From positions 3,520,001 to 3,584,000 of the forward strand of contig OZ241875.1 of the NCBI GenBank assembly GCA_965203325.1: 64,000 bases of DNA, read 5' to 3'. Positions 1 through 64,000 of this stretch are shown here, piece after piece. This DNA is from a bacterium. Its GTDB lineage: Bacteria > UBA8248. A program made the translations under genes and the position numbers. The first letter of the stretch is position 1, and every line of letters begins with the position of its first letter. The notes under the pieces were generated by a model, which was not told where the DNA came from, did no database searches, and saw only the letters and a list, made by a program, of their open reading frames with translations.

Positions 1-2
1 AT

Positions 3-1679
3 GAGTACCGGAAACACATCGAGAAGGACGCGGCGCTCGAGCGGCGCTTTCAGCCGGTAGTGGTGGATGAGCCGAACATGGAGGACGCCGTCTCCATCCT
101 GCGGGGTCTCAAGGAGCGATACGAGATTCACCACGGCGTCCGCATTCTGGACAACGCACTCGTCGCCGCCGTCGGGCTCTCGCATCGCTACATCAGCGAC
201 CGCCATCTGCCGGACAAGGCCATCGACCTGATAGACGAGGCCGCGAGCGGCCTGCGGCTCGAACTGGACAGCCTGCCCAAGGACATCGACCGGCAGGAGC
301 GCGAGCTTCTCAGGCTCCGCATCGAGGAGCGCGCCCTGGAGAGCGAAGAAGATGAGGGCAGCCGGGAGCGTCTTTCGCAGATACGCGAACAGATATCCAC
401 TCTCGATGAGCAGAGCAGCGCCCAAAGAAGCAAATGGGCGGAAGAGAAAGAGGAGATATCGCGGGTGCGCGAACTCAAGGAGCGCGTCGAGGCGATGAAG
501 GCCGAAGCCCAGCGCGCCGAGCGCGAGGGGGATCTGGGCCGGGCGGCGGAGCTTCGGTACGGCGGGATCATCGCGGCCGAGAAGGAAATGGCCCAGGCGG
601 AGGAAGACCTCGAAAAAAGGACCAACGGCCGCATGCTGAAAGAAGAGATCACCGAGGACGACGTGGCCGCCGTCGTGAGCCGCTGGACGGGGGTCAACGT
701 GAGCAGGCTCCTGGAGACCGAGCGGGAGAAGCTCCTGCGCATGGAGGAGAACATCCACAGGCGCGTCGTGGGCCAGGACCGGGCGGTGGAGGCTCTCTCC
801 GAAGCCGTGCGCCGCGCCCGCGCGGGCATCATGGATGAGAACCGGCCCATCGGCTCGTTCATCTTCCTGGGTCCCACCGGCGTGGGCAAGACCGAACTCG
901 CCCGCGCGCTCGCGGAGTTTCTGTTCGACGACGAGGCGGCGATGGTTCGCGTGGACATGAGCGAATACATGGAAAAACACGCCGCCGCCAGGCTCATCGG
1001 CGCGCCGCCCGGATACGTCGGCTACGAGGAGGGGGGGCAGCTCACCGAAGCCGTCCGCAGGAAGCCCTACTCGGTCGTGCTTCTGGACGAGATTGAAAAG
1101 GCGCACCCCGAGACCTTCAACCTGCTCCTGCAACTGCTCGATGACGGGAGGCTCACGGACGGGCACGGCCGCACGGTCGATTTCCGAAACGCCGTCATCA
1201 TCATGACGAGCAACGTAGGCACCGATGAGCTTTCGCGGAACGAGATCGGCTTCGTCGGAGGCGGTATACAGGAAATTGACAAGTCCAACGGATTGCTCGC
1301 GTCGCTTGGCAGGGTGTTCCGCCCCGAGTTCCTGAACCGCGTCGATGAGGTCATCGTCTTCCGCGCGCTCACGAAAGAACAAATCGCAGATATCGTGGAG
1401 CTCCAGTTGCGGGATTTGGAAAAACGCCTGGAAGCGCAGAAGATCAAGCTGCGCTTGACGGACGCCGCCAGGAGCTTCCTCGCCGAGCGCGGCTACGACC
1501 CGGTCTACGGGGCGCGGCCGCTCAAGCGGGCGATCCAGACTTATCTGATGAACCCGCTCAGCAAGAAGCTCCTCGCCGGGGAATTCGAAACCGGAGAAAC
1601 CGTGGAGGCGGACCACCCGGAGGGGGCGGATGCGCTCGCCTTCGCCGTCCTCATGGAGGCGGAAGCGGTGAAGACTTGA
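3..1679 (+). CDS. clpB: ATP-dependent chaperone ClpB (5'-truncated by window edge)
   Basis: Frame open from base 3 (EYRKHIEKDAALERRFQP); LPDKAIDLIDEA, coiled-coil middle domain, second Walker A GPTGVGKTE, GAPPGYVGYEEGG, GARPLKR. Confidence 0.97.
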   Translation, partial: EYRKHIEKDAALERRFQPVVVDEPNMEDAVSILRGLKERYEIHHGVRILDNALVAAVGLSHRYISDRHLPDKAIDLIDEAASGLRLELDSLPKDIDRQERELLRLRIEERALESEEDEGSRERLSQIREQISTLDEQSSAQRSKWAEEKEEISRVRELKERVEAMKAEAQRAEREGDLGRAAELRYGGIIAAEKEMAQAEEDLEKRTNGRMLKEEITEDDVAAVVSRWTGVNVSRLLETEREKLLRMEENIHRRVVGQDRAVEALSEAVRRARAGIMDENRPIGSFIFLGPTGVGKTELARALAEFLFDDEAAMVRVDMSEYMEKHAAARLIGAPPGYVGYEEGGQLTEAVRRKPYSVVLLDEIEKAHPETFNLLLQLLDDGRLTDGHGRTVDFRNAVIIMTSNVGTDELSRNEIGFVGGGIQEIDKSNGLLASLGRVFRPEFLNRVDEVIVFRALTKEQIADIVELQLRDLEKRLEAQKIKLRLTDAARSFLAERGYDPVYGARPLKRAIQTYLMNPLSKKLLAGEFETGETVEADHPEGADALAFAVLMEAEAVKT

Positions 1680-1733
1680 ACCCCTTTGGATGCAGGTGGG
1701 TTTTGATTCGGGGTTCGTCGAACAAATACAAAA

Positions 1734-1878
1734 GGGGTTGTTGAAAAAGACCTGATGAACAAGGGTTTTACGTGACCGTGGAGGGGCGGTTTTTGTAGGG
1801 GCCGCATATATGCGGCCCATGGTAGGCAGGCGTAAAAGGCCGGGTCGCATATATGTCGGACATATATGTCCGACCTAC
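1734..1878. repeat. Single IS-type terminal repeat plus GTAG-REP doublet between clpB and dnaK
   Basis: GGGGTTGTTGAAAAA at 1734-1748; GTAG+GGGCCGCATATATGCGGCCC (1795-1818); second palindrome ending CTAC at 1878; 1734-1818 closely matches the reverse complement of about 14564-14647. Confidence 0.85.
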
Positions 1879-1923
1879 AATCGATAAAACTTTAATTTTG
1901 TATCCCGATAAGGAGAAAGTTTG

Positions 1924-3840
1924 ATGTCGAAGGTAATCGGAATCGATTTGGGCACCACCAACTCGGTCGTCTCCGTCATGGAGGGTGGGCAGCCTACGGT
2001 CATCGCCAACCAGGAGGGCAACCGCACGACGCCCAGCGTCGTGGCGTTCACCGACGACGGGGAGAAGCTCGTCGGCCTCGTGGCCAAGCGCCAGGCGGTG
2101 ACCAACCCGACCAAGACCATCTATTCCGCAAAACGCTTCATGGGCAGGCGTTTCGCCGAGGTGCCCGAAGAGGTCACCATCGTGCCCTATGAGGTCGTGA
2201 AGTCGGACAGCGGCGACGCGCGCATCCGGATCGACGGCAAGGAACACGCTCCGCCCGAGATTTCGGCGAGCGTGCTGCAAAAGCTCAAGCAGGCCGCGGA
2301 GGACTACCTGGGCGAGCAGGTGACCGAGGCGGTCGTCACGGTGCCCGCGTATTTCAACGACAGCCAGCGCCAGGCGACGAAGGACGCCGGGAAAATCGCC
2401 GGTCTCAACGTCCAGCGCATCATCAACGAACCCACGGCCGCCGCCCTCGCCTACGGACTCGACAAGAAGGCGGATCAGACCATCGCCGTGTACGACTTCG
2501 GCGGGGGCACGTTCGACATCTCCATCCTCGAGGTGGGGGACAACGTGGTCGAGGTGAAGGCCACGAACGGCGATACGCACCTGGGCGGCGACAACATCGA
2601 CCACCGGATCATCGAGTGGATGGCCGAGGAGTTCAAGAAAGACCAGGGAATCGACATCTCCGGCGACCCGATGGCGCTCCAGCGCCTGCGCGAGGAGTCC
2701 GAGAAGGCGAAGATCGAGCTTTCGAGTTCGATGGAGACGACCATCAACCTGCCGTTCATCACGGCGGACGCCTCGGGTCCCAAGCACCTGAACCTGAAGC
2801 TCACGCGCGCGAAACTCGAACAGCTGACCGGCGATCTGGTGGAGAAGACGCTGGGTCCCTGCCGGCGCGCGCTCGATGACGCCAAGGTCCAGCCCGGCGA
2901 CATCGACGAGGTCGTGCTGGTGGGCGGTTCGACACGGATGCCGCTCGTGCAGGAGACGGTGGAGAAATTCTTCGGAAAAGAGCCCCACAAGGGCGTGAAT
3001 CCCGACGAGGTCGTGGCGGTCGGCGCGGGCGTGCAGGGCGGCGTGCTCGCCGGAGACGTGAAGGACGTCCTGTTGCTGGACGTCACCCCGCTCTCGCTGG
3101 GTATCGAGACGCTGGGCGGCGTGTCCACCAGGCTCATCGAGCGCAACACGACGATACCCGTCAAGAAGAGCGAGACCTTCTCGACCGCGGCGGACAACCA
3201 GCCCTCCGTCGAGGTGCACGTCTTACAGGGCGAGCGCGAGATGGCCTCGGGCAACCGCTCGCTGGGCAAGTTCCATCTCGTCGGCATTCCCGCCGCGCCC
3301 CGGGGCGTTCCCCAGATCGAGGTGACGTTCGACATCGACGCCAACGGCATCGTGAACGTCTCCGCCAAGGACCTCGGCACCGGCAAGGAGCAGGCGATCA
3401 CCATCACGAGTTCGAGCGGCCTCTCCGAGGATGAGATCAACAACATGGTGGCCGATGCGGACGAGCACGCCGAGGAGGACAAGAAACGGCGCGAGGCCGT
3501 CGAGGCGAGAAACATGGCCGACAGCATGGCGTACAGCACGGAGAAGATGCTCAAGGAGAACGAGGAGAAGGTGTCGGCCGAAGACAAGAAGGAAATTGAG
3601 GACGCCATCGCCGCGCTCCGGGCGGTTCTCGCGAAAGAGGACGCGACGGTGGAGGAGATCAAGGAAGCGCAGGAAAAACTCGAGGCGGCCTCGCACAAGC
3701 TCGCGCAGGCGATGTACGAACAGGCGAGTCAGGCTGGCGACGGCCCCGAGACGCCTGAGTCCGGCGGCGGTGAGAACGGCGCGCCGGCGGGCGACGTGGT
3801 GGATGCGGAGTTCGAGGAGGTGGACAAGGACAAGTCCTAG
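1924..3840 (+). CDS. dnaK: Chaperone DnaK (Hsp70)
   Basis: [42 protein letters not shown] upstream. Confidence 0.99.
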
Positions 3841-3864
3841 CAGTCCTGCCCGGATGAGGACGGT

Positions 3865-4818
3865 ATGCCTAAGCGTGATTATTACGAGGTGCTGGGGATT
3901 GACCGGAGCGCCTCGGAAGCGGAACTGAAGCGCGCCTTCAAGAAGCTGGCGCGGACGTATCACCCCGACGTGAACCCGGGGGATGCGAAGGCCGAGGAGC
4001 GCTTCAAGGAGATCAGCGAGGCCTACGCCGTCATCTCGGACCCCGAGAAGCGCAGAAAATACGACGCCATGGGACACGCCGCCTTCGGCGGGGGCAGCCC
4101 CTGGGGCGAGGGCGCTCCGCCCGGCATGGAGGACATTCTGCGCGAGTTCGGCCTGGGCGATATTTTCGGCGGGATTTTCGGCGGCGCGCGCGGCGGTGCG
4201 GCACGCGGCGGCTTCCACGCGCAGTCCCAGGCCCCCCGGAAGGGCCAGGACGTGAACTACTCGATGGAGATCGGTTTCGACGATTCCCTGAAGGGGCTCA
4301 ACACCACCATCACCGTGCCCAAGACCACGAACGAGAACGGGAAGATCCAGCACACCACCGAGCGCATTCAGGTGAAGATACCGCCCGGCGTCTCGAACGG
4401 CTCGCGCATCCGCCTGGCGGGCAAGGGGGAAACCTCGCTGAACGGGGGACCGCAGGGGGACCTCTTCATCGTCACAAAGGTGCGCGAACATCCCTTCTTC
4501 GAGCGCAAGGGGGATAATCTGTATCTTGAACTTCCCGTCAGCCTCGGCGAGGCGCTGCTGGGCGCGCGCGTGGAGATCAACACCTTCGAGGGGGCGATGA
4601 AGATGACGATTCCCCCCTCGACCCAGAACGGCCAGGTTTTCAGGCTTTCGGGTAAGGGGGCTCCGAAACTCAAGGGCTCGGGCAAGGGGGATTTGATCGT
4701 CAGGGTCCGGGTCTTGTTGCCCGATCAGATGGATGAGGAGAGCAGGGAGATCGTCCGCGAACTCGAACGGCGCAACCCCACGTCGCCGCGTGCGAACATG
4801 ACGGGCGTGAGCATGTAG
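3865..4818 (+). CDS. Class B J-domain protein (CbpA/DnaJ2-like, no zinc finger)
   Basis: J domain with HPD, G/F region, C-terminal DnaJ domain, no CxxCxGxG repeats. Confidence 0.93.
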   Translation: MPKRDYYEVLGIDRSASEAELKRAFKKLARTYHPDVNPGDAKAEERFKEISEAYAVISDPEKRRKYDAMGHAAFGGGSPWGEGAPPGMEDILREFGLGDIFGGIFGGARGGAARGGFHAQSQAPRKGQDVNYSMEIGFDDSLKGLNTTITVPKTTNENGKIQHTTERIQVKIPPGVSNGSRIRLAGKGETSLNGGPQGDLFIVTKVREHPFFERKGDNLYLELPVSLGEALLGARVEINTFEGAMKMTIPPSTQNGQVFRLSGKGAPKLKGSGKGDLIVRVRVLLPDQMDEESREIVRELERRNPTSPRANMTGVSM

Positions 4819-4873
4819 TCATGGGCGGATGCGGGCGTGAGCAGATATATGACGAGAGGCTCAGGAGAGGATA

Positions 4874-5281
4874 ATGGCGCGTAGAGGCGTGAGAGACGGG
4901 CGCTACACCATCAGCGCGGTGGCCGAGATGTTCGAGATACACCAGCAGACGCTCAGGATGTATGAGCGCCAGGGTCTCATCGAACCGGGCCGCAGCGAGG
5001 GCGGGACGCGCTATTACTCCGAGGAAGATATCGATCAACTAGAAGTCATCATGGCGCTCACGCGGGATATGGGCGTGAATCTGGCGGGCGTGCAGGTCAT
5101 CATCGAGCTTCGCGATAAGCTGATGAGCGCGCTCGAACGTCTCGGCGAGCTCGAGGAACTGATCGAGAGCCGTGCGTTCGAGGAATTCCGCGAGCAGATG
5201 AACAACGCGACGCCAGAGATGCAGGCCATGATACCTTCGGTCGCCGCCAAACTCGTGCGTGTCAGGAGGAGGCGGTTGTGA
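4874..5281 (+). CDS. hspR: MerR-family heat-shock repressor, HspR-like
   Basis: [28 protein letters not shown]...GVNLAGV; directly after a J-protein in a dnaK operon. Confidence 0.85.
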
Positions 5282-6138
5282 GCACGAATTCTATAAAATC
5301 CTTTTTGCTGCTCGGTCTGTTGACGGGGCTGATCCTGCTCATCGGGAATCTGCTCGGCGGCACGACCGGGCTGGTGATCGCCCTGGTGCTCGCGGTGGGC
5401 ATCAACGGCTACAGCTACTGGTATTCGGACAAGATCGTTCTCGCCAGCACGGGCGCGAACGAGGTGCTTCCGGAACATGCGCCCGAGCTCTACGGCATGG
5501 TGGCGGACCTGGCGCGCCGCGCGAACCTCCCCATGCCGCGCGTCTACGTCATTCCCGAGGATGCGCCGAACGCCTTCGCCACGGGCAGAAACCCCGAAAA
5601 CGCCGCCGTCGCCTTCACCGAGGGAATTTTGCACGATCTGAATCGTGAGGAACTCGAAGGCGTGGCCGCGCACGAACTCGCCCACATCAAGAACCGCGAC
5701 ATTCTGCTGAGCACCATCGCCGCCTCCCTGGCGGGCGCCATCATGTATCTCGCGCAGATGGCGCAGTTCGCCGCGTTCTTCGGCGCCTACGGCAGGGACG
5801 ACGACGAGGAGGGCGGCGGGGGCGGCCTGCTGGGCATCATCGTCGCCGCCATCGTGGCGCCCATTGCGGCGACGCTGCTCCAGATGGCGGTGAGCCGCTC
5901 GCGCGAGTACCTTGCCGACGCCACGGGCGCGCAAATCGCGGGCACGCCGGTGGGTCTTGCGAACGCCCTGCATCGACTGGACGAGGCCGCCCACCGCGAG
6001 GAACTCCACTGCGCGAGCGAGGCGACCGCCCACATGTATATCGTCAACCCGCTCGCGGGAGGCGGTCTGGCGAACCTTTTCAGCACGCACCCGCCGATGG
6101 AGGAGCGGATTCGGCGGCTGATGGAAATGAGATACTAG
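5278..6138 (+). CDS. htpX: Zinc metalloprotease HtpX (M48)
   Basis: [30 protein letters not shown]; start overlaps hspR stop (GTGA). Confidence 0.96.
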
Positions 6139-6159
6139 GATCCGGGAGGAAGTCGTTTC

Positions 6160-6867
6160 ATGAAAGCGAAGGATGTAAAGGTCGAGACGGATAACGGCGA
6201 TGGCGCGAAGGCCGAAGCCGAAGCCGCGGAGCCGGTGGACGCGGAGGAAGAAGCCAAGGAGAAGCCGCGCGTCGTGGACAGGCGGCGCGTCCGCGAAGAC
6301 GGCGAGGTGAGTGAGGAGAGCGAAGCGGAGGCCGAGGAAACCCCGCGCGTGCCCGCCTACGTGGAGCAACTCCAGGCGAAGGTTGCCGCCGCCGAGGAGA
6401 AGTTCAAGGAATATGTCGAGAAAATCGACAAGGATACGGCCGATTTCCGGGCGCGCCAGGAACGCGAGATGGAGCGAAGGGCCCAGGAAGTGAAAAAACA
6501 GGCGGTCTCCGGTTTCCTGGGCATCGCCGACGATCTGGCGCGCGCCACGGCGGCCGTCGATAGCGAAACCTCTCAGGGGGAAAAAGGCAGCGCGCTGGAT
6601 ACCCTCGTGCAGGGGGTCCGGATGATTCAGGGCCGGTTCTTTCAGGAACTCTCGAACCTCGGGGTGGAGCCTCTCCCGGCGATGGGCGCCGCTTTCAATC
6701 CCCAGGAACACGAGGCGGTGCGCATGGTCGAGGTGGACGATGAGGCGCAGGACGGCCTTGTGGTCGAGGAGTTGGCTTGCGGCTACAGGCTGGGCGATGC
6801 GGTATTGAGGCCCGCGCGCGTCTCGGTGGGCAAGTATGCCGGCCCTCAGCCGGACGCGCGCCCTTGA
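6160..6867 (+). CDS. grpE: Nucleotide exchange factor GrpE
   Basis: Acidic N-terminus, coiled coil, FNPQEHEAV, GYRLGDAVLRPARVSV. Confidence 0.95.
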   Translation: MKAKDVKVETDNGDGAKAEAEAAEPVDAEEEAKEKPRVVDRRRVREDGEVSEESEAEAEETPRVPAYVEQLQAKVAAAEEKFKEYVEKIDKDTADFRARQEREMERRAQEVKKQAVSGFLGIADDLARATAAVDSETSQGEKGSALDTLVQGVRMIQGRFFQELSNLGVEPLPAMGAAFNPQEHEAVRMVEVDDEAQDGLVVEELACGYRLGDAVLRPARVSVGKYAGPQPDARP

Positions 6868-6926
6868 ACCGGATGCGCGCGCATAGTATGTTCGCGTGTT
6901 TTCGATTTTAGGTACGAAGGGAAAAC

Positions 6927-8075
6927 ATGAGCAAGCGTGACTACTACGAAGTGCTGGGTGTAGACCGCAACGCGAGCGACGCCGAGATCAAAAAGGCGTA
7001 TCGCACGCTGGCGATGCAGCATCATCCCGATCGCAACTCCGGCGATGCGAAGGCGGAGGAATTGTTCAAGGAAGCCTCCGAGGCCTACCAGGTGTTGAGC
7101 GAGCCCGAGAAGCGGAGCGCGTATGATCGTTTCGGCCATGACGGGCTTCGGGGAATGGGGCATCAGGGTTTTTCGAGTTTCGACGATATCTTCTCCTCGT
7201 TCGGGGATATTTTCGGCGATCTGTTCGGCGGCGCATTCGCAGGTGGACGCTCCCGCCGCGACGGGCCGCGCCAGGGCCGGGACCTCGCCTATGAACTGGA
7301 GATGACGTTCGAGGAGGCGGCTTCGGGCATCGAGCGTGAAATCGAATTCGAGCGGCCCGTGGAATGCGTCTATTGCGGCGGAAGCGGGGCGAAGTCGCCC
7401 GATGCGATTCGCGAGTGTCCATCGTGCGGCGGCAGCGGGCAGATGTCCTACCGCCAGGGTTTCATGACCTTTTCCACCACCTGTTCGGACTGCGGCGGCA
7501 CGGGAAGGCGAATCACCGAGCACTGCGCGGAATGCGGCGGTACCGGACGCCGCCTGGAGCAGCGGAAGATGAAGGTGAAGATTCCCCCCGGCGTGGACGA
7601 GGGCGCCAGGCTGCGCCTTCGCGAAGAGGGGGAAGGGGGCGCCAAGGGCGGGCCGGCGGGCGATTTGTTCGTCGTCGTCTCCATGCTCGCGCACGAGGAA
7701 TTCGAGCGCAACGGGTCGGACGTGGCGAGCCAGGTATTCGTTTCGTTCTCCCAGGCCGCGCTCGGCGATACGGTGAAGGTGAGGACGCTCTACGGGGAAT
7801 CCGAACTCGAGATACCCAAGGGGGTGCAGTCCTCGGACGTGTTGAGGCTCAAGGGCGAGGGATTCCAGCGCCTGGGGAGGAGAGGGCGCGGCGATCACAT
7901 GTTTCTGGTTCACGTCCGGACGCCGACGAGATTGACGTCGGACGAGGAGAGGCTGTTTGGCGAATTGTCGGAGATCGAACGTGAAAAGGCGGAGAAAAAC
8001 GGGACGGGAGGCGTCGCGGGAAACGGCGCCGGAAAAAAGGGTATTCTCGATAAGTTGAGTTCTCTTTGGGGATAA
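6927..8075 (+). CDS. dnaJ: Class A chaperone DnaJ
   Basis: J domain with HPD; four CxxCxGxG zinc-finger repeats. Confidence 0.97.
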   Translation: MSKRDYYEVLGVDRNASDAEIKKAYRTLAMQHHPDRNSGDAKAEELFKEASEAYQVLSEPEKRSAYDRFGHDGLRGMGHQGFSSFDDIFSSFGDIFGDLFGGAFAGGRSRRDGPRQGRDLAYELEMTFEEAASGIEREIEFERPVECVYCGGSGAKSPDAIRECPSCGGSGQMSYRQGFMTFSTTCSDCGGTGRRITEHCAECGGTGRRLEQRKMKVKIPPGVDEGARLRLREEGEGGAKGGPAGDLFVVVSMLAHEEFERNGSDVASQVFVSFSQAALGDTVKVRTLYGESELEIPKGVQSSDVLRLKGEGFQRLGRRGRGDHMFLVHVRTPTRLTSDEERLFGELSEIEREKAEKNGTGGVAGNGAGKKGILDKLSSLWG

Positions 8076-8144
8076 GCGCGCATTCAGGCAAATGAGAAGA
8101 GACGGCGTCCGATAGCCCCGGGGTCGGACGCCGGAGGGCAAGCG

Positions 8145-8678
8145 ATGGAAGAGGAAAACGTAGAAGATAAAGGGTTCAAGATTTCCGACCGGAGATTCTC
8201 CGTAAGGGGATATGAGGATGAAGAATCGCCTGCTTCCGGAGGTGAAGGGCAGTTGCTCTCCCCGGATGCGGCGTATGAAGAGATGAGTCCGCCAACCGGC
8301 GCGTTCGCGCCAGGTCCCGAGGCGATGGAGCCGGAACCGGCTCCACCCCCGGAGGTTCCGCAACCCCAAGCCGAGGAAAGGGAGCAGCCTCCGGCCGAGG
8401 ACGCGGATGCGGATGAGGAGGAAGAAGAGGAAGACAAGAGTTTCGAGATGCTCATCGCCATCGTGCAGCAAAACGCTCTGGCGGCGATGGGCATTCACCC
8501 GCAAACCGGAGAGCGCCTCGGGGCGGCGGACCCGCGAAGTTCCAAAATTTTCGTCGACTTGTTCGCCGCCCTCAAGGAGAAGACGGAAGGCAACCTTACT
8601 CAGGAGGAGGAACATCTTCTGAATCAGGTTCACTCCGATCTGCAAATGATATATGTTCGGGAGGTTGGGTTCGGATAG
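8145..8678 (+). CDS. DUF1844-like protein with acidic/Pro-rich linker
   Basis: FKISDRR N-terminus; C-terminal LKEKTEGNLTQEEEHLL...LQMIYV. Confidence 0.8.
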   Translation: MEEENVEDKGFKISDRRFSVRGYEDEESPASGGEGQLLSPDAAYEEMSPPTGAFAPGPEAMEPEPAPPPEVPQPQAEEREQPPAEDADADEEEEEEDKSFEMLIAIVQQNALAAMGIHPQTGERLGAADPRSSKIFVDLFAALKEKTEGNLTQEEEHLLNQVHSDLQMIYVREVGFG

Positions 8679-8758
8679 GCCCGAAGGATCGGCGAGGCGC
8701 CGATTCGATGCGCGTCATCCCCAACAGTCCTTTTTGTTTACCTCATGCGGGAGATTAC

Positions 8759-9034
8759 ATGACCGTGTCCACGTCTTATGACGAGATGTTCGAAGAAGCG
8801 CTCGGTGTCGTCAAGAATCGTTTCCTCCTTTCGGTACTGCTCGCCAAGCGGGTGGCCCAGCTCAGGCGGGGTGCGGAGCCTCTGGTTCCCTCGCAGTCCA
8901 ACGAGACGCCCGAGGAGATCGTGTTCCGCGAGATTATCGAGGAAAAACTGGAGTGGCGAAAGACCGCGTCGGCCCTGGATTTGACCGATGTTGACCAGGG
9001 ATTCATGGATGTCGGGTTCGACGACGAGGCGTAG
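8759..9034 (+). CDS. rpoZ: RNA polymerase omega subunit
   Basis: NRFLLSVLLAKRVAQLRRGAEPLV...VFREI; GGAG upstream of ATG 8759. Confidence 0.88.
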   Translation: MTVSTSYDEMFEEALGVVKNRFLLSVLLAKRVAQLRRGAEPLVPSQSNETPEEIVFREIIEEKLEWRKTASALDLTDVDQGFMDVGFDDEA

Positions 9035-9057
9035 CCTCGCCTGAAAGCGCACGCTGG

Positions 9058-9091
9058 CCGCTGCCCGGTCCGCCGGGCGGCGGTTTTTGTT
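9058..9091 (+). terminator. Rho-independent terminator after rpoZ
   Basis: CCGCTGCCCGG-TCCG-CCGGGCGGCGG stem-loop followed by TTTTTGTT. Confidence 0.75.
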
Positions 9092-9194
9092 GGGAATCAA
9101 ATCTTTCGGTTGACGACTCCTTTTCGCCCGTCAGTTCGTCCCTCTTTCTTCAAAACCGATTCTTCCTGCCCGGGTTTTCCCGCTCTCGCCTTGA

Positions 9195-9468
9195 GGGGTT
9201 GTTGAAGAAGCTCTCACATCTCTCTCATCCTGAAAACCAACCCCCCCTACCCCCCCTTAACAGGGGGGTAAAAAAAGAAAGCCCCCTTGTCAGGGGGTAT
9301 GAAATGGCGATGCCCGCCACCGATAGAGGGGGGTTTTGATTTTTCTTGCCCCCCTGTCAAGGGGGGGTAGGGGGGGTTGCCTTTATCCTCTGACATGGGG
9401 GGTTGGGGGTCGAACGCGACCGGAGAGAGAGTGTTCGCTCCCTTGACAAAGGCTTTCTCAACAACCCC
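9195..9468. mobile_element. MITE-like element with IS1182-type ends and internal C/G-tract inverted repeats
   Basis: GGGGTTGTTGAAGAA (9195-9209) and TTTCTCAACAACCCC (9454-9468); internal 30-bp inverted repeat 9239-9268 / 9349-9378 with one mismatch; extra CCCCCTTGTCAGGGGG hairpin near 9282. Confidence 0.8.
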
Positions 9469-9489
9469 CTCAAGGGGAAGTGAATTACA

Positions 9490-10653
9490 TCATTCCCTTT
9501 CTTGCCGCTCCCTCAGGAACGCCCCCACTCTTTCGAGGCCGGCCTCGATGTTTTCGACCGAGTTGCAGTAGGAAAACCGCAGGAACCCCTCTCCACCCGG
9601 CCCGAAATCTGCTCCCGGCGCCACGGCCACGCCGGTGGCTTCGAGAATTTCTTTTGCCAGTTCCAGGCTGTCCGCCCCGTACGCGCGCGCATCGGCGAAG
9701 GCGTAGAACGCGCCCGTCGGCTCGTGAAGCATTTTGAGGCCGATGTCCTCCAGGCGCGCGAGCATGATCTTGCGCCTTTCGTCATAAATCCCGCGCATGC
9801 GCTCCGCCTCGGGCACGCCGTCCTTGAGAGCGGCGACCGCCGCGTGCTGGACGAAGGAATTGGGCGAGACGAAATAGTTTTGCTGCAGTATCTCCAGCGG
9901 GCGGACGTATTCGGGGGGCACGATGAGATAGCCGACCCGCCAGCCCGTCATGGCGAAATACTTCGAGAAACCGTTGATGACGAAACAATCCTCCGTGAAG
10001 TGGAGCGCCGTGTATTCCGCGTCCTCGTAGCTGAGTCCGTGATAAATCTCGTCCGAGACGATGGGAACTCCCAACTCGGCGAGCGCCGCCATATCCCCTC
10101 GCGAGAGCGATGCGCCCGTGGGATTGGAAGGCGAGTTGATGAGGATGGCCCTGGTGTTCTCGGTGATGTGCTCACGGACGGCCTCGGCCTTGAGCGCGAA
10201 GCCGTGCTCCGCATGGGTGGGGACCCGCACGGGCCTCCCGCAGGCGGAGAGGATGAAAGCCGGGTAGCAGGCGTAGTGGGGATCTGAAATGACGATCTCA
10301 TCGCCCGCATCCACGAGAACGGAGAAGAGCATCAGCAGACCCGGGCTCGTGCCGTTCGTCACCACCACGCGCCCGGGCGATACGGATACGCCATATTTGT
10401 GGTTGTAATATTCCGCGATCGCCTCGCGCAGCTCGGGAATTCCCAATGCCGCCGTGTAGTGGGTGTGGCCGGCGCGCAGGGCGTCCTCGGCGGCACGGGT
10501 GATGACCCCGGGCGTATCGAAATCGGGCTCTCCCACTTCCAGGTGGATAACATCGCGGCCCTGGGCCTCCAGTTGATGGGCGCGCTCCATGATGTCCATC
10601 ACCAGGAAGGGCTTGATGCCCGAGATGCGCGCCGGGATGGAAAATTCCTTCAT
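9490..10653 (-). CDS. PLP-dependent class I/II aminotransferase
   Basis: GEPDFDTP, NSPSNPTG, SDEIYH, GFSKYFAMTGWRVG. Confidence 0.95.
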   Translation of the reverse strand: MKEFSIPARISGIKPFLVMDIMERAHQLEAQGRDVIHLEVGEPDFDTPGVITRAAEDALRAGHTHYTAALGIPELREAIAEYYNHKYGVSVSPGRVVVTNGTSPGLLMLFSVLVDAGDEIVISDPHYACYPAFILSACGRPVRVPTHAEHGFALKAEAVREHITENTRAILINSPSNPTGASLSRGDMAALAELGVPIVSDEIYHGLSYEDAEYTALHFTEDCFVINGFSKYFAMTGWRVGYLIVPPEYVRPLEILQQNYFVSPNSFVQHAAVAALKDGVPEAERMRGIYDERRKIMLARLEDIGLKMLHEPTGAFYAFADARAYGADSLELAKEILEATGVAVAPGADFGPGGEGFLRFSYCNSVENIEAGLERVGAFLRERQERE

Positions 10654-10854
10654 GTTTTTTGACCTTTTATGTTTCCAGTTGTTTTTTAAGTGGTTGCTCA
10701 CCTGCAAGGCTAGTGGTAAAGTGCATTGAACTCAAGACGTTACACGGATTGATGAACTTTGAATAGGGAATCAGAGAATTTTCCACTCCGGTCTTGTTCC
10801 CTGTACGAGGACGGGGTTGCGCACAAATATGGTGGGTAAGAAGGAGGGAGTCCT

Positions 10855-11148
10855 TTGACGAAAATCGACATCATCAACCTCGTGTCGGACGATACGGGTC
10901 TCAGCAAAGTGAAGTCGGAAGAAGCGGTAGAGACGATCATCCAGACCATCAAGGAATCCCTCCAGAACGGCGAGTCGGTTATTCTAAGGCGCTTCGGTTC
11001 TTTCCAGGTGAGAACAAAGAACCCCCGCGTGGGGCGCAACCCCAAGACGGGTCAGGAAGCGCCCATCAGCGCGCGCCGCGTCGTGCGCTTCAAGGCGGGC
11101 AAGCACTTCAAGGATGCGGTGAACGGCGCCGACGTGAAATTCCATTGA
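10855..11148 (+). CDS. HU/IHF-family DNA-binding protein
   Basis: MTKIDII...FGSFQVR...GRNPKTG...VRFKAGK; TTG start with GGAG upstream. Confidence 0.95.
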   Translation: MTKIDIINLVSDDTGLSKVKSEEAVETIIQTIKESLQNGESVILRRFGSFQVRTKNPRVGRNPKTGQEAPISARRVVRFKAGKHFKDAVNGADVKFH

Positions 11149-11169
11149 GCTGGTGGTTCTCCCGGCCCC

Positions 11170-12201
11170 CTAGCTTATCAGCATGGCGTCCCCGTAGCTG
11201 TAGAACCGGTATCTCTCATCAATCGCCTCCGCGTATGCGCCCAGGATTTTCTCCCTGCCCGCGAACGCCGCCACGAGCATGAGCAGGGTCGAGCGCGGCA
11301 GGTGGAAATTCGTCAGCATCATGTCCACCAGGTGAAACCGAAAGCCCGGCCGGATGAACAGTCGAGTGCTGAACTCCCCCGCCTGTAGCGTCCGGCCTCG
11401 GGCGGCCGCCTCGATATGTGCGGATTCCAGCGCCCGGACCACCGTCGTGCCCACGGCCAGGATGCGGCCGCTGGCCGATTTGGTCTCATGGATCGAGGCG
11501 ACGACATCTTCGGTGAGAATATAGCTTTCCGCCTCCATCTCGTGTTCTTCGATGTTTTCCGCCTGAACGGGCCGGAACGTCCCGGCGCCCACGTGGAGGG
11601 TGAGCCTCGCGATGCGCGCACCTGCGGCCGAGACCTCTTCGAGCAGCGTTTCGCTCAGGTGGAGGCCCGCCGTGGGCGCGGCGACCGCGCCGGGGTTTCG
11701 GGCGAAGACGGTCTGGTAGCGCTCCTTGTCGACCGCCTCGGCGCTTCTTTCCAGATAGGGCGGGATCGGCATTTCTCCGAAAGATTCCAGCCACTCGATA
11801 AGATCATCCGGGGAGGAGAATTCGATCTCTCTCTTCAGACCCTGCGCCCCGAGCGTGGCGCGGTGCGCCTCGTCGAAGACGATGGTTTCGCCCTCGGGCA
11901 GCGGGCGGTTGGCGCGCGCCATGGCGCGGAATTTTCCGGGCGAAAGCTGCTTGAGCAGCAAGACCTCGACCCGGCCGCCGCTCTCCCGCCTGCCGTGAAT
12001 CCGCCACGGGTTCACCTTCGTGTCGTTGATGACGACCAGATCCCCCGGACGCAAATGACGCGGCAGGTCGGTGACCTGAAGATGCGCGAGCCCCTCGCCC
12101 TCCCTGGGCAGGTGGAGCAGCCTCGCGTCTTCTCGTTTCGGCGGCGGGTAGCGGGCGATGAGGTTTTTGGGCAGGTGATAGTCGAAGTCGTCTAGTTTCA
12201 T
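11170..12201 (-). CDS. queA: S-adenosylmethionine:tRNA ribosyltransferase-isomerase
   Basis: FDYHLP, PIPPYL, AVAAPTAGLH, LHVGAGTFRP, TNFHLPRST, YRFYSYGDAM. Confidence 0.97.
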   Translation of the reverse strand: MKLDDFDYHLPKNLIARYPPPKREDARLLHLPREGEGLAHLQVTDLPRHLRPGDLVVINDTKVNPWRIHGRRESGGRVEVLLLKQLSPGKFRAMARANRPLPEGETIVFDEAHRATLGAQGLKREIEFSSPDDLIEWLESFGEMPIPPYLERSAEAVDKERYQTVFARNPGAVAAPTAGLHLSETLLEEVSAAGARIARLTLHVGAGTFRPVQAENIEEHEMEAESYILTEDVVASIHETKSASGRILAVGTTVVRALESAHIEAAARGRTLQAGEFSTRLFIRPGFRFHLVDMMLTNFHLPRSTLLMLVAAFAGREKILGAYAEAIDERYRFYSYGDAMLIS

Positions 12202-12245
12202 GCGTTTCACGCTCTATCCGGTTCCCTTCGGGACGACGCCCGAAG

Positions 12246-13079
12246 TCAGTCTTCGTCCGCTTCACCCGGGCGGGACGAGACGGCGGCCTCATCCGGCCCG
12301 TCTTTTTCTCCCGGATGAAGGAGTTTCCAGATCGCCTGCCGCAGCACGCCGCGCATCACCCGGACCTCCCTCTCGTCCGGCCCCAGCCTGTCGAGCATCT
12401 TTCTGAAAGTCCGGGCCACGCGGTCCGGGTCGTTGTGGGGGACGAAGCCTATCTGCTCCATGGATTCGAGGAGGTGATCCACGAGTCCCTCGATTTCCTC
12501 GCGCGATGCGGGCTCGCCCTCATTCGCGCGCTCGCGCTTCGCATCGCCGACTCCGGGCCGGGCGTTCGGCTGGTTCCGGCAGAACAACTCCCACAAGACG
12601 ATCAGCACGGCCTGGGAGAGGTTGAACGACTCACCGTCGGGCAGCGCGGGGATGAGGAGCCTCTCCTGGCACAGGCTCAACTCCTCGGTGAACAGGCCCT
12701 TGTCCTCCTGCCCGAACACCAGGCCGACCTTCACCCCCGATGCGCGCGCGAGCAGATCGCCCGCATCCTCTCTCGGGCGCATGGTGGGCTGCCGTTTCCT
12801 GCCGAGGCGCCTCGACGTCCCCACCAGCCAGCCGCAATCGTGGGAGGCCTCGCGAAGACTCGCGAAATGCTTCGCGCCGAGCAGTAAGGGCTGCGCGTTC
12901 ATGGCCATCGAGCGCGCCTCCACGCTCTTGACGTCGCACCGGGGCGAGACGAGGCGCAAGTCCGACAGGCCGAAGTGCGACATGACGCGCGCGACCGCGC
13001 CCACGTTCCCGGCGCCCCTCGGGCGCACGAGGATGACGGCGAAATCGGCGTTTTCTTCCAAGGAAACGGGTTCGTCCAT
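12246..13079 (-). CDS. trmJ: TrmJ/LasT-family SPOUT RNA methyltransferase
   Basis: GNVGAVARVMSHFG, VFGQEDKGL, SFNLSQAV, EVRVMRG. Confidence 0.85.
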   Translation of the reverse strand: MDEPVSLEENADFAVILVRPRGAGNVGAVARVMSHFGLSDLRLVSPRCDVKSVEARSMAMNAQPLLLGAKHFASLREASHDCGWLVGTSRRLGRKRQPTMRPREDAGDLLARASGVKVGLVFGQEDKGLFTEELSLCQERLLIPALPDGESFNLSQAVLIVLWELFCRNQPNARPGVGDAKRERANEGEPASREEIEGLVDHLLESMEQIGFVPHNDPDRVARTFRKMLDRLGPDEREVRVMRGVLRQAIWKLLHPGEKDGPDEAAVSSRPGEADED

Positions 13080-13270
13080 GAAGCGAAATCACCATGTTGG
13101 AAAATCTGGAATTTACGGCTCACCTGCGCCGGGTGCAGCTTTCGTCCATGCTCCCGGCGCAGGCCATGCCCTTTCCTCCTCATAGCACGAAGCGGCCCGG
13201 CCTGTCATAAACGAATCGGGTGTGAACGCCGGATTTCGGGAGAATTTGCGATAGTGTCCCAGTTTGAAAA

Positions 13271-13540
13271 TCAGTCTAAATATCCGTCGGTTTCCAGGCT
13301 TTTTAATATCCTTCGAAGCAACAATTTTCCTTCCGGGTCCTTCAGTGCAATAATTCGAAGTATATTCTCAACACGAGATTCAAAAGTGCCACTAGGATTT
13401 TCGGGAAGAGTGGATTTTTTTAGAGCGAAACACAGTGAAAGCTTTTCCTGATCATGCTCTAAATAGCCCCCAACAATAGAGCAAAGGCCCAACATACAAG
13501 AGAATATATCTTTCCGGAAATCAGGAGGCTCTTCACTCAT
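13271..13540 (-). CDS. Hypothetical protein (AT-rich island ORF4)
   Basis: MSEEPPDFRK...; ATG overlaps the end of the upstream ORF (ATGAGTGA); AAGGAG-like sequence upstream. Confidence 0.5.
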   Translation of the reverse strand: MSEEPPDFRKDIFSCMLGLCSIVGGYLEHDQEKLSLCFALKKSTLPENPSGTFESRVENILRIIALKDPEGKLLLRRILKSLETDGYLD

Positions 13541-13865
13541 TTTCTTCTTCCTTTTTGGGTTGAGGGGTCGTCTCGTCACGGACCCTAGCGTTGAATGCAG
13601 ACCATTTTCTATAATCAAGAGCCTGTTCTTTTGATTCAGTTTGGAATTTAATCATTTCCTCCATGTCCTTCGCTTCCATGAGAAGGCCGGAAGCAAAATT
13701 GCGGTACATTTCAGGCGCTAATTCAGGTTCAGTATCTAATAGTTGAGCCATAATTCCCTCGATCTTTTTGGGCTCAAATGATTGAACCATAAGACAACTT
13801 AAAAGCACCCTATGAATTTCAATCCGACCTTTCAATTCTTCTAATATACGAGTTGATGTTTTCAT
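13533..13865 (-). CDS. Hypothetical protein (AT-rich island ORF3)
   Basis: 110-aa open frame in AT-rich DNA with AAGGA upstream. Confidence 0.6.
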   Translation of the reverse strand: MKTSTRILEELKGRIEIHRVLLSCLMVQSFEPKKIEGIMAQLLDTEPELAPEMYRNFASGLLMEAKDMEEMIKFQTESKEQALDYRKWSAFNARVRDETTPQPKKEEENE

Positions 13866-13892
13866 TATTCTTCCTTTTTCAGGTATTTTTAG

Positions 13893-14054
13893 TCACACCC
13901 CGCGGATAATCGGTTTCCCCTCTTTCGATTCCTTGACTAGGGTTTCATAATATTTCCGTATTGCGAGCCTTTTGCGGTATTCTTGAAATCGCGTGTGAAG
14001 CCATGGGGAAATCACAATCAATGCCCCGATGATAGTGGAAATATACCGATCCAT
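13893..14054 (-). CDS. Small putative membrane protein (AT-rich island ORF2)
   Basis: GGAG then ATG; YISTIIGALIVISPWLH hydrophobic stretch followed by a basic tail. Confidence 0.5.
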   Translation of the reverse strand: MDRYISTIIGALIVISPWLHTRFQEYRKRLAIRKYYETLVKESKEGKPIIRGV

Positions 14055-14067
14055 TTTTAGGTTCTCC

Positions 14068-14238
14068 CTATAGGGCGGAAGAAATAGCACACAAAATTTC
14101 CAATAGTTCATTTTCCTTTTCTTTCAATTCCTGTCTTGCAATAAGCGCATCGAAAGCTCCGGTGATCATCGCAATGATTAACTTTTCCTCTCTGCTACTT
14201 TCGGCAATGCTCGTCAATACTCGCTCGCGCAAATCCAT
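14068..14238 (-). CDS. 56-aa hypothetical protein (AT-rich island ORF1; below ORF-track cutoff)
   Basis: GGAGG 7 nt before ATG; MDLRERVLTSIAESSREEKLIIAMITGAFDALIARQELKEKENELLEILCAISSAL. Confidence 0.55.
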   Translation of the reverse strand: MDLRERVLTSIAESSREEKLIIAMITGAFDALIARQELKEKENELLEILCAISSAL

Positions 14239-14386
14239 TTCTCACCCTCCTGTGGGGACGGACAAATCCCCACAAGAAGAGGATTGACAAACTTGGAAAT
14301 TTTCGAAGGGAGTTGCCTAGACTCTCTTTCTAAAGGAGACCGATGTTGTGCCCACCCCCATTCGGGGGACTTCATTCATCTCTGAA

Positions 14387-14395
14387 ATTATATCA
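14387..14395 (-). promoter_or_regulatory. Extended -10 promoter element upstream of the AT-rich operon
   Basis: TGATATAAT (TGn+TATAAT) on the minus strand; no well-spaced -35. Confidence 0.5.
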
Positions 14396-14480
14396 CAATA
14401 CTTCTCATCAATACCCTCCCTTTGGGCAGAACTGACACACTACCGAATCAGCGGTTGCGAATGAATATCCTGCGCTTTTG

Positions 14481-14647
14481 GGAGTTGTTGAAAACCTGGA
14501 GAGGAAAAATTTGTTTGTGTAGGGGTCGCATATATGCGACCCTAATTTTTTCACCCACTAAAAGGGCCGCATGTATGCGGCCCCTACAAAAACCACCCTT
14601 CCTCGGTCGCGTAAAACCCTCGTTCATCAGGGTTTTTCCAAAAACCC
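14481..14647. mobile_element. MITE-like element carrying a GTAG-REP doublet
   Basis: Degenerate ends GGAGTTGTTGAAAAC and TTTTTCCAAAAACCC; GTAG+GGGTCGCATATATGCGACCC and GGGCCGCATGTATGCGGCCC+CTAC inside. Confidence 0.75.
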
Positions 14648-14721
14648 TCTGGCCGAAGGATTCGCGCCTGGTCCCTTCGGGCGGTGTCATCCGCCTCGTT
14701 TTGGCGTAATATGGACGCGCT

Positions 14722-15114
14722 ATGAGTTCCGACATCACGCGAACATTCGAACGCGGGAACCTCCACGAGTTGGCCGAATTTCTCGTGACGCCCGCCCGCT
14801 CGGGCATATTCCTGACGAGAAGCCGCATCCGCGCTCTTGCGGGGGAGATGGGCCTGCGCGCGGGGGTTCAGAACCGCGCCAGGATGCTGGAGAACCTGTT
14901 TCGCGAGGCGGGTTCGGACGGCCGGGTCCAGGAACTGCTCGGGCGCATCGACGGGGTGGCGGAGGAGAACCTCGCCCGGTACCGCGCCTGGTCGAAGGCG
15001 TGCCCGCCGTCCAGGGCCGCGTGGAGCGGCTGGACGAAGAAGACGCGAGAACTCAGACGCCACCTAAAACAGGCCCAGAAGTGGGCACGCAGCATGCAAG
15101 AGGAAGTTTCATAA
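14722..15114 (+). CDS. Hypothetical protein
   Basis: 130-aa ORF with host-like codon usage, convergent with the TorD-like gene. Confidence 0.65.
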   Translation: MSSDITRTFERGNLHELAEFLVTPARSGIFLTRSRIRALAGEMGLRAGVQNRARMLENLFREAGSDGRVQELLGRIDGVAEENLARYRAWSKACPPSRAAWSGWTKKTRELRRHLKQAQKWARSMQEEVS

Positions 15115-15167
15115 GTCCGGCGGCTCAGGCGCGAAACCCGCGTGGCTCGAACCGACGCCCTCCCTCA

Positions 15168-15806
15168 TTAAAGTATCCCGGCGATGTATTTTCTGTCCGA
15201 GAAGGCGAATTCGCGTATCCATCCGGCGAGTGCGCGGTAGAGGTGCGTTTCCGCGTCCTCTTCCATGCTCGACGTGTAGACGGGCATCCAGCGCATGAGG
15301 TGCTCATCCATGAAGCGCGCGCTCAATGAGAGTTTCTCCCGCGCGAGGTCGGCGTCTCCCTCCTCCCAGGCGTCCGCCTCTTCCGTAGCGAGCCGGGCCA
15401 GGAATTCGAGCTCTACGCTCAGGTGGTCCATCGCCAGCACGCTGGGGTGGGCGAGGCCCGCGCTGCCCCGTCCGGGGTTGTAGCCGCACGCCCGGTAGAA
15501 ATCGGCGACCGCATCCGTCCGCTTCGAGTTCAGGTGCCCGCTTTCATCCGTCAGGGCGGCTTCATAGGGCGGGGAGGAGAGCACGAACAGGTTCGTGAAG
15601 TCGACCCGGAGTTTCTGGAGGGCCTCCTCGGTGGCCTCGAATCCCTCGGGGAGGAGGAACGGGTAGTTTTCGCGCAGGAACCCGGCGAGTTCCTTATCGA
15701 GCGGGTCGAGCATAGCCCGTGCCTGCACCCGGTAGAGTTGGGCGCGGAGCCTCGCCTGCTCGGCGTATTCAGCGTGTGAGGCGCGGCGCTTCCAGCGGAG
15801 GCTCAT
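15168..15806 (-). CDS. TorD/DmsD-family molybdoenzyme chaperone
   Basis: PPYE, DHLSVELEFL, FMDEHLMRW; ATG overlaps catalytic-subunit stop (ATGA). Confidence 0.9.
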   Translation of the reverse strand: MSLRWKRRASHAEYAEQARLRAQLYRVQARAMLDPLDKELAGFLRENYPFLLPEGFEATEEALQKLRVDFTNLFVLSSPPYEAALTDESGHLNSKRTDAVADFYRACGYNPGRGSAGLAHPSVLAMDHLSVELEFLARLATEEADAWEEGDADLAREKLSLSARFMDEHLMRWMPVYTSSMEEDAETHLYRALAGWIREFAFSDRKYIAGIL

Positions 15807-18679
15807 TCGGAGATGGTGTAGGCCTCGGCCTGGGGCTTGTTGGGCCGGGCGAACCACAGCGGACGCCTGAGGTTGTCGGGGCCGGGCGCGGGCTTCGTCA
15901 TTTCGAGCCATTGCTTGTAGTGCTCGAAGCTCTTCTTCGTGTCGACGCTGATGTCGCCGTAGCGATCCGCCGCCCCCGCCTTCGTCACCCGCACCTTCTG
16001 GTGCCAGCAGTGCATCCCGCTCACCGGGTCGGGGTTGACCGGGAAGGTGAGGTTCTGGTTCACGCCCACCTCGCGCCACCAGATGCGCTCCGTATCCGGG
16101 TCGTCGCTCTTGAAGGGCTGGACGCCGTGCACCTGGCGCATGGTGTATTCCCCGTCACCCTTCTCGTCGAGGCGAACGACGGCGGAGGCGATCTTGGGCG
16201 CGCCCTGCTCTTCGCTCAGACGCCAGCGGCCCAGGTGATGCGCCATGGCGACGATGCCGGGCCGAAGCCCTTCCGTCACCCAGCATCTGGTGACGAAATG
16301 GCCTATCGCCGTCTCGACTTTCGCGAGGTCGCCCGTCTTCAGCCCCAGGCGCGCGGCGTCGTCCGTGTGGAGCCACAGCGGGTTGTTGTGGGTGATCTCA
16401 TAAAGCCACTTCACGGCCGAGCGCGTGTGGATGAGGGTGGCGAGGCGATAGTTCGGCAGCAGGTCGAACTCGTTGTTCTCTCTTTGCATGTCGCGCCAGT
16501 AGACGTGGGTCTTCATGTACTTGGGTATGGCTTCATCGCCCCAGTTCCAGGCCGCCATGGTCGGGCTGTAGAACTCGAGTTTCTTGGACGGGGTGTGGAA
16601 GCCCTCCCTCGCTCTTCCCCGGCTCATGTTGCCGATGAGCGCGCCGTCTTTCCAGACCGAGCCCGTCGCCTCGTCCACGTGGGCGTCGTGCATGGCTTCA
16701 TCCGACAACTCGTGCATGTGGGGTTCGTACACGTTTTCCTGCACGGCGAAAACGCCGTATTTGCGCATGTATTCGAGCGGCGTCAAGCCTTCTTTCTCGG
16801 CGGCCTCGGGCAGGCCCGGAACGCCGTTCTCGAACATCCACTGGTAGTATTCGTTCACCGTGATCTTCTCGCCCGGCCTGTAGGGACTCTCGAAATACTG
16901 CCGGATGCCGAGCGAACCGTCCGGGTCGATGCGCCAGGAGAGTTCGATGTGGAGTTCGTCCTCCTCCCACACCTCGCCTGGGTTCGTCTCGCGCGAGGTC
17001 TCGAACGTCTCGCCCATCTTCTCGCGCAGCGCGCGGAGCACGGGCTGGCGGAAGCCCACCCATTTCGTGGGGTGCGTCTCCTGGCTCTGGTTGTCGTGGC
17101 GTTCCGTGGCGTTGCCCATCGGCAGAATATAGTCCGCGAACCACGCCGTCTCGCTCCAGGTAGGGGTGAGCGCCACGTGGCAGCCAATCTTGTCGTGGTC
17201 TTTCAGCATCTCCACCCACATGAAGCCGTCGGGGTTCGTCCACACCGGGTTGTAGACCCGCGTGAAGTAGACGTCGACGCTGTGGCCCTTGTCCTTCACG
17301 AGATGGGGCATCAGGAAGCTCATCTCGAAAAACGCGAGGGGGTACTCCCGGGGGAAGAGGAGTTCGTTCCACTCTTTGGGTCCCGGAGCCGGGTTGGGGT
17401 GTTTGGGGACGAACTTGTGCGTGTTCGCCAGGTGGGTCCCGCCCACCGTGCCCACAGCGCCCGTAAGCGAAGGCAGGAAGTGCAGGCAGCGCGACACCTG
17501 CCAGCCGTGCAGGTTGCCGGTGGCGGCGGCCCGCCATACGTGGACGCAGAGCCTGCTCCCGGCGCGGGCGACGACCTGAGCCACCTCGGCGATCAAGTCG
17601 GCGGACACGCCCGTCTCCTCCGCCGCGTACTCGAAGGTGAACTCCGCGTATTCTTGCTTCAGCTTCTCGATGAAGTTATCGAAGCTCGCCTCCTCATCGG
17701 GGTGGATGGTCCGCATGTATTCGGTCCAGTTAAACCATTCCTCGACGAACTGCGCGTCGAACTGCCCGGTGTCGAGCAGATAGCGCGCGATGGCGAGCAG
17801 AATCGCAGACTCGGTGCCGCTGTAGGCGGGCAGCCAGTAGTCGGCCTTCGCCGCCGTGTTGGAGAGCCTGGGGTCGATGACGATGAGCTTCGCCCCGCTC
17901 GTCTGCGCCTCGATGATGCGCTGGGCCGAGGGGTTGTAGTAGTGGCCCGTATCGAGGTGGCTGCTGATGAGCAAAATGGCGTCGGCGTTGGTGAAGTCGG
18001 GCGAGGGCCTGTCCGAGCCGTTCCAGAGGAACTGGCCGATGCGGGCGGAGGAACTGCACACGTTGGTGTGGCTGTTGTGGCCGTCCACGCCCCAGCCGGC
18101 GAGCGTCTTGAACATGTAGCCGTCCTCGCCGGGGCGTCCGACGTGGTAGATGACGCCGTTTCGCCGCTCCGCCAGAATCGCCTCCCGGATGCGCCCGGCG
18201 ATGTCGTCGAGCGCCTCATCCCAGCTCACGCGCTCCCACTTGCCCTCGCCGCGCTCGCCCACGCGCTTCAGGGGATAGAAGATGCGGTCGGGGTCGTAGA
18301 CCTGATTCAGCGTCACCCAGCCCTTCGCGCAGTTGCGCCCGCGCGAGGCGGGGTGGAGCGGGTTCCCCTCGATTTTCCTGATCTTCATGTCGTCCTTGTC
18401 GACGTAGGCCAGAAGGCCGCACCCCGCCTCGCAGTTGAAGCAGAGGGTCGGGACCAGCGCGTAGTTCCTCGCCACCTTCTGCGGCCACTTGGTGCTCTCG
18501 TATTCCGTCCAGTTGTCCCATTGGTCCGGGCTGGGATAGGAGGTGAGGGCGCCGTTCGTGTTCGTGTAGTTGAGTTGCCCCGCAGGCGCCGCGGGCGGGG
18601 CCTTGGCCAGCAGGTCGGGGCGGCCCAGCGAGGCGACGTCGCGCGCTCCCTTGCCGACTTGAAGATGACTTGTGCTCAT
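15803..18679 (-). CDS. Mo/W-bisPGD oxidoreductase catalytic subunit (DMSO reductase family)
   Basis: CFNCEAGC...CAKG Fe-S motif, YPLKRVGERGEGKWERVSWDEAL, HTNVC, VIDPRLSNTAAKAD; no twin-arginine signal. Confidence 0.93.
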   Translation of the reverse strand: MSTSHLQVGKGARDVASLGRPDLLAKAPPAAPAGQLNYTNTNGALTSYPSPDQWDNWTEYESTKWPQKVARNYALVPTLCFNCEAGCGLLAYVDKDDMKIRKIEGNPLHPASRGRNCAKGWVTLNQVYDPDRIFYPLKRVGERGEGKWERVSWDEALDDIAGRIREAILAERRNGVIYHVGRPGEDGYMFKTLAGWGVDGHNSHTNVCSSSARIGQFLWNGSDRPSPDFTNADAILLISSHLDTGHYYNPSAQRIIEAQTSGAKLIVIDPRLSNTAAKADYWLPAYSGTESAILLAIARYLLDTGQFDAQFVEEWFNWTEYMRTIHPDEEASFDNFIEKLKQEYAEFTFEYAAEETGVSADLIAEVAQVVARAGSRLCVHVWRAAATGNLHGWQVSRCLHFLPSLTGAVGTVGGTHLANTHKFVPKHPNPAPGPKEWNELLFPREYPLAFFEMSFLMPHLVKDKGHSVDVYFTRVYNPVWTNPDGFMWVEMLKDHDKIGCHVALTPTWSETAWFADYILPMGNATERHDNQSQETHPTKWVGFRQPVLRALREKMGETFETSRETNPGEVWEEDELHIELSWRIDPDGSLGIRQYFESPYRPGEKITVNEYYQWMFENGVPGLPEAAEKEGLTPLEYMRKYGVFAVQENVYEPHMHELSDEAMHDAHVDEATGSVWKDGALIGNMSRGRAREGFHTPSKKLEFYSPTMAAWNWGDEAIPKYMKTHVYWRDMQRENNEFDLLPNYRLATLIHTRSAVKWLYEITHNNPLWLHTDDAARLGLKTGDLAKVETAIGHFVTRCWVTEGLRPGIVAMAHHLGRWRLSEEQGAPKIASAVVRLDEKGDGEYTMRQVHGVQPFKSDDPDTERIWWREVGVNQNLTFPVNPDPVSGMHCWHQKVRVTKAGAADRYGDISVDTKKSFEHYKQWLEMTKPAPGPDNLRRPLWFARPNKPQAEAYTISE

Positions 18680-18697
18680 TCTCTCGAAACTCCCGTA

Positions 18698-20218
18698 TTA
18701 CGAAAGGGGAACGGCCTGTCCGGCCTTCACCCAGATTTTGTCCCAAAGATACGCGCCCGCCATGGCCATGACCCCGGCCAGCACCGCGCCGAAACCGCCG
18801 AATCCGCCCGCCCAGAGAAGAAGCAGGGGCAGAACGCATCCCACGATGACGGCCCCACCCCAGAAATCGTTCTTGAACGGGCCTTTCGTCAGCAGGTGAA
18901 TCGCCCGCTCATGCGCGACGGAGCCGAAGCGGTGCACGAGAATCGAGAACACCAGGATGCTCAGGTGCAGGAGGACGAGAACGGCGAGCAGCCCGCCCAG
19001 GACGCTCAGGGCGGACGCCTGATTCGCGATCGGGAACAGCGTGGCGAACAGAAGCAGGATGGCCGCGCCCTTGAGACCCGATTGCACGCCGATGTCGAGG
19101 GTGTTCTCGCTTCCTTTCCACAAATCGCGCGCCGATGCCTGGGCGAAGAAAAAGCCCGTGTATATCGAGGAAAGCACGCCCATGAGGATGGTCGGCCACA
19201 GGATGAGGTTCATGAAGCCTTCCGCGCCGAACATGGCGCCCAGCACCCAGAGCAGGGTGAAGACGCCGTCCAGCGCGATGAACCACGTGCCCCACGCCAT
19301 CCAGCTTCCCCAGTTCGAGCGCAGCATGATGTAGTAGAACCGCTCGGGCCGCTTGAGGTCGGTGATGAGCACGAACCCCGTGGCGGCGAGGAGGATTCCG
19401 CTCAGCGCGGGCATCCAGAAGGAGAACAGCGAACTCTTGAAGCCGAACATCCACAGGAACAGGCTGATGACCAGAAGGCCCGTGCTCGCGCCCTTGGTCA
19501 AAAGATAAGTGATGATCTTCGTCTCCCAGGGAACCTCGTGGAAGGTGTCATAGACGGTGCGGCTCTCGCCGGGCTTGTTCTCCCACTCGGGCACGACGTC
19601 TTCTCGCTCCATGTCCATCTCGCCCTGCTTGTAGATGCCCGACTGTCCCGCTTCGGTGGGGTCGAGGAGCTGGCGGCTGCCCTCTAAATAATAGATGTTG
19701 GGCGCCGTGTTGTATTCAGGCTTTCTCACGTGGTAGGGGCGCTGCGTGGTGAGTTTGGATATCTTCGAATCCGCGTCCTCCACGTCGCCGAACACGCGGC
19801 ACTGCGTGGGGCAGACCACCACGCAGGCGGGCTCGAGATTCGCTTCGAGGCGGTTCGCGCAGAAGTTGCATTTCTCCGCCGTCATCGTGTTGGGGTCGAT
19901 GAAGAGCTGGTCGTAGGGACACGCCGCGATGCAGGACTTGCACCCGATGCACCAGTCCGGGTCGAGGTCCACGATGCCGTCCTTGCGCCGGAAGAGCGCC
20001 TTCGTCGGGCAGATGTTCTGGCAAGGCGCGTCGTCGCACTGGTTGCACAGGACGGGCAGAAATTCCCGCCTCGTGCTCGGGAAGGTGCCTTTTTCGACTT
20101 CCTTCACCCAGCATCGCCAGACGCCGATGGGGATGTCGTGTTCTGATTTACAGGCGATCGTGCAGGCATGACACCCGATGCAGGATTCGAGGTCGATCGC
20201 CATTGCGTACTTGGGCAT
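18698..20218 (-). CDS. Fused 4Fe-4S dicluster protein and NrfD/PsrC-type membrane anchor
   Basis: CIGCHACTIAC, CNQCDDAPC, CIGCKSCIAAC, KCNFC...PACVVVCP; C-terminal multi-TM region with DLKRPERF. Confidence 0.92.
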   Translation of the reverse strand: MPKYAMAIDLESCIGCHACTIACKSEHDIPIGVWRCWVKEVEKGTFPSTRREFLPVLCNQCDDAPCQNICPTKALFRRKDGIVDLDPDWCIGCKSCIAACPYDQLFIDPNTMTAEKCNFCANRLEANLEPACVVVCPTQCRVFGDVEDADSKISKLTTQRPYHVRKPEYNTAPNIYYLEGSRQLLDPTEAGQSGIYKQGEMDMEREDVVPEWENKPGESRTVYDTFHEVPWETKIITYLLTKGASTGLLVISLFLWMFGFKSSLFSFWMPALSGILLAATGFVLITDLKRPERFYYIMLRSNWGSWMAWGTWFIALDGVFTLLWVLGAMFGAEGFMNLILWPTILMGVLSSIYTGFFFAQASARDLWKGSENTLDIGVQSGLKGAAILLLFATLFPIANQASALSVLGGLLAVLVLLHLSILVFSILVHRFGSVAHERAIHLLTKGPFKNDFWGGAVIVGCVLPLLLLWAGGFGGFGAVLAGVMAMAGAYLWDKIWVKAGQAVPLS

Positions 20219-20366
20219 GAAGATTCCTCACTTGAGATGATGCGCGTTTCTCATATCTTGGTTTTGGTAGTCCAAAGCTAGAACTTTGCGGCGGGCGTGT
20301 CAATTGAGGCAGAGTGATCGGGATTTTTCGCATTTTCGCGCGCTTGGCCGCCGGGGAGGAAGGCAG

Positions 20367-20945
20367 GTGGGTGAGGAAGGATCATTCAGGCCGAAGCTCG
20401 CGTATCTGGCGAGGGGCCTCACGCTCGCGCGGATTCTGGCGATTCCCCCCTTCGTCTGGGCATTGCTCCGCATCGATTCCGCTCCCGACGGGCTGTGGCG
20501 GGTCTTGCTCATCGGGGCTTACGTCTACGCGATCCTGAGCGACCTGATCGACGGCCCGCTGGCGAGGCGCGCGGGTGCGAAGAGTTATTTCTGGGGGCAG
20601 GTGGACGCCTTCTCGGACGTGGCCTTCAACGCGGCGGCGCTCGCAGCCGCCGCCTGGGCGGGGCGGGTCGGCCCCTGGGCCGCCCTGGGCGTATCGGCGC
20701 TGGGCGCGCAGTTCCTGTGGCGGTGTATGCGTGTGGCGGGAAACACGGATGATTCCCTGCCCGAGGATGCGGCGGGAAAATGGGCGGGGGTGTTTTTCTA
20801 CGCTCTGGTGGGTGTTGTCGTCTGCGAGACGGGTTTATCGTGGGAGTGGCTTGCGCCCGTCCTGCCCTGGCTCGGCCATCTGGTCTTTCTCTACGCCTTG
20901 TACCTGCTCATCCGGAACGCGCGCTCGCCACAAAGAAGTCTTTAG
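20367..20945 (+). CDS. CDP-alcohol phosphatidyltransferase family protein
   Basis: LTLARI...SDLIDGPLARR...GQVDAFSD motif; GGAGG upstream of GTG. Confidence 0.85.
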   Translation: MGEEGSFRPKLAYLARGLTLARILAIPPFVWALLRIDSAPDGLWRVLLIGAYVYAILSDLIDGPLARRAGAKSYFWGQVDAFSDVAFNAAALAAAAWAGRVGPWAALGVSALGAQFLWRCMRVAGNTDDSLPEDAAGKWAGVFFYALVGVVVCETGLSWEWLAPVLPWLGHLVFLYALYLLIRNARSPQRSL

Positions 20946-20946
20946 G

Positions 20947-21194
20947 GGGGTTGTTGAAAAAGTCATCCTTTTCAGTGGATGAAGAGGACACCCCTCTCGA
21001 CCGGAAAACCACCCCCCCTACCCCCCCTTGACAGGGGTCAAAACCGACCGAAGAGGGAGGTTTTGCAAGACGATGTGTTTCTCGTCAATGGCTTATGCAA
21101 ACGCTCGTTCATCACTCGCGTTTGACCCCTGTCAAGGGGGGGTAGGGGGGGGTGCCTTTATCCCCTGAGGAGGAGGGCCTTTCTCAACAAACAC
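20947..21194. mobile_element. MITE-like element, same family as 9195-9468
   Basis: GGGGTTGTTGAAAAA and TTTCTCAACAAACAC ends; perfect 31-bp inverted repeat 21012-21042 / 21121-21151; shared GCCTTTATCC segment. Confidence 0.8.
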
Positions 21195-21196
21195 CT

Positions 21197-22138
21197 TCAG
21201 GCGGTGCGCTTTTTTCCGAACAGATCCGAATACGCCTTCGGCATGAACAGCAAGCCGATCGTCCCGTTCGCCAGCATGAAGGTGAGGTGGGAGACGAGGC
21301 TGTAGGCGAGCAGGTCCGCTTCCGCCGCGTAGTCCTTGAAGAAGAATATCCACGCCGCCTGGGAGGTTCCCAGGTGCGCCACCGTCACCGGAAGCGCCCC
21401 TATCATGAATACGAGCGGCAGGAAGGTCAGCAGCTGCAAAAGCGGGATGTCCATCCCGAACAGCGTCAGAGCGTATTTGTGCACGAACAGGGAGAGCAGG
21501 AATACGGAGCCCTTGAGCGCCAGGACGGTGATGCCCTGCCTGAAACGGACCGCCCGGAAGGTGTTGAGCAGGGTGTGGCCGCCGATTTTCGCGCCGACCA
21601 CGCCCAATCCCCCCCGCGCCACCTGGGTGATGAGCAGCCAGAAACAGGCCAGCCCGGCGGGCAGGGCGAACAGAAAGAGAGGCGCGCCGCCCGGAAAGGC
21701 GATGAGACCGACCGTGGCGAAGGAGATCAGGTTCGTGACTTCCAGCAGGATAAGCATGGCGACCGTGCTCGTGATCTCGGCGAGCGGGGTCTGGAACCTG
21801 CGGTGAAAATAGAGCGCGAGCGCCACCTGGGCGAGTTGCGTGTTGATGATGGAGACGACGTAGGTGACGGCGCGCACGGGCAGCAGCGTCGGGAACGTCA
21901 GCGGGCCGTGGAACCAGCGGATCATCCGGCTCAGGACGAAGGTGTCCATCAGGAAGAAACAGATCGAAAAGCACCCCATCACTATGAGGAAGGGCGCGAG
22001 CCTCGCCTTCGATATGGCCAGGACGAACTCGCCGAACGGGATCCGCCAGAAGATGATGACGAAGATCACGACCGTGAGGGCGATGGGAATGACTCGTCCG
22101 GCTTTGCTCGATTGATGCGTATCCTGGTTTTGCTCCAA
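21197..22138 (-). CDS. Lysylphosphatidylglycerol synthase TM / flippase-like membrane protein
   Basis: Multi-TM; LPVTVAHLGTSQAAW resembles the family signature. Confidence 0.75.
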   Translation of the reverse strand: MEQNQDTHQSSKAGRVIPIALTVVIFVIIFWRIPFGEFVLAISKARLAPFLIVMGCFSICFFLMDTFVLSRMIRWFHGPLTFPTLLPVRAVTYVVSIINTQLAQVALALYFHRRFQTPLAEITSTVAMLILLEVTNLISFATVGLIAFPGGAPLFLFALPAGLACFWLLITQVARGGLGVVGAKIGGHTLLNTFRAVRFRQGITVLALKGSVFLLSLFVHKYALTLFGMDIPLLQLLTFLPLVFMIGALPVTVAHLGTSQAAWIFFFKDYAAEADLLAYSLVSHLTFMLANGTIGLLFMPKAYSDLFGKKRTA

Positions 22139-22162
22139 AACGAAACTCCTTGAAGGCGCAGG

Positions 22163-23101
22163 CTATTCCTGGTGCGGCAGCGAGAGGTTCAGAATTTCAT
22201 CGACGCCGGTGCGTGGTATGGAGCCGATGCTTCCCGCTTCCTCATCGTTGCACAGATGCTCGTAGAATATAACGTCGAAAACGGTGCGGCTCATGGGGGA
22301 GGAGGGGGAGAACCGGCTGATGATGCTCGACGCGGCCCGGCCCAGTCCCCTCGGGATCGTCAGGATTCTCGGCTGTTTCCCGAGCCTCCTGCCGGCGCGC
22401 ATGAGTAGCTCGCGGTAAAAGAGAGTCTCCGGCCCCACGAGGTTCACCCGCGCAAGCGGCGCGTTGGGATTGAGAATCGCCCATTCGATCGCGCTGATGA
22501 CGTCGCCCAGGTATATCGGCTGTATCCGCACCGCGCCGCCCGCCACGAGGGGGATGATCGAAGAGCTAAGCAGCCGTTTTATCTGGTTCATCGCGGGGGT
22601 GTCAGGCCCCAGGATCATGGGCACGCGGAAAATGGCGCCCGATTCGAAATTCTCCCCAATCACATCCTCGGCCCGGCCTTTTGTTTGCAGATACTCGTTA
22701 TCAGAGCGTGCGTCCGCGCCTGGAAAACTCAAATAAACGAAGGATTTCACGCCTTGCGCACGGCTCGCCTCGGCGACGTTTTTCGTGGTGAACAGGTTCG
22801 CCCCGAGCAGGGAGTCCCCCGCTCTCGGCACCAGAGAACCCGCCAGATGCGCCACGCAGTCCGCACCGTCCACGGCGCGCGAGAGGCTTTCTGCGTCGTC
22901 GTAGTCCACCTGTATCAGTTCGGCGGGGAGGTCGCGCAGGTTCGCGCTTCGGCCCAGGTCGCGCACGAGTGCGCGCAGGCGCACCGGCCCGATAGCCGAA
23001 TTCCCGCCCAGGCGCTCAATGAGCGCTTTGCCGACGGCGCCGTTCGCACCCGTGATGGCGATGTCGATGGGGCGTCTCCCGTGAACTGATAAGGCAGCCA
23101 T
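22163..23101 (-). CDS. NAD(P)-binding epimerase/dehydratase-like protein (atypical SDR)
   Basis: ITGANGAVG, YLQTK, IQPIYLGDV. Confidence 0.85.
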   Translation of the reverse strand: MAALSVHGRRPIDIAITGANGAVGKALIERLGGNSAIGPVRLRALVRDLGRSANLRDLPAELIQVDYDDAESLSRAVDGADCVAHLAGSLVPRAGDSLLGANLFTTKNVAEASRAQGVKSFVYLSFPGADARSDNEYLQTKGRAEDVIGENFESGAIFRVPMILGPDTPAMNQIKRLLSSSIIPLVAGGAVRIQPIYLGDVISAIEWAILNPNAPLARVNLVGPETLFYRELLMRAGRRLGKQPRILTIPRGLGRAASSIISRFSPSSPMSRTVFDVIFYEHLCNDEEAGSIGSIPRTGVDEILNLSLPHQE

Positions 23102-23150
23102 GCGCAGAGGGGTCTTGGTCGTCTAACGCGATCCGACGGAGGTCTCCGGC

Positions 23151-24383
23151 CTACACGGTAAGCAGTTCGTGGGTCGGCGCGGTCATCTTCTCGATGGGCA
23201 GCCCGTGCGTGCAGGACCCGGCGCAGCTCTGGTGGCTGCAGGTGAGGCACGCCGATGCGCCCGCGCCGAGCATGGAGTACTCGGCCTTGGCGAATCGCAC
23301 GTCCTCGTAATCCGTCGCATACATGCGGGTGCGGAGCACGTCCGCGATGGGCACGTTCTCCGGACAAGCGCCCTCGCAGTCGTTGCACGCATGGCGGCAG
23401 TAGGAGGTTCCGTTCAACCGCGCGTATTTTTTGAGGATCGGCATCTCGCGGCGCGATACCTTCTTCCAGCCCGAAGCGCCCACGAACTCGGTGATGTTGT
23501 CCTTGCTCGTCATCGAGATGATGAGGGAGTCCACGTTCGGGTTCGAGAGCACCCAGCGGAAGGCGGCCTGCGAGAACGTGGCGCCGCCTTTTTCATAAGG
23601 CCGCATGTCGTTCAGCCGCGCGCCCATGAGCGTCTTCATGGCGATGACGCCGATGCCCTTGGCTTTCGCCCGCGCGAGGGCCAGGGGCAGCTTCGGGAAC
23701 CTGGCGATGAAGTCGAACCCGCGCGTGAAGCGCTGGTAGAAAGCCGGGTCCTGCCCGAAGTTGTAGGCGATGAGATACACGTCCACGACGCTGTTCTCGG
23801 TGCAGTAATCGAGGCACTGGATCAGGTTGCCCGCATGGCCCGACATGCCCGAATAGCGGATTTTCCCCTGTTTTTTCGCGAGCGCGACGAACTCGCTCCA
23901 CTCGGGGTTGCTCATCCTTTCCACGTCGTTCACCGCGTGGTTGAAATAGACGTCCACGTAGTCGGTCTGGAGTTTCTGGAGGCTTTGCTCTAAAGAGCGC
24001 ATCATCGACTCTTTTTTGTCACTCGGTCCCGCATGCGTTTTGGAGGCGATGTAGACCTTGTCGCGCTTGCCCTTGAGCGCGCGGCCTATCGTGGTCTCCG
24101 ATTCCCCCCAGGAGTAGCTCTCGGCGGTGTCGAAATAGTTGATGCCCAGGTCGAGGGCGTGGCGTACGAGGTCTTCCTCATCGGAGCCGAGCCGGCTGCT
24201 GCCGAACGAGATGTCCGACATCTTGATGTCCGTCGTGCCCAGCGTGACGTAGCGGCGCACCCGGTTTGACGCGCTTTCGGCGTCCATGGCGCGCGCGAAG
24301 GGCAGGAGTCCCGCGCCCAGACCGGCGAAGGCGCCTTTGCGGATAAAATCGCGTCTCGGAATGAAGTCGGTATGATGAGGCAT
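23151..24383 (-). CDS. Aldo/keto reductase with twin-arginine signal and C-terminal Fe-S cysteines
   Basis: PRRDFIRKG; GINYFDTAESY, LQTDYVD, IAMKTL; CRHACNDCEGAC and CLTCSHQSCAGSC. Confidence 0.88.
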   Translation of the reverse strand: MPHHTDFIPRRDFIRKGAFAGLGAGLLPFARAMDAESASNRVRRYVTLGTTDIKMSDISFGSSRLGSDEEDLVRHALDLGINYFDTAESYSWGESETTIGRALKGKRDKVYIASKTHAGPSDKKESMMRSLEQSLQKLQTDYVDVYFNHAVNDVERMSNPEWSEFVALAKKQGKIRYSGMSGHAGNLIQCLDYCTENSVVDVYLIAYNFGQDPAFYQRFTRGFDFIARFPKLPLALARAKAKGIGVIAMKTLMGARLNDMRPYEKGGATFSQAAFRWVLSNPNVDSLIISMTSKDNITEFVGASGWKKVSRREMPILKKYARLNGTSYCRHACNDCEGACPENVPIADVLRTRMYATDYEDVRFAKAEYSMLGAGASACLTCSHQSCAGSCTHGLPIEKMTAPTHELLTV

Positions 24384-24477
24384 CGGCGTTCTCCAGGATA
24401 GAGAATTGTGGCGACTCGCCTATCTCACCTTATTTTCCCGTTTTGGTCAATGAGTGGTATTTGATCGTTCGGCGTGT

Positions 24478-24591
24478 GTAGGGGTCGCATATCATGCGAC
24501 CCGCGTTGTGAAGGCGGGAAGGCCGGGCCGCATATATGCGGCCCCTACATCACTTCTTGAATCGGGTAGGGACAACTCCCTGTGGTTGTCC
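24478..24591. repeat. GTAG-REP doublet plus a third REP
   Basis: GTAG+GGGTCGCATATCATGCGACCC, GGGCCGCATATATGCGGCCC+CTAC, and GTAG+GGACAAC..GTTGTCC (24566-24591). Confidence 0.85.
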
Positions 24592-24606
24592 TTTTTCCTA
24601 TTCCAA

Positions 24607-25839
24607 TCACGCGTCGATAACCCTGAAGCTCCTGTCCTGGGGAATGAGCATCTCCCAGCCGTTTTCCTTCACGACGACCGAGTACTCGATCTGGTAGCCG
24701 CCGAAGCCGAAGGTGCCGATGGGCGCCTCGATGTTGATCACCGAATCGACGGGCAGGGGGATCTCCGAAGTCGTCGGGTAGAACGGCCCGTCGTGCTTCG
24801 ATTCGGGTCCCAGGATGAAGGGGAACTCCCTGGCTTCGAGGCCGATGGTGTGGCCGGCGAAGGGGGCGTTGAACTCGGGAAACCGCGACTGGATTCCCTT
24901 GACGAGCGCCTGGTATATCTGGTTGCCCGTACAGCCGGCCTTTATCACCTCCAGGCATTCGTGGAACCCCTCATCGATCCCCCTCCATTCGCGCTGCACG
25001 CGCTCGCTCGGCTCGCCGATGGAGCCGCAGCTTCCGGTGTCGGCGTTGTAGTTCTTGTGAAAAAGCCCGGCGTCGAACATGAAGCCGTCGCCCTTCCTGA
25101 GCTTTCTGTCCGTGGGCGGGAAGATGAAGACGCCCCTCGGGCCCGAGTTGAAGTGGAACCAGTGCCACATGCCGCCGGGCCGGGCCACCTCCTGGCGCCA
25201 GACCTCGGCCACCTCGCGCTCGCTCACGCCCTCATGCAGGAAGTCGAACACTTTTGTGATGGCGTCTTCGTTCACCTGGGCCGCCTCGCGCAGGCGGTCG
25301 AGCTCATCCGCTGTCTTGACGAGCCGCGTCATCAGGAACAGGCCCGAGCCGGGGATGAATTCACAATTGGGCAGTTTTTCCTTCAAAGTCTCGAACAGGC
25401 TGTCCGGGCAGCCCTCCTCGTCCAGGGCGATTCTGCCGGAAGTGATGCCCCGGTCCTTAAGCGCTGCGAGGAGGCCGTCGAGAAGCGTCGCGTGCTTGGC
25501 CCCGCTTGCGTGAAGCTCGCGGTAGCGCTTCATCTCGTCGTCGTGCGGCTCGTAGCCTTCCGGCTCGATGTGGTTCGCCTGTCCGCCCCAGACGTAGACG
25601 TTCTCGGCGTGTCCGCCGTAGGCGGCGTAGTAGGTGTTGTCCGCGCGGTTCATGATGAGGTCGGTGCCGGCGTCCGGGTCGCTGGTGATCACGCCGTAGC
25701 TTTTTCGCGCGCGGTAGACCCGTTGCGCCCAGCCGATGTGGCCCGTCAGGTAGGTGACGTTCTCGAGCGTCGTGCCGATCATGGCCGCCACGTCGTGTTC
25801 TCTCATCAGTTCCAGCGCGCGTTCCCTGTTGTAGAGCAT
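24607..25839 (-). CDS. M24 family peptidase (Xaa-Pro-like)
   Basis: NVTYLTG, RLVKTADEL, metal ligands D/D/H/E/E (FDAG, NADTG, GHTIGL, IEAP, QIEY). Confidence 0.9.
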   Translation of the reverse strand: MLYNRERALELMREHDVAAMIGTTLENVTYLTGHIGWAQRVYRARKSYGVITSDPDAGTDLIMNRADNTYYAAYGGHAENVYVWGGQANHIEPEGYEPHDDEMKRYRELHASGAKHATLLDGLLAALKDRGITSGRIALDEEGCPDSLFETLKEKLPNCEFIPGSGLFLMTRLVKTADELDRLREAAQVNEDAITKVFDFLHEGVSEREVAEVWRQEVARPGGMWHWFHFNSGPRGVFIFPPTDRKLRKGDGFMFDAGLFHKNYNADTGSCGSIGEPSERVQREWRGIDEGFHECLEVIKAGCTGNQIYQALVKGIQSRFPEFNAPFAGHTIGLEAREFPFILGPESKHDGPFYPTTSEIPLPVDSVINIEAPIGTFGFGGYQIEYSVVVKENGWEMLIPQDRSFRVIDA

Positions 25840-26054
25840 GTTTTTCTCCCTGAAAAAATTTCTTTCGCTGCACGGAATTTTGTTGGAAAATATCTCGGGG
25901 GGAATATGTATCACACTCAAACCGCATCAAGCGAGGCTGTGCGCCTTGACGGAAAGCGGGACGAAGCGCAAGGTTCATTAGAAGTAAGGGTGATTGGCTA
26001 TTTCTTTGGTTGTGCATCTCTTTGATTCATCATCGTCGTGAGGGGGAGTCGAGC

Positions 26055-26630
26055 GTGGAACTGGATCGCGCGAGTGCGGAGGCGCTCTTATTCGAGTGGA
26101 CCAAAAGCCCGGGTCTCAGGGCGCACGCCCGGGCGGTGGAGGCCGCCCTGCGCGCCTATGCGAGAAAATACGGAGAAGACGAGGCGCTTTGGGGCGTCAC
26201 CGGCCTGCTTCACGACATGGATTACGAAAAGCATCCCTCGCCCGAAGAACACCCCGAGACCGGCTGCGCGGTTCTGCGGGAGGCGGGTTACCCCGAGGAG
26301 ATGATACAGGCCATCCTGGGGCACGCGGAGTATCTGAACGTCCCCCGGGAGACGCGCCTCGCCCAGGCGCTCTTCGCCGTGGATGAACTGGTGGGCCTCA
26401 TCACCGCCGTCGCCCTGGTGAATCCGGCGAAGGACATCCGCCAGGTGAAGCCGCGAAGCATACGGAAAAAGTGGAAGGACAAGAATTTCGCCAAGGGCGT
26501 GAATCGCGCGGACGTGGAACTCGGCGCCTCGGAACTCGGGGTGCCTTTGGAGGAGCACGTCGCCTTCACGCTGGAGGCCATGCAGGGGGCGGCGGAGGAC
26601 CTGGGACTCGACGGCTCGCGTGCGGGCTGA
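26055..26630 (+). CDS. HD-domain phosphohydrolase
   Basis: H..AVE, GLLHDMDYE, AVDELVGLI, FAKGVNR. Confidence 0.9.
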   Translation: MELDRASAEALLFEWTKSPGLRAHARAVEAALRAYARKYGEDEALWGVTGLLHDMDYEKHPSPEEHPETGCAVLREAGYPEEMIQAILGHAEYLNVPRETRLAQALFAVDELVGLITAVALVNPAKDIRQVKPRSIRKKWKDKNFAKGVNRADVELGASELGVPLEEHVAFTLEAMQGAAEDLGLDGSRAG

Positions 26631-26667
26631 TGTGTTTGATTTTTTTGAAAAAAAGGTTGACTTTGCG

Positions 26668-26696
26668 TTGACGGCTTTAATGGATTTCCGCATAAT
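26668..26696 (+). promoter_or_regulatory. Sigma70-type promoter upstream of korAB
   Basis: TTGACG-17 nt-CATAAT. Confidence 0.6.
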
Positions 26697-26850
26697 TCGC
26701 GCTCGGCTGGTTGGTCGATAACTCGCCACTCGGACTCAAAAAAAGACATGCTCGAAAACGACATGCACGACATATGGTATTTCACGGTGAATAAAACCCT
26801 CCACGTGTTCTCCTACACCAGGTCTATCCAATTAAAGGACAACCAAACCA

Positions 26851-28707
26851 ATGGCTGAGTCTTCAGGTAAAAACGGGGCTGAGAAGCAGCTTGTTGAACT
26901 CGAAACGGTGGCGATTCGCTTCGCCGGCGACTCCGGCGACGGGATGCAGCTCACCGGAGACAGGTTCACGAACGCGGCGGCCATCGCCGGGAACGATCTG
27001 AGCACGTTCCCCGACTTTCCCGCCGAGATTCGCGCCCCGGTCGGGACGCTTGCCGGAGTCAGCGGGTTCCAGATCAACTTCTCGAGCAGGGACATCCATA
27101 CGCCCGGCGACGCCGTGGACGTTCTCGTGGCGATGAACCCCGCCGCGCTCAAGACGAGCATCGGCGATTTGAAGAGCGGGGGCATCATCATCGCGAACGT
27201 CGACAACTTCGGCCAGAAGAACCTGGCCAAGGCCGGCTATGAGTCCAACCCCCTCGAGGATGAGGAGTTCAAGAGCAACTATGACATCCACGAGGTGAAG
27301 ATCACCTCCATGACGCGCCAGGCCTTGGAAGACATGGAGCTTCAGTCCAACCTGGCGGATCGGTGCAAGAACTTCTTCGCGCTGGGGCTCATGTACTGGA
27401 TGTACTCGCGTCCGCTGGAGCCGACCAGGGAGTGGATCGAGGAGAAATTCGGGAAACGACCCGAGTTCGTGCAGGCCAACACGCGCGCGCTCGAGGCGGG
27501 CTATTTCTTCGGCGAGAACACCGAGGTCTTCACGAGCAACTACATCGTGCGCGAGGCGACCTACCCGGCCGGCCGGTACAGGAACATCTCGGGCAACGTC
27601 GCCCTGGCCTACGGCTTCATCGCGGCGACGAAGAAGATGGGCATCAACCTCTTCTGGGGCGCATATCCGATTACGCCGGCCAGCGACGTACTTCACGAAC
27701 TCTCCCGCCACAAGAATTTCGGCGTGCAGACCTTCCAGGCCGAAGATGAAATCGCCGCCGTCTCCGCGGCGCTGGGCGCTTCGTTCACCGGCTCGCTCGG
27801 CGTCACTTGCTCGAGCGGCCCCGGCATCGCTCTCAAGGCCGAAGCCATGGGCCTGGGTGTGATGACGGAGCTTCCCATGGTCATCGCGAACATCCAGCGC
27901 GGCGGCCCGAGCACCGGCCTTCCCACGAAGACCGAGCAGGCCGACCTCCTTCAGGTGATGTTCGGGCGCAACAGCGAGAGCCCGCTGCCGGTCGTGGCGG
28001 CGGCCACGCCGGGGGATTGTTTCTGGACGGCGATAGAGGCGAGCCGCCTGGCGGTGAAATACATGACGCCCGTCGTGCTTCTGAGCGACGGCTATCTGGC
28101 CAACGGCTCGGAACCCTGGCTGCTGCCCAGGGCGGCGGACATTCCCGAGATGCCGGTGACCTTCCGGACGGAGCCGGAAGGTTTTCTTCCCTACCTGCGC
28201 GACCCCGAAACGCTGGCGCGTCCGTGGGCGATCCCCGGAACGCCCGGGCTCGAGCACAGGATCGGCGGAATCGAGAAGGAAGACCAGACCGGCAACGTCA
28301 ACTACGAGCCCGAGAACCACGAGTTCATGGTGCGCACGCGCGACGCGAAGATCGCAGGCATCGCGAAGGACATCCCGCCCGTGGAGGTCATCGGCGAGGC
28401 GAGCGGCAAGGTGCTCGTCATCGGCTGGGGCGGCACCTTCGGCGCCATCACGGCGGCGATCGAGGCCTTGCAGGCCCGTGGCGCCTCCGTATCCCAGGTT
28501 CACCTGAGGCATCTCAACCCCTTCCCGGCGAACCTGGAAGAAGTGCTCGGCAATTTCGAAAAAATCCTCGTCCCCGAGTTGAACCTCGGGCAACTCTCCA
28601 AGATGCTCCGCTACCAGTATCTGGTCGACACGATCAGCTTCAACAAAATTCAGGGCAAGCCCTTCAAGGTCGGCGAACTGATTACCAAGATTGAGGAGTT
28701 ACTCTAA
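26851..28707 (+). CDS. korA: 2-oxoacid:ferredoxin oxidoreductase alpha subunit
   Basis: FAGDSGDGMQLTG, YPITPAS, QAEDEIAA, QRGGPSTGLPTKTEQAD; substrate not determinable. Confidence 0.9.
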   Translation: MAESSGKNGAEKQLVELETVAIRFAGDSGDGMQLTGDRFTNAAAIAGNDLSTFPDFPAEIRAPVGTLAGVSGFQINFSSRDIHTPGDAVDVLVAMNPAALKTSIGDLKSGGIIIANVDNFGQKNLAKAGYESNPLEDEEFKSNYDIHEVKITSMTRQALEDMELQSNLADRCKNFFALGLMYWMYSRPLEPTREWIEEKFGKRPEFVQANTRALEAGYFFGENTEVFTSNYIVREATYPAGRYRNISGNVALAYGFIAATKKMGINLFWGAYPITPASDVLHELSRHKNFGVQTFQAEDEIAAVSAALGASFTGSLGVTCSSGPGIALKAEAMGLGVMTELPMVIANIQRGGPSTGLPTKTEQADLLQVMFGRNSESPLPVVAAATPGDCFWTAIEASRLAVKYMTPVVLLSDGYLANGSEPWLLPRAADIPEMPVTFRTEPEGFLPYLRDPETLARPWAIPGTPGLEHRIGGIEKEDQTGNVNYEPENHEFMVRTRDAKIAGIAKDIPPVEVIGEASGKVLVIGWGGTFGAITAAIEALQARGASVSQVHLRHLNPFPANLEEVLGNFEKILVPELNLGQLSKMLRYQYLVDTISFNKIQGKPFKVGELITKIEELL

Positions 28708-29730
28708 ATGTCTACGACGACAGCCAAGAACGGCGGGGGTTTGGGCCTCACCCGCAAGGATTTTCAGTCCGACCAGGTCGTGCGCTGGTGCCCGGGTTGC
28801 GGCGACTACGCGATTCTGGCGCAGATGCAAAAAGTCTTGCCGACGCTCGAGATTCCGCGCGAGAAGTTCGTTTTCATCTCCGGCATCGGCTGCGCGGCGC
28901 GCTTTCCCTACTACATGGACACGTTCGGTTTCCACACCATTCACGGACGCGCTCCGGCGTTCGCCACCGGCGTCAAGGTGAGCAACCCGGACCTTTCCGT
29001 CTGGGTCATCAGCGGTGACGGCGACGCGCTGTCCATCGGCGGAAACCACCTGATCCACTCCATGCGCCGCAACGTGGGCGTCAAGATTATTCTCTTCAAC
29101 AACCGCGTGTACGGATTGACCAAGGGCCAGTATTCGCCGACCTCGCTTCTGGGCTCGCGCACGAAATCCACGCCCATCGGCTCGGTGGACTATCCGCTCC
29201 ACCCGCTGACGCTGGCCCTGGGGGCGGAATGCAGCTTCGTCGCCCGCACGACGGACAGGGATCAGAAGCACATGGCCGCGATGTTCGAGGAGATGGCGAA
29301 CCACGAGGGAACGTCGCTGCTCGAAGTGCTGCAGAACTGCATCGTGTTCAACGACGGCGCGTGGCACAAATTCACCGAAAAAGGCATGAAAGAGCAGAAC
29401 GTGATTTATCTCGAAGACGGTCAGCCCCTCGTCTACGGCCCGGAAGATGATCGCAAGGGCATTTCTCTCGAGGATTACAAGGTCCGCATCGTCGAGGCCG
29501 ATTCTCCCGACGTCACCGTCCACCGCGTGGACGACGAGGCGGGCGGCTACGCCCATATCCTGAGCCGGGTCGAACTCGAAGGCGGCCCTGTGCCCCTGGG
29601 CGTCCTGCGAAAGGTGGAGCGTCCGCCGTTCGAGGGACTGATGGTCGATCAAGTCGCCGCGGCCCAGGCGAAAGGCGAGGGCGATATCGACGCGCTCTTG
29701 AATTCGGGAGATACCTGGGAGCACAGCTAG
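28708..29730 (+). CDS. korB: 2-oxoacid:ferredoxin oxidoreductase beta subunit
   Basis: WCPGCGD, GDGDALSIGGNH TPP motif, YGLTKGQYSPT. Confidence 0.92.
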   Translation: MSTTTAKNGGGLGLTRKDFQSDQVVRWCPGCGDYAILAQMQKVLPTLEIPREKFVFISGIGCAARFPYYMDTFGFHTIHGRAPAFATGVKVSNPDLSVWVISGDGDALSIGGNHLIHSMRRNVGVKIILFNNRVYGLTKGQYSPTSLLGSRTKSTPIGSVDYPLHPLTLALGAECSFVARTTDRDQKHMAAMFEEMANHEGTSLLEVLQNCIVFNDGAWHKFTEKGMKEQNVIYLEDGQPLVYGPEDDRKGISLEDYKVRIVEADSPDVTVHRVDDEAGGYAHILSRVELEGGPVPLGVLRKVERPPFEGLMVDQVAAAQAKGEGDIDALLNSGDTWEHS

Positions 29731-29802
29731 TATTCGTCGCCTCCAAGGGCCGCCGGTTTCCGTTCCGGCGGCCTTTCTCGCGCCTCCGGGCGTCCGGAAA
29801 CC

Positions 29803-30672
29803 ATGTCCAAAACCTTCACCCTCATGCTGGTTCATGCGCACCCCGACGATGAGTGCAGCAGCACGGGCGGTCTGATTCTCAGGAGCGCGCGCGAGGGCCA
29901 CCGCGTCATTCTCATCACCTGCACCAACGGCGAGATGGGCAAGATGGAGCATCTCGGCGAAAACCTCGACCCCGACTCCGAGGCGGACCAGGACAGACTC
30001 GGGGAGATCAGGCTCGAGGAACTCGAACGGGCGGCGCGGATATTAGGGGTTTCCGAGGTTCACGCCCTGGGCTATCGCGATTCGGGCATGGACGGCTGGG
30101 AGGGCAACGGGCATCCCCGGGCATTCAAGAACGCCGATGAGGAAGAAGTCGTCGGCAGATTAGCGGGCTACATACGCCGCTATCGCCCCGACGTGGTCGT
30201 TACCTACAACGAGCAGGGCGGGTACGGCCACCCCGATCATTTGATGGCCAACAAGGTCACCACCGAGGCGTTAGAGGCGGCGGCGGACGCCGCCAGATTC
30301 CCCGAAGAAGGGCAAGAGGCCTGGCGCGTGCCCAAGTTCTACCACACCGCGTGGTCGCGCACGAAGATGCTGCGCGCCTGGCGCTGGATGAAGTTGTTCG
30401 GGCAGAAAACGCCGCTCGACGATCCCGATTTCCGGGAGGACAAGTACGGGACGCCGGATGAGCTCATCACGACCCGCGTGAACATCCGCAGATACCTTCG
30501 CCGCAAATGGCGCGCCCTCACGGCGCACAAGAGCCAGATCAACGGGAATTTCTTCTGGTGGTTCGTCCGCATGACGGGGCGGTGGCTCTACAACGAGGAA
30601 ACCTTCGTTTGCGCCCGCTCGCAGACAGGGGTGCGCGACGAGGAGAGGTCGGTTTTCGAGGGCCTATCCTGA
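29803..30672 (+). CDS. PIG-L/MshB/Mca-family deacetylase
   Basis: HAHPDDE, LGYRDSGM, GGYGHPDH, AHKSQ. Confidence 0.92.
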   Translation: MSKTFTLMLVHAHPDDECSSTGGLILRSAREGHRVILITCTNGEMGKMEHLGENLDPDSEADQDRLGEIRLEELERAARILGVSEVHALGYRDSGMDGWEGNGHPRAFKNADEEEVVGRLAGYIRRYRPDVVVTYNEQGGYGHPDHLMANKVTTEALEAAADAARFPEEGQEAWRVPKFYHTAWSRTKMLRAWRWMKLFGQKTPLDDPDFREDKYGTPDELITTRVNIRRYLRRKWRALTAHKSQINGNFFWWFVRMTGRWLYNEETFVCARSQTGVRDEERSVFEGLS

Positions 30673-31062
30673 ATCGTCCGAAAGGGGTTTGCTGACCTCG
30701 ATCAGAAACCCGTTCGGGTCCTTCAGCATGAACATGCGCACGCCCCAGGGGGCGTCGAGTGGCGGGAAAACGGTTTCCGCGCCTTTTTCCACGAGGACGT
30801 CATAGGCGCGGTCCACGTCCTCGGGCGTGAGCGTGACGACGACGCCCGAGCCCCTGGGTTCCCGGAGGGGTTCGAGATTCCACTTGCGCATCTCCTCATC
30901 GGGAATCGGCGCGTGGATGACGAGCGAGGTTCCTCCCACGTCATATCGCACGTGTTGTTTCTCCCGGCTCGCTTCTTTCAGACCCAGCGTTTCGGTATAA
31001 AAACGACACGACGCCTCGTAGTCTTTGGTGATGAGGAAAACGGCGGGCAGCGATTCGAACAA
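30664..31062 (-). CDS. VOC/glyoxalase family protein
   Basis: FYTETLGL, DVDRAY, PWGVRMFMLKDPNGFLIEV. Confidence 0.88.
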   Translation of the reverse strand: MFESLPAVFLITKDYEASCRFYTETLGLKEASREKQHVRYDVGGTSLVIHAPIPDEEMRKWNLEPLREPRGSGVVVTLTPEDVDRAYDVLVEKGAETVFPPLDAPWGVRMFMLKDPNGFLIEVSKPLSDDSG

Positions 31063-31106
31063 TTCAGACTCCTTGCAGTTTTGATGCGCTCGTTTGGAGA
31101 AAAGGA

Positions 31107-31790
31107 ATGCCCCATCCCCTGGTCGAGCTGAAAGAAGTGTCCAAAACTTACGTCGCAGGCGATGTGCTCATCCACGCGCTTAAAGATGTGAACTTCCGGG
31201 TAGAACAAGGCGAGTTTATCACGGTTTCGGGCCCGAGCGGCTCGGGCAAGAGCACGTTTCTGCACTTGATGGGCGCGGTCGATGCACCCACCGGCGGCGA
31301 GGTTTTTCTGGGCGGACGGGAAATATCGCGCCTGAGCGATGAGGGCCTGAGCGAAATTCGCCGCAAAGAGGTGGGCTTCATCCATCAGTTCTTTCACCTC
31401 ATGCCGACGATGACGGCTTATGAAAACGTCGCCCTGCCGCTACTGCTTCAGGGCCGGAAGCGCGCCGAGATCAAAGAGATGGCCGAAAACGCCCTGGCGC
31501 GGGTAGGGCTTGAGAACCGTATGCGCAGCTTCCCGAGGCAACTCTCGGGCGGCGAGATGCAGCGCGTGGCCGTTGCGCGCGCCGTCATCCACAAACCCCG
31601 TCTCATCCTCGCCGATGAGCCGACGGGAAATCTCGATTCTGAAAACTCGCAAAACGTCCTGGAACTCGTCGCAGAACTCCACGAAGAAGATGGTTTCACT
31701 GTCGTCATGGCGACGCACGACCAGATGCCCTTGCACTACGCCACCCGGAGGGTCGGAATAGTTGATGGCCGCCTGGAGGGGGGTTGTTGA
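31107..31790 (+). CDS. ABC transporter ATP-binding protein (LolD/MacB type); stop codon lies in the MITE end
   Basis: [25 protein letters not shown]. Confidence 0.95.
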
Positions 31791-32088
31791 AAAAGACCTG
31801 GCTTCGTGATTCGGCGTATGTAATCGACCGGGGAGGGAATATGTCTCCATCCGCGTTTGGTGACGTAGGGGCGGCCCCCCGTGGCCGCCCGTATCGAAGA
31901 TGTCTACCCTCGTGGTTGTCCCGCATCAGGACAGGCACAGGGGCCTGTCCCTACGGTGTACAATTCGATAATCGGGATGCCCTCCCCCAAAGGGGTTGTT
32001 GTCTTTCCGATCGAGAGTGTTCACCGTCATTCCGGCGGAATGACGGCAGTGGCCAATTCCGGGCGAGAAGGGGTTTTTCAACAACCCC
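31780..32088. mobile_element. MITE with perfect 15-bp terminal inverted repeats and 5-bp target duplication
   Basis: GGGGTTGTTGAAAAA / TTTTTCAACAACCCC; GGAGG at both 31775-31779 and 32089-32093; GTAG-REP doublet and CGTC palindrome inside. Confidence 0.92.
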
Positions 32089-32103
32089 GGAGGCGGCGGG
32101 CTG

Positions 32104-34698
32104 ATGAGCCTCACCTTTTCCCTCTTGCGTCTTCTCGCGTGGCGGCGCCTCAAGGAAGAGCCGTTTCGTCTGTTGCTCACGTTGGTGGGGGTGGCCTTGG
32201 GCGTCGCCGTATTCATCGCCGTCAAGATGGCGAACGAGACTTCCATCCGGGCGTTTGAGAATAGTTTGGTCGCCATCTCGGGCAAGACGCAACTGGAAGT
32301 CTCCGCGGGCGGTCTGGGCGTGGATGAAAATCTCATCTTGAGGCTCCGGGCGATGCGGGAGGTGAAAAGGGCGGCGCCTGTCATTCAGCACCACGTCTGG
32401 ATAAGAAAGGCGGATGGCTCAGGGGCCAAATGGCGGCGCGGCGCCCCTTCGCAAGGACGCGCCGTCCTGGCCCTGGGACTCGATTTGCTGGGAGACAATG
32501 ATTTCAGGGGCTATGAGTTCGAAAATAAGTATTCGCGCGAGGAAATTCTCTCGCGCATCGCCGACCCGCAGGGTCTGTTCATCGCCCGTGGGGTGGCCGA
32601 TACGCTGGGCGTCGGGAGGGGCGATTTCGTTGAGGTCGAAGCCGCGCGAAGAATGCGCTTTCGCGTCCGGGGCGTCCTGAAGCCGGAAGGCATGGCGAAG
32701 TCGATGGACGGCCGCCTCCTCATCATGGACATCGGTGTCGCCCAAGAGGTGTTCGAGCGGTTCGGTCGTCTGGACAGGATCGATCTGATTCTCGAAGATG
32801 GAAGCGAAATCGAATCGATCCGCGAAAAAATCCAGCGCATTCTCCCGCCCGGCGCAGTGGTTGATCGGCCCGCGCGGCGCGGACGCGACGTGGAGAAGAT
32901 GCTGGCGTCGTTCCAGCTCAATCTCACCGTGCTGAGCGTCATCGCGCTGCTGGTGGGTTGTTTTCTCATCTACAACACGATGTCGGCATCCGTATTGCGG
33001 CGCAGGGGCGAAATCGCCACCCTGCGCTCACTCGGCATGACGGCGAGAGGAATCGTCTTCCTCTACGGGGCGGAGGCGCTTTGCATCGGTCTGGCGGGTT
33101 CAAGTCTCGGCGTCGCGATGGGGGCCTTCATGGCCCAGGGAGCGCTCTCGTTCATCTCCCAGACGATCAGGAACCTCTACGCGTTTCTGGAGGTGCGCTA
33201 TGTTTTATTAGGTCCCGAGACGCTCGTTTGGGGATTCGGCGTGGGCCTGGGCGTCGCTCTCGTTTCGGGACTTTTCCCGGCGATTGCGGCCTCGCGCCAG
33301 AGTCCACGCCAGGGCATTGTGGAGAGGCAGGGAATCGTGGAGGTGCGCCCCAAAGTTATTGCCGTTTTGATTGCAGGCGCCTTGATTACCGCTCTCTTCG
33401 CCTACTGGCTGAATCTCCAGGCACTGGCGGGGGGAACCCCTTTCCCCGGCTATCTCTCGGCGGCGGCGGTCATCCTGGCCGCCGCGCTGGCGAGTCTGCC
33501 GGTCGTCTTGCTGGGTTCGATCATCATCCGGCGGGTGCTGGGCGGCGTCTTGGAAGCGTGGCTCGCCGCGCACGGTCTGGGCAGGCACCCGCATCGAAAC
33601 GCGGTTACACTCTCCTCACTGGCGATAGCCGTGGCCATGCTGGTGAGCCTGATCATCATGATCGAGAGTTTCCGCGCCACGGTGGAAATCTGGACGCATC
33701 AGACGCTGAGAGCCGACTTCTACGCCGCGCCCGCATCGCGCTTCATCAAGGGTTCAAAGGCGAGCATTTCAGAGGATGCGTTGAAAACTATTCGTAGTGT
33801 TCGAGGCGTCGCGGCGGTCGATGGCTTCCGGGCCATACGCCTGCCCTGGCGCGGAGAGCGCATCACGCTGGCTGGCGGTGATTTCCGCATCGTGGCCGAA
33901 AGGGGCCGCCTGCTGTTCCTGGACGGCGACTCGAAAGAAACGCTCACGCGGGCGAAGAGGCGCGGCGAGGCCATCGTTACCGAGACGTTCTCGAACCTCT
34001 ACGTTGTCAAGAAAGGAGACCTCCTGCGCCTCCCGGCTCCTGGAGGCGAGGTCGCGGTGCGCGTTGCGGGCGTGTATTACGACTACACCACCGACGGCGG
34101 GTTCGTCGTGGTGGATCGCGCGTTCCTGAAAAAACACTGGAGGGATGATCGCTTGAGCTCCCTTGCGATATATCTCACGGAAAACGCGCGGCCGGAAGGA
34201 GTGCGCAAATCGCTCGGAGATGTTCTCGACCCCACCATGGTGCTGATATCGAACGCGGGCCTCAAAAAGCGCGTATCGAACATCTTCGACCAGACGTTCG
34301 CCATCACGTATGCGCTGGAGTTCATCGCCGTTCTGGTGGCCCTGCTCGGCGTGGCCACGGGGCTGAGCTCGAACATACTGGAGCGCGTTCACGAAATCGG
34401 CGCGCTGCGCGCCATGGGTTTGAACCGCAAGGGAATCATAAGCGCAATCATGGGGGAGGCGGTCATTCTGGGCGCACTCTCGGTTTTGGTCGGCCTTGCG
34501 GCGGGCGTGTGTCTGGCGGCCATCCTGATCTTCGTCGTCAACAAGCTCAGTTTCGGCTGGACGATTCAGTATATCTTCGCCTGGAAGGGCATGGTTGCTT
34601 ATCTTCTCGTCGTGGTTCTCGCTTCGCTGGCGGCGAGCTGGCTTCCCGCGAGGGCAGCGGCGGGCATCCCCATTCGGGAGGCGTTGAGCGAGGAATGA
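32104..34698 (+). CDS. FtsX/MacB-type ABC permease (duplicated architecture)
   Basis: GVALGVAV, IATLRSLG, IGALRAMG, FGWTI; two permease halves. Confidence 0.93.
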   Translation: MSLTFSLLRLLAWRRLKEEPFRLLLTLVGVALGVAVFIAVKMANETSIRAFENSLVAISGKTQLEVSAGGLGVDENLILRLRAMREVKRAAPVIQHHVWIRKADGSGAKWRRGAPSQGRAVLALGLDLLGDNDFRGYEFENKYSREEILSRIADPQGLFIARGVADTLGVGRGDFVEVEAARRMRFRVRGVLKPEGMAKSMDGRLLIMDIGVAQEVFERFGRLDRIDLILEDGSEIESIREKIQRILPPGAVVDRPARRGRDVEKMLASFQLNLTVLSVIALLVGCFLIYNTMSASVLRRRGEIATLRSLGMTARGIVFLYGAEALCIGLAGSSLGVAMGAFMAQGALSFISQTIRNLYAFLEVRYVLLGPETLVWGFGVGLGVALVSGLFPAIAASRQSPRQGIVERQGIVEVRPKVIAVLIAGALITALFAYWLNLQALAGGTPFPGYLSAAAVILAAALASLPVVLLGSIIIRRVLGGVLEAWLAAHGLGRHPHRNAVTLSSLAIAVAMLVSLIIMIESFRATVEIWTHQTLRADFYAAPASRFIKGSKASISEDALKTIRSVRGVAAVDGFRAIRLPWRGERITLAGGDFRIVAERGRLLFLDGDSKETLTRAKRRGEAIVTETFSNLYVVKKGDLLRLPAPGGEVAVRVAGVYYDYTTDGGFVVVDRAFLKKHWRDDRLSSLAIYLTENARPEGVRKSLGDVLDPTMVLISNAGLKKRVSNIFDQTFAITYALEFIAVLVALLGVATGLSSNILERVHEIGALRAMGLNRKGIISAIMGEAVILGALSVLVGLAAGVCLAAILIFVVNKLSFGWTIQYIFAWKGMVAYLLVVVLASLAASWLPARAAAGIPIREALSEE

Positions 34699-35807
34699 AG
34701 AAACTGATTCCATCTCTTCTGGCCGCCGTCATCATCCTGGGCGCTGTGCCCGCGCATCCCGCAAACTGGCGGCAAGCGCTGCCCGGCTATCGCTACCAGT
34801 TCCCCAGAGACCACGGCGCGCACGAGGCGTTCCGAACGGAGTGGTGGTATTTCTCGGGAAATTTGCAGGATGCCGAGGGCGGGGAATACCCGTTCATGCT
34901 CACGTTTTTCAGGGCGGGGCTTCGACCGGGAGCGCCCCGGAAGTCGAAAAGCCGCTGGGCGCTCCGGAATCTCTATTTCGGGCATTTCTCGGTCCTGGAC
35001 GCGAAGCGGAAGAAGCACCGGTTTTCCGAGCGAATCAGCCGGGGCGAACTCGAACAGGCGGGCGCGTCGGAGAAGGGCCTCGAGGTCTGGCTGCGCGACT
35101 GGCGCGCCGATAGCAAGGGCGGGGAAGGCGAATCTTCGTTCCGGATAAGCGCGGCGGCGCCCGGGATGAAGCTGCGCCTCGATCTGAAACCTGCGAAACC
35201 CCTCGTGATTCACGGCGAAGACGGAGTGAGCCGGAAGGCGCCGGGTCTGGGGCGCGCCTCTCACTATTATTCCTATACGCGGCTTCTCGCGTCGGGCGTC
35301 CTCGAATTGGAGGGGAGGAAGATTGAGGTGCGCGGAACGGCGTGGATGGACCATGAGTTCGGCTCGAACCAGTTGACGAAGGATCAGGTGGGGTGGGACT
35401 GGCTGAGCCTCCAGTTGTCCGACGGCCGGGATTTGATGTTATATCTCATGAGGCGAAAAGACGGGAGCGTGGAGCCCACGAGCAGCGGCACGCTGGTGGA
35501 GGCGGACGGCAGCGCGGCGCATCTGCGCCTCGGGGATTTCCGCTTCGAGGGTCTGGATACCTGGAAGAGCGAGCGAAGCGGTGCCGTCTATCCCATGGGC
35601 TGGGAGGTCGAGGTTCCGGCGCACGGCCTGCGCTTGCGGGTTGCGCCGTATGCCCGCGCGCAGGAGATTGAATCGAAAGGCAGTACGGGCATCACCTATT
35701 GGGAAGGGGGCGTTTTCGCCGAAAGCGCCCCGGGCGAAAAAAAGCTCACGGGGGTGGGATTTGTCGAGATGACGGGGTACGCTCCCGAGGGACGACCCAA
35801 ATTCTGA
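34695..35807 (+). CDS. Secreted AttH/CrtC-like lipocalin-fold protein
   Basis: Signal peptide; FPRDHGAH, TEWWY, WMDHEF, GWDW, YWEG, GFVEMTGY. Confidence 0.9.
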   Translation: MKKLIPSLLAAVIILGAVPAHPANWRQALPGYRYQFPRDHGAHEAFRTEWWYFSGNLQDAEGGEYPFMLTFFRAGLRPGAPRKSKSRWALRNLYFGHFSVLDAKRKKHRFSERISRGELEQAGASEKGLEVWLRDWRADSKGGEGESSFRISAAAPGMKLRLDLKPAKPLVIHGEDGVSRKAPGLGRASHYYSYTRLLASGVLELEGRKIEVRGTAWMDHEFGSNQLTKDQVGWDWLSLQLSDGRDLMLYLMRRKDGSVEPTSSGTLVEADGSAAHLRLGDFRFEGLDTWKSERSGAVYPMGWEVEVPAHGLRLRVAPYARAQEIESKGSTGITYWEGGVFAESAPGEKKLTGVGFVEMTGYAPEGRPKF

Positions 35808-35856
35808 TTTTCATATTCCCCTCGGGGAGATGGCTTCGTATGTTTGGAGATGCGAG

Positions 35857-36753
35857 ATGACGGAAAGCGCGAATATCGGAATCGTAGGGCTCGGCCTCAT
35901 GGGAACGGCCATGAGCCAGAAGCTGATGGAAGCGGGGCACCGCGTGCGCGGGTTCGACATCGACGGGAGCAGGCTCGATGCCCTCGCCGAAAACGGGGGC
36001 ACGCCTACGGGCTCGGCGGCGGAGGCGGCGGAGGATGCGCAGTTCGTCATCATCTCCCTGCTCTACAGCCACGTCGTCCGCGAAAGCTGTCTGGGCGATG
36101 GGGGCATCGCGGGCGTGGCGCGGGAGGGCCTCATCATCATCGACACCTCGACTGCGAGCCCCGATGACTCGGAAAAACTCGGGGCAGACCTCCGCGCCAG
36201 GAACATCGGCTTTCTCGATGCGAGCCTGAGCGGTTCGCGCAACCAGGTGCTCGACGGGCAGATCGTCTCCGTCGTCGGGGGCGAGGAGAGCGATTTCGAG
36301 AAGGCGGAGCCGATTCTGGCCACCTTCGCCCGCTCCATCCACCACATGGGGCCGTGCGGGGCGGGTGCGCGGACGAAGCTCGTCATCAACCTCGTGCTGG
36401 GTCTCACGCGCCTGGCGCTCTCGGAGGGTCTCGTTCTGGGGATGAAGTCGGGCCTCGAAATGGAGGGCCTGCTCGAAGTGCTCAAGGACAGCGCGGCCTA
36501 CAGCAAGGCCATGGACCAGCGCGGCCCCCGCATGATCCACGCGGATTACGATAATCCCCTCTCGCGCATCAAACAGCACCACAAGGACGTGCGGCTCATG
36601 CTGGAGCAGGGCCAGAAGCTCGGCTCCCCCATGCTGCTCAGCTCCGTGCACCAGCAGGTGCTTCAGGCCGCCGAGCATGGCGGGCTCGCCGATGCGGACA
36701 CGTCGGCCATCATCGAGGTATTCAGGCGCATGGCGGGCATCCCCTCCCGCTAG
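35857..36753 (+). CDS. Beta-hydroxyacid dehydrogenase family oxidoreductase
   Basis: GIVGLGLMG, DASLSG, KLVIN, KDVRL. Confidence 0.92.
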   Translation: MTESANIGIVGLGLMGTAMSQKLMEAGHRVRGFDIDGSRLDALAENGGTPTGSAAEAAEDAQFVIISLLYSHVVRESCLGDGGIAGVAREGLIIIDTSTASPDDSEKLGADLRARNIGFLDASLSGSRNQVLDGQIVSVVGGEESDFEKAEPILATFARSIHHMGPCGAGARTKLVINLVLGLTRLALSEGLVLGMKSGLEMEGLLEVLKDSAAYSKAMDQRGPRMIHADYDNPLSRIKQHHKDVRLMLEQGQKLGSPMLLSSVHQQVLQAAEHGGLADADTSAIIEVFRRMAGIPSR

Positions 36754-36789
36754 GCGTATGGCTCATACACATTGGAAGGATCCCAAGAC

Positions 36790-38391
36790 ATGGTGAAAAG
36801 AATATCGCCGGTTGTACTCAAGGAATTGATGGAAAGCGACCGCCCGCACGCGGTGCTCGACGTGCGCGACCCGATGGAGTTTCACGAAAAGCAGATATTC
36901 ATGACCACGAACGCCCCGCGCGGTGACATCGAGTTTCTGGCCGCGCGCCTCGTGCCCGTCAGGGCGACGCCCGTGGTCTGCATGGACGAGGGCGGTTCGA
37001 GGGTGGAACTCGTCGCGGCGCTTCTCGAAGAGTGCGGCTATACGGACGTCTCCGTGCTCGAAGGCGGCCTCGGCGCGTGGGAGGCGCAGGCGTATCCCAC
37101 GGCTTCGGGAACGAACGTGCCGAGCAAGGACTTCGGCGAGCGGATTCACGTGGAAAACGCGGTGCCCGAGATTACGGCGCGGGAACTATATGAGCTGATC
37201 GAGAGCGATGCGCCGCCGCGCATCTTCGACACGAGGACGGAGGTGGAATTCGAGCGCTTCTGCGTCCCCACCGGGCGGAGCCTGCCGGGAGGCGAACTCA
37301 TCCTCCACGCGTGGGATCTGGATCAGGACAAGGAAACGCCCCTCATCATCAACTGCGCGGGCCGGACCCGCAGCATCATCGGCACGCAGGCGCTTCACCG
37401 GCTGGGCGTCACGCACGCGCGAGCGCTCAAAAACGGCGGCATGGGCATCATGCTGGAAGGCTTGCAGCTGGAGGAAGGAACACCGAGCGAGATTCCCGCT
37501 CCCTCAGAAGAAAGCCGCGCCCACGGGGAGGTACTCGGCGCCCGGGTGGCCGAAGAAGAGGGGATACCCTTCGTCTCCGCCCAAGAGCTTCAAGCGCTTC
37601 AGGCGGAAGCCGACTCCAGCACGCTCTACGTGCTCGACGTGCGCCTGGCGCCCGAGTTCTCGGAAGGCCACATTCCGGGGGCCATCTCCATCCCCGGCGG
37701 GCAGGCGGCGCAGCGCACCGACGAGGTGATCGCCGTGCGCGCGGGGAAAATCGTGACCTATTGCGACAAGAACGCGCGCGGCGTCATGGCGGCCTACTGG
37801 CTGCGCCAGATGGGGCTCGACGTGAGCGTACTGCGCGGCGGCCTCACGGCGTGGCAGGCGGCGGGAGCAGCGCTCTCGACGCCCAGCGAGGCGGCTTCGG
37901 GAGAAAGCCCGGCAGGGGCGGGCGAGATTCTCCTCCTGGAAAAGGCGCGTGCGCAGACGCGCGCCTATTCGGCAGGGGAAGCGAGCGCCAGGAGGCAGAG
38001 GTTCGGCGCGGTTCTGGACGTGGATTTGAGTTCCTCCTACGAGCGGTGCCATCTGCCGGGGTCCGTATGGGTATCCCGGAGCCGGCTGGAGGAGGAGGCG
38101 CCCGAGCGGGCGGTGAACAAGAGAGCGCGGGTGATGTGCGTTTGCGAGGACGGGCGAAAATCCGCCCTGAGCGCGCTCGCGCTCCAAGGACTCGGCTACC
38201 GCAGGGTCGGTTATCTCGAAGGCGGCAAGGCGGCCTGGCGGGAGGCGGGGTTTTCTCTCGATGCCGGGCGCGAGGGGCTGGATGAACTGCCCAAAGACGT
38301 CCAGCTCAAGCCCTACGACATCGGGCGCAGCGCGATGGAGGGCTACCTCACCTGGGAGGAGAATCTCGGGAAGAAATACGCGCGCAAGTAA
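36790..38391 (+). CDS. Four-domain rhodanese/sulfurtransferase
   Basis: Repeated LDVR and LEGG motifs; NVPSKDFGE; NCAGRTRS. Confidence 0.9.
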   Translation: MVKRISPVVLKELMESDRPHAVLDVRDPMEFHEKQIFMTTNAPRGDIEFLAARLVPVRATPVVCMDEGGSRVELVAALLEECGYTDVSVLEGGLGAWEAQAYPTASGTNVPSKDFGERIHVENAVPEITARELYELIESDAPPRIFDTRTEVEFERFCVPTGRSLPGGELILHAWDLDQDKETPLIINCAGRTRSIIGTQALHRLGVTHARALKNGGMGIMLEGLQLEEGTPSEIPAPSEESRAHGEVLGARVAEEEGIPFVSAQELQALQAEADSSTLYVLDVRLAPEFSEGHIPGAISIPGGQAAQRTDEVIAVRAGKIVTYCDKNARGVMAAYWLRQMGLDVSVLRGGLTAWQAAGAALSTPSEAASGESPAGAGEILLLEKARAQTRAYSAGEASARRQRFGAVLDVDLSSSYERCHLPGSVWVSRSRLEEEAPERAVNKRARVMCVCEDGRKSALSALALQGLGYRRVGYLEGGKAAWREAGFSLDAGREGLDELPKDVQLKPYDIGRSAMEGYLTWEENLGKKYARK

Positions 38392-38410
38392 CGGGCGGCG
38401 TCTTCCGGGT

Positions 38411-38860
38411 CTATTCCGGGTGCGTGGGGTTGGGCGACAGGCCCGGCCGCTGTTTTCTCGCGTTCAGCGAGGCGATGATCTCGAATTCGAGATTTTCGTT
38501 GTAGGCGTTCACCTGCCTCGGAATCGTGAACAGATCCACGATCCACCACACGCCGTAGACGAGCAGACCCAGCACGCCCAAGAGCATGGCCGGAGCGCCC
38601 CCTTCGATATTCTCATGGGCCATGGCTCCGCCAAATAGCGCCAGCATGATCAAAATCCACGGCGCGACGACGTAGGCGATACCCGTCGCGATTCTGCCCA
38701 GATAGAACTTGTGCAGCCCCAGCCAACTGAGAAAAAACCAGAGCGCAAACGTAACGCCCGTCGATTTCCGGCGGCGGTCGAGTTCGATGTTCAGGATGTG
38801 GAGTTCGCGCTCGTCCAGCCCGCCCTTGAGCGTGATGAGCCTCTCGCTTTGGTTCATCAT
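38411..38860 (-). CDS. TM2-domain membrane protein
   Basis: KSTGVTFALWFFLSWLGLHKFYLG...WWIVDLFTIP. Confidence 0.88.
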   Translation of the reverse strand: MMNQSERLITLKGGLDERELHILNIELDRRRKSTGVTFALWFFLSWLGLHKFYLGRIATGIAYVVAPWILIMLALFGGAMAHENIEGGAPAMLLGVLGLLVYGVWWIVDLFTIPRQVNAYNENLEFEIIASLNARKQRPGLSPNPTHPE

Positions 38861-39450
38861 CACTCGCAGTTGTTATGCCGACGCCACATTTCCGCGTTGT
38901 GGCCTTTCGGGACGTTGGCGCAGGGGTCCGCCTTGGAATAGCCCCTGAGCGCTTTGTAGGCGCGTATCTGCTTCTCGGAGAGAACCTTCAGCGTTTCGAT
39001 GTGCGCGGCCAGATGGACGTAGCGCAGTTCTTTTTTCGTTTCGGCGATGTCGCTCAAGGAAGTGCGAAGCAGCGCGTCGGTGATGGTGCGGTTGCGGAAG
39101 CCGCTCTCGAGTCGCCGCTCCAGATCGATGAGGTGCTCGCCGTGATGAATCGCCCGGCTCTTCATCCGCCGGTATATGGCGCCGATGGCCGAGCGCTGGC
39201 TCTCGTCGAGGCCGATTTCATTTTTCATCTCCAGCAAATGGATCGGCCCCGGGACGCCGTTCAACTCCGCCGCCTTGGCCAGCCCCCAGCCGCCGCCGCG
39301 CTTGAGCTCGGCGATGTCCTCCGCCGAGAGGCTCTTGATCTCCCGGCTCTGCTGGCCGGCGTATTTGGAGTGGTGGGACGATGCGTTCTCGCTCGCCTCT
39401 GCGGCGAGGCCGGGCAACAACATTACGAGAGTCAACAAAACTCTGAACAT
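38860..39450 (-). CDS. Periplasmic Spy/CpxP-like helical protein
   Basis: Signal peptide; YAGQQSREIKSLS, AKAAELNGVPGP, LSEKQ; GGAG upstream. Confidence 0.65.
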   Translation of the reverse strand: MFRVLLTLVMLLPGLAAEASENASSHHSKYAGQQSREIKSLSAEDIAELKRGGGWGLAKAAELNGVPGPIHLLEMKNEIGLDESQRSAIGAIYRRMKSRAIHHGEHLIDLERRLESGFRNRTITDALLRTSLSDIAETKKELRYVHLAAHIETLKVLSEKQIRAYKALRGYSKADPCANVPKGHNAEMWRRHNNCE

Positions 39451-39524
39451 GGGAACCTCTCCTTGCGCTTGCTTCCGCCCCGTGTGCGCGGCGGGGCGTC
39501 TTTTGCTTTGGCGGCGTTTTTTGC

Positions 39525-39809
39525 TCAGGCGTTGATGATGCCCGGTTCGTTCCGGCTGATGTCCCACCCCTTCGATTTCATGAAGTCTTTGAATCTTACC
39601 CAGTCGAATTTGCCGGATTCACGGAACCCGAGGATGGATTCCCGCGACAGGTGTTTCTTCATCCATAGGTAGAGCGGCTCTCCGAGCGTGTCGTGGTGCC
39701 TGGCGGCGAATTCGACCAGCGGAATTCCCTCGGGTTCGAGCACGATCCAGTAGCTGCTTCTGTATTTTACCAGCTTCAAATCTTCTTCCAAAGGCTTGTG
39801 GTCGTTCAT
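39525..39809 (-). CDS. Hypothetical protein
   Basis: MNDHKPLEEDLKLVKY... 94-aa frame with GAGG upstream. Confidence 0.55.
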   Translation of the reverse strand: MNDHKPLEEDLKLVKYRSSYWIVLEPEGIPLVEFAARHHDTLGEPLYLWMKKHLSRESILGFRESGKFDWVRFKDFMKSKGWDISRNEPGIINA

Positions 39810-39970
39810 TTTTTGTTCGAATCCTCGTGATGATTGCGGCGGATCCGTGCGGTTTTTCGTTCGATTCGGCGCCTGCGGCCCGCCCGTGATGCGCTCGCGT
39901 GTCGTGAGAATATAACAAGGTCCCTTGCGCAATGGAATAAAATAAATTCGAGACCTAAAGCCCGGAACCT

Positions 39971-40633
39971 TCACTCCCACTTTCTGCGCATCATCTTGAC
40001 GAGTTCGGCGCCCGATTCGCCCGCATCGAACCTTCGGGTGAACTCATCTTCGATTTCCATCACGATTCGGGTCCGCTCGCGCACAGCTTCGGTGTGATCC
40101 TGCGGAACCACGGCCACGCCGTCTGCATCGGCGACCACGATGTCCCCCGGCGCAACCCGCACCCCGCAGCAGGTGACGGTAGTGTCGCGCTCGGCGGCGA
40201 CGAGCCGCTTCGAGTAGGGCAGGGGCCTCGCGCCGCAGCACCACACGGGCAGGCCCAGCTCCCTGATTTCCAGAACGTCGCGCGCGCGCCCGTCCGTGAT
40301 GACGCCCGCCGCACCGCGCCTGTGGATGACGCGTGCGCCGTTGGCTCCCAGGACGGCCATGTCGCTCCCTCCGGTGGCGAGTACGACGAACTTGCCGGGC
40401 TCCATCTCCTCGTGCGTTCCGTAGAGGCTCACGCGGGAGGGATTCACCTCGCCCTCGACGGGCTCGAAGCGCATGGTGGCCGCAGGCGCTGCGACGCGCT
40501 CCTCCGTGAAGGGCGTGAGCGGGCCGACGTCTTTCATGATGAGGTCGAGGTCCAGAAATATCGAGGCGTCCGCGATGGCGGTCGTCGGCGCGCGGGAGAA
40601 GAATTCGAGAGCGTCTTCCATGGGTTTCTCCAT
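39971..40633 (-). CDS. RraA/HMG-aldolase family protein
   Basis: GVITDGRARD, VAPGDIVVADADGVAVVP. Confidence 0.92.
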   Translation of the reverse strand: MEKPMEDALEFFSRAPTTAIADASIFLDLDLIMKDVGPLTPFTEERVAAPAATMRFEPVEGEVNPSRVSLYGTHEEMEPGKFVVLATGGSDMAVLGANGARVIHRRGAAGVITDGRARDVLEIRELGLPVWCCGARPLPYSKRLVAAERDTTVTCCGVRVAPGDIVVADADGVAVVPQDHTEAVRERTRIVMEIEDEFTRRFDAGESGAELVKMMRRKWE

Positions 40634-40779
40634 TGGATGAAAGTCCTGAGTGTGGGGATTTCCTTGGGCGAAGCGCGGATATCGAAGTAAAAGACTACTA
40701 TGGAATGTAAAGCGGTTTGTCTATAATAGCATCGCTTGAAATTTAGATATAGGTAAGATGAATAAAGCGATGGAGGGGG

Positions 40780-41040
40780 ATGATGTCTCTAAAACGCGCA
40801 TTTACGGTGAAAGCTGTATGGGACGATGAAACGCGGGTTTTTTATTCCGTGAGCGACATCGAAGGGCTCCATATCGAAGCCGAAACGATAGAAGAGTTCG
40901 AAGAAATCCTGCAGGATGTAGCGGGTGAGCTCATCGTCGCGAATCATATCAGTTCGGATGAGTTGGTGCACAAACCCATCAGCGAGTTGATTCCTGCCGT
41001 TTTGTGGGAACGCCCGAATATCGAAGCCATGCCTGCATAA
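40780..41040 (+). CDS. DUF1902 / HicB-like antitoxin
   Basis: VKAVWDDETRVFYSVSDIEGLHIEAETIEE; adjacent to a HicA-like gene. Confidence 0.8.
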   Translation: MMSLKRAFTVKAVWDDETRVFYSVSDIEGLHIEAETIEEFEEILQDVAGELIVANHISSDELVHKPISELIPAVLWERPNIEAMPA

Positions 41041-41045
41041 GAAAT

Positions 41046-41240
41046 ATGGGAGATTTTTATAAGCAGGTAACAAGAGAATTGGCTAATCGCGGATTTGCAT
41101 ACTGGAGAGCAGCCAAGGGTTCTCATGAACTCTGGCGAAACAGTGCAACCAATAAAAAAGTAATTGCTCCTAGGAAACTAACAAACAGACACACTGCAAA
41201 TGGTATTTTAAGGGTCGCAGGCAGTTCTCTAAAGGTTTGA
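41046..41240 (+). CDS. hicA: HicA-family toxin
   Basis: 64 aa, basic; GF...KGSHELW...HTANGIL. Confidence 0.85.
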   Translation: MGDFYKQVTRELANRGFAYWRAAKGSHELWRNSATNKKVIAPRKLTNRHTANGILRVAGSSLKV

Positions 41241-41447
41241 TTTTCTTTCGTTTTTCAGGCTTCCCCCTGTAAGATTCCTGAAAAAAATTCTCTTTTCAAG
41301 CACCAGAAAGGTGTGGGTGTGAGGATTGCCTTGCGCTTCGAGAAGTCTCATGTTTGAAATTCTAATTCTGATATAATAAAGTTTTATTGTACGAGCGTTC
41401 CAGAGGACCCAAATGTAAACCCGAGTCCTTAAGGAGTGCGTGGAAAA

Positions 41448-41687
41448 ATGACTGCCGAAATGATCGAAATCGCCGTATTTGGTATCGCCATCCTATCCTA
41501 CATTTACAGGATTGACAGGCGAATCTCCGCCTTGGAAGCAAGAATGTCATCTCTGGAAGCCAGGGTTTCATCCCTGGAAGCGAGCGTGTCATCCCTGGCG
41601 GCGAGCGTAGCATCGCTGGACGCAAGAATGTCTCGTCTCGAAGGCATGTTCGAGGGTTATCTGGCGGGCCAAAAATCACCTGAATAA
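41448..41687 (+). CDS. Small membrane-anchored coiled-coil protein with heptad repeats
   Basis: Hydrophobic N-terminus; five to six SxLEAxx heptads from 21-bp units at 41526-41645; ends RLEG. Confidence 0.7.
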   Translation: MTAEMIEIAVFGIAILSYIYRIDRRISALEARMSSLEARVSSLEASVSSLAASVASLDARMSRLEGMFEGYLAGQKSPE

Positions 41688-41697
41688 TCGAGGGTTC

Positions 41698-42390
41698 CTA
41701 GTCCACGACGGCGACGGCCCGGCAGGGGGAGCCTTCGATGCCCGGCATCTTGAGCGGCAGCGCGATGACCTCGAAGCGCTCCTGCGGTATGGCGGAGAGG
41801 TTCGTCATGTGCTCGATCTGGATGATCCCGCTCCCCAGCAGCGTTCGGTGGACGACGTAGTTCTCGGGCACGTTTTCGGGAATCTTCTTCACTTCTTCTT
41901 CTTGGAGAAAATCGAAGCCTGCGGCCTTGACCCCCTTGTCCACGAGCCATCTCGCGCCGTCGCCGGTCAGGAAGGGCGAGTTTCTCAAATAAGCGTCCGA
42001 ACCCCAGAATTTGTCCGTGAAATCGGTGCGCAGAAGCACGATGTCGTCTGCGCGGACGAGGCCTGAGTGCGCCTCCAGGTCATCGGCGGAGATGGCCTCA
42101 TCCGCTCCCTTGGATGAGAAATCGAGCAGACAGGCCGGCCCCATGAAGCGGTCGAGCGCCACCTCGTCCGTCGTCTTCCCCCAGCGGTAGATGTGGCGCG
42201 GGCAATCGAGGTGCGTGCCCGCATGGGCGAATATGGAGAGCCAGCTGTCGACGAACACGACGTCGGGTTCTTTTTGGGGTGGAAAATATTTGCGCCGCAC
42301 GGAGGTTTCGGCGTTCATCATCTTGCCCACGGCGGCCGCCACGGGGTCCATTTCGTCGTAGTGGGCGAGACTCAAATCGATGATGGGCAT
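41698..42390 (-). CDS. Cyclase / kynurenine formamidase family hydrolase
   Basis: HAGTHLDCPRH, VHRTLLG, IEHMTNL, EGSPCRAVA. Confidence 0.92.
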   Translation of the reverse strand: MPIIDLSLAHYDEMDPVAAAVGKMMNAETSVRRKYFPPQKEPDVVFVDSWLSIFAHAGTHLDCPRHIYRWGKTTDEVALDRFMGPACLLDFSSKGADEAISADDLEAHSGLVRADDIVLLRTDFTDKFWGSDAYLRNSPFLTGDGARWLVDKGVKAAGFDFLQEEEVKKIPENVPENYVVHRTLLGSGIIQIEHMTNLSAIPQERFEVIALPLKMPGIEGSPCRAVAVVD

Positions 42391-42540
42391 GAAGGCTCCT
42401 TTTCGTATGAGCGAACGCGATCCATCGGCTGTTCGCGAGACGCGATTATCCTGTCATAAAGAGGGCTGTTTGAAAAACTTATGGGGGGAAGCCCTGTCGA
42501 GTTGTTAGGGAAGTCATCCTCGGTCGCGATTGACCACCGC

Positions 42541-42568
42541 CGTCATTCCGGCTTTCGCCGGAATGACG
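42541..42568. repeat. CGTC-type palindrome
   Basis: CGTCATTCCGGC-TTTC-GCCGGAATGACG; related copy at 32024-32046; degenerate IS-like end GGGCTGTTTGAAAAA near 42463. Confidence 0.75.
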
Positions 42569-42723
42569 CGCAAAGCGAAACCCCGGATTCCGGCACTCCC
42601 CCCTGTCCGCCGCCTATGCTTTATCGAACCGCTTGCCCCGGTGAGGGCGCATCGCTTCTCACGCTCCCCTTTTGGGGATAGAATTTCGCTTGTTCATCTG
42701 GCTTCAGCCGAGAGGGAGGAGGG

Positions 42724-43548
42724 ATGAAAAAAGCGCTTTGCCTCACTTTGCTCCTTTGCCATTTTGCCGTTCCGGCCGTCGTTTCGGCGAAGTGCTCACC
42801 CGGTCTGGTGCGCCACATGCCCTTCAGGCGAGCAGTCCCCGTATCCTACGTCCAAGTCGTGAAAGCCCCGCGCCGGATCAGCATCCAGTGGTTCGGACAC
42901 GCGTTTTTCCGCATCATCTCGCCGGGGGGAATTCGGGTCGTTACCGATCCGTTCTCACCGCACCGGGGCTATCCCATTCCCAAGACCAGTCCCCACGTGG
43001 CCACCGCGAGCGAGGCGGCGATGAACCACAGTTCCGTCGAGGTGCTGGGCGGAAACCCCGTCGTCTTGCATGGCGTGCTCGGCTACGGAGAGAAATGGAA
43101 CGAGGTGGATTACCGGATAGGCGACGTGCGCATCCGCAACGTGCCCATTGTGCAGGGCATGGGTAGTGATGATTTCGACGCGGGCGAATCGAAGGCTTCT
43201 TCTTTTCTCTTCGAGACGGGCGGGCTTTGCATCGCCCACCTAGGGGATCTGGGCTCGCCCATGAACCCCGAACAACTCAGGAGGCTGGGGAAGATTCACG
43301 TGGCCCTGGCGATCATCTCGGACCCGGGCGCGATGAACCCCAGAGTCATGGCGGATTTCGTCCACAGACTCGGCCCCAACGTCGCGATTCCGATGGACGT
43401 CCGCTCGCTCGAGGAGTTGAACGTATTTCTCGGCGCTTTCAGGCGCGTCCGCAAGCTGGAAAGCGACACCTACGTCTTCAGCCGCAGGACGCTTCCGCGT
43501 CCGACCGAGGTGGTGGTCCTCAAGCACAAGGGGTGGGAGTGGAAGTAA
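42724..43548 (+). CDS. Secreted metallo-beta-lactamase-fold protein
   Basis: Signal peptide; WFGHAFF, VTDPF, HLGDLG; HxHxDH motif appears degenerate (SEAAMNH). Confidence 0.8.
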   Translation: MKKALCLTLLLCHFAVPAVVSAKCSPGLVRHMPFRRAVPVSYVQVVKAPRRISIQWFGHAFFRIISPGGIRVVTDPFSPHRGYPIPKTSPHVATASEAAMNHSSVEVLGGNPVVLHGVLGYGEKWNEVDYRIGDVRIRNVPIVQGMGSDDFDAGESKASSFLFETGGLCIAHLGDLGSPMNPEQLRRLGKIHVALAIISDPGAMNPRVMADFVHRLGPNVAIPMDVRSLEELNVFLGAFRRVRKLESDTYVFSRRTLPRPTEVVVLKHKGWEWK

Positions 43549-43576
43549 GGAATTGTTGAGGCCCATCGTTATCGCT

Positions 43577-43740
43577 GTAGGGACAGGACAGGTCGCGACC
43601 TGTCCCTACGGGCTGATGAGGAAGCAATTGCTCTTTTGTAGGGGCGGACCCATGTGTCCGCCCGATTTTTTAGATTTCGACCATTGCAATGCAAATTATG
43701 AACGTCGAATAGATGGGCGGACACATGGGTCCGCCCCTAC
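43577..43740. repeat. GTAG-REP cluster between convergent genes
   Basis: GGACAGGTCGCGACCTGTCC+CTAC; GTAG+GGGCGGACCCATGTGTCCGCCC and its exact inverse ending at 43740. Confidence 0.88.
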
Positions 43741-43796
43741 GAAAAATTCGGTTTTTCGGGAATGCGTTATCAAGAGGTGGAAACGCGCCCGCCGGA

Positions 43797-46079
43797 TCAG
43801 CTTTTCTCCGCCTCCACGCGGTAGCTGTTGAACGTGGCGTTCTCGTATTCGGACAAGGCGTCGCCCGTGAGTTGGTTCGCCGCGCCGTCCTCGGGCAATC
43901 CGCCCGCCGGGACGTGCACGACGCCGGGCCTGATGCTCTCGCTCACCCTGGCCTCGAAGGCGGACTCGCCATAATCGTTTCTGAGACGCACGCTGTCGCC
44001 GCTTTCGATGCCCCTTGCGGCGGCGTCTGCCGGATGCAGGGTGGCGACGTTCCAGCCGTGGCGAAGGAGCTTCCTCGCGTTGTTGAAGGTCGAACTCGCG
44101 CGGAAATAGGTTTTCGGCGTGAGGAGTTGAAGCGGGTAGTCCGCCCCATTGTCCGCCGCATGCTCTTCCGGCGGGAAATGCGCGGGCACGGGCTGCTCGA
44201 TATCCTCGAAATACACCTGCGCGCGCCCGTGCGGTGTGGCGAGGTCCCACCCGGCTGCGGCGTCGGGGATATCGAGGGTGATCTGGCCCTCGGCTTCGAG
44301 TTTTTCGAGCGTGACGTCCTGGAACCAGGGAAAGCGCGCATCCGCCCGCGCGGCCGCAAGGAGTTCCTCGATCCATTCCCTCGATGACTTCCACGGGAAG
44401 TGCGCGCCGTAGCCCATCTTTTCGGCCAGGCGGCAGACGATCTCGAAATCATCGAGCGATTCGCCTCGCGGCGGCATGGCGCCCGTCGAATAGAGCAGGA
44501 TGTGTTCGGGCTTGAGCTCGCGGGCGAGGTGATAGAAGGTGCTGCCCATCTCCATGCCCCCGGTGACCGCGCAGCGCTCGAGCCAGGTGGAGGCGGGGAG
44601 AACGACGTCCGCGCATTTCGCCGTCGGCGTCATGAAGATGTCCGCCACCGCGCAGAAATCGAGAGAACGCAGGGCGCGCTCGGTCTTGTGCGCGTTGCCC
44701 GCCTGCCCGACCGGGTTGCCCCACATCACGAGCGCGGCGTGCACGGGGCCGCCGTAGGAATCGGGGTTCAGGATGGCTTCTCCGATCCTCCCGGTCGGGA
44801 TGGTGCGCTTGACCGGATTGGGGACGGCCCAGCGGTCGGTCATCACCTCTACGAGGCCGGTTCCGTGCGCCGTTTTGGAGTCAAAACCCGCCTCTTGCGC
44901 CCCGTGGCGCAAAACGCCTTCTGAGGCGCCCGCCATGAGGTTCAGGATGTGCAGTGCGCGGACGGCCTGCTCCCCGTGCACGGTGCGCTGGTAAGAGCCG
45001 TAGTAGACGATGACTTTCCCTTTGCGCATCGCGTCCGCGATGGCGCGCACGTGCTCCGCAGAGACGCCGCATTCGCGCGCCGCGCGCTCGGGCGTCCAGG
45101 GTTCGGCGGCGTCGCGCAGATAATCGAGCGCGGGCCTGCATCCGGCGCCGTTCACCTGATATGCACCGCTCAAGGCCGGTTTCGCGCAGGCGTCGAACGG
45201 CCTGGCCGAAGCGGTTTCTTCATCCCAGACGAGAGGCGCGCCGTCCGCACCTCGAACGAAGCGAGCGGTTTCCACGTCCACCAGGAACGCGGCGTTGGTC
45301 CTCTCTCGCATGAATACCTCATCGAGCGCGCCCTCTGAGAGCATGAGTCGCAGCACAGCCAGCGCGAGCGCGGTGTCCGTCGAGGGGCGAATCGGCACGT
45401 GAATCTCGCCGAAGCGCTCCGCCGTCCGCGTGCGGAGAGGGTCCACCACGATGAAGCGGGTTCCGTTTTTCTTGGCGCTCTGTAAGGACTGGAGCAGGCC
45501 GCGGTATCCCGTCTCCACCGGGTTGTTTCCCCACAGGACGATCCACTCGCAGTCATCGGTCGGCTTGTTGCTTACCTGCCAGTGGCCGAACACGTCGTCG
45601 CTCGCGCCCAGGAAGGCCTTCCAGCAGAGGCTGCCGCGCATGTAGGGCTGCACGGCGCCGCCCCACATGTTCAAGAGCCGCATGATGGTGGCGGGCTCGG
45701 CATCGCGCCCGCCGGGCAGGGTGTGCTGGGCGGAATAGTGGTACATCATCACGGACTCGTTTCCGCCCTTCGCCTTGGCGGCTTCGAGACCACCGGCGAC
45801 GAGTTCGAGCGCCTCGTCCCAGCTCACGCGCTCGAAGCGGTTCGCGCCGCCCGGCCCCGAGCCCTTCGCGCCCACTCGCTTCATCGGGTAGAGGAGCCTG
45901 TCGGGGTGGTGATACCTGTCCGGCAGCTGGAACCCCTTGATGCAGGGCTTGATGCGCATCCTGGGGTTCGCCCGGAACGAGGAGATATCCTCGCCGCTCG
46001 ATTCCAGCTCGAAGCTGCAGGGGTTGTTCCCGCAGTGGGGGGAGCAGATCGTATAGGATTTTCGCGTAGCTTCGGACAT
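43797..46079 (-). CDS. Stand-alone Mo-bisPGD oxidoreductase
   Basis: CSPHCGNNPC...CIKG, FERVSWDEAL, WGNNP, ADVVLPASTWLER, LHPADAAARGI; no Tat signal. Confidence 0.92.
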   Translation of the reverse strand: MSEATRKSYTICSPHCGNNPCSFELESSGEDISSFRANPRMRIKPCIKGFQLPDRYHHPDRLLYPMKRVGAKGSGPGGANRFERVSWDEALELVAGGLEAAKAKGGNESVMMYHYSAQHTLPGGRDAEPATIMRLLNMWGGAVQPYMRGSLCWKAFLGASDDVFGHWQVSNKPTDDCEWIVLWGNNPVETGYRGLLQSLQSAKKNGTRFIVVDPLRTRTAERFGEIHVPIRPSTDTALALAVLRLMLSEGALDEVFMRERTNAAFLVDVETARFVRGADGAPLVWDEETASARPFDACAKPALSGAYQVNGAGCRPALDYLRDAAEPWTPERAARECGVSAEHVRAIADAMRKGKVIVYYGSYQRTVHGEQAVRALHILNLMAGASEGVLRHGAQEAGFDSKTAHGTGLVEVMTDRWAVPNPVKRTIPTGRIGEAILNPDSYGGPVHAALVMWGNPVGQAGNAHKTERALRSLDFCAVADIFMTPTAKCADVVLPASTWLERCAVTGGMEMGSTFYHLARELKPEHILLYSTGAMPPRGESLDDFEIVCRLAEKMGYGAHFPWKSSREWIEELLAAARADARFPWFQDVTLEKLEAEGQITLDIPDAAAGWDLATPHGRAQVYFEDIEQPVPAHFPPEEHAADNGADYPLQLLTPKTYFRASSTFNNARKLLRHGWNVATLHPADAAARGIESGDSVRLRNDYGESAFEARVSESIRPGVVHVPAGGLPEDGAANQLTGDALSEYENATFNSYRVEAEKS

Positions 46080-46240
46080 CGCCGCCTCTTCGAAGTTTTC
46101 GCATGGGGACTGCTTTACATGATTTCTCGCGCAAACTAACATAGGGCTTCTTTTGTTTCTGGGCAAATGGCATTTGTCGTCATAGAGCGGAAAGCGACCC
46201 CGTCGCTTCCATTATCCGAACCTTCTGGAGGTATGAGAGC

Positions 46241-47395
46241 ATGAGCACAGACGGAACCGCGCAGGCTGAATACGTGGCCCCCACCTGGGACACGAAGATG
46301 CCCTTGCCGTCCAATCCCGAGACGGGCGAGGACGCGAACGACTACTACATCATCGACTGCGAAACGCACGTGATGCCAGAGGATTACCGGCGCTTCATCA
46401 AGTATTTCGAGGGGACGAAAACCTTCGAGTACGCGCACAAGATGTGCAACCAGTGGCAGTGGATCGACCACAGGAACAACAGGCCGGCGGCCATCCACCC
46501 GGGCATGGACTGGCATATCGACAAGATCATCGGCGACATGAACCGCGCCGGCGTGGACCAGATAGCCCTCATGCGCGAGTCGTTCATCGACACGGCGGGC
46601 GACAGCGCGCCGTTCTCCACGAACCAGCACGTCATCGACGCCATCGAGAAATATCCCGACCGCGTTATCGGCGTCTCGAACGTGGGGCCGTTCTCGAAGC
46701 GCAAGACCAAGGATTTCCTCTGGGAGATGGAATACCTCCACGACAACTACAACTTCAAGTTCACCAAGTTCTATCAGCCCGAGGACTGCCCCATCAACGA
46801 CCGCAGGCTCTGGCCCGCCTATGAGATGTGCCAGGACAAGGGCATCGTGGCCTTCTTCCACACCGGCATCACCATCCGGCTGGGTCCCACGCGCTACACC
46901 CTGCCGATTCTGCTGGACGAGGTGGCATCCGACTTCCCGGACCTCAAAATCGTCGCCTACCACGGCGGCTATCCCTACTGGGAAGACCTCGTCATGTTGA
47001 TGTGGAAACACCCGAACGTGTACGTGAGCTACTCGATCCTGCTGCCCTGGCTCATGCGCGCGCCGCACCGCTTCGCCCACATGGTCGGCACGACGCTGCA
47101 GATCGTCGGCCCCGGCCGATTCGTCTGGGGCAGCGACTGGCCGGCTTCGGACCCCTACCAGTCGGTCGAGGCGGTCCTGAAGCTCCATATCGACGAGGAA
47201 CTGCAGGAGAAGTGGGGTTATCCCGCCATCACGAAAGAGGACAAGGCGGGCTTCCTGGGCACCACGCTCGCGCACCTCGCGGGCATCGACCCGGTGAAGA
47301 ACCACCAGAAATTCCCCGGCATGAACGGTGCGCCGGAAGGGAAGACGCCGGAGGGCGACATCACCCGCGCCATCATGGCGAAGAACGGCAGCTGA
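46241..47395 (+). CDS. Amidohydrolase_2 family protein
   Basis: IIDCETH, FHTG, YHGGYP, WGSDWP. Confidence 0.9.
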   Translation: MSTDGTAQAEYVAPTWDTKMPLPSNPETGEDANDYYIIDCETHVMPEDYRRFIKYFEGTKTFEYAHKMCNQWQWIDHRNNRPAAIHPGMDWHIDKIIGDMNRAGVDQIALMRESFIDTAGDSAPFSTNQHVIDAIEKYPDRVIGVSNVGPFSKRKTKDFLWEMEYLHDNYNFKFTKFYQPEDCPINDRRLWPAYEMCQDKGIVAFFHTGITIRLGPTRYTLPILLDEVASDFPDLKIVAYHGGYPYWEDLVMLMWKHPNVYVSYSILLPWLMRAPHRFAHMVGTTLQIVGPGRFVWGSDWPASDPYQSVEAVLKLHIDEELQEKWGYPAITKEDKAGFLGTTLAHLAGIDPVKNHQKFPGMNGAPEGKTPEGDITRAIMAKNGS

Positions 47396-47429
47396 TTAGA
47401 AAGAGAAGGGCTTCTCGCCTGAAAGTATG

Positions 47430-47465
47430 AAACCCCGTCCGGGTTCGCCCGGGCGGGGTTTTGTT
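47430..47465 (+). terminator. Rho-independent terminator
   Basis: AAACCCCGTCCGGG-TTCG-CCCGGGCGGGGTTTTGTT. Confidence 0.8.
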
Positions 47466-47666
47466 GTGGAGAAAATCGGGCGGCAACTGTTCGGGGAATG
47501 GATTTTGGGGGGAATCGCATACATGACTCGACCACAGGGGACATTGCATTTGCCCCCTTGTCAGAGTTGTTGAAAAAGCCCTCATCGGGGGACATTGCCT
47601 TTAGCGGGAATGCCGCTTTCGCGCGAGCCCTCGATTTCCCTCGTCGAAAGGCAACCCCCCCTTGTC

Positions 47667-49182
47667 GGGGCTGTTGAAAAACCCCGTTTTGAAGCGGGAT
47701 GTATGGCGGCTCACGCGGCTTGGGAGAGGAAGCCCAATCGGCGCGTGAGGCCGCGATATGCGCTCATTCGGCGTTTCCGGGCGGCGCAGGCTCTCCACAG
47801 AGCGAACAAACGCGCCGCAACAGCGGCGGCGAGCCGCTTGAGGTTCACCGCAGCCGCCGTCAGGTAGGCCTGGATCTTCATGTTCGCAAGACCCCGGCGC
47901 ACCGCCCGCGCCAGTCCGTGCCGACTCTTCGCCTCGCCGTGATAGCCTTCGGAGCGACCCATGTGCCGGCGCCACAGCCGACCCTCCTCCTCCCCACGGC
48001 GCGCGTGGCGACGGCGTGCGCGCAACAGCGCCGGATACTCGTGCGGAACCAGCACCGTCCGGCTCGTGCGGGACTTCGACAGACAATCGGCCTTGAGCGA
48101 GCAACCCGCGCAATCGCGCGTCCTCGATACATAGTAGCGACCCCGCTCCGTCTCCTTCCGGGGACGCAGCGTCTTGCCACCCGGACACTTCACCACCTTG
48201 TGACGCTCGTCGTAGCGGAACAGTTGCAGCGGCACCCGGCTCTGGGTGGGTTCCTTCTTCGCCGGTATCACCGCGTCCACCCCCCGACGCTCCAATGCGC
48301 CGTACACCTTCGAGTACGCATAGCCACTATCCGCCGTCACCACCGCGGGCGCGCGACCCGTGAGCTCGCAAACCGCATCCAGCTGCGGCTCCATCATCTC
48401 CCGCTCGTTCAACGTCCCCGCCGTCACCTCTACGTCGAGGACAACGCCCCGCTCATCGTCCACCACCGCGTGGTGCTTGTAGCTCGGCTCGAACCCCGCC
48501 CGAGCGCTCTTGCGCGCCAGACGCGCGTCGGGGTCCGTTCGGCTCACAGGACCCGAACCCCCGCCACCGCCCTTCTTCCCCATCTCATCCGCCGAGTCGT
48601 TCTCCCGCACCACCTTCTCCGCGTGGCGCTCCGCCAGACTCTCCCAACTCACGTCCGCACGTATCAAAGACGCGTCCATGTGAACCACTTCTCCCTTCGC
48701 CACCTTCGCCTCCACGCAAGCCTGAACCGTGCGCCGAAATATCTCCTTGAACCGCTCCTCCCCCCAGCGCTGACGAATCCGCGTCAGGCTCGAATGATCC
48801 GGCAAATCCTCGTCCAGCCTGTACCCGATGAACCACCGGACCGCCAGATGCGCCTGCGCCTCGCGCAGCAGGCGGCGGTCCTCCGCGTAGCCCAGCAGCA
48901 GGCCCGCCAGCATCAACCGGATCACCACTTCCGGGTCGATCCCCGGTCGACCGTTGTCCGCGCAATAGCACTCCGCCACTTCCTCGCGAAGCCAACTCAA
49001 ATCCAGTACGCGGTCCACCTGGCGCAATATGTGATCTTCGGGAATCAACTTCTCCAGCGGGCCGGCCACGAACAAGTCCATCTGCTCGCGCCTCTTGCGG
49101 TCCAACATCTCCGGAACTCCCATCTCGGGCGAGGGGGAATACATCCATACGCTCACAAAACCAGGGGTTTTTCAACAGGCCC
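47667..49182 (-). mobile_element. IS1182-family insertion sequence, copy 1
   Basis: Ends GGGGCTGTTGAAAAA / TTTTTCAACAGGCCC; TTGTC direct repeats at 47662-47666 and 49183-49187. Confidence 0.93.
47711..49108 (-). CDS. IS1182-family DDE transposase
   Basis: GRPGIDP, LAVRWF, PDHSSL, MDAS, TADSGY, RSEG..GEAK, AVNLKRL. Confidence 0.93.
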   Translation of the reverse strand: MLDRKRREQMDLFVAGPLEKLIPEDHILRQVDRVLDLSWLREEVAECYCADNGRPGIDPEVVIRLMLAGLLLGYAEDRRLLREAQAHLAVRWFIGYRLDEDLPDHSSLTRIRQRWGEERFKEIFRRTVQACVEAKVAKGEVVHMDASLIRADVSWESLAERHAEKVVRENDSADEMGKKGGGGGSGPVSRTDPDARLARKSARAGFEPSYKHHAVVDDERGVVLDVEVTAGTLNEREMMEPQLDAVCELTGRAPAVVTADSGYAYSKVYGALERRGVDAVIPAKKEPTQSRVPLQLFRYDERHKVVKCPGGKTLRPRKETERGRYYVSRTRDCAGCSLKADCLSKSRTSRTVLVPHEYPALLRARRRHARRGEEEGRLWRRHMGRSEGYHGEAKSRHGLARAVRRGLANMKIQAYLTAAAVNLKRLAAAVAARLFALWRACAARKRRMSAYRGLTRRLGFLSQAA

Positions 49183-49271
49183 TTGTCAGGGGGGTAAGAA
49201 GAAGCAACACCCCGACGAGAGAGGTATCACTCCCCCTTTGCAGAGCAACCAACAATCACTCCCCCCTTGAG

Positions 49272-50793
49272 GGGGCTGTTGAAAAACCCCGTTTTGAAGC
49301 GGGAGGTATGGCGTCTCACGCAGCGGCGGAGAGGAAGCCCGCGAGGTGCGTGAGGCCGCCAGGAACGCGCATTCGGCGTCTCAAGGCGGCGCAGGCCCTC
49401 CACAGAGCGAATAAACGCGCCGCAACAGCGGCGGCGAGCCGCTTGAGGTTCACCGCAGTCGCCGTCAGGTAGGCCTGGATCCTTATGTTCGCAAGACCCC
49501 GGCGCACCGCCCGCGCCAGGCCGTGCCAACTCTTCGCCTCGCCGTGATAGCCCTCCGAGCGACCCATGTGCCGGCGCCACAGCCGACCCTCCTCCTCCCC
49601 ACGGCGCGTGTGGCGACGGCGCGCGCGTAACAGCGCCGGATACTCATGCGGAACCAGCACCGTCCTGCTCGTGCGGGACTTCGACAGACAATCGGCCTTG
49701 AGCGCGCAGCCCGCGCAATCGCGCGTCCTCGATACATAGTAGCGACCCCGCTCCGTCTCCTTCCGGGGGCGCAGCGTCTTGCCCCCCGGACACTTCACCA
49801 CCTTGTGACGCTCATCGTAGCGGAACAGCTGCAACGGCACCCGGCTCTGGGAAGGCTCCTTCTTCGCCGGTATCACCGCGTCCACCCCCCGACGCTCCAA
49901 TGCGCCGTACACCTTCGAGTACGCATAGCCCGAATCCGCCGTCACCACCCCGGGCGCGCGCCCCGTGAGCTCGCAAACCGCATCCAACTGCGGCTCCATC
50001 ATCTCCCGCTCGTTCAACGTCCCCTCCGTCACCGCAACGTCGAGGACAACGCCCCGCTCATCGTCCACCACCGCGTGGTGCTTGTAGCTCGGCTCGAACC
50101 CCGCCCGAGCGCTCTTGCGCGCCAGGCGAGCGTCCGGGTCCGTTCGGCTCACAGACCCCGAACCCCCGCCCCGGCCTTTGCCCTTCTTCTCCGTCTCATC
50201 CTCCGAATCGTTCTCCCGCACCACCTTCTCCGCGTGGCGCTCCGCCAGACTCTCCCAGCTCACGTCCGCACGTATCAAAGAGGCGTCCATGTGAACCACC
50301 TCTCCCGTCGCCACCTTCGCCTCCACGCAAGCCTGAACCGTGCGGCGCAATACCTCCTTGAAGCGCTCCTCCCCCCAGCGCTGGCGAATCCGCGTCAGGC
50401 TCGAATGGTCCGGCAACTCCTCGTCCAGCCTGTACCCGATGAACCACCGGATCGCCAGGTGCGCCTGCGCCTCGCGCAACAGACGCCGGTCGTGGGCGTA
50501 GCCCAGCAGCAGGCCCGCCAGCATCAACCGAACCACCACTTCGGGGTCCAGGCCCGGACGGCCATTGTCCGCGCAATAGCACTCCGCCACTTCCTCGCGA
50601 AGCCAGCTCAAATCCAGTACGCGGTCCACCTGCCGCAATATGTGATCTTCGGGAATCAACTTCTCCAGCGGGCCGGCCACGAACAAGTCCATCTGCTCGC
50701 GCCTCTTGCGATCCAGCATCGAGGGAACTCCCATCTCGGGCGAGTCGGGATAACTCCATACGATCACAAAACCAAGGGTTTTTCAACAGGCCC
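49272..50793 (-). mobile_element. IS1182-family insertion sequence, copy 2
   Basis: Same ends; TTGAG direct repeats at 49267-49271 and 50794-50798. Confidence 0.93.
49316..50719 (-). CDS. IS1182-family DDE transposase
   Basis: Near-identical to copy 1; intact frame. Confidence 0.93.
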   Translation of the reverse strand: MLDRKRREQMDLFVAGPLEKLIPEDHILRQVDRVLDLSWLREEVAECYCADNGRPGLDPEVVVRLMLAGLLLGYAHDRRLLREAQAHLAIRWFIGYRLDEELPDHSSLTRIRQRWGEERFKEVLRRTVQACVEAKVATGEVVHMDASLIRADVSWESLAERHAEKVVRENDSEDETEKKGKGRGGGSGSVSRTDPDARLARKSARAGFEPSYKHHAVVDDERGVVLDVAVTEGTLNEREMMEPQLDAVCELTGRAPGVVTADSGYAYSKVYGALERRGVDAVIPAKKEPSQSRVPLQLFRYDERHKVVKCPGGKTLRPRKETERGRYYVSRTRDCAGCALKADCLSKSRTSRTVLVPHEYPALLRARRRHTRRGEEEGRLWRRHMGRSEGYHGEAKSWHGLARAVRRGLANIRIQAYLTATAVNLKRLAAAVAARLFALWRACAALRRRMRVPGGLTHLAGFLSAAA

Positions 50794-50970
50794 TTGAGGG
50801 GGAGTCGGCAAGACGAGGGCAAAGCCCGAAGTCGCGCCGGTGGGGGGAGAATTCCGACTGATAAAAGAGGAATTCCTGCGACCGAGGACAGAAGATTTAC
50901 TACAATAAAAGGCTCCCCCCACCACATCGGCCTTCGCAAAAACCGCTCGGCCTCTGTGACTCCCCCTCAA

Positions 50971-52495
50971 GGGTCTGTTGAAAAACCCTTGGTTTTGTGA
51001 TCGTATGGAGTTATCCCGACTCGCCCGAGATGGGAGTTCCCTTGATGATGGGCAGCAGGAGGCGCGAGCAGCTGGACTTGTTCGTGGCCGGTTCCATGGA
51101 GCAGTTGATTCCCGAAGATCACATATTGCGCCAGGTGAACCGCGTGCTGGATTTGAGCTGGCTTCGCGAGGAGGTGGCGGCGTGCTATTGCGCGGACAAC
51201 GGTCGACCGGGTCTGGACCCCGAGGTGGTGGTTCGGCTGATGCTGGCGGGCCTGCTGCTGGGCTACGCGCAGGACCGCCGCCTGCTTCGCGAGGCGCAGG
51301 CGCATCTGGCGATCCGGTGGTTCATCGGGTACGGGCTGCACGATGAGTTGCCGGATCATTCGAGCCTGACGCGTATCCGCCAGCGGTGGGGGGAGGAGCG
51401 GTTCAAGGAGATATTGCGCCGCACGGTTCAGTCTTGCGTGGAGGCGAAGGTGGCGAAGGGGGAAGTGGTGCACATGGACGCTTCGTTGATACGTGCGGAC
51501 GTGAGTTGGGCGAGTCTGGCGGAGCGCCACGCGGAGAAGGTGGTGCGGGAGAACGACTCGGCGGATGAGACGGAGAAGAAGGGCAAAGGCCGGGGCGGCG
51601 GGGGTTCGGGTCCGGTGAGCCGTACGGACCCGGACGCTCGCCTGGCGCGCAAGAGCGCTCGGGCGGGGTTCGAGCCGAGCTACAAGCACCACGCGGTGGT
51701 GGACGATGAGCGGGGCGTTGTCCTCGACGTTGCGGTGACGGAGGGGACGTTGAACGAGCGGGAGATGATGGAGCCGCAGTTGGATGCGGTTTGCGAGCTC
51801 ACGGGGCGCGCGCCCGGGGTGGTGACGGCGGATTCGGGCTATGCGTACTCGAAGGTGTACGGCGCATTGGAGCGTCGGGGGGTGGACGCGGTGATACCGG
51901 CGAAGAAGGAGCCTTCCCAGAGCCGGGTGCCGTTGCAGCTGTTCCGCTACGATGAGCGTCACAAGGTGGTGAAGTGTCCGGGGGGCAAGACGCTGCGCCC
52001 CCGGAAGGAGACGGAGCGGGGTCGCTACTATGTATCGAGGACGCGCGATTGCGCGGGCTGCGCGCTCAAGGCCGATTGTCTGTCGAAGTCCCGCACGAGC
52101 AGGACGGTGCTGGTTCCGCATGAGTATCCGGCGCTGTTACGCGCGCGCCGTCGCCACACGCGCCGTGGGGAGGAGGAGGGTCGGCTGTGGCGCCGGCACA
52201 TGGGTCGCTCGGAGGGCTACCACGGCGAGGCGAAGAGTTGGCACGGACTGGGGCGGGCGGTGCGCCGGGGCCTTGCGAACATGAGGATCCAGGCCTACCT
52301 GACGGCGACTGCGGTGAACCTCAAGCGGCTCGCCGCCGCTTTTGCGGCGAGTATATTCGCTCTGTGGAGGGCCTGCGCCGCCTTGAGACGCCGAGTGCGC
52401 GTTCCTCTCGGCCTCGCGCGCCGATTGGGCTTCCTATCCCAAGCCGCGTGAGCCGCCATTCAGCCCGCACCAAAACGGGGTTTTTCAACAGCCCC
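50971..52495 (+). mobile_element. IS1182-family insertion sequence, copy 3
   Basis: GGGTCTGTTGAAAAA / TTTTTCAACAGCCCC; CTCAA direct repeats at 50966-50970 and 52496-52500. Confidence 0.93.
51045..52451 (+). CDS. IS1182-family DDE transposase
   Basis: Near-identical to copies 1 and 2; intact frame. Confidence 0.93.
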   Translation: MMGSRRREQLDLFVAGSMEQLIPEDHILRQVNRVLDLSWLREEVAACYCADNGRPGLDPEVVVRLMLAGLLLGYAQDRRLLREAQAHLAIRWFIGYGLHDELPDHSSLTRIRQRWGEERFKEILRRTVQSCVEAKVAKGEVVHMDASLIRADVSWASLAERHAEKVVRENDSADETEKKGKGRGGGGSGPVSRTDPDARLARKSARAGFEPSYKHHAVVDDERGVVLDVAVTEGTLNEREMMEPQLDAVCELTGRAPGVVTADSGYAYSKVYGALERRGVDAVIPAKKEPSQSRVPLQLFRYDERHKVVKCPGGKTLRPRKETERGRYYVSRTRDCAGCALKADCLSKSRTSRTVLVPHEYPALLRARRRHTRRGEEEGRLWRRHMGRSEGYHGEAKSWHGLGRAVRRGLANMRIQAYLTATAVNLKRLAAAFAASIFALWRACAALRRRVRVPLGLARRLGFLSQAA

Positions 52496-52537
52496 CTCAA
52501 GGGGGGAGTGATTACGGACTGGCGCGGTGGTTCTGTG

Positions 52538-52622
52538 AGGACAGGCACGGAGGCCTGTCCCTACGGTAAACAATGCGATGATCGGGATGCCCTCCCCGAC
52601 GAGGGACTTCTCCAACACCCCC
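52538..52622. repeat. REP module plus degenerate terminal repeat
   Basis: 52538-52597 closely matches 31928-31987; TTCTCCAACACCCCC end abuts the TauE stop codon. Confidence 0.75.
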
Positions 52623-53375
52623 TCACATCTTCCCCATGACGAACTTGATCACCAGGCTCGTGGCGATGAGGAACAGGGCGACCCGGATGAGCCTGAAGAA
52701 AAGCGCCTGGTCGATGTGCTCGCGGACGCGGATGCCCGCCCAGTACCCGACATAGACGGGGATGATCGCCAACAGTGCGTTCGTGAAGCGCGGTTTCGTA
52801 TAAAAGCCCTGGAGCCAAAGGCTCAGAATGATGACGCACATGCCCGTCGAGTTGAACGCGTTCATCAGGAAGATGAACGGGTTTTTCGCCAGCCTGAGCA
52901 TGCTGAAGTAAATGATGTTGATGGCGCCGCTGATGGTCGTCGTCCCGTAGACGAAACCCAGCGTCGCTCCCATGAGGGCGCCCACGATTCTCTGAAAGCC
53001 CGCGCCCAGCTCCTTGAAGAAGCCCAGGCGGCTCTCCACGAGCAGGTAGATATAGGCCATGACCCCCATCATCAGGCGGATGAAGTCGGGGTCACCGAAC
53101 CCCAGGAACCACACGCCCACCGGCATGAACGCCATGGCGACCAGGAGATACAGCCATATCTCCCGGATAGAGCGCCACTCGGAGCGGAGGCGGTAGGTGT
53201 CGGTGAAGTTGGAGATGAGGAGCGGGAGCGCGAGCAGGGTGACGATTTCCTTCGGCGCGATGAAGAGCGCGAGAAGCGGGGCGGCCACCAGCGGCGTGCC
53301 GAAGCCGATGGAGCCCTTCACGAATCCCCCGAAAAAGAGGACGCAGACGACGATGGCGATTTCTATGTCGCTCAT
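52623..53375 (-). CDS. TauE/SafE-family membrane exporter
   Basis: GGFVKGSIGFG, multi-TM, GYWAGIRVRE. Confidence 0.88.
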   Translation of the reverse strand: MSDIEIAIVVCVLFFGGFVKGSIGFGTPLVAAPLLALFIAPKEIVTLLALPLLISNFTDTYRLRSEWRSIREIWLYLLVAMAFMPVGVWFLGFGDPDFIRLMMGVMAYIYLLVESRLGFFKELGAGFQRIVGALMGATLGFVYGTTTISGAINIIYFSMLRLAKNPFIFLMNAFNSTGMCVIILSLWLQGFYTKPRFTNALLAIIPVYVGYWAGIRVREHIDQALFFRLIRVALFLIATSLVIKFVMGKM

Positions 53376-53532
53376 GTGAATCTCAAGGAAAAAGAGGGGA
53401 GTCTATCCCGATACGCGGCGCAAGGCGTGCCCGGCCGGGAACAGGTGAGCGTGTGGACGAACGCACGGATTCTTTCCGTCACGCGCCATGGCGGGTTTTC
53501 CCGGGTCGTTCTCCGTTCCTGTAAAACCCGCC

Positions 53533-54339
53533 TCACCCCGCGATGTCTTCGCCTCCGTCGACGCGGATCAGATCGCCCGTCATCCACTGCGTGCCGGAAG
53601 CGGCGAGCGTCGCGATGGCGTCGGCCACTTTCTGCGGCGTCGTCAGTTCCCCGTGCGGGTTGATTTTCTTCGTGCCCTCGATCATCTCGGCGTTTCCCGG
53701 GATCTTGCGGAGGGCGGGCGTGTCCGTGACGCCGGCCTGGATGCTGTTCGCCGTGATGCCCTTTGGCGCGAGTTCGACGGCGAGCTGGCGGATGTGGCTC
53801 TCGAGCGCGGCCTTGGCCGCCGACACGGCGCCGTAGGTCTTCCAGATGCGGTGTCCGCCCGCGCTCGTCATGGCGTAGATGCGGCCCCCGAAGCCCATGA
53901 GGCCGCGCCGCACGAGCGCCTGGCTCCAGTAGACGAGGCTGTTCGCCATGACGTCGAGCGTCATCTCGAGCTGCCTGGGGGTGATGGCGTCTTTCTCCTC
54001 ATCGGCGATGTAAGGCTTGAGCGTGCCGAAGGCCAGGCTGTGCAGGAGGATGCGCACCGCGCCCGCCGCGTTCCCGCCCAGGTGCTCCCCGATCTGGTCC
54101 AGAACGCTCTCGCGTTCCTCGTGGCCCGCCGCGTTCACGTTGAAATAGAGCGATTCCGCGCCGTTCGTCCTGATCTGCTCCCGGATGCGCTCGACGTTGG
54201 GCAGCGTGGCCTTTCTATCGAGGTGGACGCCCAGGATGTTCACGCCCAGGCTCGATAGCTTGAGGGCGTTCGCCTCTCCAAAGCCGCTGCTCGCTCCCAG
54301 AATGAGCGCCCAGCTTCCCGCCAGATCCGAGTTCGACAC
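53533..54339 (-). CDS. SDR oxidoreductase (FabL-like enoyl-ACP reductase)
   Basis: LGASSGFG, YGAVSAAK (Yx6K), ANSIQAGVTDT. Confidence 0.85.
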   Translation of the reverse strand: MSNSDLAGSWALILGASSGFGEANALKLSSLGVNILGVHLDRKATLPNVERIREQIRTNGAESLYFNVNAAGHEERESVLDQIGEHLGGNAAGAVRILLHSLAFGTLKPYIADEEKDAITPRQLEMTLDVMANSLVYWSQALVRRGLMGFGGRIYAMTSAGGHRIWKTYGAVSAAKAALESHIRQLAVELAPKGITANSIQAGVTDTPALRKIPGNAEMIEGTKKINPHGELTTPQKVADAIATLAASGTQWMTGDLIRVDGGEDIAG

Positions 54340-54499
54340 GTCTTTCTTCTCCTATTCAGGCTGCGGTTCGTCGCGTTTTCATTGTTTATAGCACATCCGG
54401 GAGGGATTGGGGGTCAGCACCGAGTGAGGAGGGAGGGCTGCTTGACTTGAAAGGGGCCGTTCACGAACGGCCCCCGCAAGACCCCTGCAAAACGAGGGG

Positions 54500-54650
54500 T
54501 AGCGGGCGGAACAGTTCGCCCGCCTCGTCGTCGCGCCCCAAGGTGAACAGGGCCCCCGCGCGGTCGAGCCGGACCCGGAGGTTGTCCGGGCGCTCCCCGG
54601 CGAGCCGCGCCAGCATCTGTTCCGCCTGCGCGAAGCGCCCGCCCCACTGC
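54500..54650 (-). pseudogene. TPR-like fragment, possibly a Slam/DUF560 N-terminal remnant
   Basis: AQAEQMLARLAGERPDNLRVRLDRAGALFTLGRDDEAGELFR; no credible start; ends at palindromes 54453-54500. Confidence 0.45.
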
Positions 54651-55085
54651 CGACGGGGCGCGCCGTGTGAACGACCCGCCGGCGCGCGCGGCTTTCCGCA
54701 TTGCATGGCTTCCCGCTGCTTCCTATACTGCCGCCCGGTCGTCGCGCGGCGGTTCGGGGCCTGTCTCCGCAAGTGCGCGGCGGGCGCTGTCATTCAAGCG
54801 CCGCTCGGGCTAAACGCCGGTTGCACAACGGCTTTCATCGCCCAACGGGTTGAGCGGCCAGGAAGCGCGATTGGGACGCCATTCTGCGCGTTGGTTTCAC
54901 AGCCGACGCATCGATTCATTTCATTTGCTCGATGCCTGCCCGCAATCCACGACGTGAAGCATTCTGCGAGAAACGATACGAGTTCCGTGACGATTCCGAA
55001 CCGGCTCAGAAGGGTCTGTAATCAAGCCGCAAGCGGATTCATTCAAACCTCCGCGCGCCCGGGGGGGCCGTGTCGGTGCAAGCTA

Positions 55086-57368
55086 CTATGTATCGCCGGG
55101 TTTGGGCATCGTGTAGCCGACGCCGCGCACGTTGTGGATGTAGGAGGGCTGTGCGGGGTCGTCGCCGAGCTTCCGGCGCAGCTTCTTCACGAAGTTGCGC
55201 ACCGCCTGTACGCTCGCGTCCTCGCGCCTTGACCACACCCGGCGCAGCAGCGCGTCGTGGGTCACCACCCGCCCGGCGTTCACCGAGAGCGCGCGCAGCA
55301 GTTCGTACTCGGTGGCGGTGAGCTCCACGGGGCGGCCGCCGACGCTCACGAGCCGCCGCTCGTAGTCGATGGCGAGATCGCCGAGCGCGAAGGGCTCGGC
55401 CCCCTCGCGGCTTCTGAGCGCGGCTCCGACCCGCGCGGTGAGCTCCGCGGCGGAAAACGGCTTGACGACGTAGTCGGCCGCACCCGCCTCGAGCGCGCGC
55501 ACGACGGTCTCCTCTCTCCCGTAGCCCGAGATGAAGATGACCGGCAGGTCGGAGAACTCGGGCGTCTCGCGCATGAGATCGACCCCGTCGCGGCCGGGCA
55601 GCATCAGGTCGAGGAGCACGAGGTGCGGCTTTATCGTCCGGACGAGGCGCGCCGCCTCCTCCGGCTCGCCCGTCACGTGCACCGTGTAGCCGGCGCCTGT
55701 GAGCGCCTCGCGGACGTGGCGCAGCGTCTCGGGGTCGTCGTCCACCACCAGGACGGAAGCGGGTTCGCGCGCTCCGCCGTCCGCGCGCGGCCGGCCCGCT
55801 GCCGCCTCCTCCGCCGCCGGGAGGGTGAAGGTGAAGCGCGCGCCCATGCCCGGCCCCGCGCTCTCGGCCCGGATGCGGCCCCCGTGCGCCTCTACCAGCC
55901 CCCGGCAGATGACGAGCCCCAGGCCGAACCCCGCTGCATCGGGATCGCCTGCCTCGGCGTAGCGCCGGAACAGGTGGGGCAGGCGCTCGGGCGCGAAGCC
56001 CCGGCCCTCGTCGGCAACCCACAGCGCCACGCCCGCGTCCTCGCGCGCGGCGCCCACCTCGATGGGCGAGGACTCGGGAGAATGCCGCGCCGCGTTGGCG
56101 ATGAGGTTGTTCAGCACCTGCACGATCCGCCGCTCGTCCGCCATCACGCGCGGGAGGTCGGGCGCCAGGTCGACGCGCAGCGTCCGGCGGCCACCGCCGG
56201 CAAGGAACGTCGTCCGCGCCTGCTCGATCAGCGCCGCCGCCTCCACGGCTCCCGTGTCGACAGAGAGCGCGCCCGCGTGGATGTGCCCCGCATCCAGCAG
56301 GTCGCCGATCAGGTCCTGCATCTGGTCGGCCCCCCCGTCGATGAGCCGGACGAACTGGCGCGTCTCGGCGCGGTCGAGCGGGCGCGAAGCGTTCAGAAGC
56401 GCCGCCGCCGAGCCCTTGATCGAAGCCAGCGGCGCGCGAAGCTCGTGGCTCACCATGCCCAGGAACTCGATACGCAGGCGCTCGAGCTCCTCGAGCGGCG
56501 CCAGGTCCTGGAACGTCACCACCACCGATTCGACCTCGTCCTCAGTGCGGATCGGCGTCGTATTCACCAGCGCCCGGACACTGCGCTCCCCGGGGCCCGA
56601 GAGCTCGACCTCCGCACCTCGCAGCCTCTCGGCGTCCTTCAGATCCGCGAGCGTGACCTCGCGGCCGTCCGCGAGCCGCGCGGTGACCTCCCCGAGCACG
56701 TCCGCCCCGCTGCTCCCCGGCAGGCCCAGCGCCTCCACCATGCGGCGGGCTTCCAGGTTCAGGGCCGCGGGCTCCGACGTCCGCGCGTCGAACACCGCCA
56801 CCCCCACCGGCGAGGTCTCCACCAGGGCTTCGAGGCCCGCCCGCGCGCGGCGCTCCTCGCGGTGCGCGCGGGCGTTCGCGATCGCCCCCGCCGCCTGGGA
56901 GGCGAAGAGCACCAGCAACTCCTCGTCCCCGTCCGTGAAGCCCCCACCCCCCTCCTTGTCCCCCACGAAGAAGTTCCCCATGTGCGCGCCACGGTGGCGC
57001 ATCGGCGTGCCCTGGAAGGTCCGGCAAAGGCCCAACTCGGGCGATAGCCCCAGCGAGCGGACGTGAGCGGGAAAATCCTCCACCCGCAGCGGCGCCTCCT
57101 GGTCGCGCAGGTACTCGAACAGCACGAGCCCGTCGGGCAGGCAGTTCGTCAAACGCTGCACGTCTTCCGTGCTCAGCCCTGAGGTGACGAACTCCCTGGG
57201 CCCGCCCGACTCGTCCACCGTGGTGATTATCCCCAGGCGCGCCCCGGTGAGCGCGCGGGCGCCCTCGACCACCTCGGTGAGCACGGTCTCGGGCTCCAGG
57301 CTCGCGGTGATCCGCCCGAGCGCCGCGCACAGACGCGAGATGCGTCCCGCCTCTTCGCTTCCGTCCAT
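55086..57368 (-). CDS. Soluble hybrid sensor-regulator: GAF-PAS-HisKA-HATPase-REC-OmpR winged helix
   Basis: VSHELRAPL, NLIANA, GLGL, VVDDD/LLDLMLP/KPF, LTATEYELL...RGVGY. Confidence 0.92.
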   Translation of the reverse strand: MDGSEEAGRISRLCAALGRITASLEPETVLTEVVEGARALTGARLGIITTVDESGGPREFVTSGLSTEDVQRLTNCLPDGLVLFEYLRDQEAPLRVEDFPAHVRSLGLSPELGLCRTFQGTPMRHRGAHMGNFFVGDKEGGGGFTDGDEELLVLFASQAAGAIANARAHREERRARAGLEALVETSPVGVAVFDARTSEPAALNLEARRMVEALGLPGSSGADVLGEVTARLADGREVTLADLKDAERLRGAEVELSGPGERSVRALVNTTPIRTEDEVESVVVTFQDLAPLEELERLRIEFLGMVSHELRAPLASIKGSAAALLNASRPLDRAETRQFVRLIDGGADQMQDLIGDLLDAGHIHAGALSVDTGAVEAAALIEQARTTFLAGGGRRTLRVDLAPDLPRVMADERRIVQVLNNLIANAARHSPESSPIEVGAAREDAGVALWVADEGRGFAPERLPHLFRRYAEAGDPDAAGFGLGLVICRGLVEAHGGRIRAESAGPGMGARFTFTLPAAEEAAAGRPRADGGAREPASVLVVDDDPETLRHVREALTGAGYTVHVTGEPEEAARLVRTIKPHLVLLDLMLPGRDGVDLMRETPEFSDLPVIFISGYGREETVVRALEAGAADYVVKPFSAAELTARVGAALRSREGAEPFALGDLAIDYERRLVSVGGRPVELTATEYELLRALSVNAGRVVTHDALLRRVWSRREDASVQAVRNFVKKLRRKLGDDPAQPSYIHNVRGVGYTMPKPGDT

Positions 57369-57707
57369 CGTTCCCCTCCAAGGCAGAAAACAGAAAAATA
57401 CACGTTAACGGCATAAAAGTAAAGATAACGGATACGTTCATGATATGCGGCTCTGGTATGATGAAACAACCGTTCCACCAGAGGGCAGGACCCGGAAAAT
57501 GAGACATCGCGTGGAGAAGTTGGCGGGGCTTGCGACCGGTGGCGCGATCAGGCATTCAGGCGTCGGGCGCCATGGCAGGGAGTTTGCGCTGGAATCGTGT
57601 CCATCCGTCTACGTAGACGGCTACGAGCAAAAGGCCCGCCCTCACGATCGGGAATTGGCGGACCTCTACATCCGGCATACCACTATGGTTCAGATGGGGG
57701 GATTGAC

Positions 57708-58712
57708 GTGAAAAACATTCCTGTGCTGCTCGTGATGATGCTTGCGCTTACCGCCTGCATGGGAAGCGGCGGCGGCAGCAGCCCGCCGGCCGAAGACCGT
57801 ATTCAGCTTGAGAGGAATACCGAGTTCGACGGCGAAAGCTTAAGGTTTTTCATCAGTCTGGACGATGGAACCGAGGAATCCGTCAACACGACCGACGATG
57901 TTTACGCCTCAGGGCCCGGGGCAACGCCCATACCCGGCCACCAGGCGAGGACCTGGACGTTCCTCAAGATCACGGATGACGCCACGTCGGTAGCCCACGC
58001 CCTGGTGAGCTGGGACCCGGACGACCCGTCGGACTACCTCATGGCCGGCTGGTGGGCGCGGTTCCCCGACCAGGAGCCGCCGCTTTCGTTCAAGGATTTT
58101 ATGCCGTTCGGGATTATCGACGGTCCGGAACTCGACCATGGCGTCGTGCCGCAGTTGCCGATCGACGGAACGGCCTCATACGCGGGTCCGGCCGGGGGGC
58201 TCTATGCATACGTGTTCGGTAGCGACTGGGGAGAGAATGAGGGCGAATTCGTGATCGAGGAATACCAGGGGGCGGTCACCTTGGCCGTTGACTTCGCGGA
58301 CGGCACCCTGAAGGGCTGCATCGGGTGCGTGGGCGATCTCGTTACGCAGCGCGGGCATTTCGGCGTTTTCCTCGGCCAGGAGGTGAGCGACGTGCAGGGG
58401 ATCGTCAAGGACTACGAACTCCACCTCGCCACGGCGATTATCAGGGAAGACGGCATGTTCGATCGAGACAGGGTGACGTTGAAACACCCGGAGCGGACCG
58501 TCACGCTAGCGGAGGGGTTCTGGGGCGGGGCCCTTTCCAGCCGTCAGGACACGGACGGGAACCCTCGGCTGGTGATGGGCTTCAGCGGCGTCGTTTTCGA
58601 GGAGAGCGACGGCAGCAGAGGCGAGTTCGTCGGGTCTTTCCTGGCGCTGAGCGAGCGGTTCAGGGAGAGCGGGGTGTCCCGTTTCCCTCCCCCTCCTGAA
58701 AATGGCAACTGA
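57708..58712 (+). CDS. Lipoprotein with TbpB-like C-terminal barrel features
   Basis: Lipobox LTAC then GSGGGSS; GTASYAGPAGG, VTLAVDF, WGG, FVGSF. Confidence 0.65.
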   Translation: MKNIPVLLVMMLALTACMGSGGGSSPPAEDRIQLERNTEFDGESLRFFISLDDGTEESVNTTDDVYASGPGATPIPGHQARTWTFLKITDDATSVAHALVSWDPDDPSDYLMAGWWARFPDQEPPLSFKDFMPFGIIDGPELDHGVVPQLPIDGTASYAGPAGGLYAYVFGSDWGENEGEFVIEEYQGAVTLAVDFADGTLKGCIGCVGDLVTQRGHFGVFLGQEVSDVQGIVKDYELHLATAIIREDGMFDRDRVTLKHPERTVTLAEGFWGGALSSRQDTDGNPRLVMGFSGVVFEESDGSRGEFVGSFLALSERFRESGVSRFPPPPENGN

Positions 58713-58867
58713 TCGATAGACGTGCTTTTTCAGCAAAGCGCGCGCGCAGGCGTTGGAGCGCGCATTTCGGCTTCTCACTCGCGCCGGACACGAACATCGC
58801 CGCTGTGTCGGACTCGGAGATCATCCAAAGCGGCAGGTGAACGAAGAAGTCGCGGGGAGGCAAGAGA

Positions 58868-60181
58868 TTGGGAAAGGGTGTTTGGGGAGTCGCGGCGTTG
58901 TTTGCCGTGTACGCCGCGCTGTACTGGCATCATGTGATCGCTGTGGCTATGCCGCTGCAGGCGCAGTTTTCCTATTTCGCCGGTTCATGTTCGGTGATAT
59001 GTATGGCGCTGGGCATGGTGTTCTCGGCGCGACCGCGCGCTATGGAGACGGCGTTCGGCGGTTTGGACCGGATGTACAGGCTGCACAAGCATCTCGGCGT
59101 CGCCGCCCTGTTGCTGTTCATAGCGCACTACGCGACCGTGCCGGGTGGACCGGAGGGAGACGCCGCGACACTCGGCGCGATCACCGCTCAAGGAGGCGCG
59201 CCCGCGCCAGTGGAGACCGCCGACCGGGAGGAAGGCCTGCCCATCGACCTCTTCGGCCTGGTCGCGATGATCGGCTTCACGCTGCTGATCATCATCACGC
59301 TGAACCGCAAGATTCCGTATCACATCTGGCTCAGGACCCATCGGTTCATGGGGCTGTTCTTCATCGTGGTCGGCATCCACGTCTTTCTGGTGCTCCTGGA
59401 CGGCGAGGAGGTCGCATTCCGCTCGGCTCCGGGCGTCTTCCTGTCGCTGCTCCTGCTCGCCGGACTGGTAGCCTATGCGTACAAGTTGCTCGTGCATCCG
59501 AAGAGGGCGAAACGCCCCTTCACCCTGACCGGGGTCAACAGGCTCGAGCGCGCGACCGAAGTGGTGCTGGAGCCAAAAGACGGAATGTTTCCCTTCGAGC
59601 CGGGGCAGTTCGCCTTCATCACCATCGACGCCGAAGGCTTCCGGGAAACGCATCCCTTCACCATCTCCTCGGGGGCGAGAGAGAAGAGGCTTCGCTTCAC
59701 GATGAAGGTGCTCGGCGACTACACCCGCCGGGTGCGCGACACGCTGGCCGCGGGCGCCGACGTCGACGTCGAGGGGCCCTACGGACGGTTCCATCCTCTG
59801 AAGGGTCCTGAAAAACAGGTGTGGGTCGCGGGGGGAATCGGGATCACACCGTTCCTCTCAGCACTGCGCACGATGGCGCCGGGACACGGCAAGACCGTCC
59901 GGCTCTATTACTGCGTGCGCACGGCGAGGGAGGCGCTGTTCTTCAGCGAACTGGAGGCGCGCGCGGACGAGGCGGGCGACGTGAGGATCACGCGGTTCGA
60001 CTCGGGCGCCGGTGCGCGGCTAGACGCGGACATAATCGAGGACGACCTTGATGGTGAATTGAGTGAGTGGAGCTATTATTTCTGCGGCCCGAAGTCGATG
60101 ATCTATTCCCTTTCCGGCGCCTTGACCAAACGGGGCGTGCCCGCGCGAAGCATCCATACCGAAGAATTCGAGTTGCGGTGA
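58868..60181 (+). CDS. Ferric reductase-like TM protein with FAD/NAD-binding domains
   Basis: MYRLHKHLG, THRF..H, HPFTISS, EGPYG, AGGIGITPF, FCGP, EEFELR. Confidence 0.92.
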   Translation: MGKGVWGVAALFAVYAALYWHHVIAVAMPLQAQFSYFAGSCSVICMALGMVFSARPRAMETAFGGLDRMYRLHKHLGVAALLLFIAHYATVPGGPEGDAATLGAITAQGGAPAPVETADREEGLPIDLFGLVAMIGFTLLIIITLNRKIPYHIWLRTHRFMGLFFIVVGIHVFLVLLDGEEVAFRSAPGVFLSLLLLAGLVAYAYKLLVHPKRAKRPFTLTGVNRLERATEVVLEPKDGMFPFEPGQFAFITIDAEGFRETHPFTISSGAREKRLRFTMKVLGDYTRRVRDTLAAGADVDVEGPYGRFHPLKGPEKQVWVAGGIGITPFLSALRTMAPGHGKTVRLYYCVRTAREALFFSELEARADEAGDVRITRFDSGAGARLDADIIEDDLDGELSEWSYYFCGPKSMIYSLSGALTKRGVPARSIHTEEFELR

Positions 60182-60572
60182 TTGCACGTCATGGCACGGT
60201 GTCAATGAGCAAGACCCGCCCAGGCCTTATATGTTTTCACAGCTGGATTCCGTATTCACGGTGGGCTGCGATTGCCGTTTCCGGGCAAGGGACCTGGAAA
60301 GACGTGTTCATGACGTTTCCGTAGGCCTTTTTCTCGCGGAAACCCTGTCATTTGTGAAATACACGCAATGGAAGGGACTGCAAATCATTCCCATCGAGTT
60401 TGTGGGGGATGAAAGAAACAACCGGGCGGGGTATGGGGTTTTCAAGTACCTGACGACACCTTGAAGCGGGAATGCGCCGGTCGAGGTCCGCCGTGGGCGG
60501 GACACGCCGGCGTATGAAGCGCCGATGACGGCCTGCGGACGCATGCCTGCAGTCCGTGGTCCGGTGCGAATA

Positions 60573-61859
60573 TCAGAACGAATTCGCCGCGATGAAGTCA
60601 TCGATCAGCCGGAACATTTCGCTGAACTTGGGATTGTAGGTCAGCCGCGCCAGGGCCTCCCCGCTTGGGGCGGCCGCAGCGCCGTCGCCGAACACCTCTC
60701 CCCGCCAGGGGCGCGGGGCAGCGAGGCAGCGCGCCACCGCCTCGGCGCTCGCGCCGGAACTCTGGCCGCAGTTCCGATAGTCGCCGTCCACGCCGTAGTG
60801 CGCATTGGCCGGCGCGATATGGAGCGATTGATGGGAGAAACCGGCGATCCGCTGCCCGGGCAGGAAACTGTTGCGGTAGCTGATCCGAGAGTCGGCCGGA
60901 TCGGCCACCTCCCGCGGGTCGCGGCGATACACGAGCAGCCGGCTGCCCGAATGAGAGAAGCGGTTCAGGAAGTAGTCGAGATTGGCGGCGGTGTTGATCA
61001 CGAAGTCATCGGCGCTCTGCGCCATGAATACGGGCGCCGAGACGCGGCGCTCCTCCAGCGATCGCGCCAACTCCCGGGTCAGCAGGAACGTTTCCGCAAT
61101 GGCGTTCACCGGCATCGCCTCATAGCGCGCGTAGTCATCCCGGGCGTCACGGTCCAGCCAATCGAAGACATGACGCAGCCAGACCGCCTGGCGGATCCAC
61201 CAGGCGCGCTCGAGCGCGAGAGCGGGCGAGAATATGAAGGCCCCGCGCACCGCGGCATCGGTGAGCAAAGCGTGTATGGAGAGCAATCCACCAAGCGAAA
61301 AGCCGCCGACGAAGACTTTGTCGACGTCGGTTTTCAGCGTCTTGAGCCCGAACCGGGTCGCCGCCAGCCAGTCGCCGCGATTTGCGTCTAACAGGTCTCC
61401 CGCCCGCGTGCCGTGGCCGGGCAGCAGCATCACCCGAACCAGAAAGCATCGCGCCGCGAACGCATCGGCCAAGTCACGCATGGCCAGGGGCACGTCGGAC
61501 AAACCGTGTAGAAGCAAGACGCCCCGGCCCGGGCGGCCACTCGCCGCCGGCAGGCATCGATCGGCGGGCGCTCGCTCGAAGGGAGTCGAAGCGGCGAGCT
61601 CCGTCTCCAACCGGCGCGGGTCCATGTACACCTTGTGGCGTTCGAGCCTTTTGCGCGTCTGCCGGACATAGTCGCCGAAATCGCGATAACGGCCGGGATC
61701 GAACGGCAATCCCTCGCCTGAGGGTTGAAACCGCGCACCATCGGCTTTCAGGCCCGGGGAAGATGTACCGGCGGAGAGCGATTGGTCGATCGCCACGAAT
61801 CCAAGCGCGGCAAGCAAACACGCCGCTGCGGCCATCACTCTCATGGTCACGTTACTCAA
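60573..61859 (-). CDS. Secreted alpha/beta hydrolase (esterase/lipase)
   Basis: Signal peptide; LLHGLSD, LPGHGT, GFSLGG nucleophile elbow. Confidence 0.88.
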   Translation of the reverse strand: MSNVTMRVMAAAACLLAALGFVAIDQSLSAGTSSPGLKADGARFQPSGEGLPFDPGRYRDFGDYVRQTRKRLERHKVYMDPRRLETELAASTPFERAPADRCLPAASGRPGRGVLLLHGLSDVPLAMRDLADAFAARCFLVRVMLLPGHGTRAGDLLDANRGDWLAATRFGLKTLKTDVDKVFVGGFSLGGLLSIHALLTDAAVRGAFIFSPALALERAWWIRQAVWLRHVFDWLDRDARDDYARYEAMPVNAIAETFLLTRELARSLEERRVSAPVFMAQSADDFVINTAANLDYFLNRFSHSGSRLLVYRRDPREVADPADSRISYRNSFLPGQRIAGFSHQSLHIAPANAHYGVDGDYRNCGQSSGASAEAVARCLAAPRPWRGEVFGDGAAAAPSGEALARLTYNPKFSEMFRLIDDFIAANSF

Positions 61860-62073
61860 CTGTTTCCGCTCCCGGGTTCACTTCACCTTCCGTTCAAGAT
61901 GCCATCTCCTGCGGTACGCTGCAAATCATTGATCGGGGACGGTGGACAATTGCCGGGGTGCTTTATCGGATGAGCCGCCTTCTCTTCCTCTTCGTTTTTT
62001 CCCGGAACACGGGTATAATGGCACTTCTCCAAAGGGTTTTCTTTCACCAGGGAAGCGCCGTGGGGGTTTCGAG

Positions 62074-63519
62074 ATGGACAGCGCCGGGTTCATCCAAAAG
62101 CTGACGGACGTGGTGGGGAAGGAATACATCCACACCGAGCCGGTGGCGCTCAGGACGTATGACTGCGACGCCCTCACGATCTACAAGGGCGTGCCATCGG
62201 CCGTCGTGTTGCCCGAGAGCACCGAGGAAGTCCGTCAAATCGTCGAAATCTGCCGCGAGTGCCGCGTTCCCCTGATCGCGAGAGGCGCGGGCACGGGCCT
62301 CTCGGGAGGCGCGACGCCGCTTCCGGGCGGCGTGCTCATCGTCTTCACGCGGATGAACAGGATCCTGGAAATCGACTATGAGAACCGCCTCGCGCGCGTG
62401 CAGACGGGTGTGGTGAACCTACACCTCACCCGGAAGACGCTGCCGCACGGTTTTCACTACGCGCCCGACCCGTCGAGCCAGGCGGCATGCACCATCGGCG
62501 GCAACGCGGCGGAGAACGCGGGCGGTGCGCATTGCCTGAAATACGGGATGACCTCGAACCACATCCTGGAGATGACGGTCGTCCTGCCCACGGGCGAGGT
62601 CGTGCACCTGGGCGCCGACGGGGAGGATTCGCCGGGTCTGGACCTGCGCGGATTCTTCATCGGCTCTGAGGGCACCTTCGCCGTCATCACGGAACTCACC
62701 GTGCGGCTCACGCCGAACCCCGAGAGCGTGCGCACGATGCTGGCCTGTTTCTCTCAAGTGGGGGATGCGTGCCGGACGGTAAGCGACGTCATTGCCGCAG
62801 GCGCCGTTCCCGCCGCGATGGAGTTGATGGACCGCTACACCATCGAGGCGGTCGAGACGGTGGTCAAGGCGGGCTATCCCAGGGACGCAGAGGCCGTCTT
62901 GCTGATCGAACTCGACGGCCTGCCGTCTTCCATCAAACCGCTCGAGACCCTGATTCGCGATGTATGCGAAAAAAACAATTGCTCTTCGTTTAATATCGCG
63001 CAGACCGAAGAGGAGCGCGAGAGCCTCTGGATGGGCCGGAAGAAGGCGTTCGGCGCCTTCGGGGTCATTGCGCCCGCCTACTATTGCCTCGACGGCACGG
63101 TTCCCCGCTCCAAGCTGGCGCAGGTGCTGGAAGAATTCGAAAAAATATCCGCCCGCTATGACTTGCGCATCACCAACGTGTTTCATGCCGGGGACGGGAG
63201 CCTCCATCCCAACGTTTTATTTGACGATCAGGTGCCCGGGGAGACCGAGCGGGTGATTGAATGCGGAGCGGAGGTGCTGCGCGCTTGCATCCGGGCCGGG
63301 GGCGTTCTTTCTGGCGAGCACGGCATCGGCATCGAGAAGATCAGGGAGATGAAGGAGCAGTTCGATGAACCCACGCTGTGGATCATGGAGCGCGTACGCG
63401 ACGCCATCGACGAGGACGGCCTGATGAACCCCGGCAAGATCATGCCCGATGAGGAAAACGTGTTCCCGGTCGCTTCCGGCGGCGCCCTCGCCCGGATGGG
63501 CGGGGGAATGACGAAATAA
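62074..63519 (+). CDS. glcD: Glycolate oxidase subunit GlcD-like FAD-linked oxidase
   Basis: ARGAGTGLSGGA, YAPDPSS, GGAHCLKYG, FHAGDG, GEHGIG, MNPGK. Confidence 0.9.
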   Translation: MDSAGFIQKLTDVVGKEYIHTEPVALRTYDCDALTIYKGVPSAVVLPESTEEVRQIVEICRECRVPLIARGAGTGLSGGATPLPGGVLIVFTRMNRILEIDYENRLARVQTGVVNLHLTRKTLPHGFHYAPDPSSQAACTIGGNAAENAGGAHCLKYGMTSNHILEMTVVLPTGEVVHLGADGEDSPGLDLRGFFIGSEGTFAVITELTVRLTPNPESVRTMLACFSQVGDACRTVSDVIAAGAVPAAMELMDRYTIEAVETVVKAGYPRDAEAVLLIELDGLPSSIKPLETLIRDVCEKNNCSSFNIAQTEEERESLWMGRKKAFGAFGVIAPAYYCLDGTVPRSKLAQVLEEFEKISARYDLRITNVFHAGDGSLHPNVLFDDQVPGETERVIECGAEVLRACIRAGGVLSGEHGIGIEKIREMKEQFDEPTLWIMERVRDAIDEDGLMNPGKIMPDEENVFPVASGGALARMGGGMTK

Positions 63520-63524
63520 ATCCC

Positions 63525-64000
63525 GTGGCTATCAAGCTCGATTCGTTCGCCCAAACCATAGAAGCAGACTTAGGCGATTCCGTCCTGTTGTCGGATGAGA
63601 GGGTGGAGTCGTACAGGCTGGGTGGCAAGACGCCCTCGGTCGTGGTGATCCCCGCCGATCACGAAGCTCTTTGTCGAGTTCTCTCTCGCGCGAACGAAGC
63701 GGGTCTTGCCGTATTCCCCTGGGGAGGAGGCACGGGCAGGAGGACGGGGTATGCGCCCGAGAGGTACGACGTGGCTCTCTCGCTGGAGCGCATGTCGAAG
63801 GCGGTGGAGTTTTTGAAAGACGACCTCACCGCCGTGGTGGAAGCGGGTATGAGCGTCGAGGACCTCAACAGGTTGACGGGCGCCGAGGGCCAGACGGCGG
63901 GTCTCGACCCCCCGCATCCGGGAACCTCCACGGTGGGGGGAGCCATCATCGCGGATCGTTCGGGTCCCATGCGGGTGCGCTGGGGCAAGGCGCGCGACCG
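63525..64000 (+). CDS. glcE: GlcE-like FAD-binding subunit (3'-truncated by window edge)
   Basis: Open frame from GTG 63525: PWGGGT, DLTAVVEAG, DPP, TVGG, SGPMRVRWGKARD; follows glcD. Confidence 0.8.
   Translation, partial: MAIKLDSFAQTIEADLGDSVLLSDERVESYRLGGKTPSVVVIPADHEALCRVLSRANEAGLAVFPWGGGTGRRTGYAPERYDVALSLERMSKAVEFLKDDLTAVVEAGMSVEDLNRLTGAEGQTAGLDPPHPGTSTVGGAIIADRSGPMRVRWGKARD

Follow-up and report, generated by a model that had tools for sequence, protein, structure and literature searches.

The 64-kb window (the whole stretch of 64,000 nucleotides that was analysed, from a sponge-associated bacterium) carries a series of MITE-like elements delimited by copies of GGGGYTGTTGAAAAA, the terminal inverted repeat of a 1.5-kb insertion sequence (IS) of the IS1182 family. 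With up to two mismatches allowed, GGGGYTGTTGAAAAA is matched 14 times in the window (0.15 expected from shuffles), at 1734, 9195, 9454-9468 (minus strand), 14481, 20947, 31780, 32074-32088 (minus strand) and 47563, and at the six ends of three IS copies. Degenerate partner ends with three mismatches lie at 14633-14647, 21180-21194, 42463-42477 and 52608-52622, and at these thresholds every end coordinate of the initial annotation holds. The first end (1734..1818, plus strand) is IS-like, of the left type and unpaired, and next to it lie a subterminal module (cluster 18) and a GTAG REP; a right partner was looked for and none was found, and the intergenic gap that contains it has another size in the five relatives compared. 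Two MITE-like elements recognised from their ends and from relatives contain a C7TAC7 dual-arm palindrome: a 274-bp element at 9195..9468, whose 5-bp flanks are unequal because each outer flank is one half of a hairpin (CTTGA / CTCAA), and a 248-bp element at 20947..21194, with a degenerate right end (21180-21194). The 167-bp MITE-like element at 14481..14647 carries a REP doublet (REPIN-like), has a degenerate right end (about 14631-14647) and belongs to a recurrent family that combines clusters 7 and 18. To its left there is a low-GC islet (13245-14480), where Pfam scans of its three small ORFs returned no match above cut-off. One public sponge-metagenome contig joins 13224 to 14453, and among the contigs over window positions 1500-21400, X1 has 890 other letters instead of the gap 1682-1910; these contigs break at repeats and are therefore uninformative on MITE mobility.

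A 309-bp MITE with perfect inverted ends, for which empty sites exist in relatives, occupies 31780-32088 (31775..32093 including its perfect duplication, GGAGG, at 31775-31779 and 32089-32093). It separates an ABC ATPase gene from an FtsX-type permease gene, and the stop codon of the ATPase gene is now within the MITE inverted repeat (31788-31790). The end at 42463..42477 (plus strand) is single and degenerate (three mismatches, one extra T) and precedes a GTCATTCCGGC-type module. The last element (47563..52622, recognised from its ends and from relatives) is a host MITE of about 490 bp, not counting its three IS copies, with three C-run hairpins, every one of them filled by an IS. Copy A (1516 bp, 47667..49182, minus strand) is flanked by the duplication TTGTC (47662-47666 and 49183-49187), which is the loop of a C7/G6 hairpin; copy B (1522 bp, 49272..50793, minus strand) by TTGAG, the loop of CTCCCCCC-TTGAG-GGGGAG; and copy C (1525 bp, 50971..52495, plus strand) by CTCAA, the loop in the other arm of the dual-arm palindrome that holds copy B.

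The IS1182 family comprises, in ISfinder, single-ORF elements of roughly 1.3-2 kb with terminal inverted repeats. The resident IS is 1513-1525 bp long, with a single ORF of 481-484 amino acids and both termini of the form GGG[G/C/T]CTGTTGAAAAACCC. Its transposase belongs to this family (349.4 bits against NF033551, cut-off 270) and contains the Pfam domains DUF772, DDE_Tnp_1_6 and DDE_Tnp_1, all above cut-off, so that the ends, first described as IS-type, are indeed those of a DDE IS. There are 16 copies in the genome, 11 of them within MITE-like elements; six 1522-bp copies at different sites, copy B among them, differ by 0-1 nt, and the three copies of the window are missing from the same locus in five out of five relatives. 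Judged from its copies, the IS is apparently recently active. All 16 copies are inserted in the loop of C5-7/loop/G5-7 hairpins, with a 5-bp duplication that corresponds to the loop (perfect in nine copies) and with both hairpin arms kept. Five further genomes of the genus, and an Alphaproteobacteria MAG (about 65% protein identity), contain relatives of this IS that keep the ends and the 5-bp duplications.

Genome-wide (4.39 Mb), 467 ends match GGGGYTGTTGAAAAA (136 exactly, 174 with one mismatch and 157 with two); the reversed sequence gives 14, every one with two mismatches, and this control and the shuffles rule out chance or artefact. The ends are arranged as borders: consecutive ends less than 700 bp apart form 98 inward-facing pairs (plus then minus; median spacing, 267 bp) and nine outward-facing ones, and an inverted partner (up to three mismatches, 25-600 bp away) is found inward for 246 and outward for 21 of the 435 non-IS ends. 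Small elements agree with the IS ends in 13-15 positions out of 15, with a consensus of T at position 5 and G at position 16 where the resident IS has C in both; an IS with T at position 5 is carried by another genome, G030. Behind the common end of 15-19 bp there are about 214 subterminal types. Homology with the IS stops at these 15-19 bp, which rules out the small elements as IS deletion derivatives, in agreement with the initial annotation, and an IS-like subterminal sequence is kept by three non-IS ends.

The interiors are instead composed of palindromic modules, among them GTAG REPs, C7TAC7 arms and CTCCCCCC-TTGAG-GGGG hairpins. The claim that modules are shared and recombined between elements is supported by pairwise matches at 1751-1818 and 14631-14564 (91% over 68 bp), 31928-31987 and 52538-52597 (90% over 60 bp), and 9351-9393 and 21126-21168 (95% over 43 bp, plus three C7TAC7-arm matches of 26-27 bp), and by the clusters and their pairings: clusters 5+6 are combined four times, three further combinations (7+18, 21+28 and 1+4) occur three times each, and cluster 0 is found with eight other clusters. 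In 150-bp zones either side of the ends, modules are 4-18 times commoner inside than outside (C7TAC7, 111 vs 6; REP1, 43 vs 4; REP2, 46 vs 11; GTCATTCCGGC, 53 vs 7; CTCCCC..TTGAGGGG, 56 vs 15), a contrast that is partly expected because the outside zones are often coding DNA. End-to-module linkers are conserved within clusters, and nine full-length families (68-95% identity) repeat the same end-linker-palindrome-linker-end layout at different loci. Two RAYT-like Y1_Tnp ORFs (26.6 and 29.4 bits, cut-off 23) each lie between REP2 copies (GTAGGGACAGG repeats), an association found for the REP2 module only, and a DUF559 gene is embedded within CTCCCCCC-TTGAG repeat arrays. The elements as a whole are not REPINs, which are bounded by palindromes only, since they have IS-type ends and, where recognisable, 5-bp duplications.

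IS-type target hairpins are concentrated within the elements, as had been claimed: 199 of 350 candidates fall within the zone that extends 200 bp inward from non-IS ends and amounts to 1.6% of the genome. The further suggestion that GTAG-REP-like repeats are landing sites of the IS was not borne out: the IS inserts in loops of C-run/G-run hairpins, and no IS or small element was seen inserted in GTAG REP loops. The GTAG REP2 family has RAYT-like genes of its own. Target duplications are in excess. The 123 plus/minus pairs, taken together, show 14 perfect duplications at k=5, one at k=4 and none at k=6 (1.7 expected), and the non-IS combinations show six perfect 5-bp duplications (0-2 in controls) and 26 that match at four or more of five positions (2-6 in controls). 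These duplications are nevertheless a minority, as only five of the 98 consecutive pairs under 700 bp have a perfect one and most small pairs have none that can be recognised; non-consecutive pairing of ends yielded just one more. A flanking stem of at least 4 bp accompanies only 10 of the 26 non-IS pairs with a duplication of at least four out of five, against 15% of random sites, and hairpin targeting by small elements is thus a preference, not a rule. Frequent re-use of regenerated junction hairpins should leave back-to-back ends 4-5 bp apart, which are rare in the genome studied (two cases), and two examples exist in the relative G010.

Presence/absence polymorphism, named as a check in the initial annotation, was found at all four orthologous loci examined, which are empty in some relatives and elsewhere hold the same ends around other interiors. 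At locus 31780 the empty site is precise in four of ten relatives (G005, G009, G003 and G008) and the filled genomes have the GGAGG duplication; left and right subterminal modules are each present in five of the seven filled genomes, the genome studied included, in a gradation with nested ends inside, and G011 and G007 carry a second end of the same orientation inside the outer element, as nested-insertion intermediates. Locus 20947 is empty in five of ten relatives (G003, G005, G007, G009 and G002) and filled at the identical insertion point, with differing interiors, in G012, G010, G011, G021 and G004; its left and right duplication copies differ in a similar way across the filled genomes. 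Locus 9195 is empty in five of eight relatives (G002, G021, G007, G003 and G009) and has other interiors in G010, G011 and G012, the last with an IS in the C7 loop. The locus at 47563-52622 is empty in one of five (G007), and G010, G012, G011 and G022 hold the element without any IS. The TTGTC loop of its C7 hairpin is intact in G011, whereas in G012 a nested MITE fills it, flanked by a TTGTC duplication, and in the genome studied IS copy A does so, likewise with TTGTC duplicated; G010 has a second nested MITE, with a CTTCA duplication, in a C5/G6 hairpin. In G012, the closest relative compared, size or content differs at six of the seven MITE-bearing intergenic loci of the window, between flanking genes that are 91-97% identical. 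At every locus it is the more distant relatives that have the empty site, and the empty-site genomes hold no modules at any of the four, indicating that the modules came with or after the inverted-repeat-bounded element and not before it.

These data suggest, with a probability that we put at about 0.7, a swarm of MITEs that shares ends, 5-bp duplication and hairpin-loop target with the IS1182-family IS, and whose members would be mosaics mobilised in trans, most likely by the transposase of the IS. The target would be the loop of short GC-rich hairpins, above all C-run/loop/G-run ones. If the ends suffice, whatever DNA is enclosed by two of them facing inward could travel, and the cargo would be a shifting mix of palindromic modules; as several modules contain the hairpins used by IS and MITEs, new copies would land inside old ones. 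Deletion between ends of the same orientation and recombination between copies could then swap halves, and the intermediates seen in relatives point to outer ends that would stay at their genomic site while the interior is replaced. The predicted outcome is intergenic DNA made of nested mosaic repeats that changes much faster than the flanking genes. None of the three refuting conditions set in the initial annotation held, given the excess of duplications, the polymorphism and the concentration of repeats inside the ends. The shuttle proposed there, in which a DDE transposase disperses the elements, is thus supported by the IS-type ends, the duplications and the polymorphism, but only in part: because just 26 of the 98 paired elements fall in full-length families and most lack a duplication, many must be rearranged mosaics and not simple products of transposition, and many end pairs may never have travelled as a unit.

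The modules could alternatively be mobile on their own, through a RAYT-like Y1 enzyme and possibly the DUF559 nuclease, and invade, or build up in, inverted-repeat-bounded shells, without being dispersed by the DDE element. This explanation, somewhat unlikely in our view, would fit the location of the RAYT-like and DUF559 genes among the repeats, the 112 of 169 REP2 and 89 of 213 C7TAC7 copies that lie more than 150 bp from any end, the near absence of C7TAC7 from four genomes that do have ends, and the higher similarity of C7TAC7 cores (95-99%) than of full elements (68-95%); it fits poorly with the lack of modules at the four empty loci, the single layout kept at different loci by the nine full-length families and the conserved linkers, and it is compatible with trans-mobilised mosaics and not exclusive of them. 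Another possibility concerns the differing interiors at one orthologous site, which might be independent insertions into a hot-spot hairpin instead of replacements. The transposase strongly prefers particular hairpin loops, one loop received an IS in one genome and a MITE in another, and repeated hits on a single hairpin are described, in the accessible text, for the IS1272 relative TnSha1 (PMC4923244). We consider it unlikely, since the subterminal modules common to most filled genomes at locus 31780, with their gradation and nested ends, the parallel divergence of the duplication copies at locus 20947, which fits one old insertion, and the restriction of empty sites to the more distant relatives all argue against it.

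That the small elements are immobile fossils (old IS remnants and solo ends), varying only through deletion and homologous recombination, appears very improbable. The scarcity of duplications, the low identity between copies, the few families and the three non-IS ends with IS-like subterminal sequence could be taken in its favour, but the nested MITE of G012, with its perfect TTGTC duplication, is not present in that loop in either G011 or the genome studied (flanks 93-97% identical), the interiors lack IS homology, and the number of ends varies from 48 to 806 among end-carrying genomes.

For the swarm of trans-mobilised mosaics, a self-reinforcing loop between IS and repeats, as claimed in the initial annotation, is plausible, and the elements do carry the target of the IS, but co-occurrence does not discriminate. 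Seventeen of the 23 genomes of the genus have 48-806 ends each, 14 of them with the transposase (the other three are assemblies of 190-470 contigs), and the six genomes with 0-5 ends are all without it. REP2 with its RAYT, the CTCCCCCC hairpin and C7TAC7 do not extend beyond these 17 genomes, so that this co-expansion of all repeat families cannot prove the loop and may simply reflect one repeat-permissive lineage. More tentatively, and with odds below even, the inverted-repeat-bounded elements could be self-renewing landing pads, each copy exporting one or more hairpins preferred by the transposase that moves it, with REPIN and dual-arm repeats, normally dependent on RAYTs and perhaps on a DUF559 nuclease, respectively, hitch-hiking on the DDE transposase in a positive feedback. 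If so, IS and MITE copies would nest into MITEs rather than genes, outer ends would remain at their locus through successive replacements of the interior, and a 3-Mb lineage reaching 3.3-4.6 Mb with hundreds of mosaic repeats would be accounted for.

The system is a specific case, open to testing, in which the non-autonomous partners of a transposase bring along the target into which it inserts. The channelling of insertions to junk, with most IS copies in MITEs, may explain how the IS persists without destroying its host, and the system may explain the joint spread of unrelated palindromic repeat families. In practical terms, a transposase that is directed by structure and has short, defined ends may be worth considering as a tool, and these repeats cause breaks in short-read assemblies from sponge symbionts.

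Among bacterial MITEs, Chunjie of Geobacter and Nezha of cyanobacteria have ends in common with an IS. The elements of this genome resemble them in being short, putatively non-coding, with IS-type terminal repeats, target duplications and presence/absence polymorphism, and the insertion at 31780 similarly leaves both genes of an operon intact. Typical bacterial MITE families are, however, homogeneous, whereas here there are many subterminal types, elements swap halves and the target of the transposase itself lies in the interiors. BIMEs and REPINs with RAYT are likewise mosaics of palindromic units in intergenic DNA, and GTAG REPs and REP-flanked RAYT-like genes are present here too, but they have neither DDE-type inverted repeats nor 5-bp duplications and depend on a Y1 HUH enzyme, in contrast to the IS-type ends and the DDE transposase implied here. 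REP-targeting ISs belong to other families (IS3 and IS110). IS1397, ISPpu9/ISPpu10, ISPa11, ISPsy8 and ISRm22 insert specifically into repeated extragenic palindromes, which act as landing pads (PMC1525189); those targets are REPs of the host and are not carried by MITEs with the ends of the IS, and here C-run hairpins are targeted. In the non-autonomous elements of PMC4133298, as far as its accessible text goes, ends also mobilise whatever lies between them and give mosaics, with another transposase family, a replicative mechanism and no mention of hairpin-loop targeting.

Closest are IS1272 and TnSha1, staphylococcal members of the IS1182 family that, according to the accessible parts of two reports (PMC4923244, PMC5678879), insert at hairpins or inverted repeats with little primary-sequence specificity, hit the same hairpin repeatedly and mobilise a non-autonomous derivative. 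Hairpin targeting in this family is therefore already in print. The open-access literature searched yielded no description of IS1182-type MITEs with palindromic cargo, nor of sponge-symbiont MITEs; a swarm of hundreds of such MITEs is likewise not described in those parts for IS1272 or TnSha1. The mode of insertion differs as well. The accessible text on IS1272 reports no target duplication, and the hairpin stem is partly deleted or replaced; such an 'IR-replacing' insertion is ruled out here by the perfect duplications and the retention of both hairpin arms, and the resident IS extends the hairpin targeting of the family to insertion in the loop, with a 5-bp duplication and both halves of the hairpin kept.

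The 15-mer GGGGYTGTTGAAAAA is found 14 times in the window with up to two mismatches, against 0.15 expected, and 467 times genome-wide (14 in the reversed sequence), in a genome (G000) composed of one contig of 4.39 Mb with 60% GC, of which the window covers C1:3520001-3584000; the public runs that contain DNA of the window are sponge metagenomes. The conserved core of these ends extends over 19 bp (GGGGYTGTTGAAAAA[G/C][C/T]CC), and positions -11 to -6 outside the end are C-rich (45-59% C). At positions 5 and 16 the consensus of the small elements has T and G, and the resident IS has C and C. All the coordinates proposed in the initial annotation for elements bounded by such ends were borne out on re-examination, as were its three claims of modules common to different elements, which sequence comparison supports. 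The observation is confirmed, and the feature is a real one.

The same inverted repeats delimit an autonomous insertion sequence of the IS1182 family, represented in the window by three copies of the 1516-1525 bp size class (47667-49182, 49272-50793 and 50971-52495), each with the ends and a transposase gene coding for a protein of 481-484 aa with DUF772, DDE_Tnp_1_6 and DDE_Tnp_1 domains (349 bits against the NCBIfam IS1182 model, cut-off 270). In the copy at 49272-50793 this gene occupies 49316-50767 on the minus strand. The genome contains 16 copies, one of them frameshifted, and six 1522-bp copies differ from each other by 0-1 nt, indicating that the IS moved recently. Halves of a C5-7/loop/G5-7 hairpin lie on both sides of all 16 copies, and the 5-bp duplication, perfect in 9 of 16, corresponds to the hairpin loop (TTGAG, CTCAA, TTGTC, GACAA, TTGAC and similar). 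Two kinds of hairpin are used: CTCCCCCC-TTGAG-GGGGGGAG, two of which make up a dual-arm palindrome, and a small hairpin contained in each arm of another dual-arm palindrome, C7TAC7. Both the ends and the 5-bp duplications are conserved in related IS of five other genomes (G030, G007, G021, G027 and G023) and in two copies of an alphaproteobacterial MAG, which have about 65% protein identity. A 1522-bp copy on the minus strand followed, 177-205 bp further on, by a 1525-bp copy on the plus strand occurs twice in the genome (G000:C1:3032541-3035792 and window 49272-52495); the flanking hairpins differ between both pairs, which excludes a segmental duplication, and the arrangement may reflect local hopping or chance.

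After removal of the 32 IS ends, 435 ends remain for the small elements. An inverted partner (up to 3 mismatches) lies 25-600 bp inward of 246 of them and outward of only 21, and consecutive ends within 700 bp face inward in 98 cases and outward in 9. The 98 pairs have a median size of 267 bp, and comparison of their interiors with the IS revealed nothing in common beyond the ends. Perfect target duplications among 123 pairs peak at 5 bp (14 pairs, against one of 4 bp and none of 6 bp; 1.7 expected). Among 212 combinations of non-IS ends, 6 show perfect 5-bp duplications (controls 0, 2 and 1.0) and 26 match in at least 4 of the 5 positions (controls 2, 6 and 5.6). The excess of 5-bp duplications is real, yet the majority of pairs lack a duplication.

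The interiors are mosaics. Clustering of the 56 nt behind each end gives 214 clusters, of which about 29 have at least three members, and the layout is a short linker followed by a palindromic module: C7TAC7, one of three GTAG REP types, GTCATTCCGGCGAAAGCCGGAAT, CCTGAGTAGCGGCG..., or the CTCCCCCC-TTGAG hairpin. Modules are counted far more often inside than outside the ends (111/6, 43/4, 46/11, 53/7, 56/15 and 31/6 in 150-bp zones), a contrast in which the outer zones are often coding DNA, although this caveat is answered by the empty orthologous sites described below. A correctly oriented end lies within 110 nt of 109 of 213 C7TAC7 arms; the inverted control gives 13 of 213. Some pairs of modules recur (clusters 5 and 6 four times; 7 and 18, 21 and 28, and 1 and 4 three times each), and pairing is also partly promiscuous, cluster 0 being joined with eight other clusters; the nine full-length families, with identities of 68-95%, cover only 26 of the 98 elements. 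These interiors also carry targets for the IS: the zone reaching 200 bp inside the non-IS ends represents 1.6% of the genome, yet it holds 199 of its 350 C5+/N4-6/G5+ hairpins. Eight IS copies are flanked upstream and downstream by inward-facing ends within 430 bp, and the three copies of the window occupy all three hairpins of one host element (47563-52622, with 3 mismatches in its right end), which brings the IS copies lying inside such elements to 11 of 16.

Comparison with relatives shows that these elements are polymorphic. The 31780 element has a precise empty site in 4 of 10 relatives, where an ABC ATPase gene and an FtsX-type permease gene overlap, and the other six carry the same ends and GGAGG duplication, with the same interior only in G012, the closest relative compared. 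Extra nested ends are present in G011 and G007, and G010 contains an entire nested element, inserted into a C5/G6 hairpin with duplication of CTTCA. At 20947 the site is empty in five of 10 relatives; the other five are filled at the identical point, each with an interior unlike that of this genome in at least one half. At 9195 it is empty in five of 8, and the three filled relatives all have different contents, one of them (G012) with an IS within the C7 loop and a TTGTC duplication. The host element at 47563-52622 is absent from G007 and present without any IS in G010, G012, G011 and G022. G011 has an intact C7 loop at the position occupied here by the IS at 47667-49182, and in G012 a small element is nested in this loop, with the TTGTC duplication that the IS also has. 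This case is the strongest single evidence for an insertion chemistry common to the IS and the small elements. At all of these loci, the sites of the empty-site genomes are free of palindromic modules.

Within 31775-32104, the 31780 element sits exactly at the overlapping stop/start site of the ATPase gene (31107-31790) and the FtsX/MacB-type permease gene (32104-34698). Its inverted repeat provides the former with a new TGA stop three codons past the insertion point, and the duplicated GGAGG is a ribosome-binding site 9 nt ahead of the permease ATG, so both genes are intact despite the element. Of the seven repeat-bearing intergenic loci of the window, this one alone is conserved in G012; the other six (1680-1910, 9089-9507, 13245-14634, 20947-21194, 43551-43718 and 47563-52622) differ there in size or content, despite flanking genes with 91-97% identity. 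Beside the 14481 element, a low-GC stretch of about 1.2 kb (13245-14480) contains three short ORFs on the minus strand (115, 110 and 72 aa), for which Pfam gave no match above the cut-off. In its place five relatives have 72-573 bp, and a contig from a public sponge metagenome joins 13224 to 14453 via 24 other letters; the stretch appears to be a strain-specific islet.

The IS and the small elements have in common their ends, the 5-bp duplication and the loop target, together with nesting and polymorphism among relatives. The interpretation in the initial annotation is supported in part. The small elements would be mobilised in trans by the IS transposase. Their halves could be exchanged when a nested insertion is followed by a deletion between ends in the same orientation; such neighbouring ends are found within 700 bp (37 ++ and 29 --), and nested-insertion intermediates are present among relatives at an orthologous locus. 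Exchange might also occur if both arms of a dual-arm palindrome receive an insertion and the middle is then lost, which would explain flanks such as TTGAG left and CTCAA right. The self-reinforcing loop proposed in the initial annotation, in which dispersed repeats become landing sites for the transposase, is plausible. Six of the 23 genomes surveyed have 0-5 ends and no transposase, and 17 have 48-806 ends, with the transposase present in 14 (the remaining three assemblies consist of 190-470 contigs). The CTCCCCCC hairpin reaches 38-300 copies in the end-rich genomes versus 0-1 in the rest, REP2 (one of the GTAG REP types) 24-344 versus 0-11, and C7TAC7 is present in 13 of the 17, with 0-3 copies elsewhere. 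Because these genomes are kin and all the repeat families expand together, this distribution is no proof that the repeats are driven by the IS. The feedback model is an attractive hypothesis.

Other potential mobilisers are encoded in the genome. Two RAYT-like Y1 transposase ORFs of 169 aa (G000:C1:1659143-1659652; positions 644-1153 of locus L092) and 180 aa (G000:C1:1662402-1662944; L092 3903-4445), each flanked by REP2-type GTAGGGACAGG REPs, are located 2.7 kb apart, on either side of genes for an alcohol dehydrogenase and a fumarase-type lyase, and a REP copy lies inside each reading frame (L092 938-947 and 4132-4157). In G000:C1:3268300-3269900, a DUF559 gene (132 aa, 134 bits) is placed amid arrays of CTCCCCCC-TTGAG repeats, with tandem units of ~48-50 bp that each contain CAACTCCCCCCTTGAGG, with dual-arm CTCCCCCC palindromes alongside and an IS-type end about 465 bp downstream.

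Other families include IS that target REPs (PMC1525189), and Tn3 has mosaic non-autonomous elements (PMC4133298). The open-access literature searched does not describe any swarm of IS1182-linked MITEs that carries palindromic cargo along with its own target. Within the IS1182 family, IS1272 and its derivative TnSha1 aim at hairpins, which are partially deleted without duplication (PMC4923244 and PMC5678879), whereas the IS described here generates a 5-bp loop duplication. MITEs and structure-targeting IS are the known kinds that underlie this feature, and the combination found here is a variant of these.

Follow-up and report, generated by a model that had tools for sequence, protein, structure and literature searches.

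A MITE-like element between an ABC transporter ATPase gene and a permease gene, probably an old insertion into a hairpin loop

Introduction

At one gene junction in the window (here the whole analysed stretch of 64,000 nucleotides) the stop codon of an ABC transporter ATPase gene lies inside the terminal repeat of a small element, and the permease gene that follows starts only beyond the other end of this element. This raises the questions of how the element came to lie at this position, whether it arrived recently and how both genes survived its arrival. The features of the junction are as follows.

31107-31790, + strand: gene for an ABC transporter ATP-binding protein of the LolD/YbbA/MacB type, 227 aa (open reading frame call)
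31775-31779, + strand: left target-site duplication GGAGG, inside the ATPase codons for L-E-G
31780-32088, no strand assigned: MITE-like composite element, 309 bp, read directly from the sequence
31780-31794, + strand: left terminal inverted repeat GGGGTTGTTGAAAAA, encoding G-G-C-stop
32074-32088, - strand: right terminal inverted repeat, exact reverse complement of the left repeat
32089-32093, + strand: right duplication copy GGAGG, Shine-Dalgarno-like, 10 nt 5′ of the permease ATG
32094-32104, + strand: remnant of the earlier ATPase tail (..CG GCG GGC TGA), no longer translated, with a TGA that overlaps the permease ATG
32104-34698, + strand: gene for a duplicated FtsX-type permease, 864 aa, with two FtsX domains and MacB periplasmic core domains

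Results

Structure of the junction

An earlier note, made from the sequence alone, had described a 309-bp element with perfect 15-bp ends and GGAGG on either side, and direct reading confirms this description: the terminal repeats are complementary at 15/15 positions (31780-31794 versus 32074-32088). With up to two mismatches the end 15-mer occurs 14 times in the window, where 0.05 occurrences are expected, and none of 100 shuffles of the window reached this number, which places it above chance. The size of 309 bp is far below what would be needed to code for transposases of 481-484 aa, as found in the IS copies described below; a 106-codon open reading frame (31784-32104) spans the element. 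A second full-length copy of the 309-bp sequence was not found in the 64-kb window, where recurrence is limited to its ends and a 60-nt module.

The ATPase is recognised by Pfam ABC_tran (E 1.9e-32); its best NCBIfam match is LolD with 242.6 bits, under the cutoff of 307.75 for this family. The gene's 3′ end reads CTG GAG GGG GGT TGT TGA, that is LEGGC*, and the last 11 nt of the gene, including the TGA at 31788-31790, belong to the left repeat, as had been proposed. The permease starts with the ATG of ...GGCTGATG and has indeed kept its GGAGG, since the right copy lies 10 nt before the ATG at 32104. The gap from stop to start is 313 nt, so that the TGA/ATG overlap that characterises coupled pairs is absent in the window. 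Translational coupling may have been lost, as the earlier note had proposed.

Both genes are under purifying selection. Among the 78 pairs of genomes carrying the element the median dN/dS is 0.114 for the ATPase and 0.152 for the permease, and among the six pairs lacking it 0.152 and 0.139, respectively. The survival of both proteins that had been claimed thus holds for their genes. The replacement of the ATPase tail by one of equal length was likewise confirmed, the protein having 227 aa in all 14 occupied genomes.

Empty and occupied junctions in relatives

The junction was compared with that of 17 close species-level relatives (Nitrospinota MAGs, L001-L017), whose genome contigs were scanned with the permease. 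An element is found at the identical nucleotide in 13 of the 17, which together with the window gives 14 occupied genomes. In all of them the stop codon is encoded by the repeat, and the ATPase tails read LE[G/E/D]GC*. With so many relatives occupied at this one position, the insertion is not recent, and the idea of a fresh transposition in this genome had to be abandoned. The first insertion appears to be old.

The remaining four relatives (L002, L014, L015 and L016) have an empty site with a single GGAGG equivalent, and everything between the two GGAGG copies is missing. The ATPase tails are LEAAV* in L002, LEAAR* in L014, LDEADS* in L015 and LGTTG* in L016. All four show the 1-nt overlap of TGA and ATG (TGATG), and the spacing between GGAGG and ATG equals that in the window. 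Removing the element and one GGAGG in silico yields CTG GAG GCG GCG GGC TGA TG, and the predicted CTGGAGGCGGCG is present in the empty sites of L002 and L014. The junction LEAAG*/TGATG, on which the earlier note had staked its interpretation, therefore has close counterparts in relatives, with the overlap in four of 17 and two tails reading LEAAV* or LEAAR*.

The history of the site requires at least three gains or losses on the gene tree, where the four empty genomes do not form one clade. A tree in which they are a single clade, corresponding to one gain, was rejected (AU test p 3.7e-74, log-likelihood difference 245.8). A simple history of one old insertion is hard to reconcile with this scatter of the empty genomes.

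The insertion target is a hairpin

The target of the element had been thought not to be a C/G hairpin. This is not the case: the empty site forms a G+C hairpin with a 6-bp stem, GCCGCC-TGGA-GGCGGC, and the duplication falls on the loop here just as it does in the IS targets. The looser targeting or related transposase that had been invoked is not needed, the target being a hairpin like those of the three IS copies. For the empty site of L002 the folding energy is -7.7 kcal/mol (z -2.4), a value reached by 3 of 200 shuffles. All ten elements with perfect duplications in the window and the compared loci (five distinct sites) reconstruct to G+C hairpin targets with the duplication on the loop; the energies of these targets range from -4.8 to -9.0 kcal/mol, as figures without a shuffle control.

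A second insertion site lies 3′ of a gene of the PIG-L family. It is occupied in L006, L013, L003 and L012, while L001 retains only a piece of the right end and the window is empty there (near 30672). The flanks of this site contain no palindrome that is obvious by eye, the empty junction of L016 has no hairpin and that of L014 folds no better than shuffles. Hairpin quality is therefore uneven across the sites of the family. Elements with both of the approximately 55-nt ends of the junction element are also present elsewhere in relatives (L006:1151-1458 and L013:218-583).

IS1182-family copies are the likely partner

Related elements in the window are another small element and three intact IS copies, which lie 16 kb from the junction element.

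9195-9468, no strand assigned: further small element, bounded on either side by the same end motif (one mismatch each), with a different interior
47667-49182, - strand: IS1182-family IS copy 1, 481-aa transposase, duplication TTGTC in a C/G hairpin
49272-50793, - strand: IS1182-family IS copy 2, 483-aa transposase, duplication TTGAG
50971-52495, + strand: IS1182-family IS copy 3, 484-aa transposase, duplication CTCAA

Two of the copies were scanned with the NCBIfam IS1182 transposase model NF033551 and scored 349.9 bits (copy 1) and 350.3 bits (copy 3) against a cutoff of 270. The Pfam domains DUF772, DDE_Tnp_1_6 and DDE_Tnp_1 are found in all three. A duplication of 5 bp common to the element and the IS copies was correctly recognised beforehand (TTGTC, TTGAG, CTCAA). 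The element end GGGGTTGTTGAAAAA agrees with GGGGCTGTTGAAAAA of the IS copies at 14 of 15 positions. An IS1182-family IS is thus the likely autonomous partner, and, judged solely from the similarity of the ends, the IS1182 transposase might have mobilised the element.

Altogether, the inverted ends and the 5-bp duplication support a MITE-type insertion. Terminal repeats, a duplication of the parental length, small size, a matching IS in the genome and presence/absence polymorphism are all found.

The interior is a mosaic

Inside the terminal repeats the following segments were distinguished.

31795-31852, + strand: left subterminal segment, approximately 45 nt of which resemble one IS1182-family end (alignment)
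31865-31890, + strand: GTAG-headed, REP-like palindrome, 8-bp stem GGGCGGCC and 6-nt loop
31929-31954, - strand: second GTAG-headed palindrome, oriented inversely, with an 8-bp stem GGACAGGC, within the 60-nt module
31992-32001, + strand: internal repeat-like GGGGTTGTTG, with CCCCCAAA before it (alignment and direct reading)
32024-32046, no strand assigned: short palindrome (self-match), in a 27-nt stretch

The IS ends resembling the left subterminal segment are the 49182 end of copy 1, the 50793 end of copy 2 and the 50971 end of copy 3. The 60-nt module (31928-31987) recurs at 52538-52597 with 90% identity. The repeat-like sequence at 31992-32001 is possibly the left end of a shorter inner element (31992-32088). 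The 27-nt stretch around 32024-32046 is missing in L001, L003 and L011 and has grown to approximately 186 nt in L010.

The interior differs even between sister genomes, which shows that the site has been remodelled repeatedly. In the sisters L009 and L012 the genes are 96% identical, and the elements (303 bp and 798 bp) have only their ends in common. Extra internal end motifs are present in six of the 14 elements, all oriented like the outer ends, and the layout of L011 can be derived from one like that of L009 via a deletion between two direct copies of the end. In L010 and L011 the right end has been removed by a deletion, and both genes are still intact. The window-type interior is 92-96% identical in genome pairs that agree at only 68-71% of four-fold sites in the flanking genes (window-L010 and L003-L010), and no rise in coding identity beside the junction was found in 90-nt windows between genomes with nearly identical interiors. 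This rules out plain vertical neutral descent of the interior concerned. A simple allele transfer that included the flanks is not shown either, since identity is not raised in these coding windows. In L013, the 15 nt before the ATG resemble those of the window clade and not those of its own clade.

Discussion

The best explanation, to which we give a probability of about 0.8, is that the element is a MITE of an IS1182-family IS that inserted into a hairpin loop long ago, at a site that has been remodelled since. The insertion hit the loop of the small G+C hairpin formed by the last ATPase codons, where the TGA overlapped the permease ATG. The staggered cut doubled GGAGG. The left copy, in the ATPase frame, runs into the repeat to give G-G-C-stop, and the right copy is still 10 nt from the permease ATG. 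The in-frame stop encoded by the repeat and the retained GGAGG account for the fact that both genes are intact, 313 nt apart. Later remodelling might have comprised nested insertions and deletions between directly repeated ends, and allele exchange between lineages together with precise loss or else re-insertion. Ribosomes presumably use the permease's own GGAGG, on a transcript that reads through. A scan of 31000-32600 gave no sigma-70-like promoter site and three terminator-like sites versus 1.7 expected, one of them, a weak one, inside the element (31979-31996); there is thus no evidence for a promoter or terminator carried by the element.

The genomes with the element might instead not descend from one old insertion: if elements land preferentially in the junction hairpin, several independent insertions, or excision and re-insertion, could have filled it. 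We consider this possible but rather doubtful. A history of gains only takes six insertions on the gene tree (counted by eye), at least seven left-subterminal and three right-subterminal types can be read at this one site, and the closely related L002 and L004, with genes 94.6% identical, are empty and occupied by a 573-bp element, respectively. That the sisters L009 and L012 hold different elements, and that interiors are 92-96% identical between genomes with a dS of approximately 0.5, also favours repeated arrival, as does the precedent of IS1272/TnSha1, for which repeated independent hits on one hairpin are described (PMC4923244). The poorest hairpins, moreover, belong to the empty genomes L014 and L016. 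Nevertheless, recurring end types never change orientation, as judged by reading the sequences: the IS-like left type adjoins the ATPase in 6/6 genomes having it, and the window-type right end adjoins the permease in 10/10, two of them truncated. The outermost derived bases are also common to relatives (AGGGG in L005, L006, L007, L013 and L017, and ATGG in L003 and L012). An occupied site, furthermore, has no hairpin, and its re-use therefore requires precise excision beforehand. An extended version, which we regard as unlikely, sees the hairpin as a long-lived landing pad for which the IS1182-derived MITE ends are suited, with element and junction co-adapted over many speciations. Either orientation of the 15-bp end would give the same three codons and stop, and the duplication would restore the downstream ribosome-binding site. 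Insertion, replacement and precise loss could then cycle at almost no cost, and the paired ends may keep translation of ATPase and permease coupled through RNA structure.

RNA structure is also central to the notion that the element is domesticated, its paired ends and the re-joined hairpin halves masking the permease GGAGG until they are melted by a ribosome that completes the ATPase. Coupled translation might then be kept across 313 nt, or the ratio of ATPase to permease tuned. In the predicted minimum-free-energy fold of the window RNA all 15 end positions are paired (-163.7 kcal/mol, z -3.6, none of 100 shuffles as stable) and GCCGCCU pairs with AGGCGGC, covering the last three bases of GGAGG. 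The ends are complementary at 12 or more of 15 positions in 11 of the 14 occupied genomes, and occupancy has persisted across all 14 with both genes under purifying selection. An end-to-end stem of at least 13 pairs, however, appears in the minimum-free-energy fold of only five of the 14, and long-range masking of GGAGG is predicted in six; folding of the 14 occupied junctions thus gave a stop-to-start bridge in only 5-6 of them, so that the predicted pairing of the ends would join stop and start in some genomes and not in all. Inverted ends pair in any MITE, L010 and L011 do without the right end, no Rfam family was matched within 31000-33000 at the E-value threshold used, and at unrelated sites the modules show about the same conservation (90% for the 60-nt module), which is thus a property of the repeat family and not of the locus. 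Domestication is accordingly a slim prospect. Less probable still is an origin without any cut-and-paste transposon, in which a tyrosine (RAYT-type) transposase worked on the GTAG palindromes and so built up a REP/BIME-type cluster in place. Two GTAG-headed 8-bp hairpins do lie inside the element in inverse orientation (31865, +, and 31954, -), 13 such hairpins occur in the window, mostly as inverted pairs, and 12 of the 14 orthologous elements contain them. The stems of the two palindromes differ, however, and the boundaries of the element are 15-bp inverted repeats with a 5-bp duplication, in agreement with a DDE-type IS and not with REP ends. The 52 window ORFs scanned yielded no Y1 transposase domain, and the empty sites lack anything between the two GGAGG copies. 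For the outer element a REP/BIME origin is thus largely refuted; the inverted pairs of GTAG palindromes that mark REP/REPIN elements are confined to the interior.

With a MITE that entered the hairpin loop as the preferred reading, the event is real and of an ordinary type, notable mainly for the presence of an element at the same nucleotide in related species. The relatives provide natural alleles from before and after, in which the splitting of an overlapping gene pair by a MITE can be followed base by base with both genes alive. Hairpin-loop targeting with a clean 5-bp duplication is thereby extended to an uncultured phylum, in which an IS1182-family element and its MITEs show it. Annotation of these genomes should allow for gene 3′ ends that derive from elements, and hairpins at gene junctions that act as insertion hot spots can mislead operon calls based on synteny or intergenic length.

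MITE-supplied stops, hairpin-targeting IS and REP-bearing MITEs have all been published already, and no new mechanism is involved. A search of the literature for miniature inverted-repeat elements in Nitrospin- taxa gave nothing on the subject, judged by title. IS1111, the partner of the QMITE elements, we take to be an IS110-family element. In Coxiella burnetii, QMITE1 and QMITE2 extend a few to approximately 50 bp into the 3′ ends of functional genes and provide C-terminal residues or stops, and QMITE2 has a GTAG REP and serves as an IS target (PMC5896051). The element-supplied gene ending, the GTAG REP and the conserved positions (between strains in Coxiella) are shared with our case. The QMITEs differ in phylum, in their IS1111 partner and in that their conservation is between strains of one species, whereas here 14 species-level genomes are occupied and interiors have been replaced; here, too, an overlapping gene pair is split and the duplication is the downstream ribosome-binding site (PMC5896051).

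The closest relatives by transposase are IS1272/TnSha1 of staphylococci, which belong to the IS1182 family, the family to which NF033551 assigns the window copies above its cutoff. They insert into hairpins, the same one repeatedly, and share G+C-rich or palindromic targets with little primary-sequence specificity and the re-use of a hairpin (PMC4923244). For them, however, blunt cuts in the stem are reported, with partial deletion of the target and no duplication, whereas the duplication here is a clean 5 bp centred on the loop, with no loss of target; IS1272/TnSha1 are also IS with cargo, in contrast to the 309-bp non-coding derivative (PMC4923244). Small inverted-repeat elements of the RU/ERIC type in enterobacteria fuse in frame with host ORFs, and the section list of that article has an entry headed ABC transporter ATP-binding protein (Delihas; PMC2759123). 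They add element-encoded peptide stretches, whereas the element here adds three residues and a stop at the same protein length (PMC2759123). IS elements also insert specifically into REP extragenic palindromes, which act as hot spots (Tobes and Pareja 2006; PMC1525189); IS1182 is not among the families named in that abstract, and the palindrome of the present junction, unlike those, lies within the last codons of a gene.

The element at the ATPase-permease junction

The junction between the ATPase and permease genes of the ABC transporter is built as follows:

31775-31779: left duplication copy GGAGG, read directly
31780-31794: left repeat, the 15-mer GGGGTTGTTGAAAAA, directly 3′ of the left GGAGG and directly followed by an IS-like segment
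31865 (+) and 31954 (−): two GTAG-headed 8-bp hairpins, inverse to each other
31992: internal GGGGTTGTTG, with CCCCCAAA directly before it
32024-32046: short palindrome, within a 27-nt stretch
32074-32088: right repeat, the exact reverse complement of the left 15-mer
32089-32093: right duplication copy GGAGG, directly 3′ of the right repeat

Direct reading of 31500-32400 gives 309 bp between the two GGAGG copies and agrees to the base with the anatomy described in an earlier note, which a model had made from the sequence alone. With up to two mismatches, the 15-mer occurs 14 times in the window (0.05 expected), a number reached by none of 100 shuffles. The ATPase ORF (31107-31790, 227 aa) ends CTG GAG GGG GGT TGT TGA, thus its final three residues and the stop are supplied by the left repeat. 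The permease ORF (32104-34698, 864 aa) has its ATG within GGCTGATG, 10 nt past the right GGAGG. In silico removal of the unit together with one GGAGG yields CTG GAG GCG GCG GGC TGA TG. A 106-codon ORF with a TTG start (31784-32104) spans the element in the frame of the old ATPase tail, terminates at the former TGA and probably arose by chance from the high G+C content. Interiors are not conserved between species.

The ATPase contains the Pfam domain ABC_tran (E 1.9e-32); its top NCBIfam match is LolD with 242.6 bits, which is below the cutoff of 307.75, and it is therefore assigned to the LolD/YbbA/MacB type and not to the equivalog. The permease is a duplicated FtsX-type protein with MacB periplasmic core domains, and the next gene (34509-35807) encodes CrtC N-terminal lipocalin and Lipocalin_9 domains. 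The longest predicted ORF of this gene overlaps the permease 3′ end. Together the three genes look like an exporter module, whose layout presumably resembles that of the attEFGH-type exporter.

Empty and occupied junctions in relatives

Related loci were fetched with the permease as query, one genome per species. Altogether, 17 of the 20 loci belong to close relatives (82-94% amino-acid identity; L001-L017), all of them Nitrospinota or unclassified MAGs according to their titles. The element is absent from four, in which the A of the ATPase TGA is also the A of the permease ATG. The ATPase tails at these empty sites are:

L002: ...LEAAV*
L014: ...LEAAR*
L015: ...LDEADS*
L016: ...LGTTG*

L002 and L014 carry CTGGAGGCGGCG across the empty site. 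The junction predicted in the earlier note is thereby borne out: the TGA/ATG overlap is found in these 4 of 17 relatives, with LEAAV* or LEAAR* in two.

The other 13 relatives carry an element at the identical nucleotide. Their ATPases all have 227 aa and stop at TGTTGA of the left repeat; the tail reads LE[G/E/D]GC*, with G in the window and three relatives, E in eight and D in two. The distance to the permease ATG varies between 233 and 802 nt. The 27-nt stretch around 32024-32046 is absent from L001, L003 and L011 and is approximately 186 nt long in L010. A 60-nt module (31928-31987) has a copy elsewhere in the window (52538-52597) with 90% identity, a similarity comparable to that among the orthologous copies, which shows that interior conservation is a trait of the repeat family and not of the junction.

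Consequences for the two genes

All 14 occupied genomes (window and 13 relatives) have retained intact ATPase and permease genes. Across 78 occupied pairs, the ATPase has a median dN/dS of 0.114 and the permease one of 0.152; six empty pairs give similar values (0.152 and 0.139, respectively). L017, whose contig ends 1077 nt into the permease, was excluded from the pairs. These values support the earlier proposal that both proteins survive the insertion.

The insertion may have broken translational coupling, as the earlier note inferred. No promoter was detected by a scan in and near the element, the terminator scan returned one weak site inside it, within chance expectation, and the Rfam search gave no match. 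In the RNA fold predicted for the window both repeats are fully paired (−163.7 kcal/mol, z −3.6) and the old hairpin halves rejoin across the three 3′-terminal bases of the right GGAGG, so a ribosome completing the ATPase could in principle unmask the permease site. The end stem (at least 13 pairs) is part of the best fold in 5 of the 14 genomes and long-range masking in six, and L010 and L011 have kept both genes though the right repeat is gone. According to these predictions an RNA bridge between the ends is not general across occupied genomes.

The target is a hairpin

The window contains three insertion sequences of about 1.5 kb, the probable parent of the junction element:

47667-49182: IS copy 1
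49272-50793: IS copy 2
50971-52495: IS copy 3

The copies are mutually 90-92% alike over the stretches compared. They encode transposases of 481-484 aa with identical Pfam domains; with the NCBIfam IS1182-family model (cutoff 270), copy 1 scores 349.9 bits and copy 3 scores 350.3 bits. Their ends, GGGGCTGTTGAAAAA or GGGCCTGTTGAAAAA, are identical to those of the junction element at 14 of 15 positions, and the left subterminal region of the element resembles one IS end over approximately 45 nt. All IS duplications are 5 bp long (TTGTC, TTGAG, CTCAA), which bears out the equal duplication length noted earlier for these copies and the GGAGG-flanked element.

The target had been described as not being a C/G hairpin, a view that does not hold. 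The empty site is GCCGCC-TGGA-GGCGGC, and the actual empty site of L002 folds into a hairpin of six base pairs and a four-nucleotide loop (−7.7 kcal/mol, z −2.4; a stability reached by 3 of 200 shuffles), making the junction target the same kind as the IS targets. The L015 site reaches −7.0 kcal/mol (11 of 200 shuffles as stable), the L014 site folds weakly (65 of 200), and folding of the L016 site gave no hairpin. In the window and the 17 loci, a search for paired ends flanked by perfect 5-bp duplications identified 10 elements at five distinct sites: the junction (five genomes), IS copies 1-3 and, in L012, a nested element of 181 bp. All reconstructed targets are G+C hairpins of −4.8 to −9.0 kcal/mol (raw energies, no shuffle control), and in every one the duplication coincides with the loop to within one or two bases.

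According to PMC4923244, IS1272 and TnSha1, both of the IS1182 family, integrate into hairpins, show little preference for sequence and use the same hairpin repeatedly; for other members of the family that target palindromes, the paper refers to a review. The junction and IS targets agree with this hairpin integration, whereas IS1272 and TnSha1 make blunt cuts and delete target sequence according to that paper and the junction shows a clean duplication. Palindromes serving as IS targets are also described by Tobes and Pareja (PMC1525189).

A second polymorphic MITE site lies directly after the stop of a PIG-L family gene (window 30660-30700) and is empty in the window; its flanks contain no obvious hairpin. 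Elements at this site, in several relatives with the same ends of about 55 nt as the junction element, are:

L006: 1151-1458
L013: 218-583
L003: ~880-1225
L012: from ~314
L001: ~1499-1598, a right-end piece only

History of the site

In a tree of both flanking genes (3252 nt, 18 genomes) the empty genomes fall in three separate positions, which requires at least three changes. L002 (empty) is sister to L004 (occupied) with support 100, L014 and L016 form a pair, and L015 (empty) is sister to L006 (occupied) on a long branch (bootstrap 86, SH-aLRT 92). Uniting the four empties in one clade was rejected (cost 245.8 log-likelihood units, AU p 3.7e-74).

A gains-only history amounts to six insertions, counted by eye on the two-gene tree. 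Reading the elements by eye showed that every recurring end type keeps one orientation: the IS-like left type adjoins the ATPase in 6 of 6 genomes, and the window-type right end adjoins the permease in 10 of 10, two of them truncated. Derived changes of the outermost bases are common to relatives (AGGGG in L005, L006, L007, L013 and L017; ATGG in L003 and L012). Together with the constant orientation, this argues that the outer ends have long been inherited vertically at the site.

Other observations point to turnover. Gene identity between the sisters L009 and L012 is 96%, yet their elements (303 vs 798 bp) have only the ends in common. The window-type interior matches L010 with 91.8% over 255 nt, and L003 matches L010 with 96.0% over 174 nt, against only 68-69% identity at the four-fold sites of the flanking genes (dS ~0.5); no rise in identity was found in the coding sequence beside the junction. 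The interior differences may have arisen by nested insertions and deletions, by exchange between lineages, or by excision followed by re-insertion. Extra internal end motifs occur in 6 of the 14 elements, all oriented like the outer ends, and the L011 layout is that expected from an L009-like layout after deletion between two direct end copies. The final 15 nt before the ATG in L013 match the clade of the window and not its own, which suggests allele exchange. In the sisters L010 (2936-2985) and L011 (2960-2985) the right repeat is deleted and ...GGGGTTT is followed by CCTGGAGG before the permease, which lengthens the direct repeat shared with the left flank from 5 to 8 nt (CCTGGAGG); this right end is possibly a scar of partial excision or conversion. 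We infer that an element first entered the junction in the distant past and that the site has since undergone many rounds of rebuilding, the event being old and not recent.

Comparable cases are Coxiella QMITE1/2, which overlap gene 3′ ends and provide tails or stops, with a GTAG REP and conserved positions (PMC5896051), and small mobile sequences within enterobacterial genes (PMC2759123). In the limited literature searchable, including Nitrospinota MITEs, no description of the junction-element family was found. The junction element is a real finding and an instructive example; its sole unusual aspect is persistence and repeated rebuilding at one operon-junction nucleotide across many species.

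Related repeats in the window

The three IS1182-family copies lie in tandem (47563-52495), each within a C/G hairpin. Since the IS ends start with GGGG and finish with CCCC, each insertion re-creates hairpins where it joins the flanking DNA. A piece of 104 bp (47563-47666) has an end-like motif at its head and a third TTGTC at its flank, an arrangement suggestive of insertions that followed one another into a restored target.

The window contains 13 perfect GTAG-headed hairpins with 7-9-bp stems, mostly as inverted pairs (1795/1878, 14519/14587, 24478/24548/24566, 31865/31954, 43609/43638/43740, 52564). They resemble REP/REPIN doublets, and several lie inside elements with IS1182-type ends; the 52 window ORFs scanned include none with a Y1 (RAYT-type) transposase domain. 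GTAG hairpins are present in 12 of 14 orthologous junction elements. Further small elements combine the same end motif with other interiors (9195-9468, 20947-~21195, 1734-~1900, 14481-~14650). Those at 9195 and 20947 have in common a 52-nt C/G-rich module (9351-9402 vs 21126-21177, 88%), those at 1734 and 14481 an end segment in opposite orientations.

Follow-up and report, generated by a model that had tools for sequence, protein, structure and literature searches.

A 64,000-nucleotide stretch of DNA (the window in the following) from an uncultured bacterium of an apparently sponge-associated lineage raises the question of how a mobile element comes to lie, copy after copy, in the loop of a short hairpin. 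The first-pass annotation had described three IS1182-family insertion sequences (ISs) in such loops, and this was confirmed by our reading of the sequence and by a script: all three elements are intact with open ORFs (481, 483 and 484 aa), and removing each of them restores a hairpin. The features concerned, including the target site duplications (TSDs), are listed below.

9250, 9349, 21021 and 21126 (starts): further empty family-B sites
9282..9297, + strand: unoccupied family-B hairpin CCCCCTTGTCAGGGGG
9465 (start): empty family-A site
46241..47395, + strand: Amidohydro_2 gene, upstream of and convergent on the repeat and IS region
47563..47581, + strand: solo IS terminal repeat ("T unit", AGAGTTGTTGAAAAAGCCC), with CCCCCTTGTC just before it
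47654..47666, + strand: left half of a family-B hairpin, ACCCCCCC, and TSD TTGTC (47662-47666)
47667-49182, - strand: IS1, 1516 bp, starting with GGGGCTGTTGAAAAACCCC and finishing with GGGGTTTTTCAACAGGCCC; transposase ORF 47711-49156, 481 aa
49183..49195, + strand: TSD TTGTC (49183-49187) and right half of the family-B hairpin, AGGGGGGT
49257..49271, + strand: left arm of a family-A hairpin, CACTCCCCCC, first arm of an A doublet, and TSD TTGAG (49267-49271)
49272-50792, - strand: IS2, 1521 bp; transposase ORF 49316-50767, 483 aa
within 50793..50970, + strand: TSD TTGAG (50793-50797), right arm GGGGAGTC, interior of the A doublet, then GACTCCCC
50966-50970, + strand: TSD CTCAA in the inverted second arm of this A doublet, ending the stretch above
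50971-52495, + strand: IS3, 1525 bp; transposase ORF 50997-52451, 484 aa
52496..52510, + strand: TSD CTCAA (52496-52500) and GGGGGGAGTG, the rest of the doublet's second arm
52603-52622: degenerate T unit adjoining the stop codon of the TauE/SafE gene
52623..53375, - strand: TauE/SafE gene, downstream and convergent

With IS1 taken out the site reads ACCCCCCC-TTGTC-AGGGGGGT, and with IS2 taken out CACTCCCCCC-TTGAG-GGGGAGTC. The restored sites of IS2 and IS3 are indeed exact reverse complements of each other, because the two elements occupy the two arms of one doublet, and the empty target announced near position 9282 is present as well. Our reading, to which we give a probability of about 85%, is that an active IS1182-family element of about 1.52 kb, which encodes one DDE transposase, makes its 5-bp staggered cut at a single loop position in the hairpins of two families.

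The element and its copies

The family assignment is clear, as the transposase scores 350.3 bits against the NCBIfam model NF033551 (cutoff 270), while the next best model, that of IS5, gives 94.7 bits and stays below its cutoff of 140; in Pfam, all three copies of the window show an N-terminal DUF772 followed by DDE_Tnp_1_6 and DDE_Tnp_1. Members of the IS1182 family have a single ORF, a length of about 1.3-1.95 kb and terminal inverted repeats (the ISfinder range), and the present element falls within this range with its 1516-1525 bp, its single ORF of 481-484 aa and its inverted repeats of about 19 bp (19-20 bp, GGG(G/C)CTGTTGAAAAACCC). Moreover, an alphaproteobacterial relative with 58% identity (L050) has the ends GGGGCTGTTGAAAAAATCG, and the end motif therefore belongs to the IS lineage.

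The element is present in 16 full-length copies in the genome that carries the window (G000 in the following); apart from these, the only transposase homologue found there is a fragment of 30 aa. Eight of the copies form three groups with identical bodies, named by genome position: {888226, 2713588, 3032540, 3569271}, {2363514, 3275585} and {3034268, 3570971}. In fact, the body of IS2 is identical to three further genomic copies and that of IS3 to the copy at 3034268. Since the identical bodies within each group sit in different targets, the element has been active recently. At two loci, IS2/IS3 and 3032540/3034268, the same two IS variants lie as an inverted pair about 200 bp apart; these were also considered as a composite transposon, and this was rejected: both the intervening and the flanking sequences differ between the two loci, which are therefore independent insertions.

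Insertion sites, cut position and orientation

Hairpin halves are found on both flanks in 16/16 copies of G000 and a TSD in 14/16. Six copies lie in family A in forward orientation, five in family B forward and one in B reverse; two more lie in reversed A with the TSD shifted by 1-2 nt, and the last two have no TSD. For these two, the left flank of the copy at 3005066 and the right flank of that at 924275 have TTGAG in common, the signature of IS-IS recombination. Among related genomes we collected 53 loci, 45 of them two-ended, and 29 of the 45 have both a TSD and a restorable hairpin (in family A, 9 forward and 8 reverse; in family B, 5 forward and 6 reverse; and one shifted); two others show a 5-bp TSD at non-hairpin sites (ATCAT and GCCTT, in L026 and L037), and 14 have no exact TSD. 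That the duplication is exactly 5 bp can be read from the junctions: at IS1 the base after TTGTC is the G of the IS where empty sites have A, and in the reversed copy at 1429753 the base before GACAA is the C of the IS where empty sites have T.

A target logo over the genomic copies and those of relatives, built from 45 TSD-bearing sites, shows C at positions -6 to -1 in 42-45 of them, then T, T, G, A/T and G/C within the TSD, and G at position +6 in 44. The cut position is thus fixed in the frame of the target whichever way the IS lies, as C6^TTG(A/T)(G/C)^(A)GG, where ^ marks the limits of the TSD. The claim of base-precise insertion holds to this extent, with the exception of the two reversed G000 copies that are off by 1-2 nt; in addition, 1-2 extra bases, mostly T, stand at the junctions of five G000 copies and of L009 and L017. 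Five different TSD sequences occur.

As for orientation, it had been stated that the 3' end of the transposase always faces the C-arm and that insertion is oriented. This is so in 3/3 copies of the window and in 11 of the 14 TSD-bearing copies of G000 (11 forward to 3 reverse), but not among the relatives, where both orientations occur about equally (14:15, the 15 including one shifted case), and a strictly oriented insertion has to be given up. The skew in G000 has a two-sided binomial probability of about 0.06 with kin copies that are not independent, and it would not be predicted by a fully symmetric model.

The presence of near-identical repeats in hundreds, mostly as doublets, brings up another explanation, in which the IS spreads among the repeats by homologous recombination or gene conversion instead of targeted transposition. 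Recombination between copies does occur, as is shown by hybrid or inverted TSD pairs (2/16 in G000, and L013, L042, L043, L045 and L047 among relatives). However, we regard it as a very improbable origin of the whole pattern, for one and the same IS body is found in either orientation, with all five TSD sequences, and in two repeat families that are unrelated, the non-hairpin sites of L026 and L037 bear clean 5-bp TSDs, and the similarity of flanks is often missing beyond about 20 bp.

Target repeats and empty sites

The family-A target is ACTCCCCCC-TTGAG-GGGGAGT and the family-B target TACCCCCCC-TTGTC-AGGGGGGTA, the latter with the loop variants TTGAC, TTAAC and TTATC; the dispersed, intergenic repeat proposed at first is thus found, though as two families plus variants and not as one. 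The genome has 162 A and 236 B motifs, a few of which are IS junctions, where the motif is re-formed; about 400 copies are free of any IS, and more than 95% of the hairpins are nowhere near one. Motifs of the C-tract/loop/G-tract type number 370 as read on the + strand, with four loop types dominant, against 36 mirror motifs (G-tract/loop/C-tract) with scattered loops, and reversed-pattern controls across 41 genomes gave 0; this excess is far beyond chance.

Most A and B hairpins are arms of inverted doublets that resemble REPINs, both in their fixed spacing and in their location between convergent gene ends, the latter being described for REPINs (PMC3116915). There are 47 A pairs, most of them 125-149 bp apart and five at 176-313 bp, and 86 B pairs at about 70-105 bp overall (mostly about 64-73 or 95-105 bp); pairs in the reverse-forward order number only 2 (A) and 1 (B). 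Since the doublets sit between convergent gene ends, insertion into them is harmless to the genes.

Orthologous sites provide a view of the target before insertion. At two orthologous loci in genomes of the same genus the hairpin is intact and unoccupied: L056 has ...GGCAACCCCCCCTACCCCCCCTTGTCAGGGGGGTA... at the position of IS1, with a left flank that matches at 93% identity over the 413 nt leading to the junction, where only this flank and the hairpin align and the sequence right of the hairpin differs; and L087 has an intact GACTCCCCCTCAAGGGGGGAGT at the position of the copy at 3275585. Both flanking genes of the window locus are matched in 12/12 same-genus genomes searched, on one contig and 47-2,972 bp apart in 9/12, and the three ISs are absent from all six same-genus loci examined. 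For the copies at 888226 and 2713588, the relatives have other repeat mosaics or the match ends 126 nt before the junction. We also placed Logan contigs from four runs on window positions 46600-49260: contigs without differences bridge the junction of left flank and IS (46998-47683 in X15), and none joins across the IS, which is uninformative either way since such contigs drop rare variants.

Two further explanations can be weighed at this point. The C-tract and G-tract might not be target DNA but long terminal inverted repeats of the element itself, as a palindromic target makes the flanks resemble an extension of the inverted repeats (I5, I8) and as the combination of C-arm, TTGAG and T unit is found 27 times where there is no IS. 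We find this hardly credible: the 5-bp loops are direct and not inverted repeats, identical IS bodies bear A, A' (a variant of A, see below) or B flanks and different TSDs, the flanks go on to follow, outside the palindrome, the consensus of their respective repeat family, of which the copies free of any IS are so many, and the two intact orthologous sites refute it unless they are excision scars. From these orthologous sites and from the identical bodies in different targets it follows that the flanks are target DNA and not element ends, and the scenario which the first-pass annotation had named as its own refutation is thereby excluded.

Alternatively the direction of cause could be reversed, the hairpin repeats being mobile and inserting beside IS ends. 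It is true that one identical all-or-none distribution across the 41 genomes is seen for T units and for the hairpins of both families, that many solo T units adjoin a hairpin half, and that the intergenic mosaics turn over quickly from species to species. However, each IS divides one hairpin into halves with a 5-bp duplication, orthologous hairpins are whole where the IS is absent, and the large majority of hairpins lie far from any IS, so such a reversal appears very unlikely to us.

With targeted transposition retained as the reading, it is still to be asked what the transposase recognizes. For IS1272 and TnSha1 of the same family, insertion into hairpins with little conservation of primary sequence is described in PMC4923244, and duplication of the loop alone is pathway c in the model of Fig. 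13 of Wan et al. (PMC5678879). The transposase might accordingly recognize an extruded hairpin or cruciform and join the ends 5' of the loop, duplicating the loop only; both kinds of site, A and B, fold well when single-stranded (median about -8.7 and -7.8 kcal/mol, respectively), and both orientations are seen as a symmetric structure would predict. Nevertheless, about 300 equally good hairpins that have perfect stems but belong to other families (among them GGACAGGT-CGCG 65, ATTCCGGC-TTTC/GAAA 78 and GGG[CT]CGCA-TATA 57) have 0 insertions. Moreover, the A' variant, whose right arm GGTCTGG... is not complementary to the left arm, is occupied by 2 insertions in G000 and by those of L018, L019 and L030; with about 110 full A sites for its 16-26 empty ones, its insertion frequency is at least equal to that of full A. 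The cut is also tied to the C-tract and TTG and not to the dyad, on whose centre it lies in B but from which it is 1 nt away in A. Nor does the orientation of the transposases show a replication-strand bias (10 co-directional, 6 head-on), though this comparison has low power.

The unused hairpins together with the used A' favour recognition of sequence over that of structure, and the importance of the hairpin itself, implied at first, becomes doubtful. A structure-directed choice seems possible but clearly the less probable one, and what the transpososome reads is probably C6-TTG-N2-(A)GG as a sequence in duplex DNA, not a hairpin that has been extruded. Every frequent target keeps a C/G stem of at least 3 bp, which is compatible with a role of a transient hairpin or cruciform. 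The tips of the IS (GGGG.../...CCC) resemble the target arms, and this likeness probably contributes to targeting, because each new junction re-forms C-tract, loop and G-tract.

Solo ends, related systems and significance

Besides the full elements, ends of the IS are found alone in large number. The core of the inverted repeat, TGTTGAAAAA, occurs 209 times outside ISs where about 2 are expected, and most of the 16 repeat-bearing genomes of the genus have 100-400 solo T units (the two lowest 31 and 74). The more than 200 solo ends may be MITE-like, non-autonomous derivatives of the IS which its transposase mobilizes. In L055, the intergenic region corresponding to that of IS1 has a B hairpin occupied by a 175-bp element with the same ends, of which G000 has a 99.4% identical copy; with the TSD TTGTC and the empty site of L056, it makes one filled/empty pair for an element bounded by T units. 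Inward-facing T-unit pairs number 32, at 99-415 bp, against 5 outward pairs under 300 bp, and a flanking 5-bp direct repeat is seen in 2/32 of the inward pairs without jitter and in 5/32 with jitter. In addition, of the solo T units next to a hairpin half, 27 adjoin the one made of C-arm and TTGNN and only 5 the opposite one, an asymmetry which simple insertion does not predict. With this asymmetry and the scarce TSDs, T units as simple MITE ends were rejected, and the MITE reading as a whole is only partly supported.

It is tempting to go further. The loop motif CCC-N5-GGG(G) resembles the IS's own ends abutted (...CAGsCCC / GGGsCTG...), so that the element might mimic itself and every insertion would create two new target-like junctions; and the 19-bp end units might delimit intergenic zones where other palindromic repeats accumulate. 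Such self-mimicry would bind the IS, the units derived from its ends and both families of hairpin doublets into one co-dependent repeat ecosystem, and this would explain the identical all-or-none distribution mentioned above; we hold it as a speculative idea that is more probably wrong than right.

Palindrome targeting by some IS1182 members is in print (Siguier et al., as cited in PMC4923244 and PMC5678879). According to these two papers, IS1272 and TnSha1 of staphylococci target inverted repeats or hairpins, often behind genes and in both orientations, and IS1272 makes no TSD, deletes part of the hairpin ("stem-loop replacement") and has little primary-sequence specificity. The present element shares with them the transposase family, the hairpin targets and the two orientations, but differs from IS1272 by its clean 5-bp loop TSD, its fully restorable hairpin and its strong specificity (C6^TTGNN^); stem-loop replacement is not what is seen in the 14/16 copies of G000 and the 29/45 of relatives that have a TSD and a restorable hairpin. 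It behaves like pathway c of Wan et al. (PMC5678879), which so far exists only as a model.

The closest parallel is with the ISs that target REP sequences, for which the survey of Tobes and Pareja 2006 (PMC1525189) names ISPsy8 and IS1397/ISKpn1 (IS3), ISRm22 (IS4), and ISPpu9/10, ISPa11 and IS621 (IS110), and uses as criteria at least 4 copies, more than 45% of them associated, the same break point and a restored REP. Here 16/16 copies are in hairpins, with a common break point and an independent repeat restored. As in the systems described there, all or almost all copies are inserted into a dispersed extragenic palindrome, always at or near the dyad in a fixed position, the direct repeat is short, the joined flanks restore the repeat, and hybrid direct repeats arise through IS-IS recombination. 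The differences are that two sequence-distinct repeat families are used here and that the IS's own end is amplified to more than 200 solo copies. The survey covers five families (IS3, IS110, IS4, IS256 and IS5), and the term IS1182 is absent from its text; likewise no paper linking IS1182 with REP targeting was found in the literature searched, most subscription journals and ISfinder/TnPedia lying outside it.

Altogether this element is one more clear case of a habit already known, that of ISs targeting palindromic repeats, and not a new class of system. The IS1182 family is thereby added to those known to home in on REP-like palindromes, and within the family a contrast is provided to IS1272, where the stem-loop is replaced and no TSD is made. 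The 45 TSD-bearing insertions over several genomes are a natural data set that gives the target at single-base resolution, and the natural variants, namely a missing right arm, loop variants and unused hairpins, make the question of sequence versus structure directly testable. Moreover, the locus shows how intergenic regions in this uncultured, apparently sponge-associated lineage are built: the genes of one convergent pair are 63 bp apart in one species, while here nested repeats and ISs fill 5.2 kb between them.

Three insertions between two convergent genes

The stretch 47655-52510 contains three copies of one insertion sequence (IS), and solo copies of its 19-bp terminal repeat, here called T units, lie beside it and elsewhere in the window:

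about 31780-32088, T-unit pair with a flanking 5-bp repeat GGAGG
47395, end of an amidohydrolase gene, convergent with the TauE/SafE gene across the IS region
47563-47581, T unit
47667-49182, IS1, transposase on the - strand
49272-50792, IS2, transposase on the - strand
50971-52495, IS3, transposase on the + strand
52603-52622, degenerate T unit, directly next to the stop codon of TauE in this genome and in four relatives
52623, end of the TauE/SafE exporter gene, convergent with the amidohydrolase gene

The three copies share 92-97% identity, their ends in inverted orientation read GGG(G/C)CTGTTGAAAAACCC, and their frames are all open (481-484 aa), with the domains DUF772, DDE_Tnp_1_6 and DDE_Tnp_1; the assignment to IS1182 is given by the NCBI curated model NF033551 (350 bits, cutoff 270). 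As the first-pass annotation described, hairpin halves and 5-bp target duplications (TSDs) surround each copy: IS1 has CCCCCCC-TTGTC at its left and TTGTC-AGGGGGGT at its right, IS2 has CACTCCCCCC-TTGAG and TTGAG-GGGGAGTC, IS3 shows the IS2 arrangement exactly reverse-complemented, and the empty target at 9282 is likewise present. The targets belong to two C-tract/loop/G-tract repeat families, A and B. IS2 and IS3 occupy both arms of one inverted doublet of family A, and the sites are thus reverse-complementary and the ISs mutually inverted. At family-A sites the IS boundary is ambiguous, as the tips of the element consist of G and C runs themselves. At family-B sites the base 3' of TTGTC in IS1 is a G contributed by the IS and not the A of empty sites, and the base preceding GACAA in the reversed copy at genome position 1429753 is a C contributed by the IS and not the T of empty sites; therefore the duplication is exactly 5 bp. 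Besides, at two loci with different targets (IS2/IS3 and genome 3032540/3034268) the same two IS variants are found in inverted orientation with about 180-205 bp between them, perhaps by coincidence, perhaps through local hopping in pairs.

It could be argued that the flanking halves are part of the element ends, yet three lines of evidence speak against this reading, and the flanks are target DNA. Firstly, eight copies with identical bodies form three groups, {888226, 2713588, 3032540, 3569271}, {2363514, 3275585} and {3034268, 3570971}, within each of which the targets differ. Secondly, the flanks extend into the non-palindromic consensus of the respective repeat family. Thirdly, there are orthologous empty sites. 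Both flanking genes were matched in all 12 same-genus genomes searched, with the flank matches 47-2,972 bp apart on one contig in nine of them, and the three ISs are absent at all six loci examined (L055-L058, L062 and L087, in same-genus genomes). L056 is 93% identical to the left flank of IS1 over 413 nt, up to the junction, and continues as ...AACCCCCCCTACCCCCCCTTGTCAGGGGGGTA..., an intact B hairpin; right of the hairpin it diverges from the window, so that the alignment covers the hairpin and its left side only. At the locus of copy 3275585, the corresponding A doublet in L087 has an intact second arm, GACTCCCCCTCAAGGGGGGAGT. Two further loci give no information, as their repeat mosaics vary from one species to another.

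In a comparison with L062 and L055-L058, the spacer of this convergent gene pair (47396-52622) is ~5.2 kb here versus 63 bp, without repeats, in one species and about 230-520 bp, with quite different repeat mosaics, in four others; intergenic DNA turns over very fast. At 47466-47583, the 118-bp region of the solo T unit, one contig of metagenome X16 has 10 other letters instead, and the mosaic thus varies among strains.

Orientation and cut position across copies

The single contig carrying the window (4.39 Mb, 60.4% G+C) holds 16 full-length copies, one of them frameshifted and another with two in-frame stops, and no other transposase homologue but one 30-aa fragment. A scan of public genomes gave 53 further loci, 51 in related MAGs and two alphaproteobacterial (Rhodobacteraceae, L050; Caulobacteraceae, L053).

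Flank classes, assigned by script for the 16 copies of this genome, and for the 45 of 53 loci in relatives that have two ends at IS length (forward, transposase 3' end adjoining the C-arm)
This genome, A forward: 6/16
This genome, B forward: 5/16
This genome, B reverse: 1/16
This genome, reversed A with TSD shifted 1-2 nt (CAAGG, TCAAG): 2/16
This genome, no TSD: 2/16
Relatives, A forward: 9/45
Relatives, A reverse (CTCAA, complement of TTGAG): 8/45
Relatives, B forward: 5/45
Relatives, B reverse (GACAA): 6/45
Relatives, shifted: 1/45
Relatives, non-hairpin site with a 5-bp TSD (ATCAT, GCCTT): 2/45
Relatives, no exact TSD: 14/45

The three window copies had been taken to indicate an oriented, base-precise insertion, and only the precision holds for the wider set. 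Forward and reverse insertions number 11:3 in this genome and 14:15 in relatives, and therefore orientation is free. The position is constant in the frame of the target: in a logo of all 45 TSD-bearing sites, C occupies -6 to -1 in 42-45 sites, the successive bases of the TSD are T, T, G, A/T and G/C, and the TSD is followed by A/G and then by G in 44 of 45. Relative to the dyad, the cut is centred in B and 1 nt off in A, and it follows the C-tract/TTG rather than the symmetry axis. Regarding transcription and replication, 10 of the 16 transposases are co-directional and 6 head-on, with no strand bias.

Among the copies without TSD, the two in this genome still have a hairpin half on both sides, and one copy's left flank has TTGAG in common with the other's right flank, which is the trace expected from recombination of two inverted copies, as described for ISRm22 by Tobes and Pareja (PMC1525189). 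Hairpin halves flank most of the 14 loci in relatives on both sides, several with inverted TSD pairs and two with one-mismatch TSDs. Moreover, 1-2 extra bases stand between IS end and TSD in L009 and in five copies of this genome (1782081, 1862985, 3034268, 1711248, 2363514), in the latter T (three times) or TT (once) beside the transposase-5' end and A beside the opposite one.

Target families and the mode of recognition

The + strand text contains 370 C-tract/loop/G-tract motifs with four dominant loop types, and 36 of the mirror arrangement, with scattered loops. Family A (consensus aaaTccACTCCCCCCTTGAGGGGGAGTcgaagAgg) has 162 copies and family B (AACCCCCCCTACCCCCCC-TTGTCA/TTGACA/TTAACA-GGGGGGtAAgAAAAAg, by a slightly wider pattern) 236, counts which include a few IS junctions since these re-form the motif. 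The majority are arms of inverted doublets, 47 pairs in A (spacing mostly 125-149 bp) and 86 in B (mostly about 64-73 or 95-105 bp), with the opposite arrangement nearly absent. Folded as single strands, A and B sites have medians of -8.7 and -7.8 kcal/mol. The strand complementary to AACCCCCCCTACCCCCCC has two G7 runs with two bases between and might fold into a G-quadruplex, and two of the B loops, TTGACA and TTGTCA, are similar to a -35 hexamer.

An unbiased count of hairpins (perfect 8-bp stems, 3-8-nt loops) found several other abundant families, such as GGACAGGT-CGCG (65), ATTCCGGC-TTTC/GAAA (78), GGG[CT]CGCA-TATA (57) and GGGCGGTT-CGCG (21), and these flank none of the 16 + 45 IS copies. 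Conversely, in a natural variant of A, here A', the right arm is replaced by GGTCTGGCTTCCC... and pairing with the C-arm is impossible, and insertions are found in it, two in this genome and others at L018, L019 and L030, against 16-26 empty A' sites versus about 110 of full A. Because the other hairpins are unused and A' is used, the transposase probably reads the duplex sequence C6-TTG-N2-(A)GG, though every target keeps a 3-bp stem.

Several abundant palindromic repeat families besides A and B lie in the same mosaics and are never IS targets, for example GTAGGGACAGGTCGCGACCTGTCCCTAC, GGG[CT]CGCATATATGCG[GA]CCC, CATTCCGGC-(TTTC/GAAA)-GCCGGAATG and GGGGCGGTTCGCGAACCGCCCC. As for its structure, A' is an A hairpin with the G-arm swapped for a 26-27-bp hairpin TCTGGCTTCCCGAGGGGAAAGCCAGAC (L068 versus L087; 3032540 and 1782081 here). 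One orthologous doublet arm is A in this genome and A' in another of the family (G012), and so the small hairpin seems to be mobile as well.

The IS end as a repeat, and comparison with known systems

The core of the IS end, TGTTGAAAAA, occurs 241 times in the genome versus about 2 expected, and 209 of these lie outside ISs as T units of the form GGGGyTGTTGAAAAAsyCC. Inward-facing pairs 99-415 bp apart number 32 and outward pairs under 300 bp 5, and pairs often enclose whole intergenic mosaics of other palindromic repeats. An alphaproteobacterial relative with 58% protein identity has the ends GGGGCTGTTGAAAAAATCG, which assigns the end motif to the IS lineage. In L055, a 175-bp element with IS-type ends, having a 99.4% identical copy in the window's genome, sits with TSD TTGTC in a B hairpin of the same intergenic region as IS1, a hairpin that is empty in L056. 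Elements bounded by T units are thus likely MITEs, but this reading is incomplete because flanking 5-bp repeats are few (2 of 32 pairs clean, 5 of 32 with jitter) and because solo T units adjoin the C-arm + TTGNN half of a hairpin in 27 cases and its complementary half in only 5. In some short elements the C-arm + TTGNN/T-unit composite stands at both ends, inverted (e.g. 2147506/2147768). Simple insertion does not account for the asymmetry and the composites.

Across 41 genomes of the family, 22 in the genus (this one counted) and 19 in eight other genera, T unit, A and B all occur in the same 16 of the 22, all or none, and in none of the 19, save for two genomes with one T-unit hit each; controls with the reversed patterns were 0 in all 41. 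The transposase is found in 12 of the 16, plus one fragment elsewhere, and several genomes without it are fragmented assemblies. T units far exceed IS ends, for example 413 versus 2 IS matches in G048.

According to PMC4923244 and PMC5678879, which both refer to Siguier et al. 2015 on the targeting of palindromes by the IS1182 family, IS1272 of this family inserts into hairpins, makes no TSD and deletes part of the stem-loop; the present element, in contrast, duplicates the loop only, as in pathway c of the model of Wan et al. (PMC5678879). ISs targeting REPs at a fixed break point with a short direct repeat are known in IS3, IS110, IS4, IS256 and IS5, and IS1182 is not named among them in PMC1525189; a literature search, ISfinder not included, found no paper tying IS1182 to REP targeting. 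The case is a known behaviour, well documented, in a further family, with an unusually clean natural target series together with the attached amplification of the IS end.
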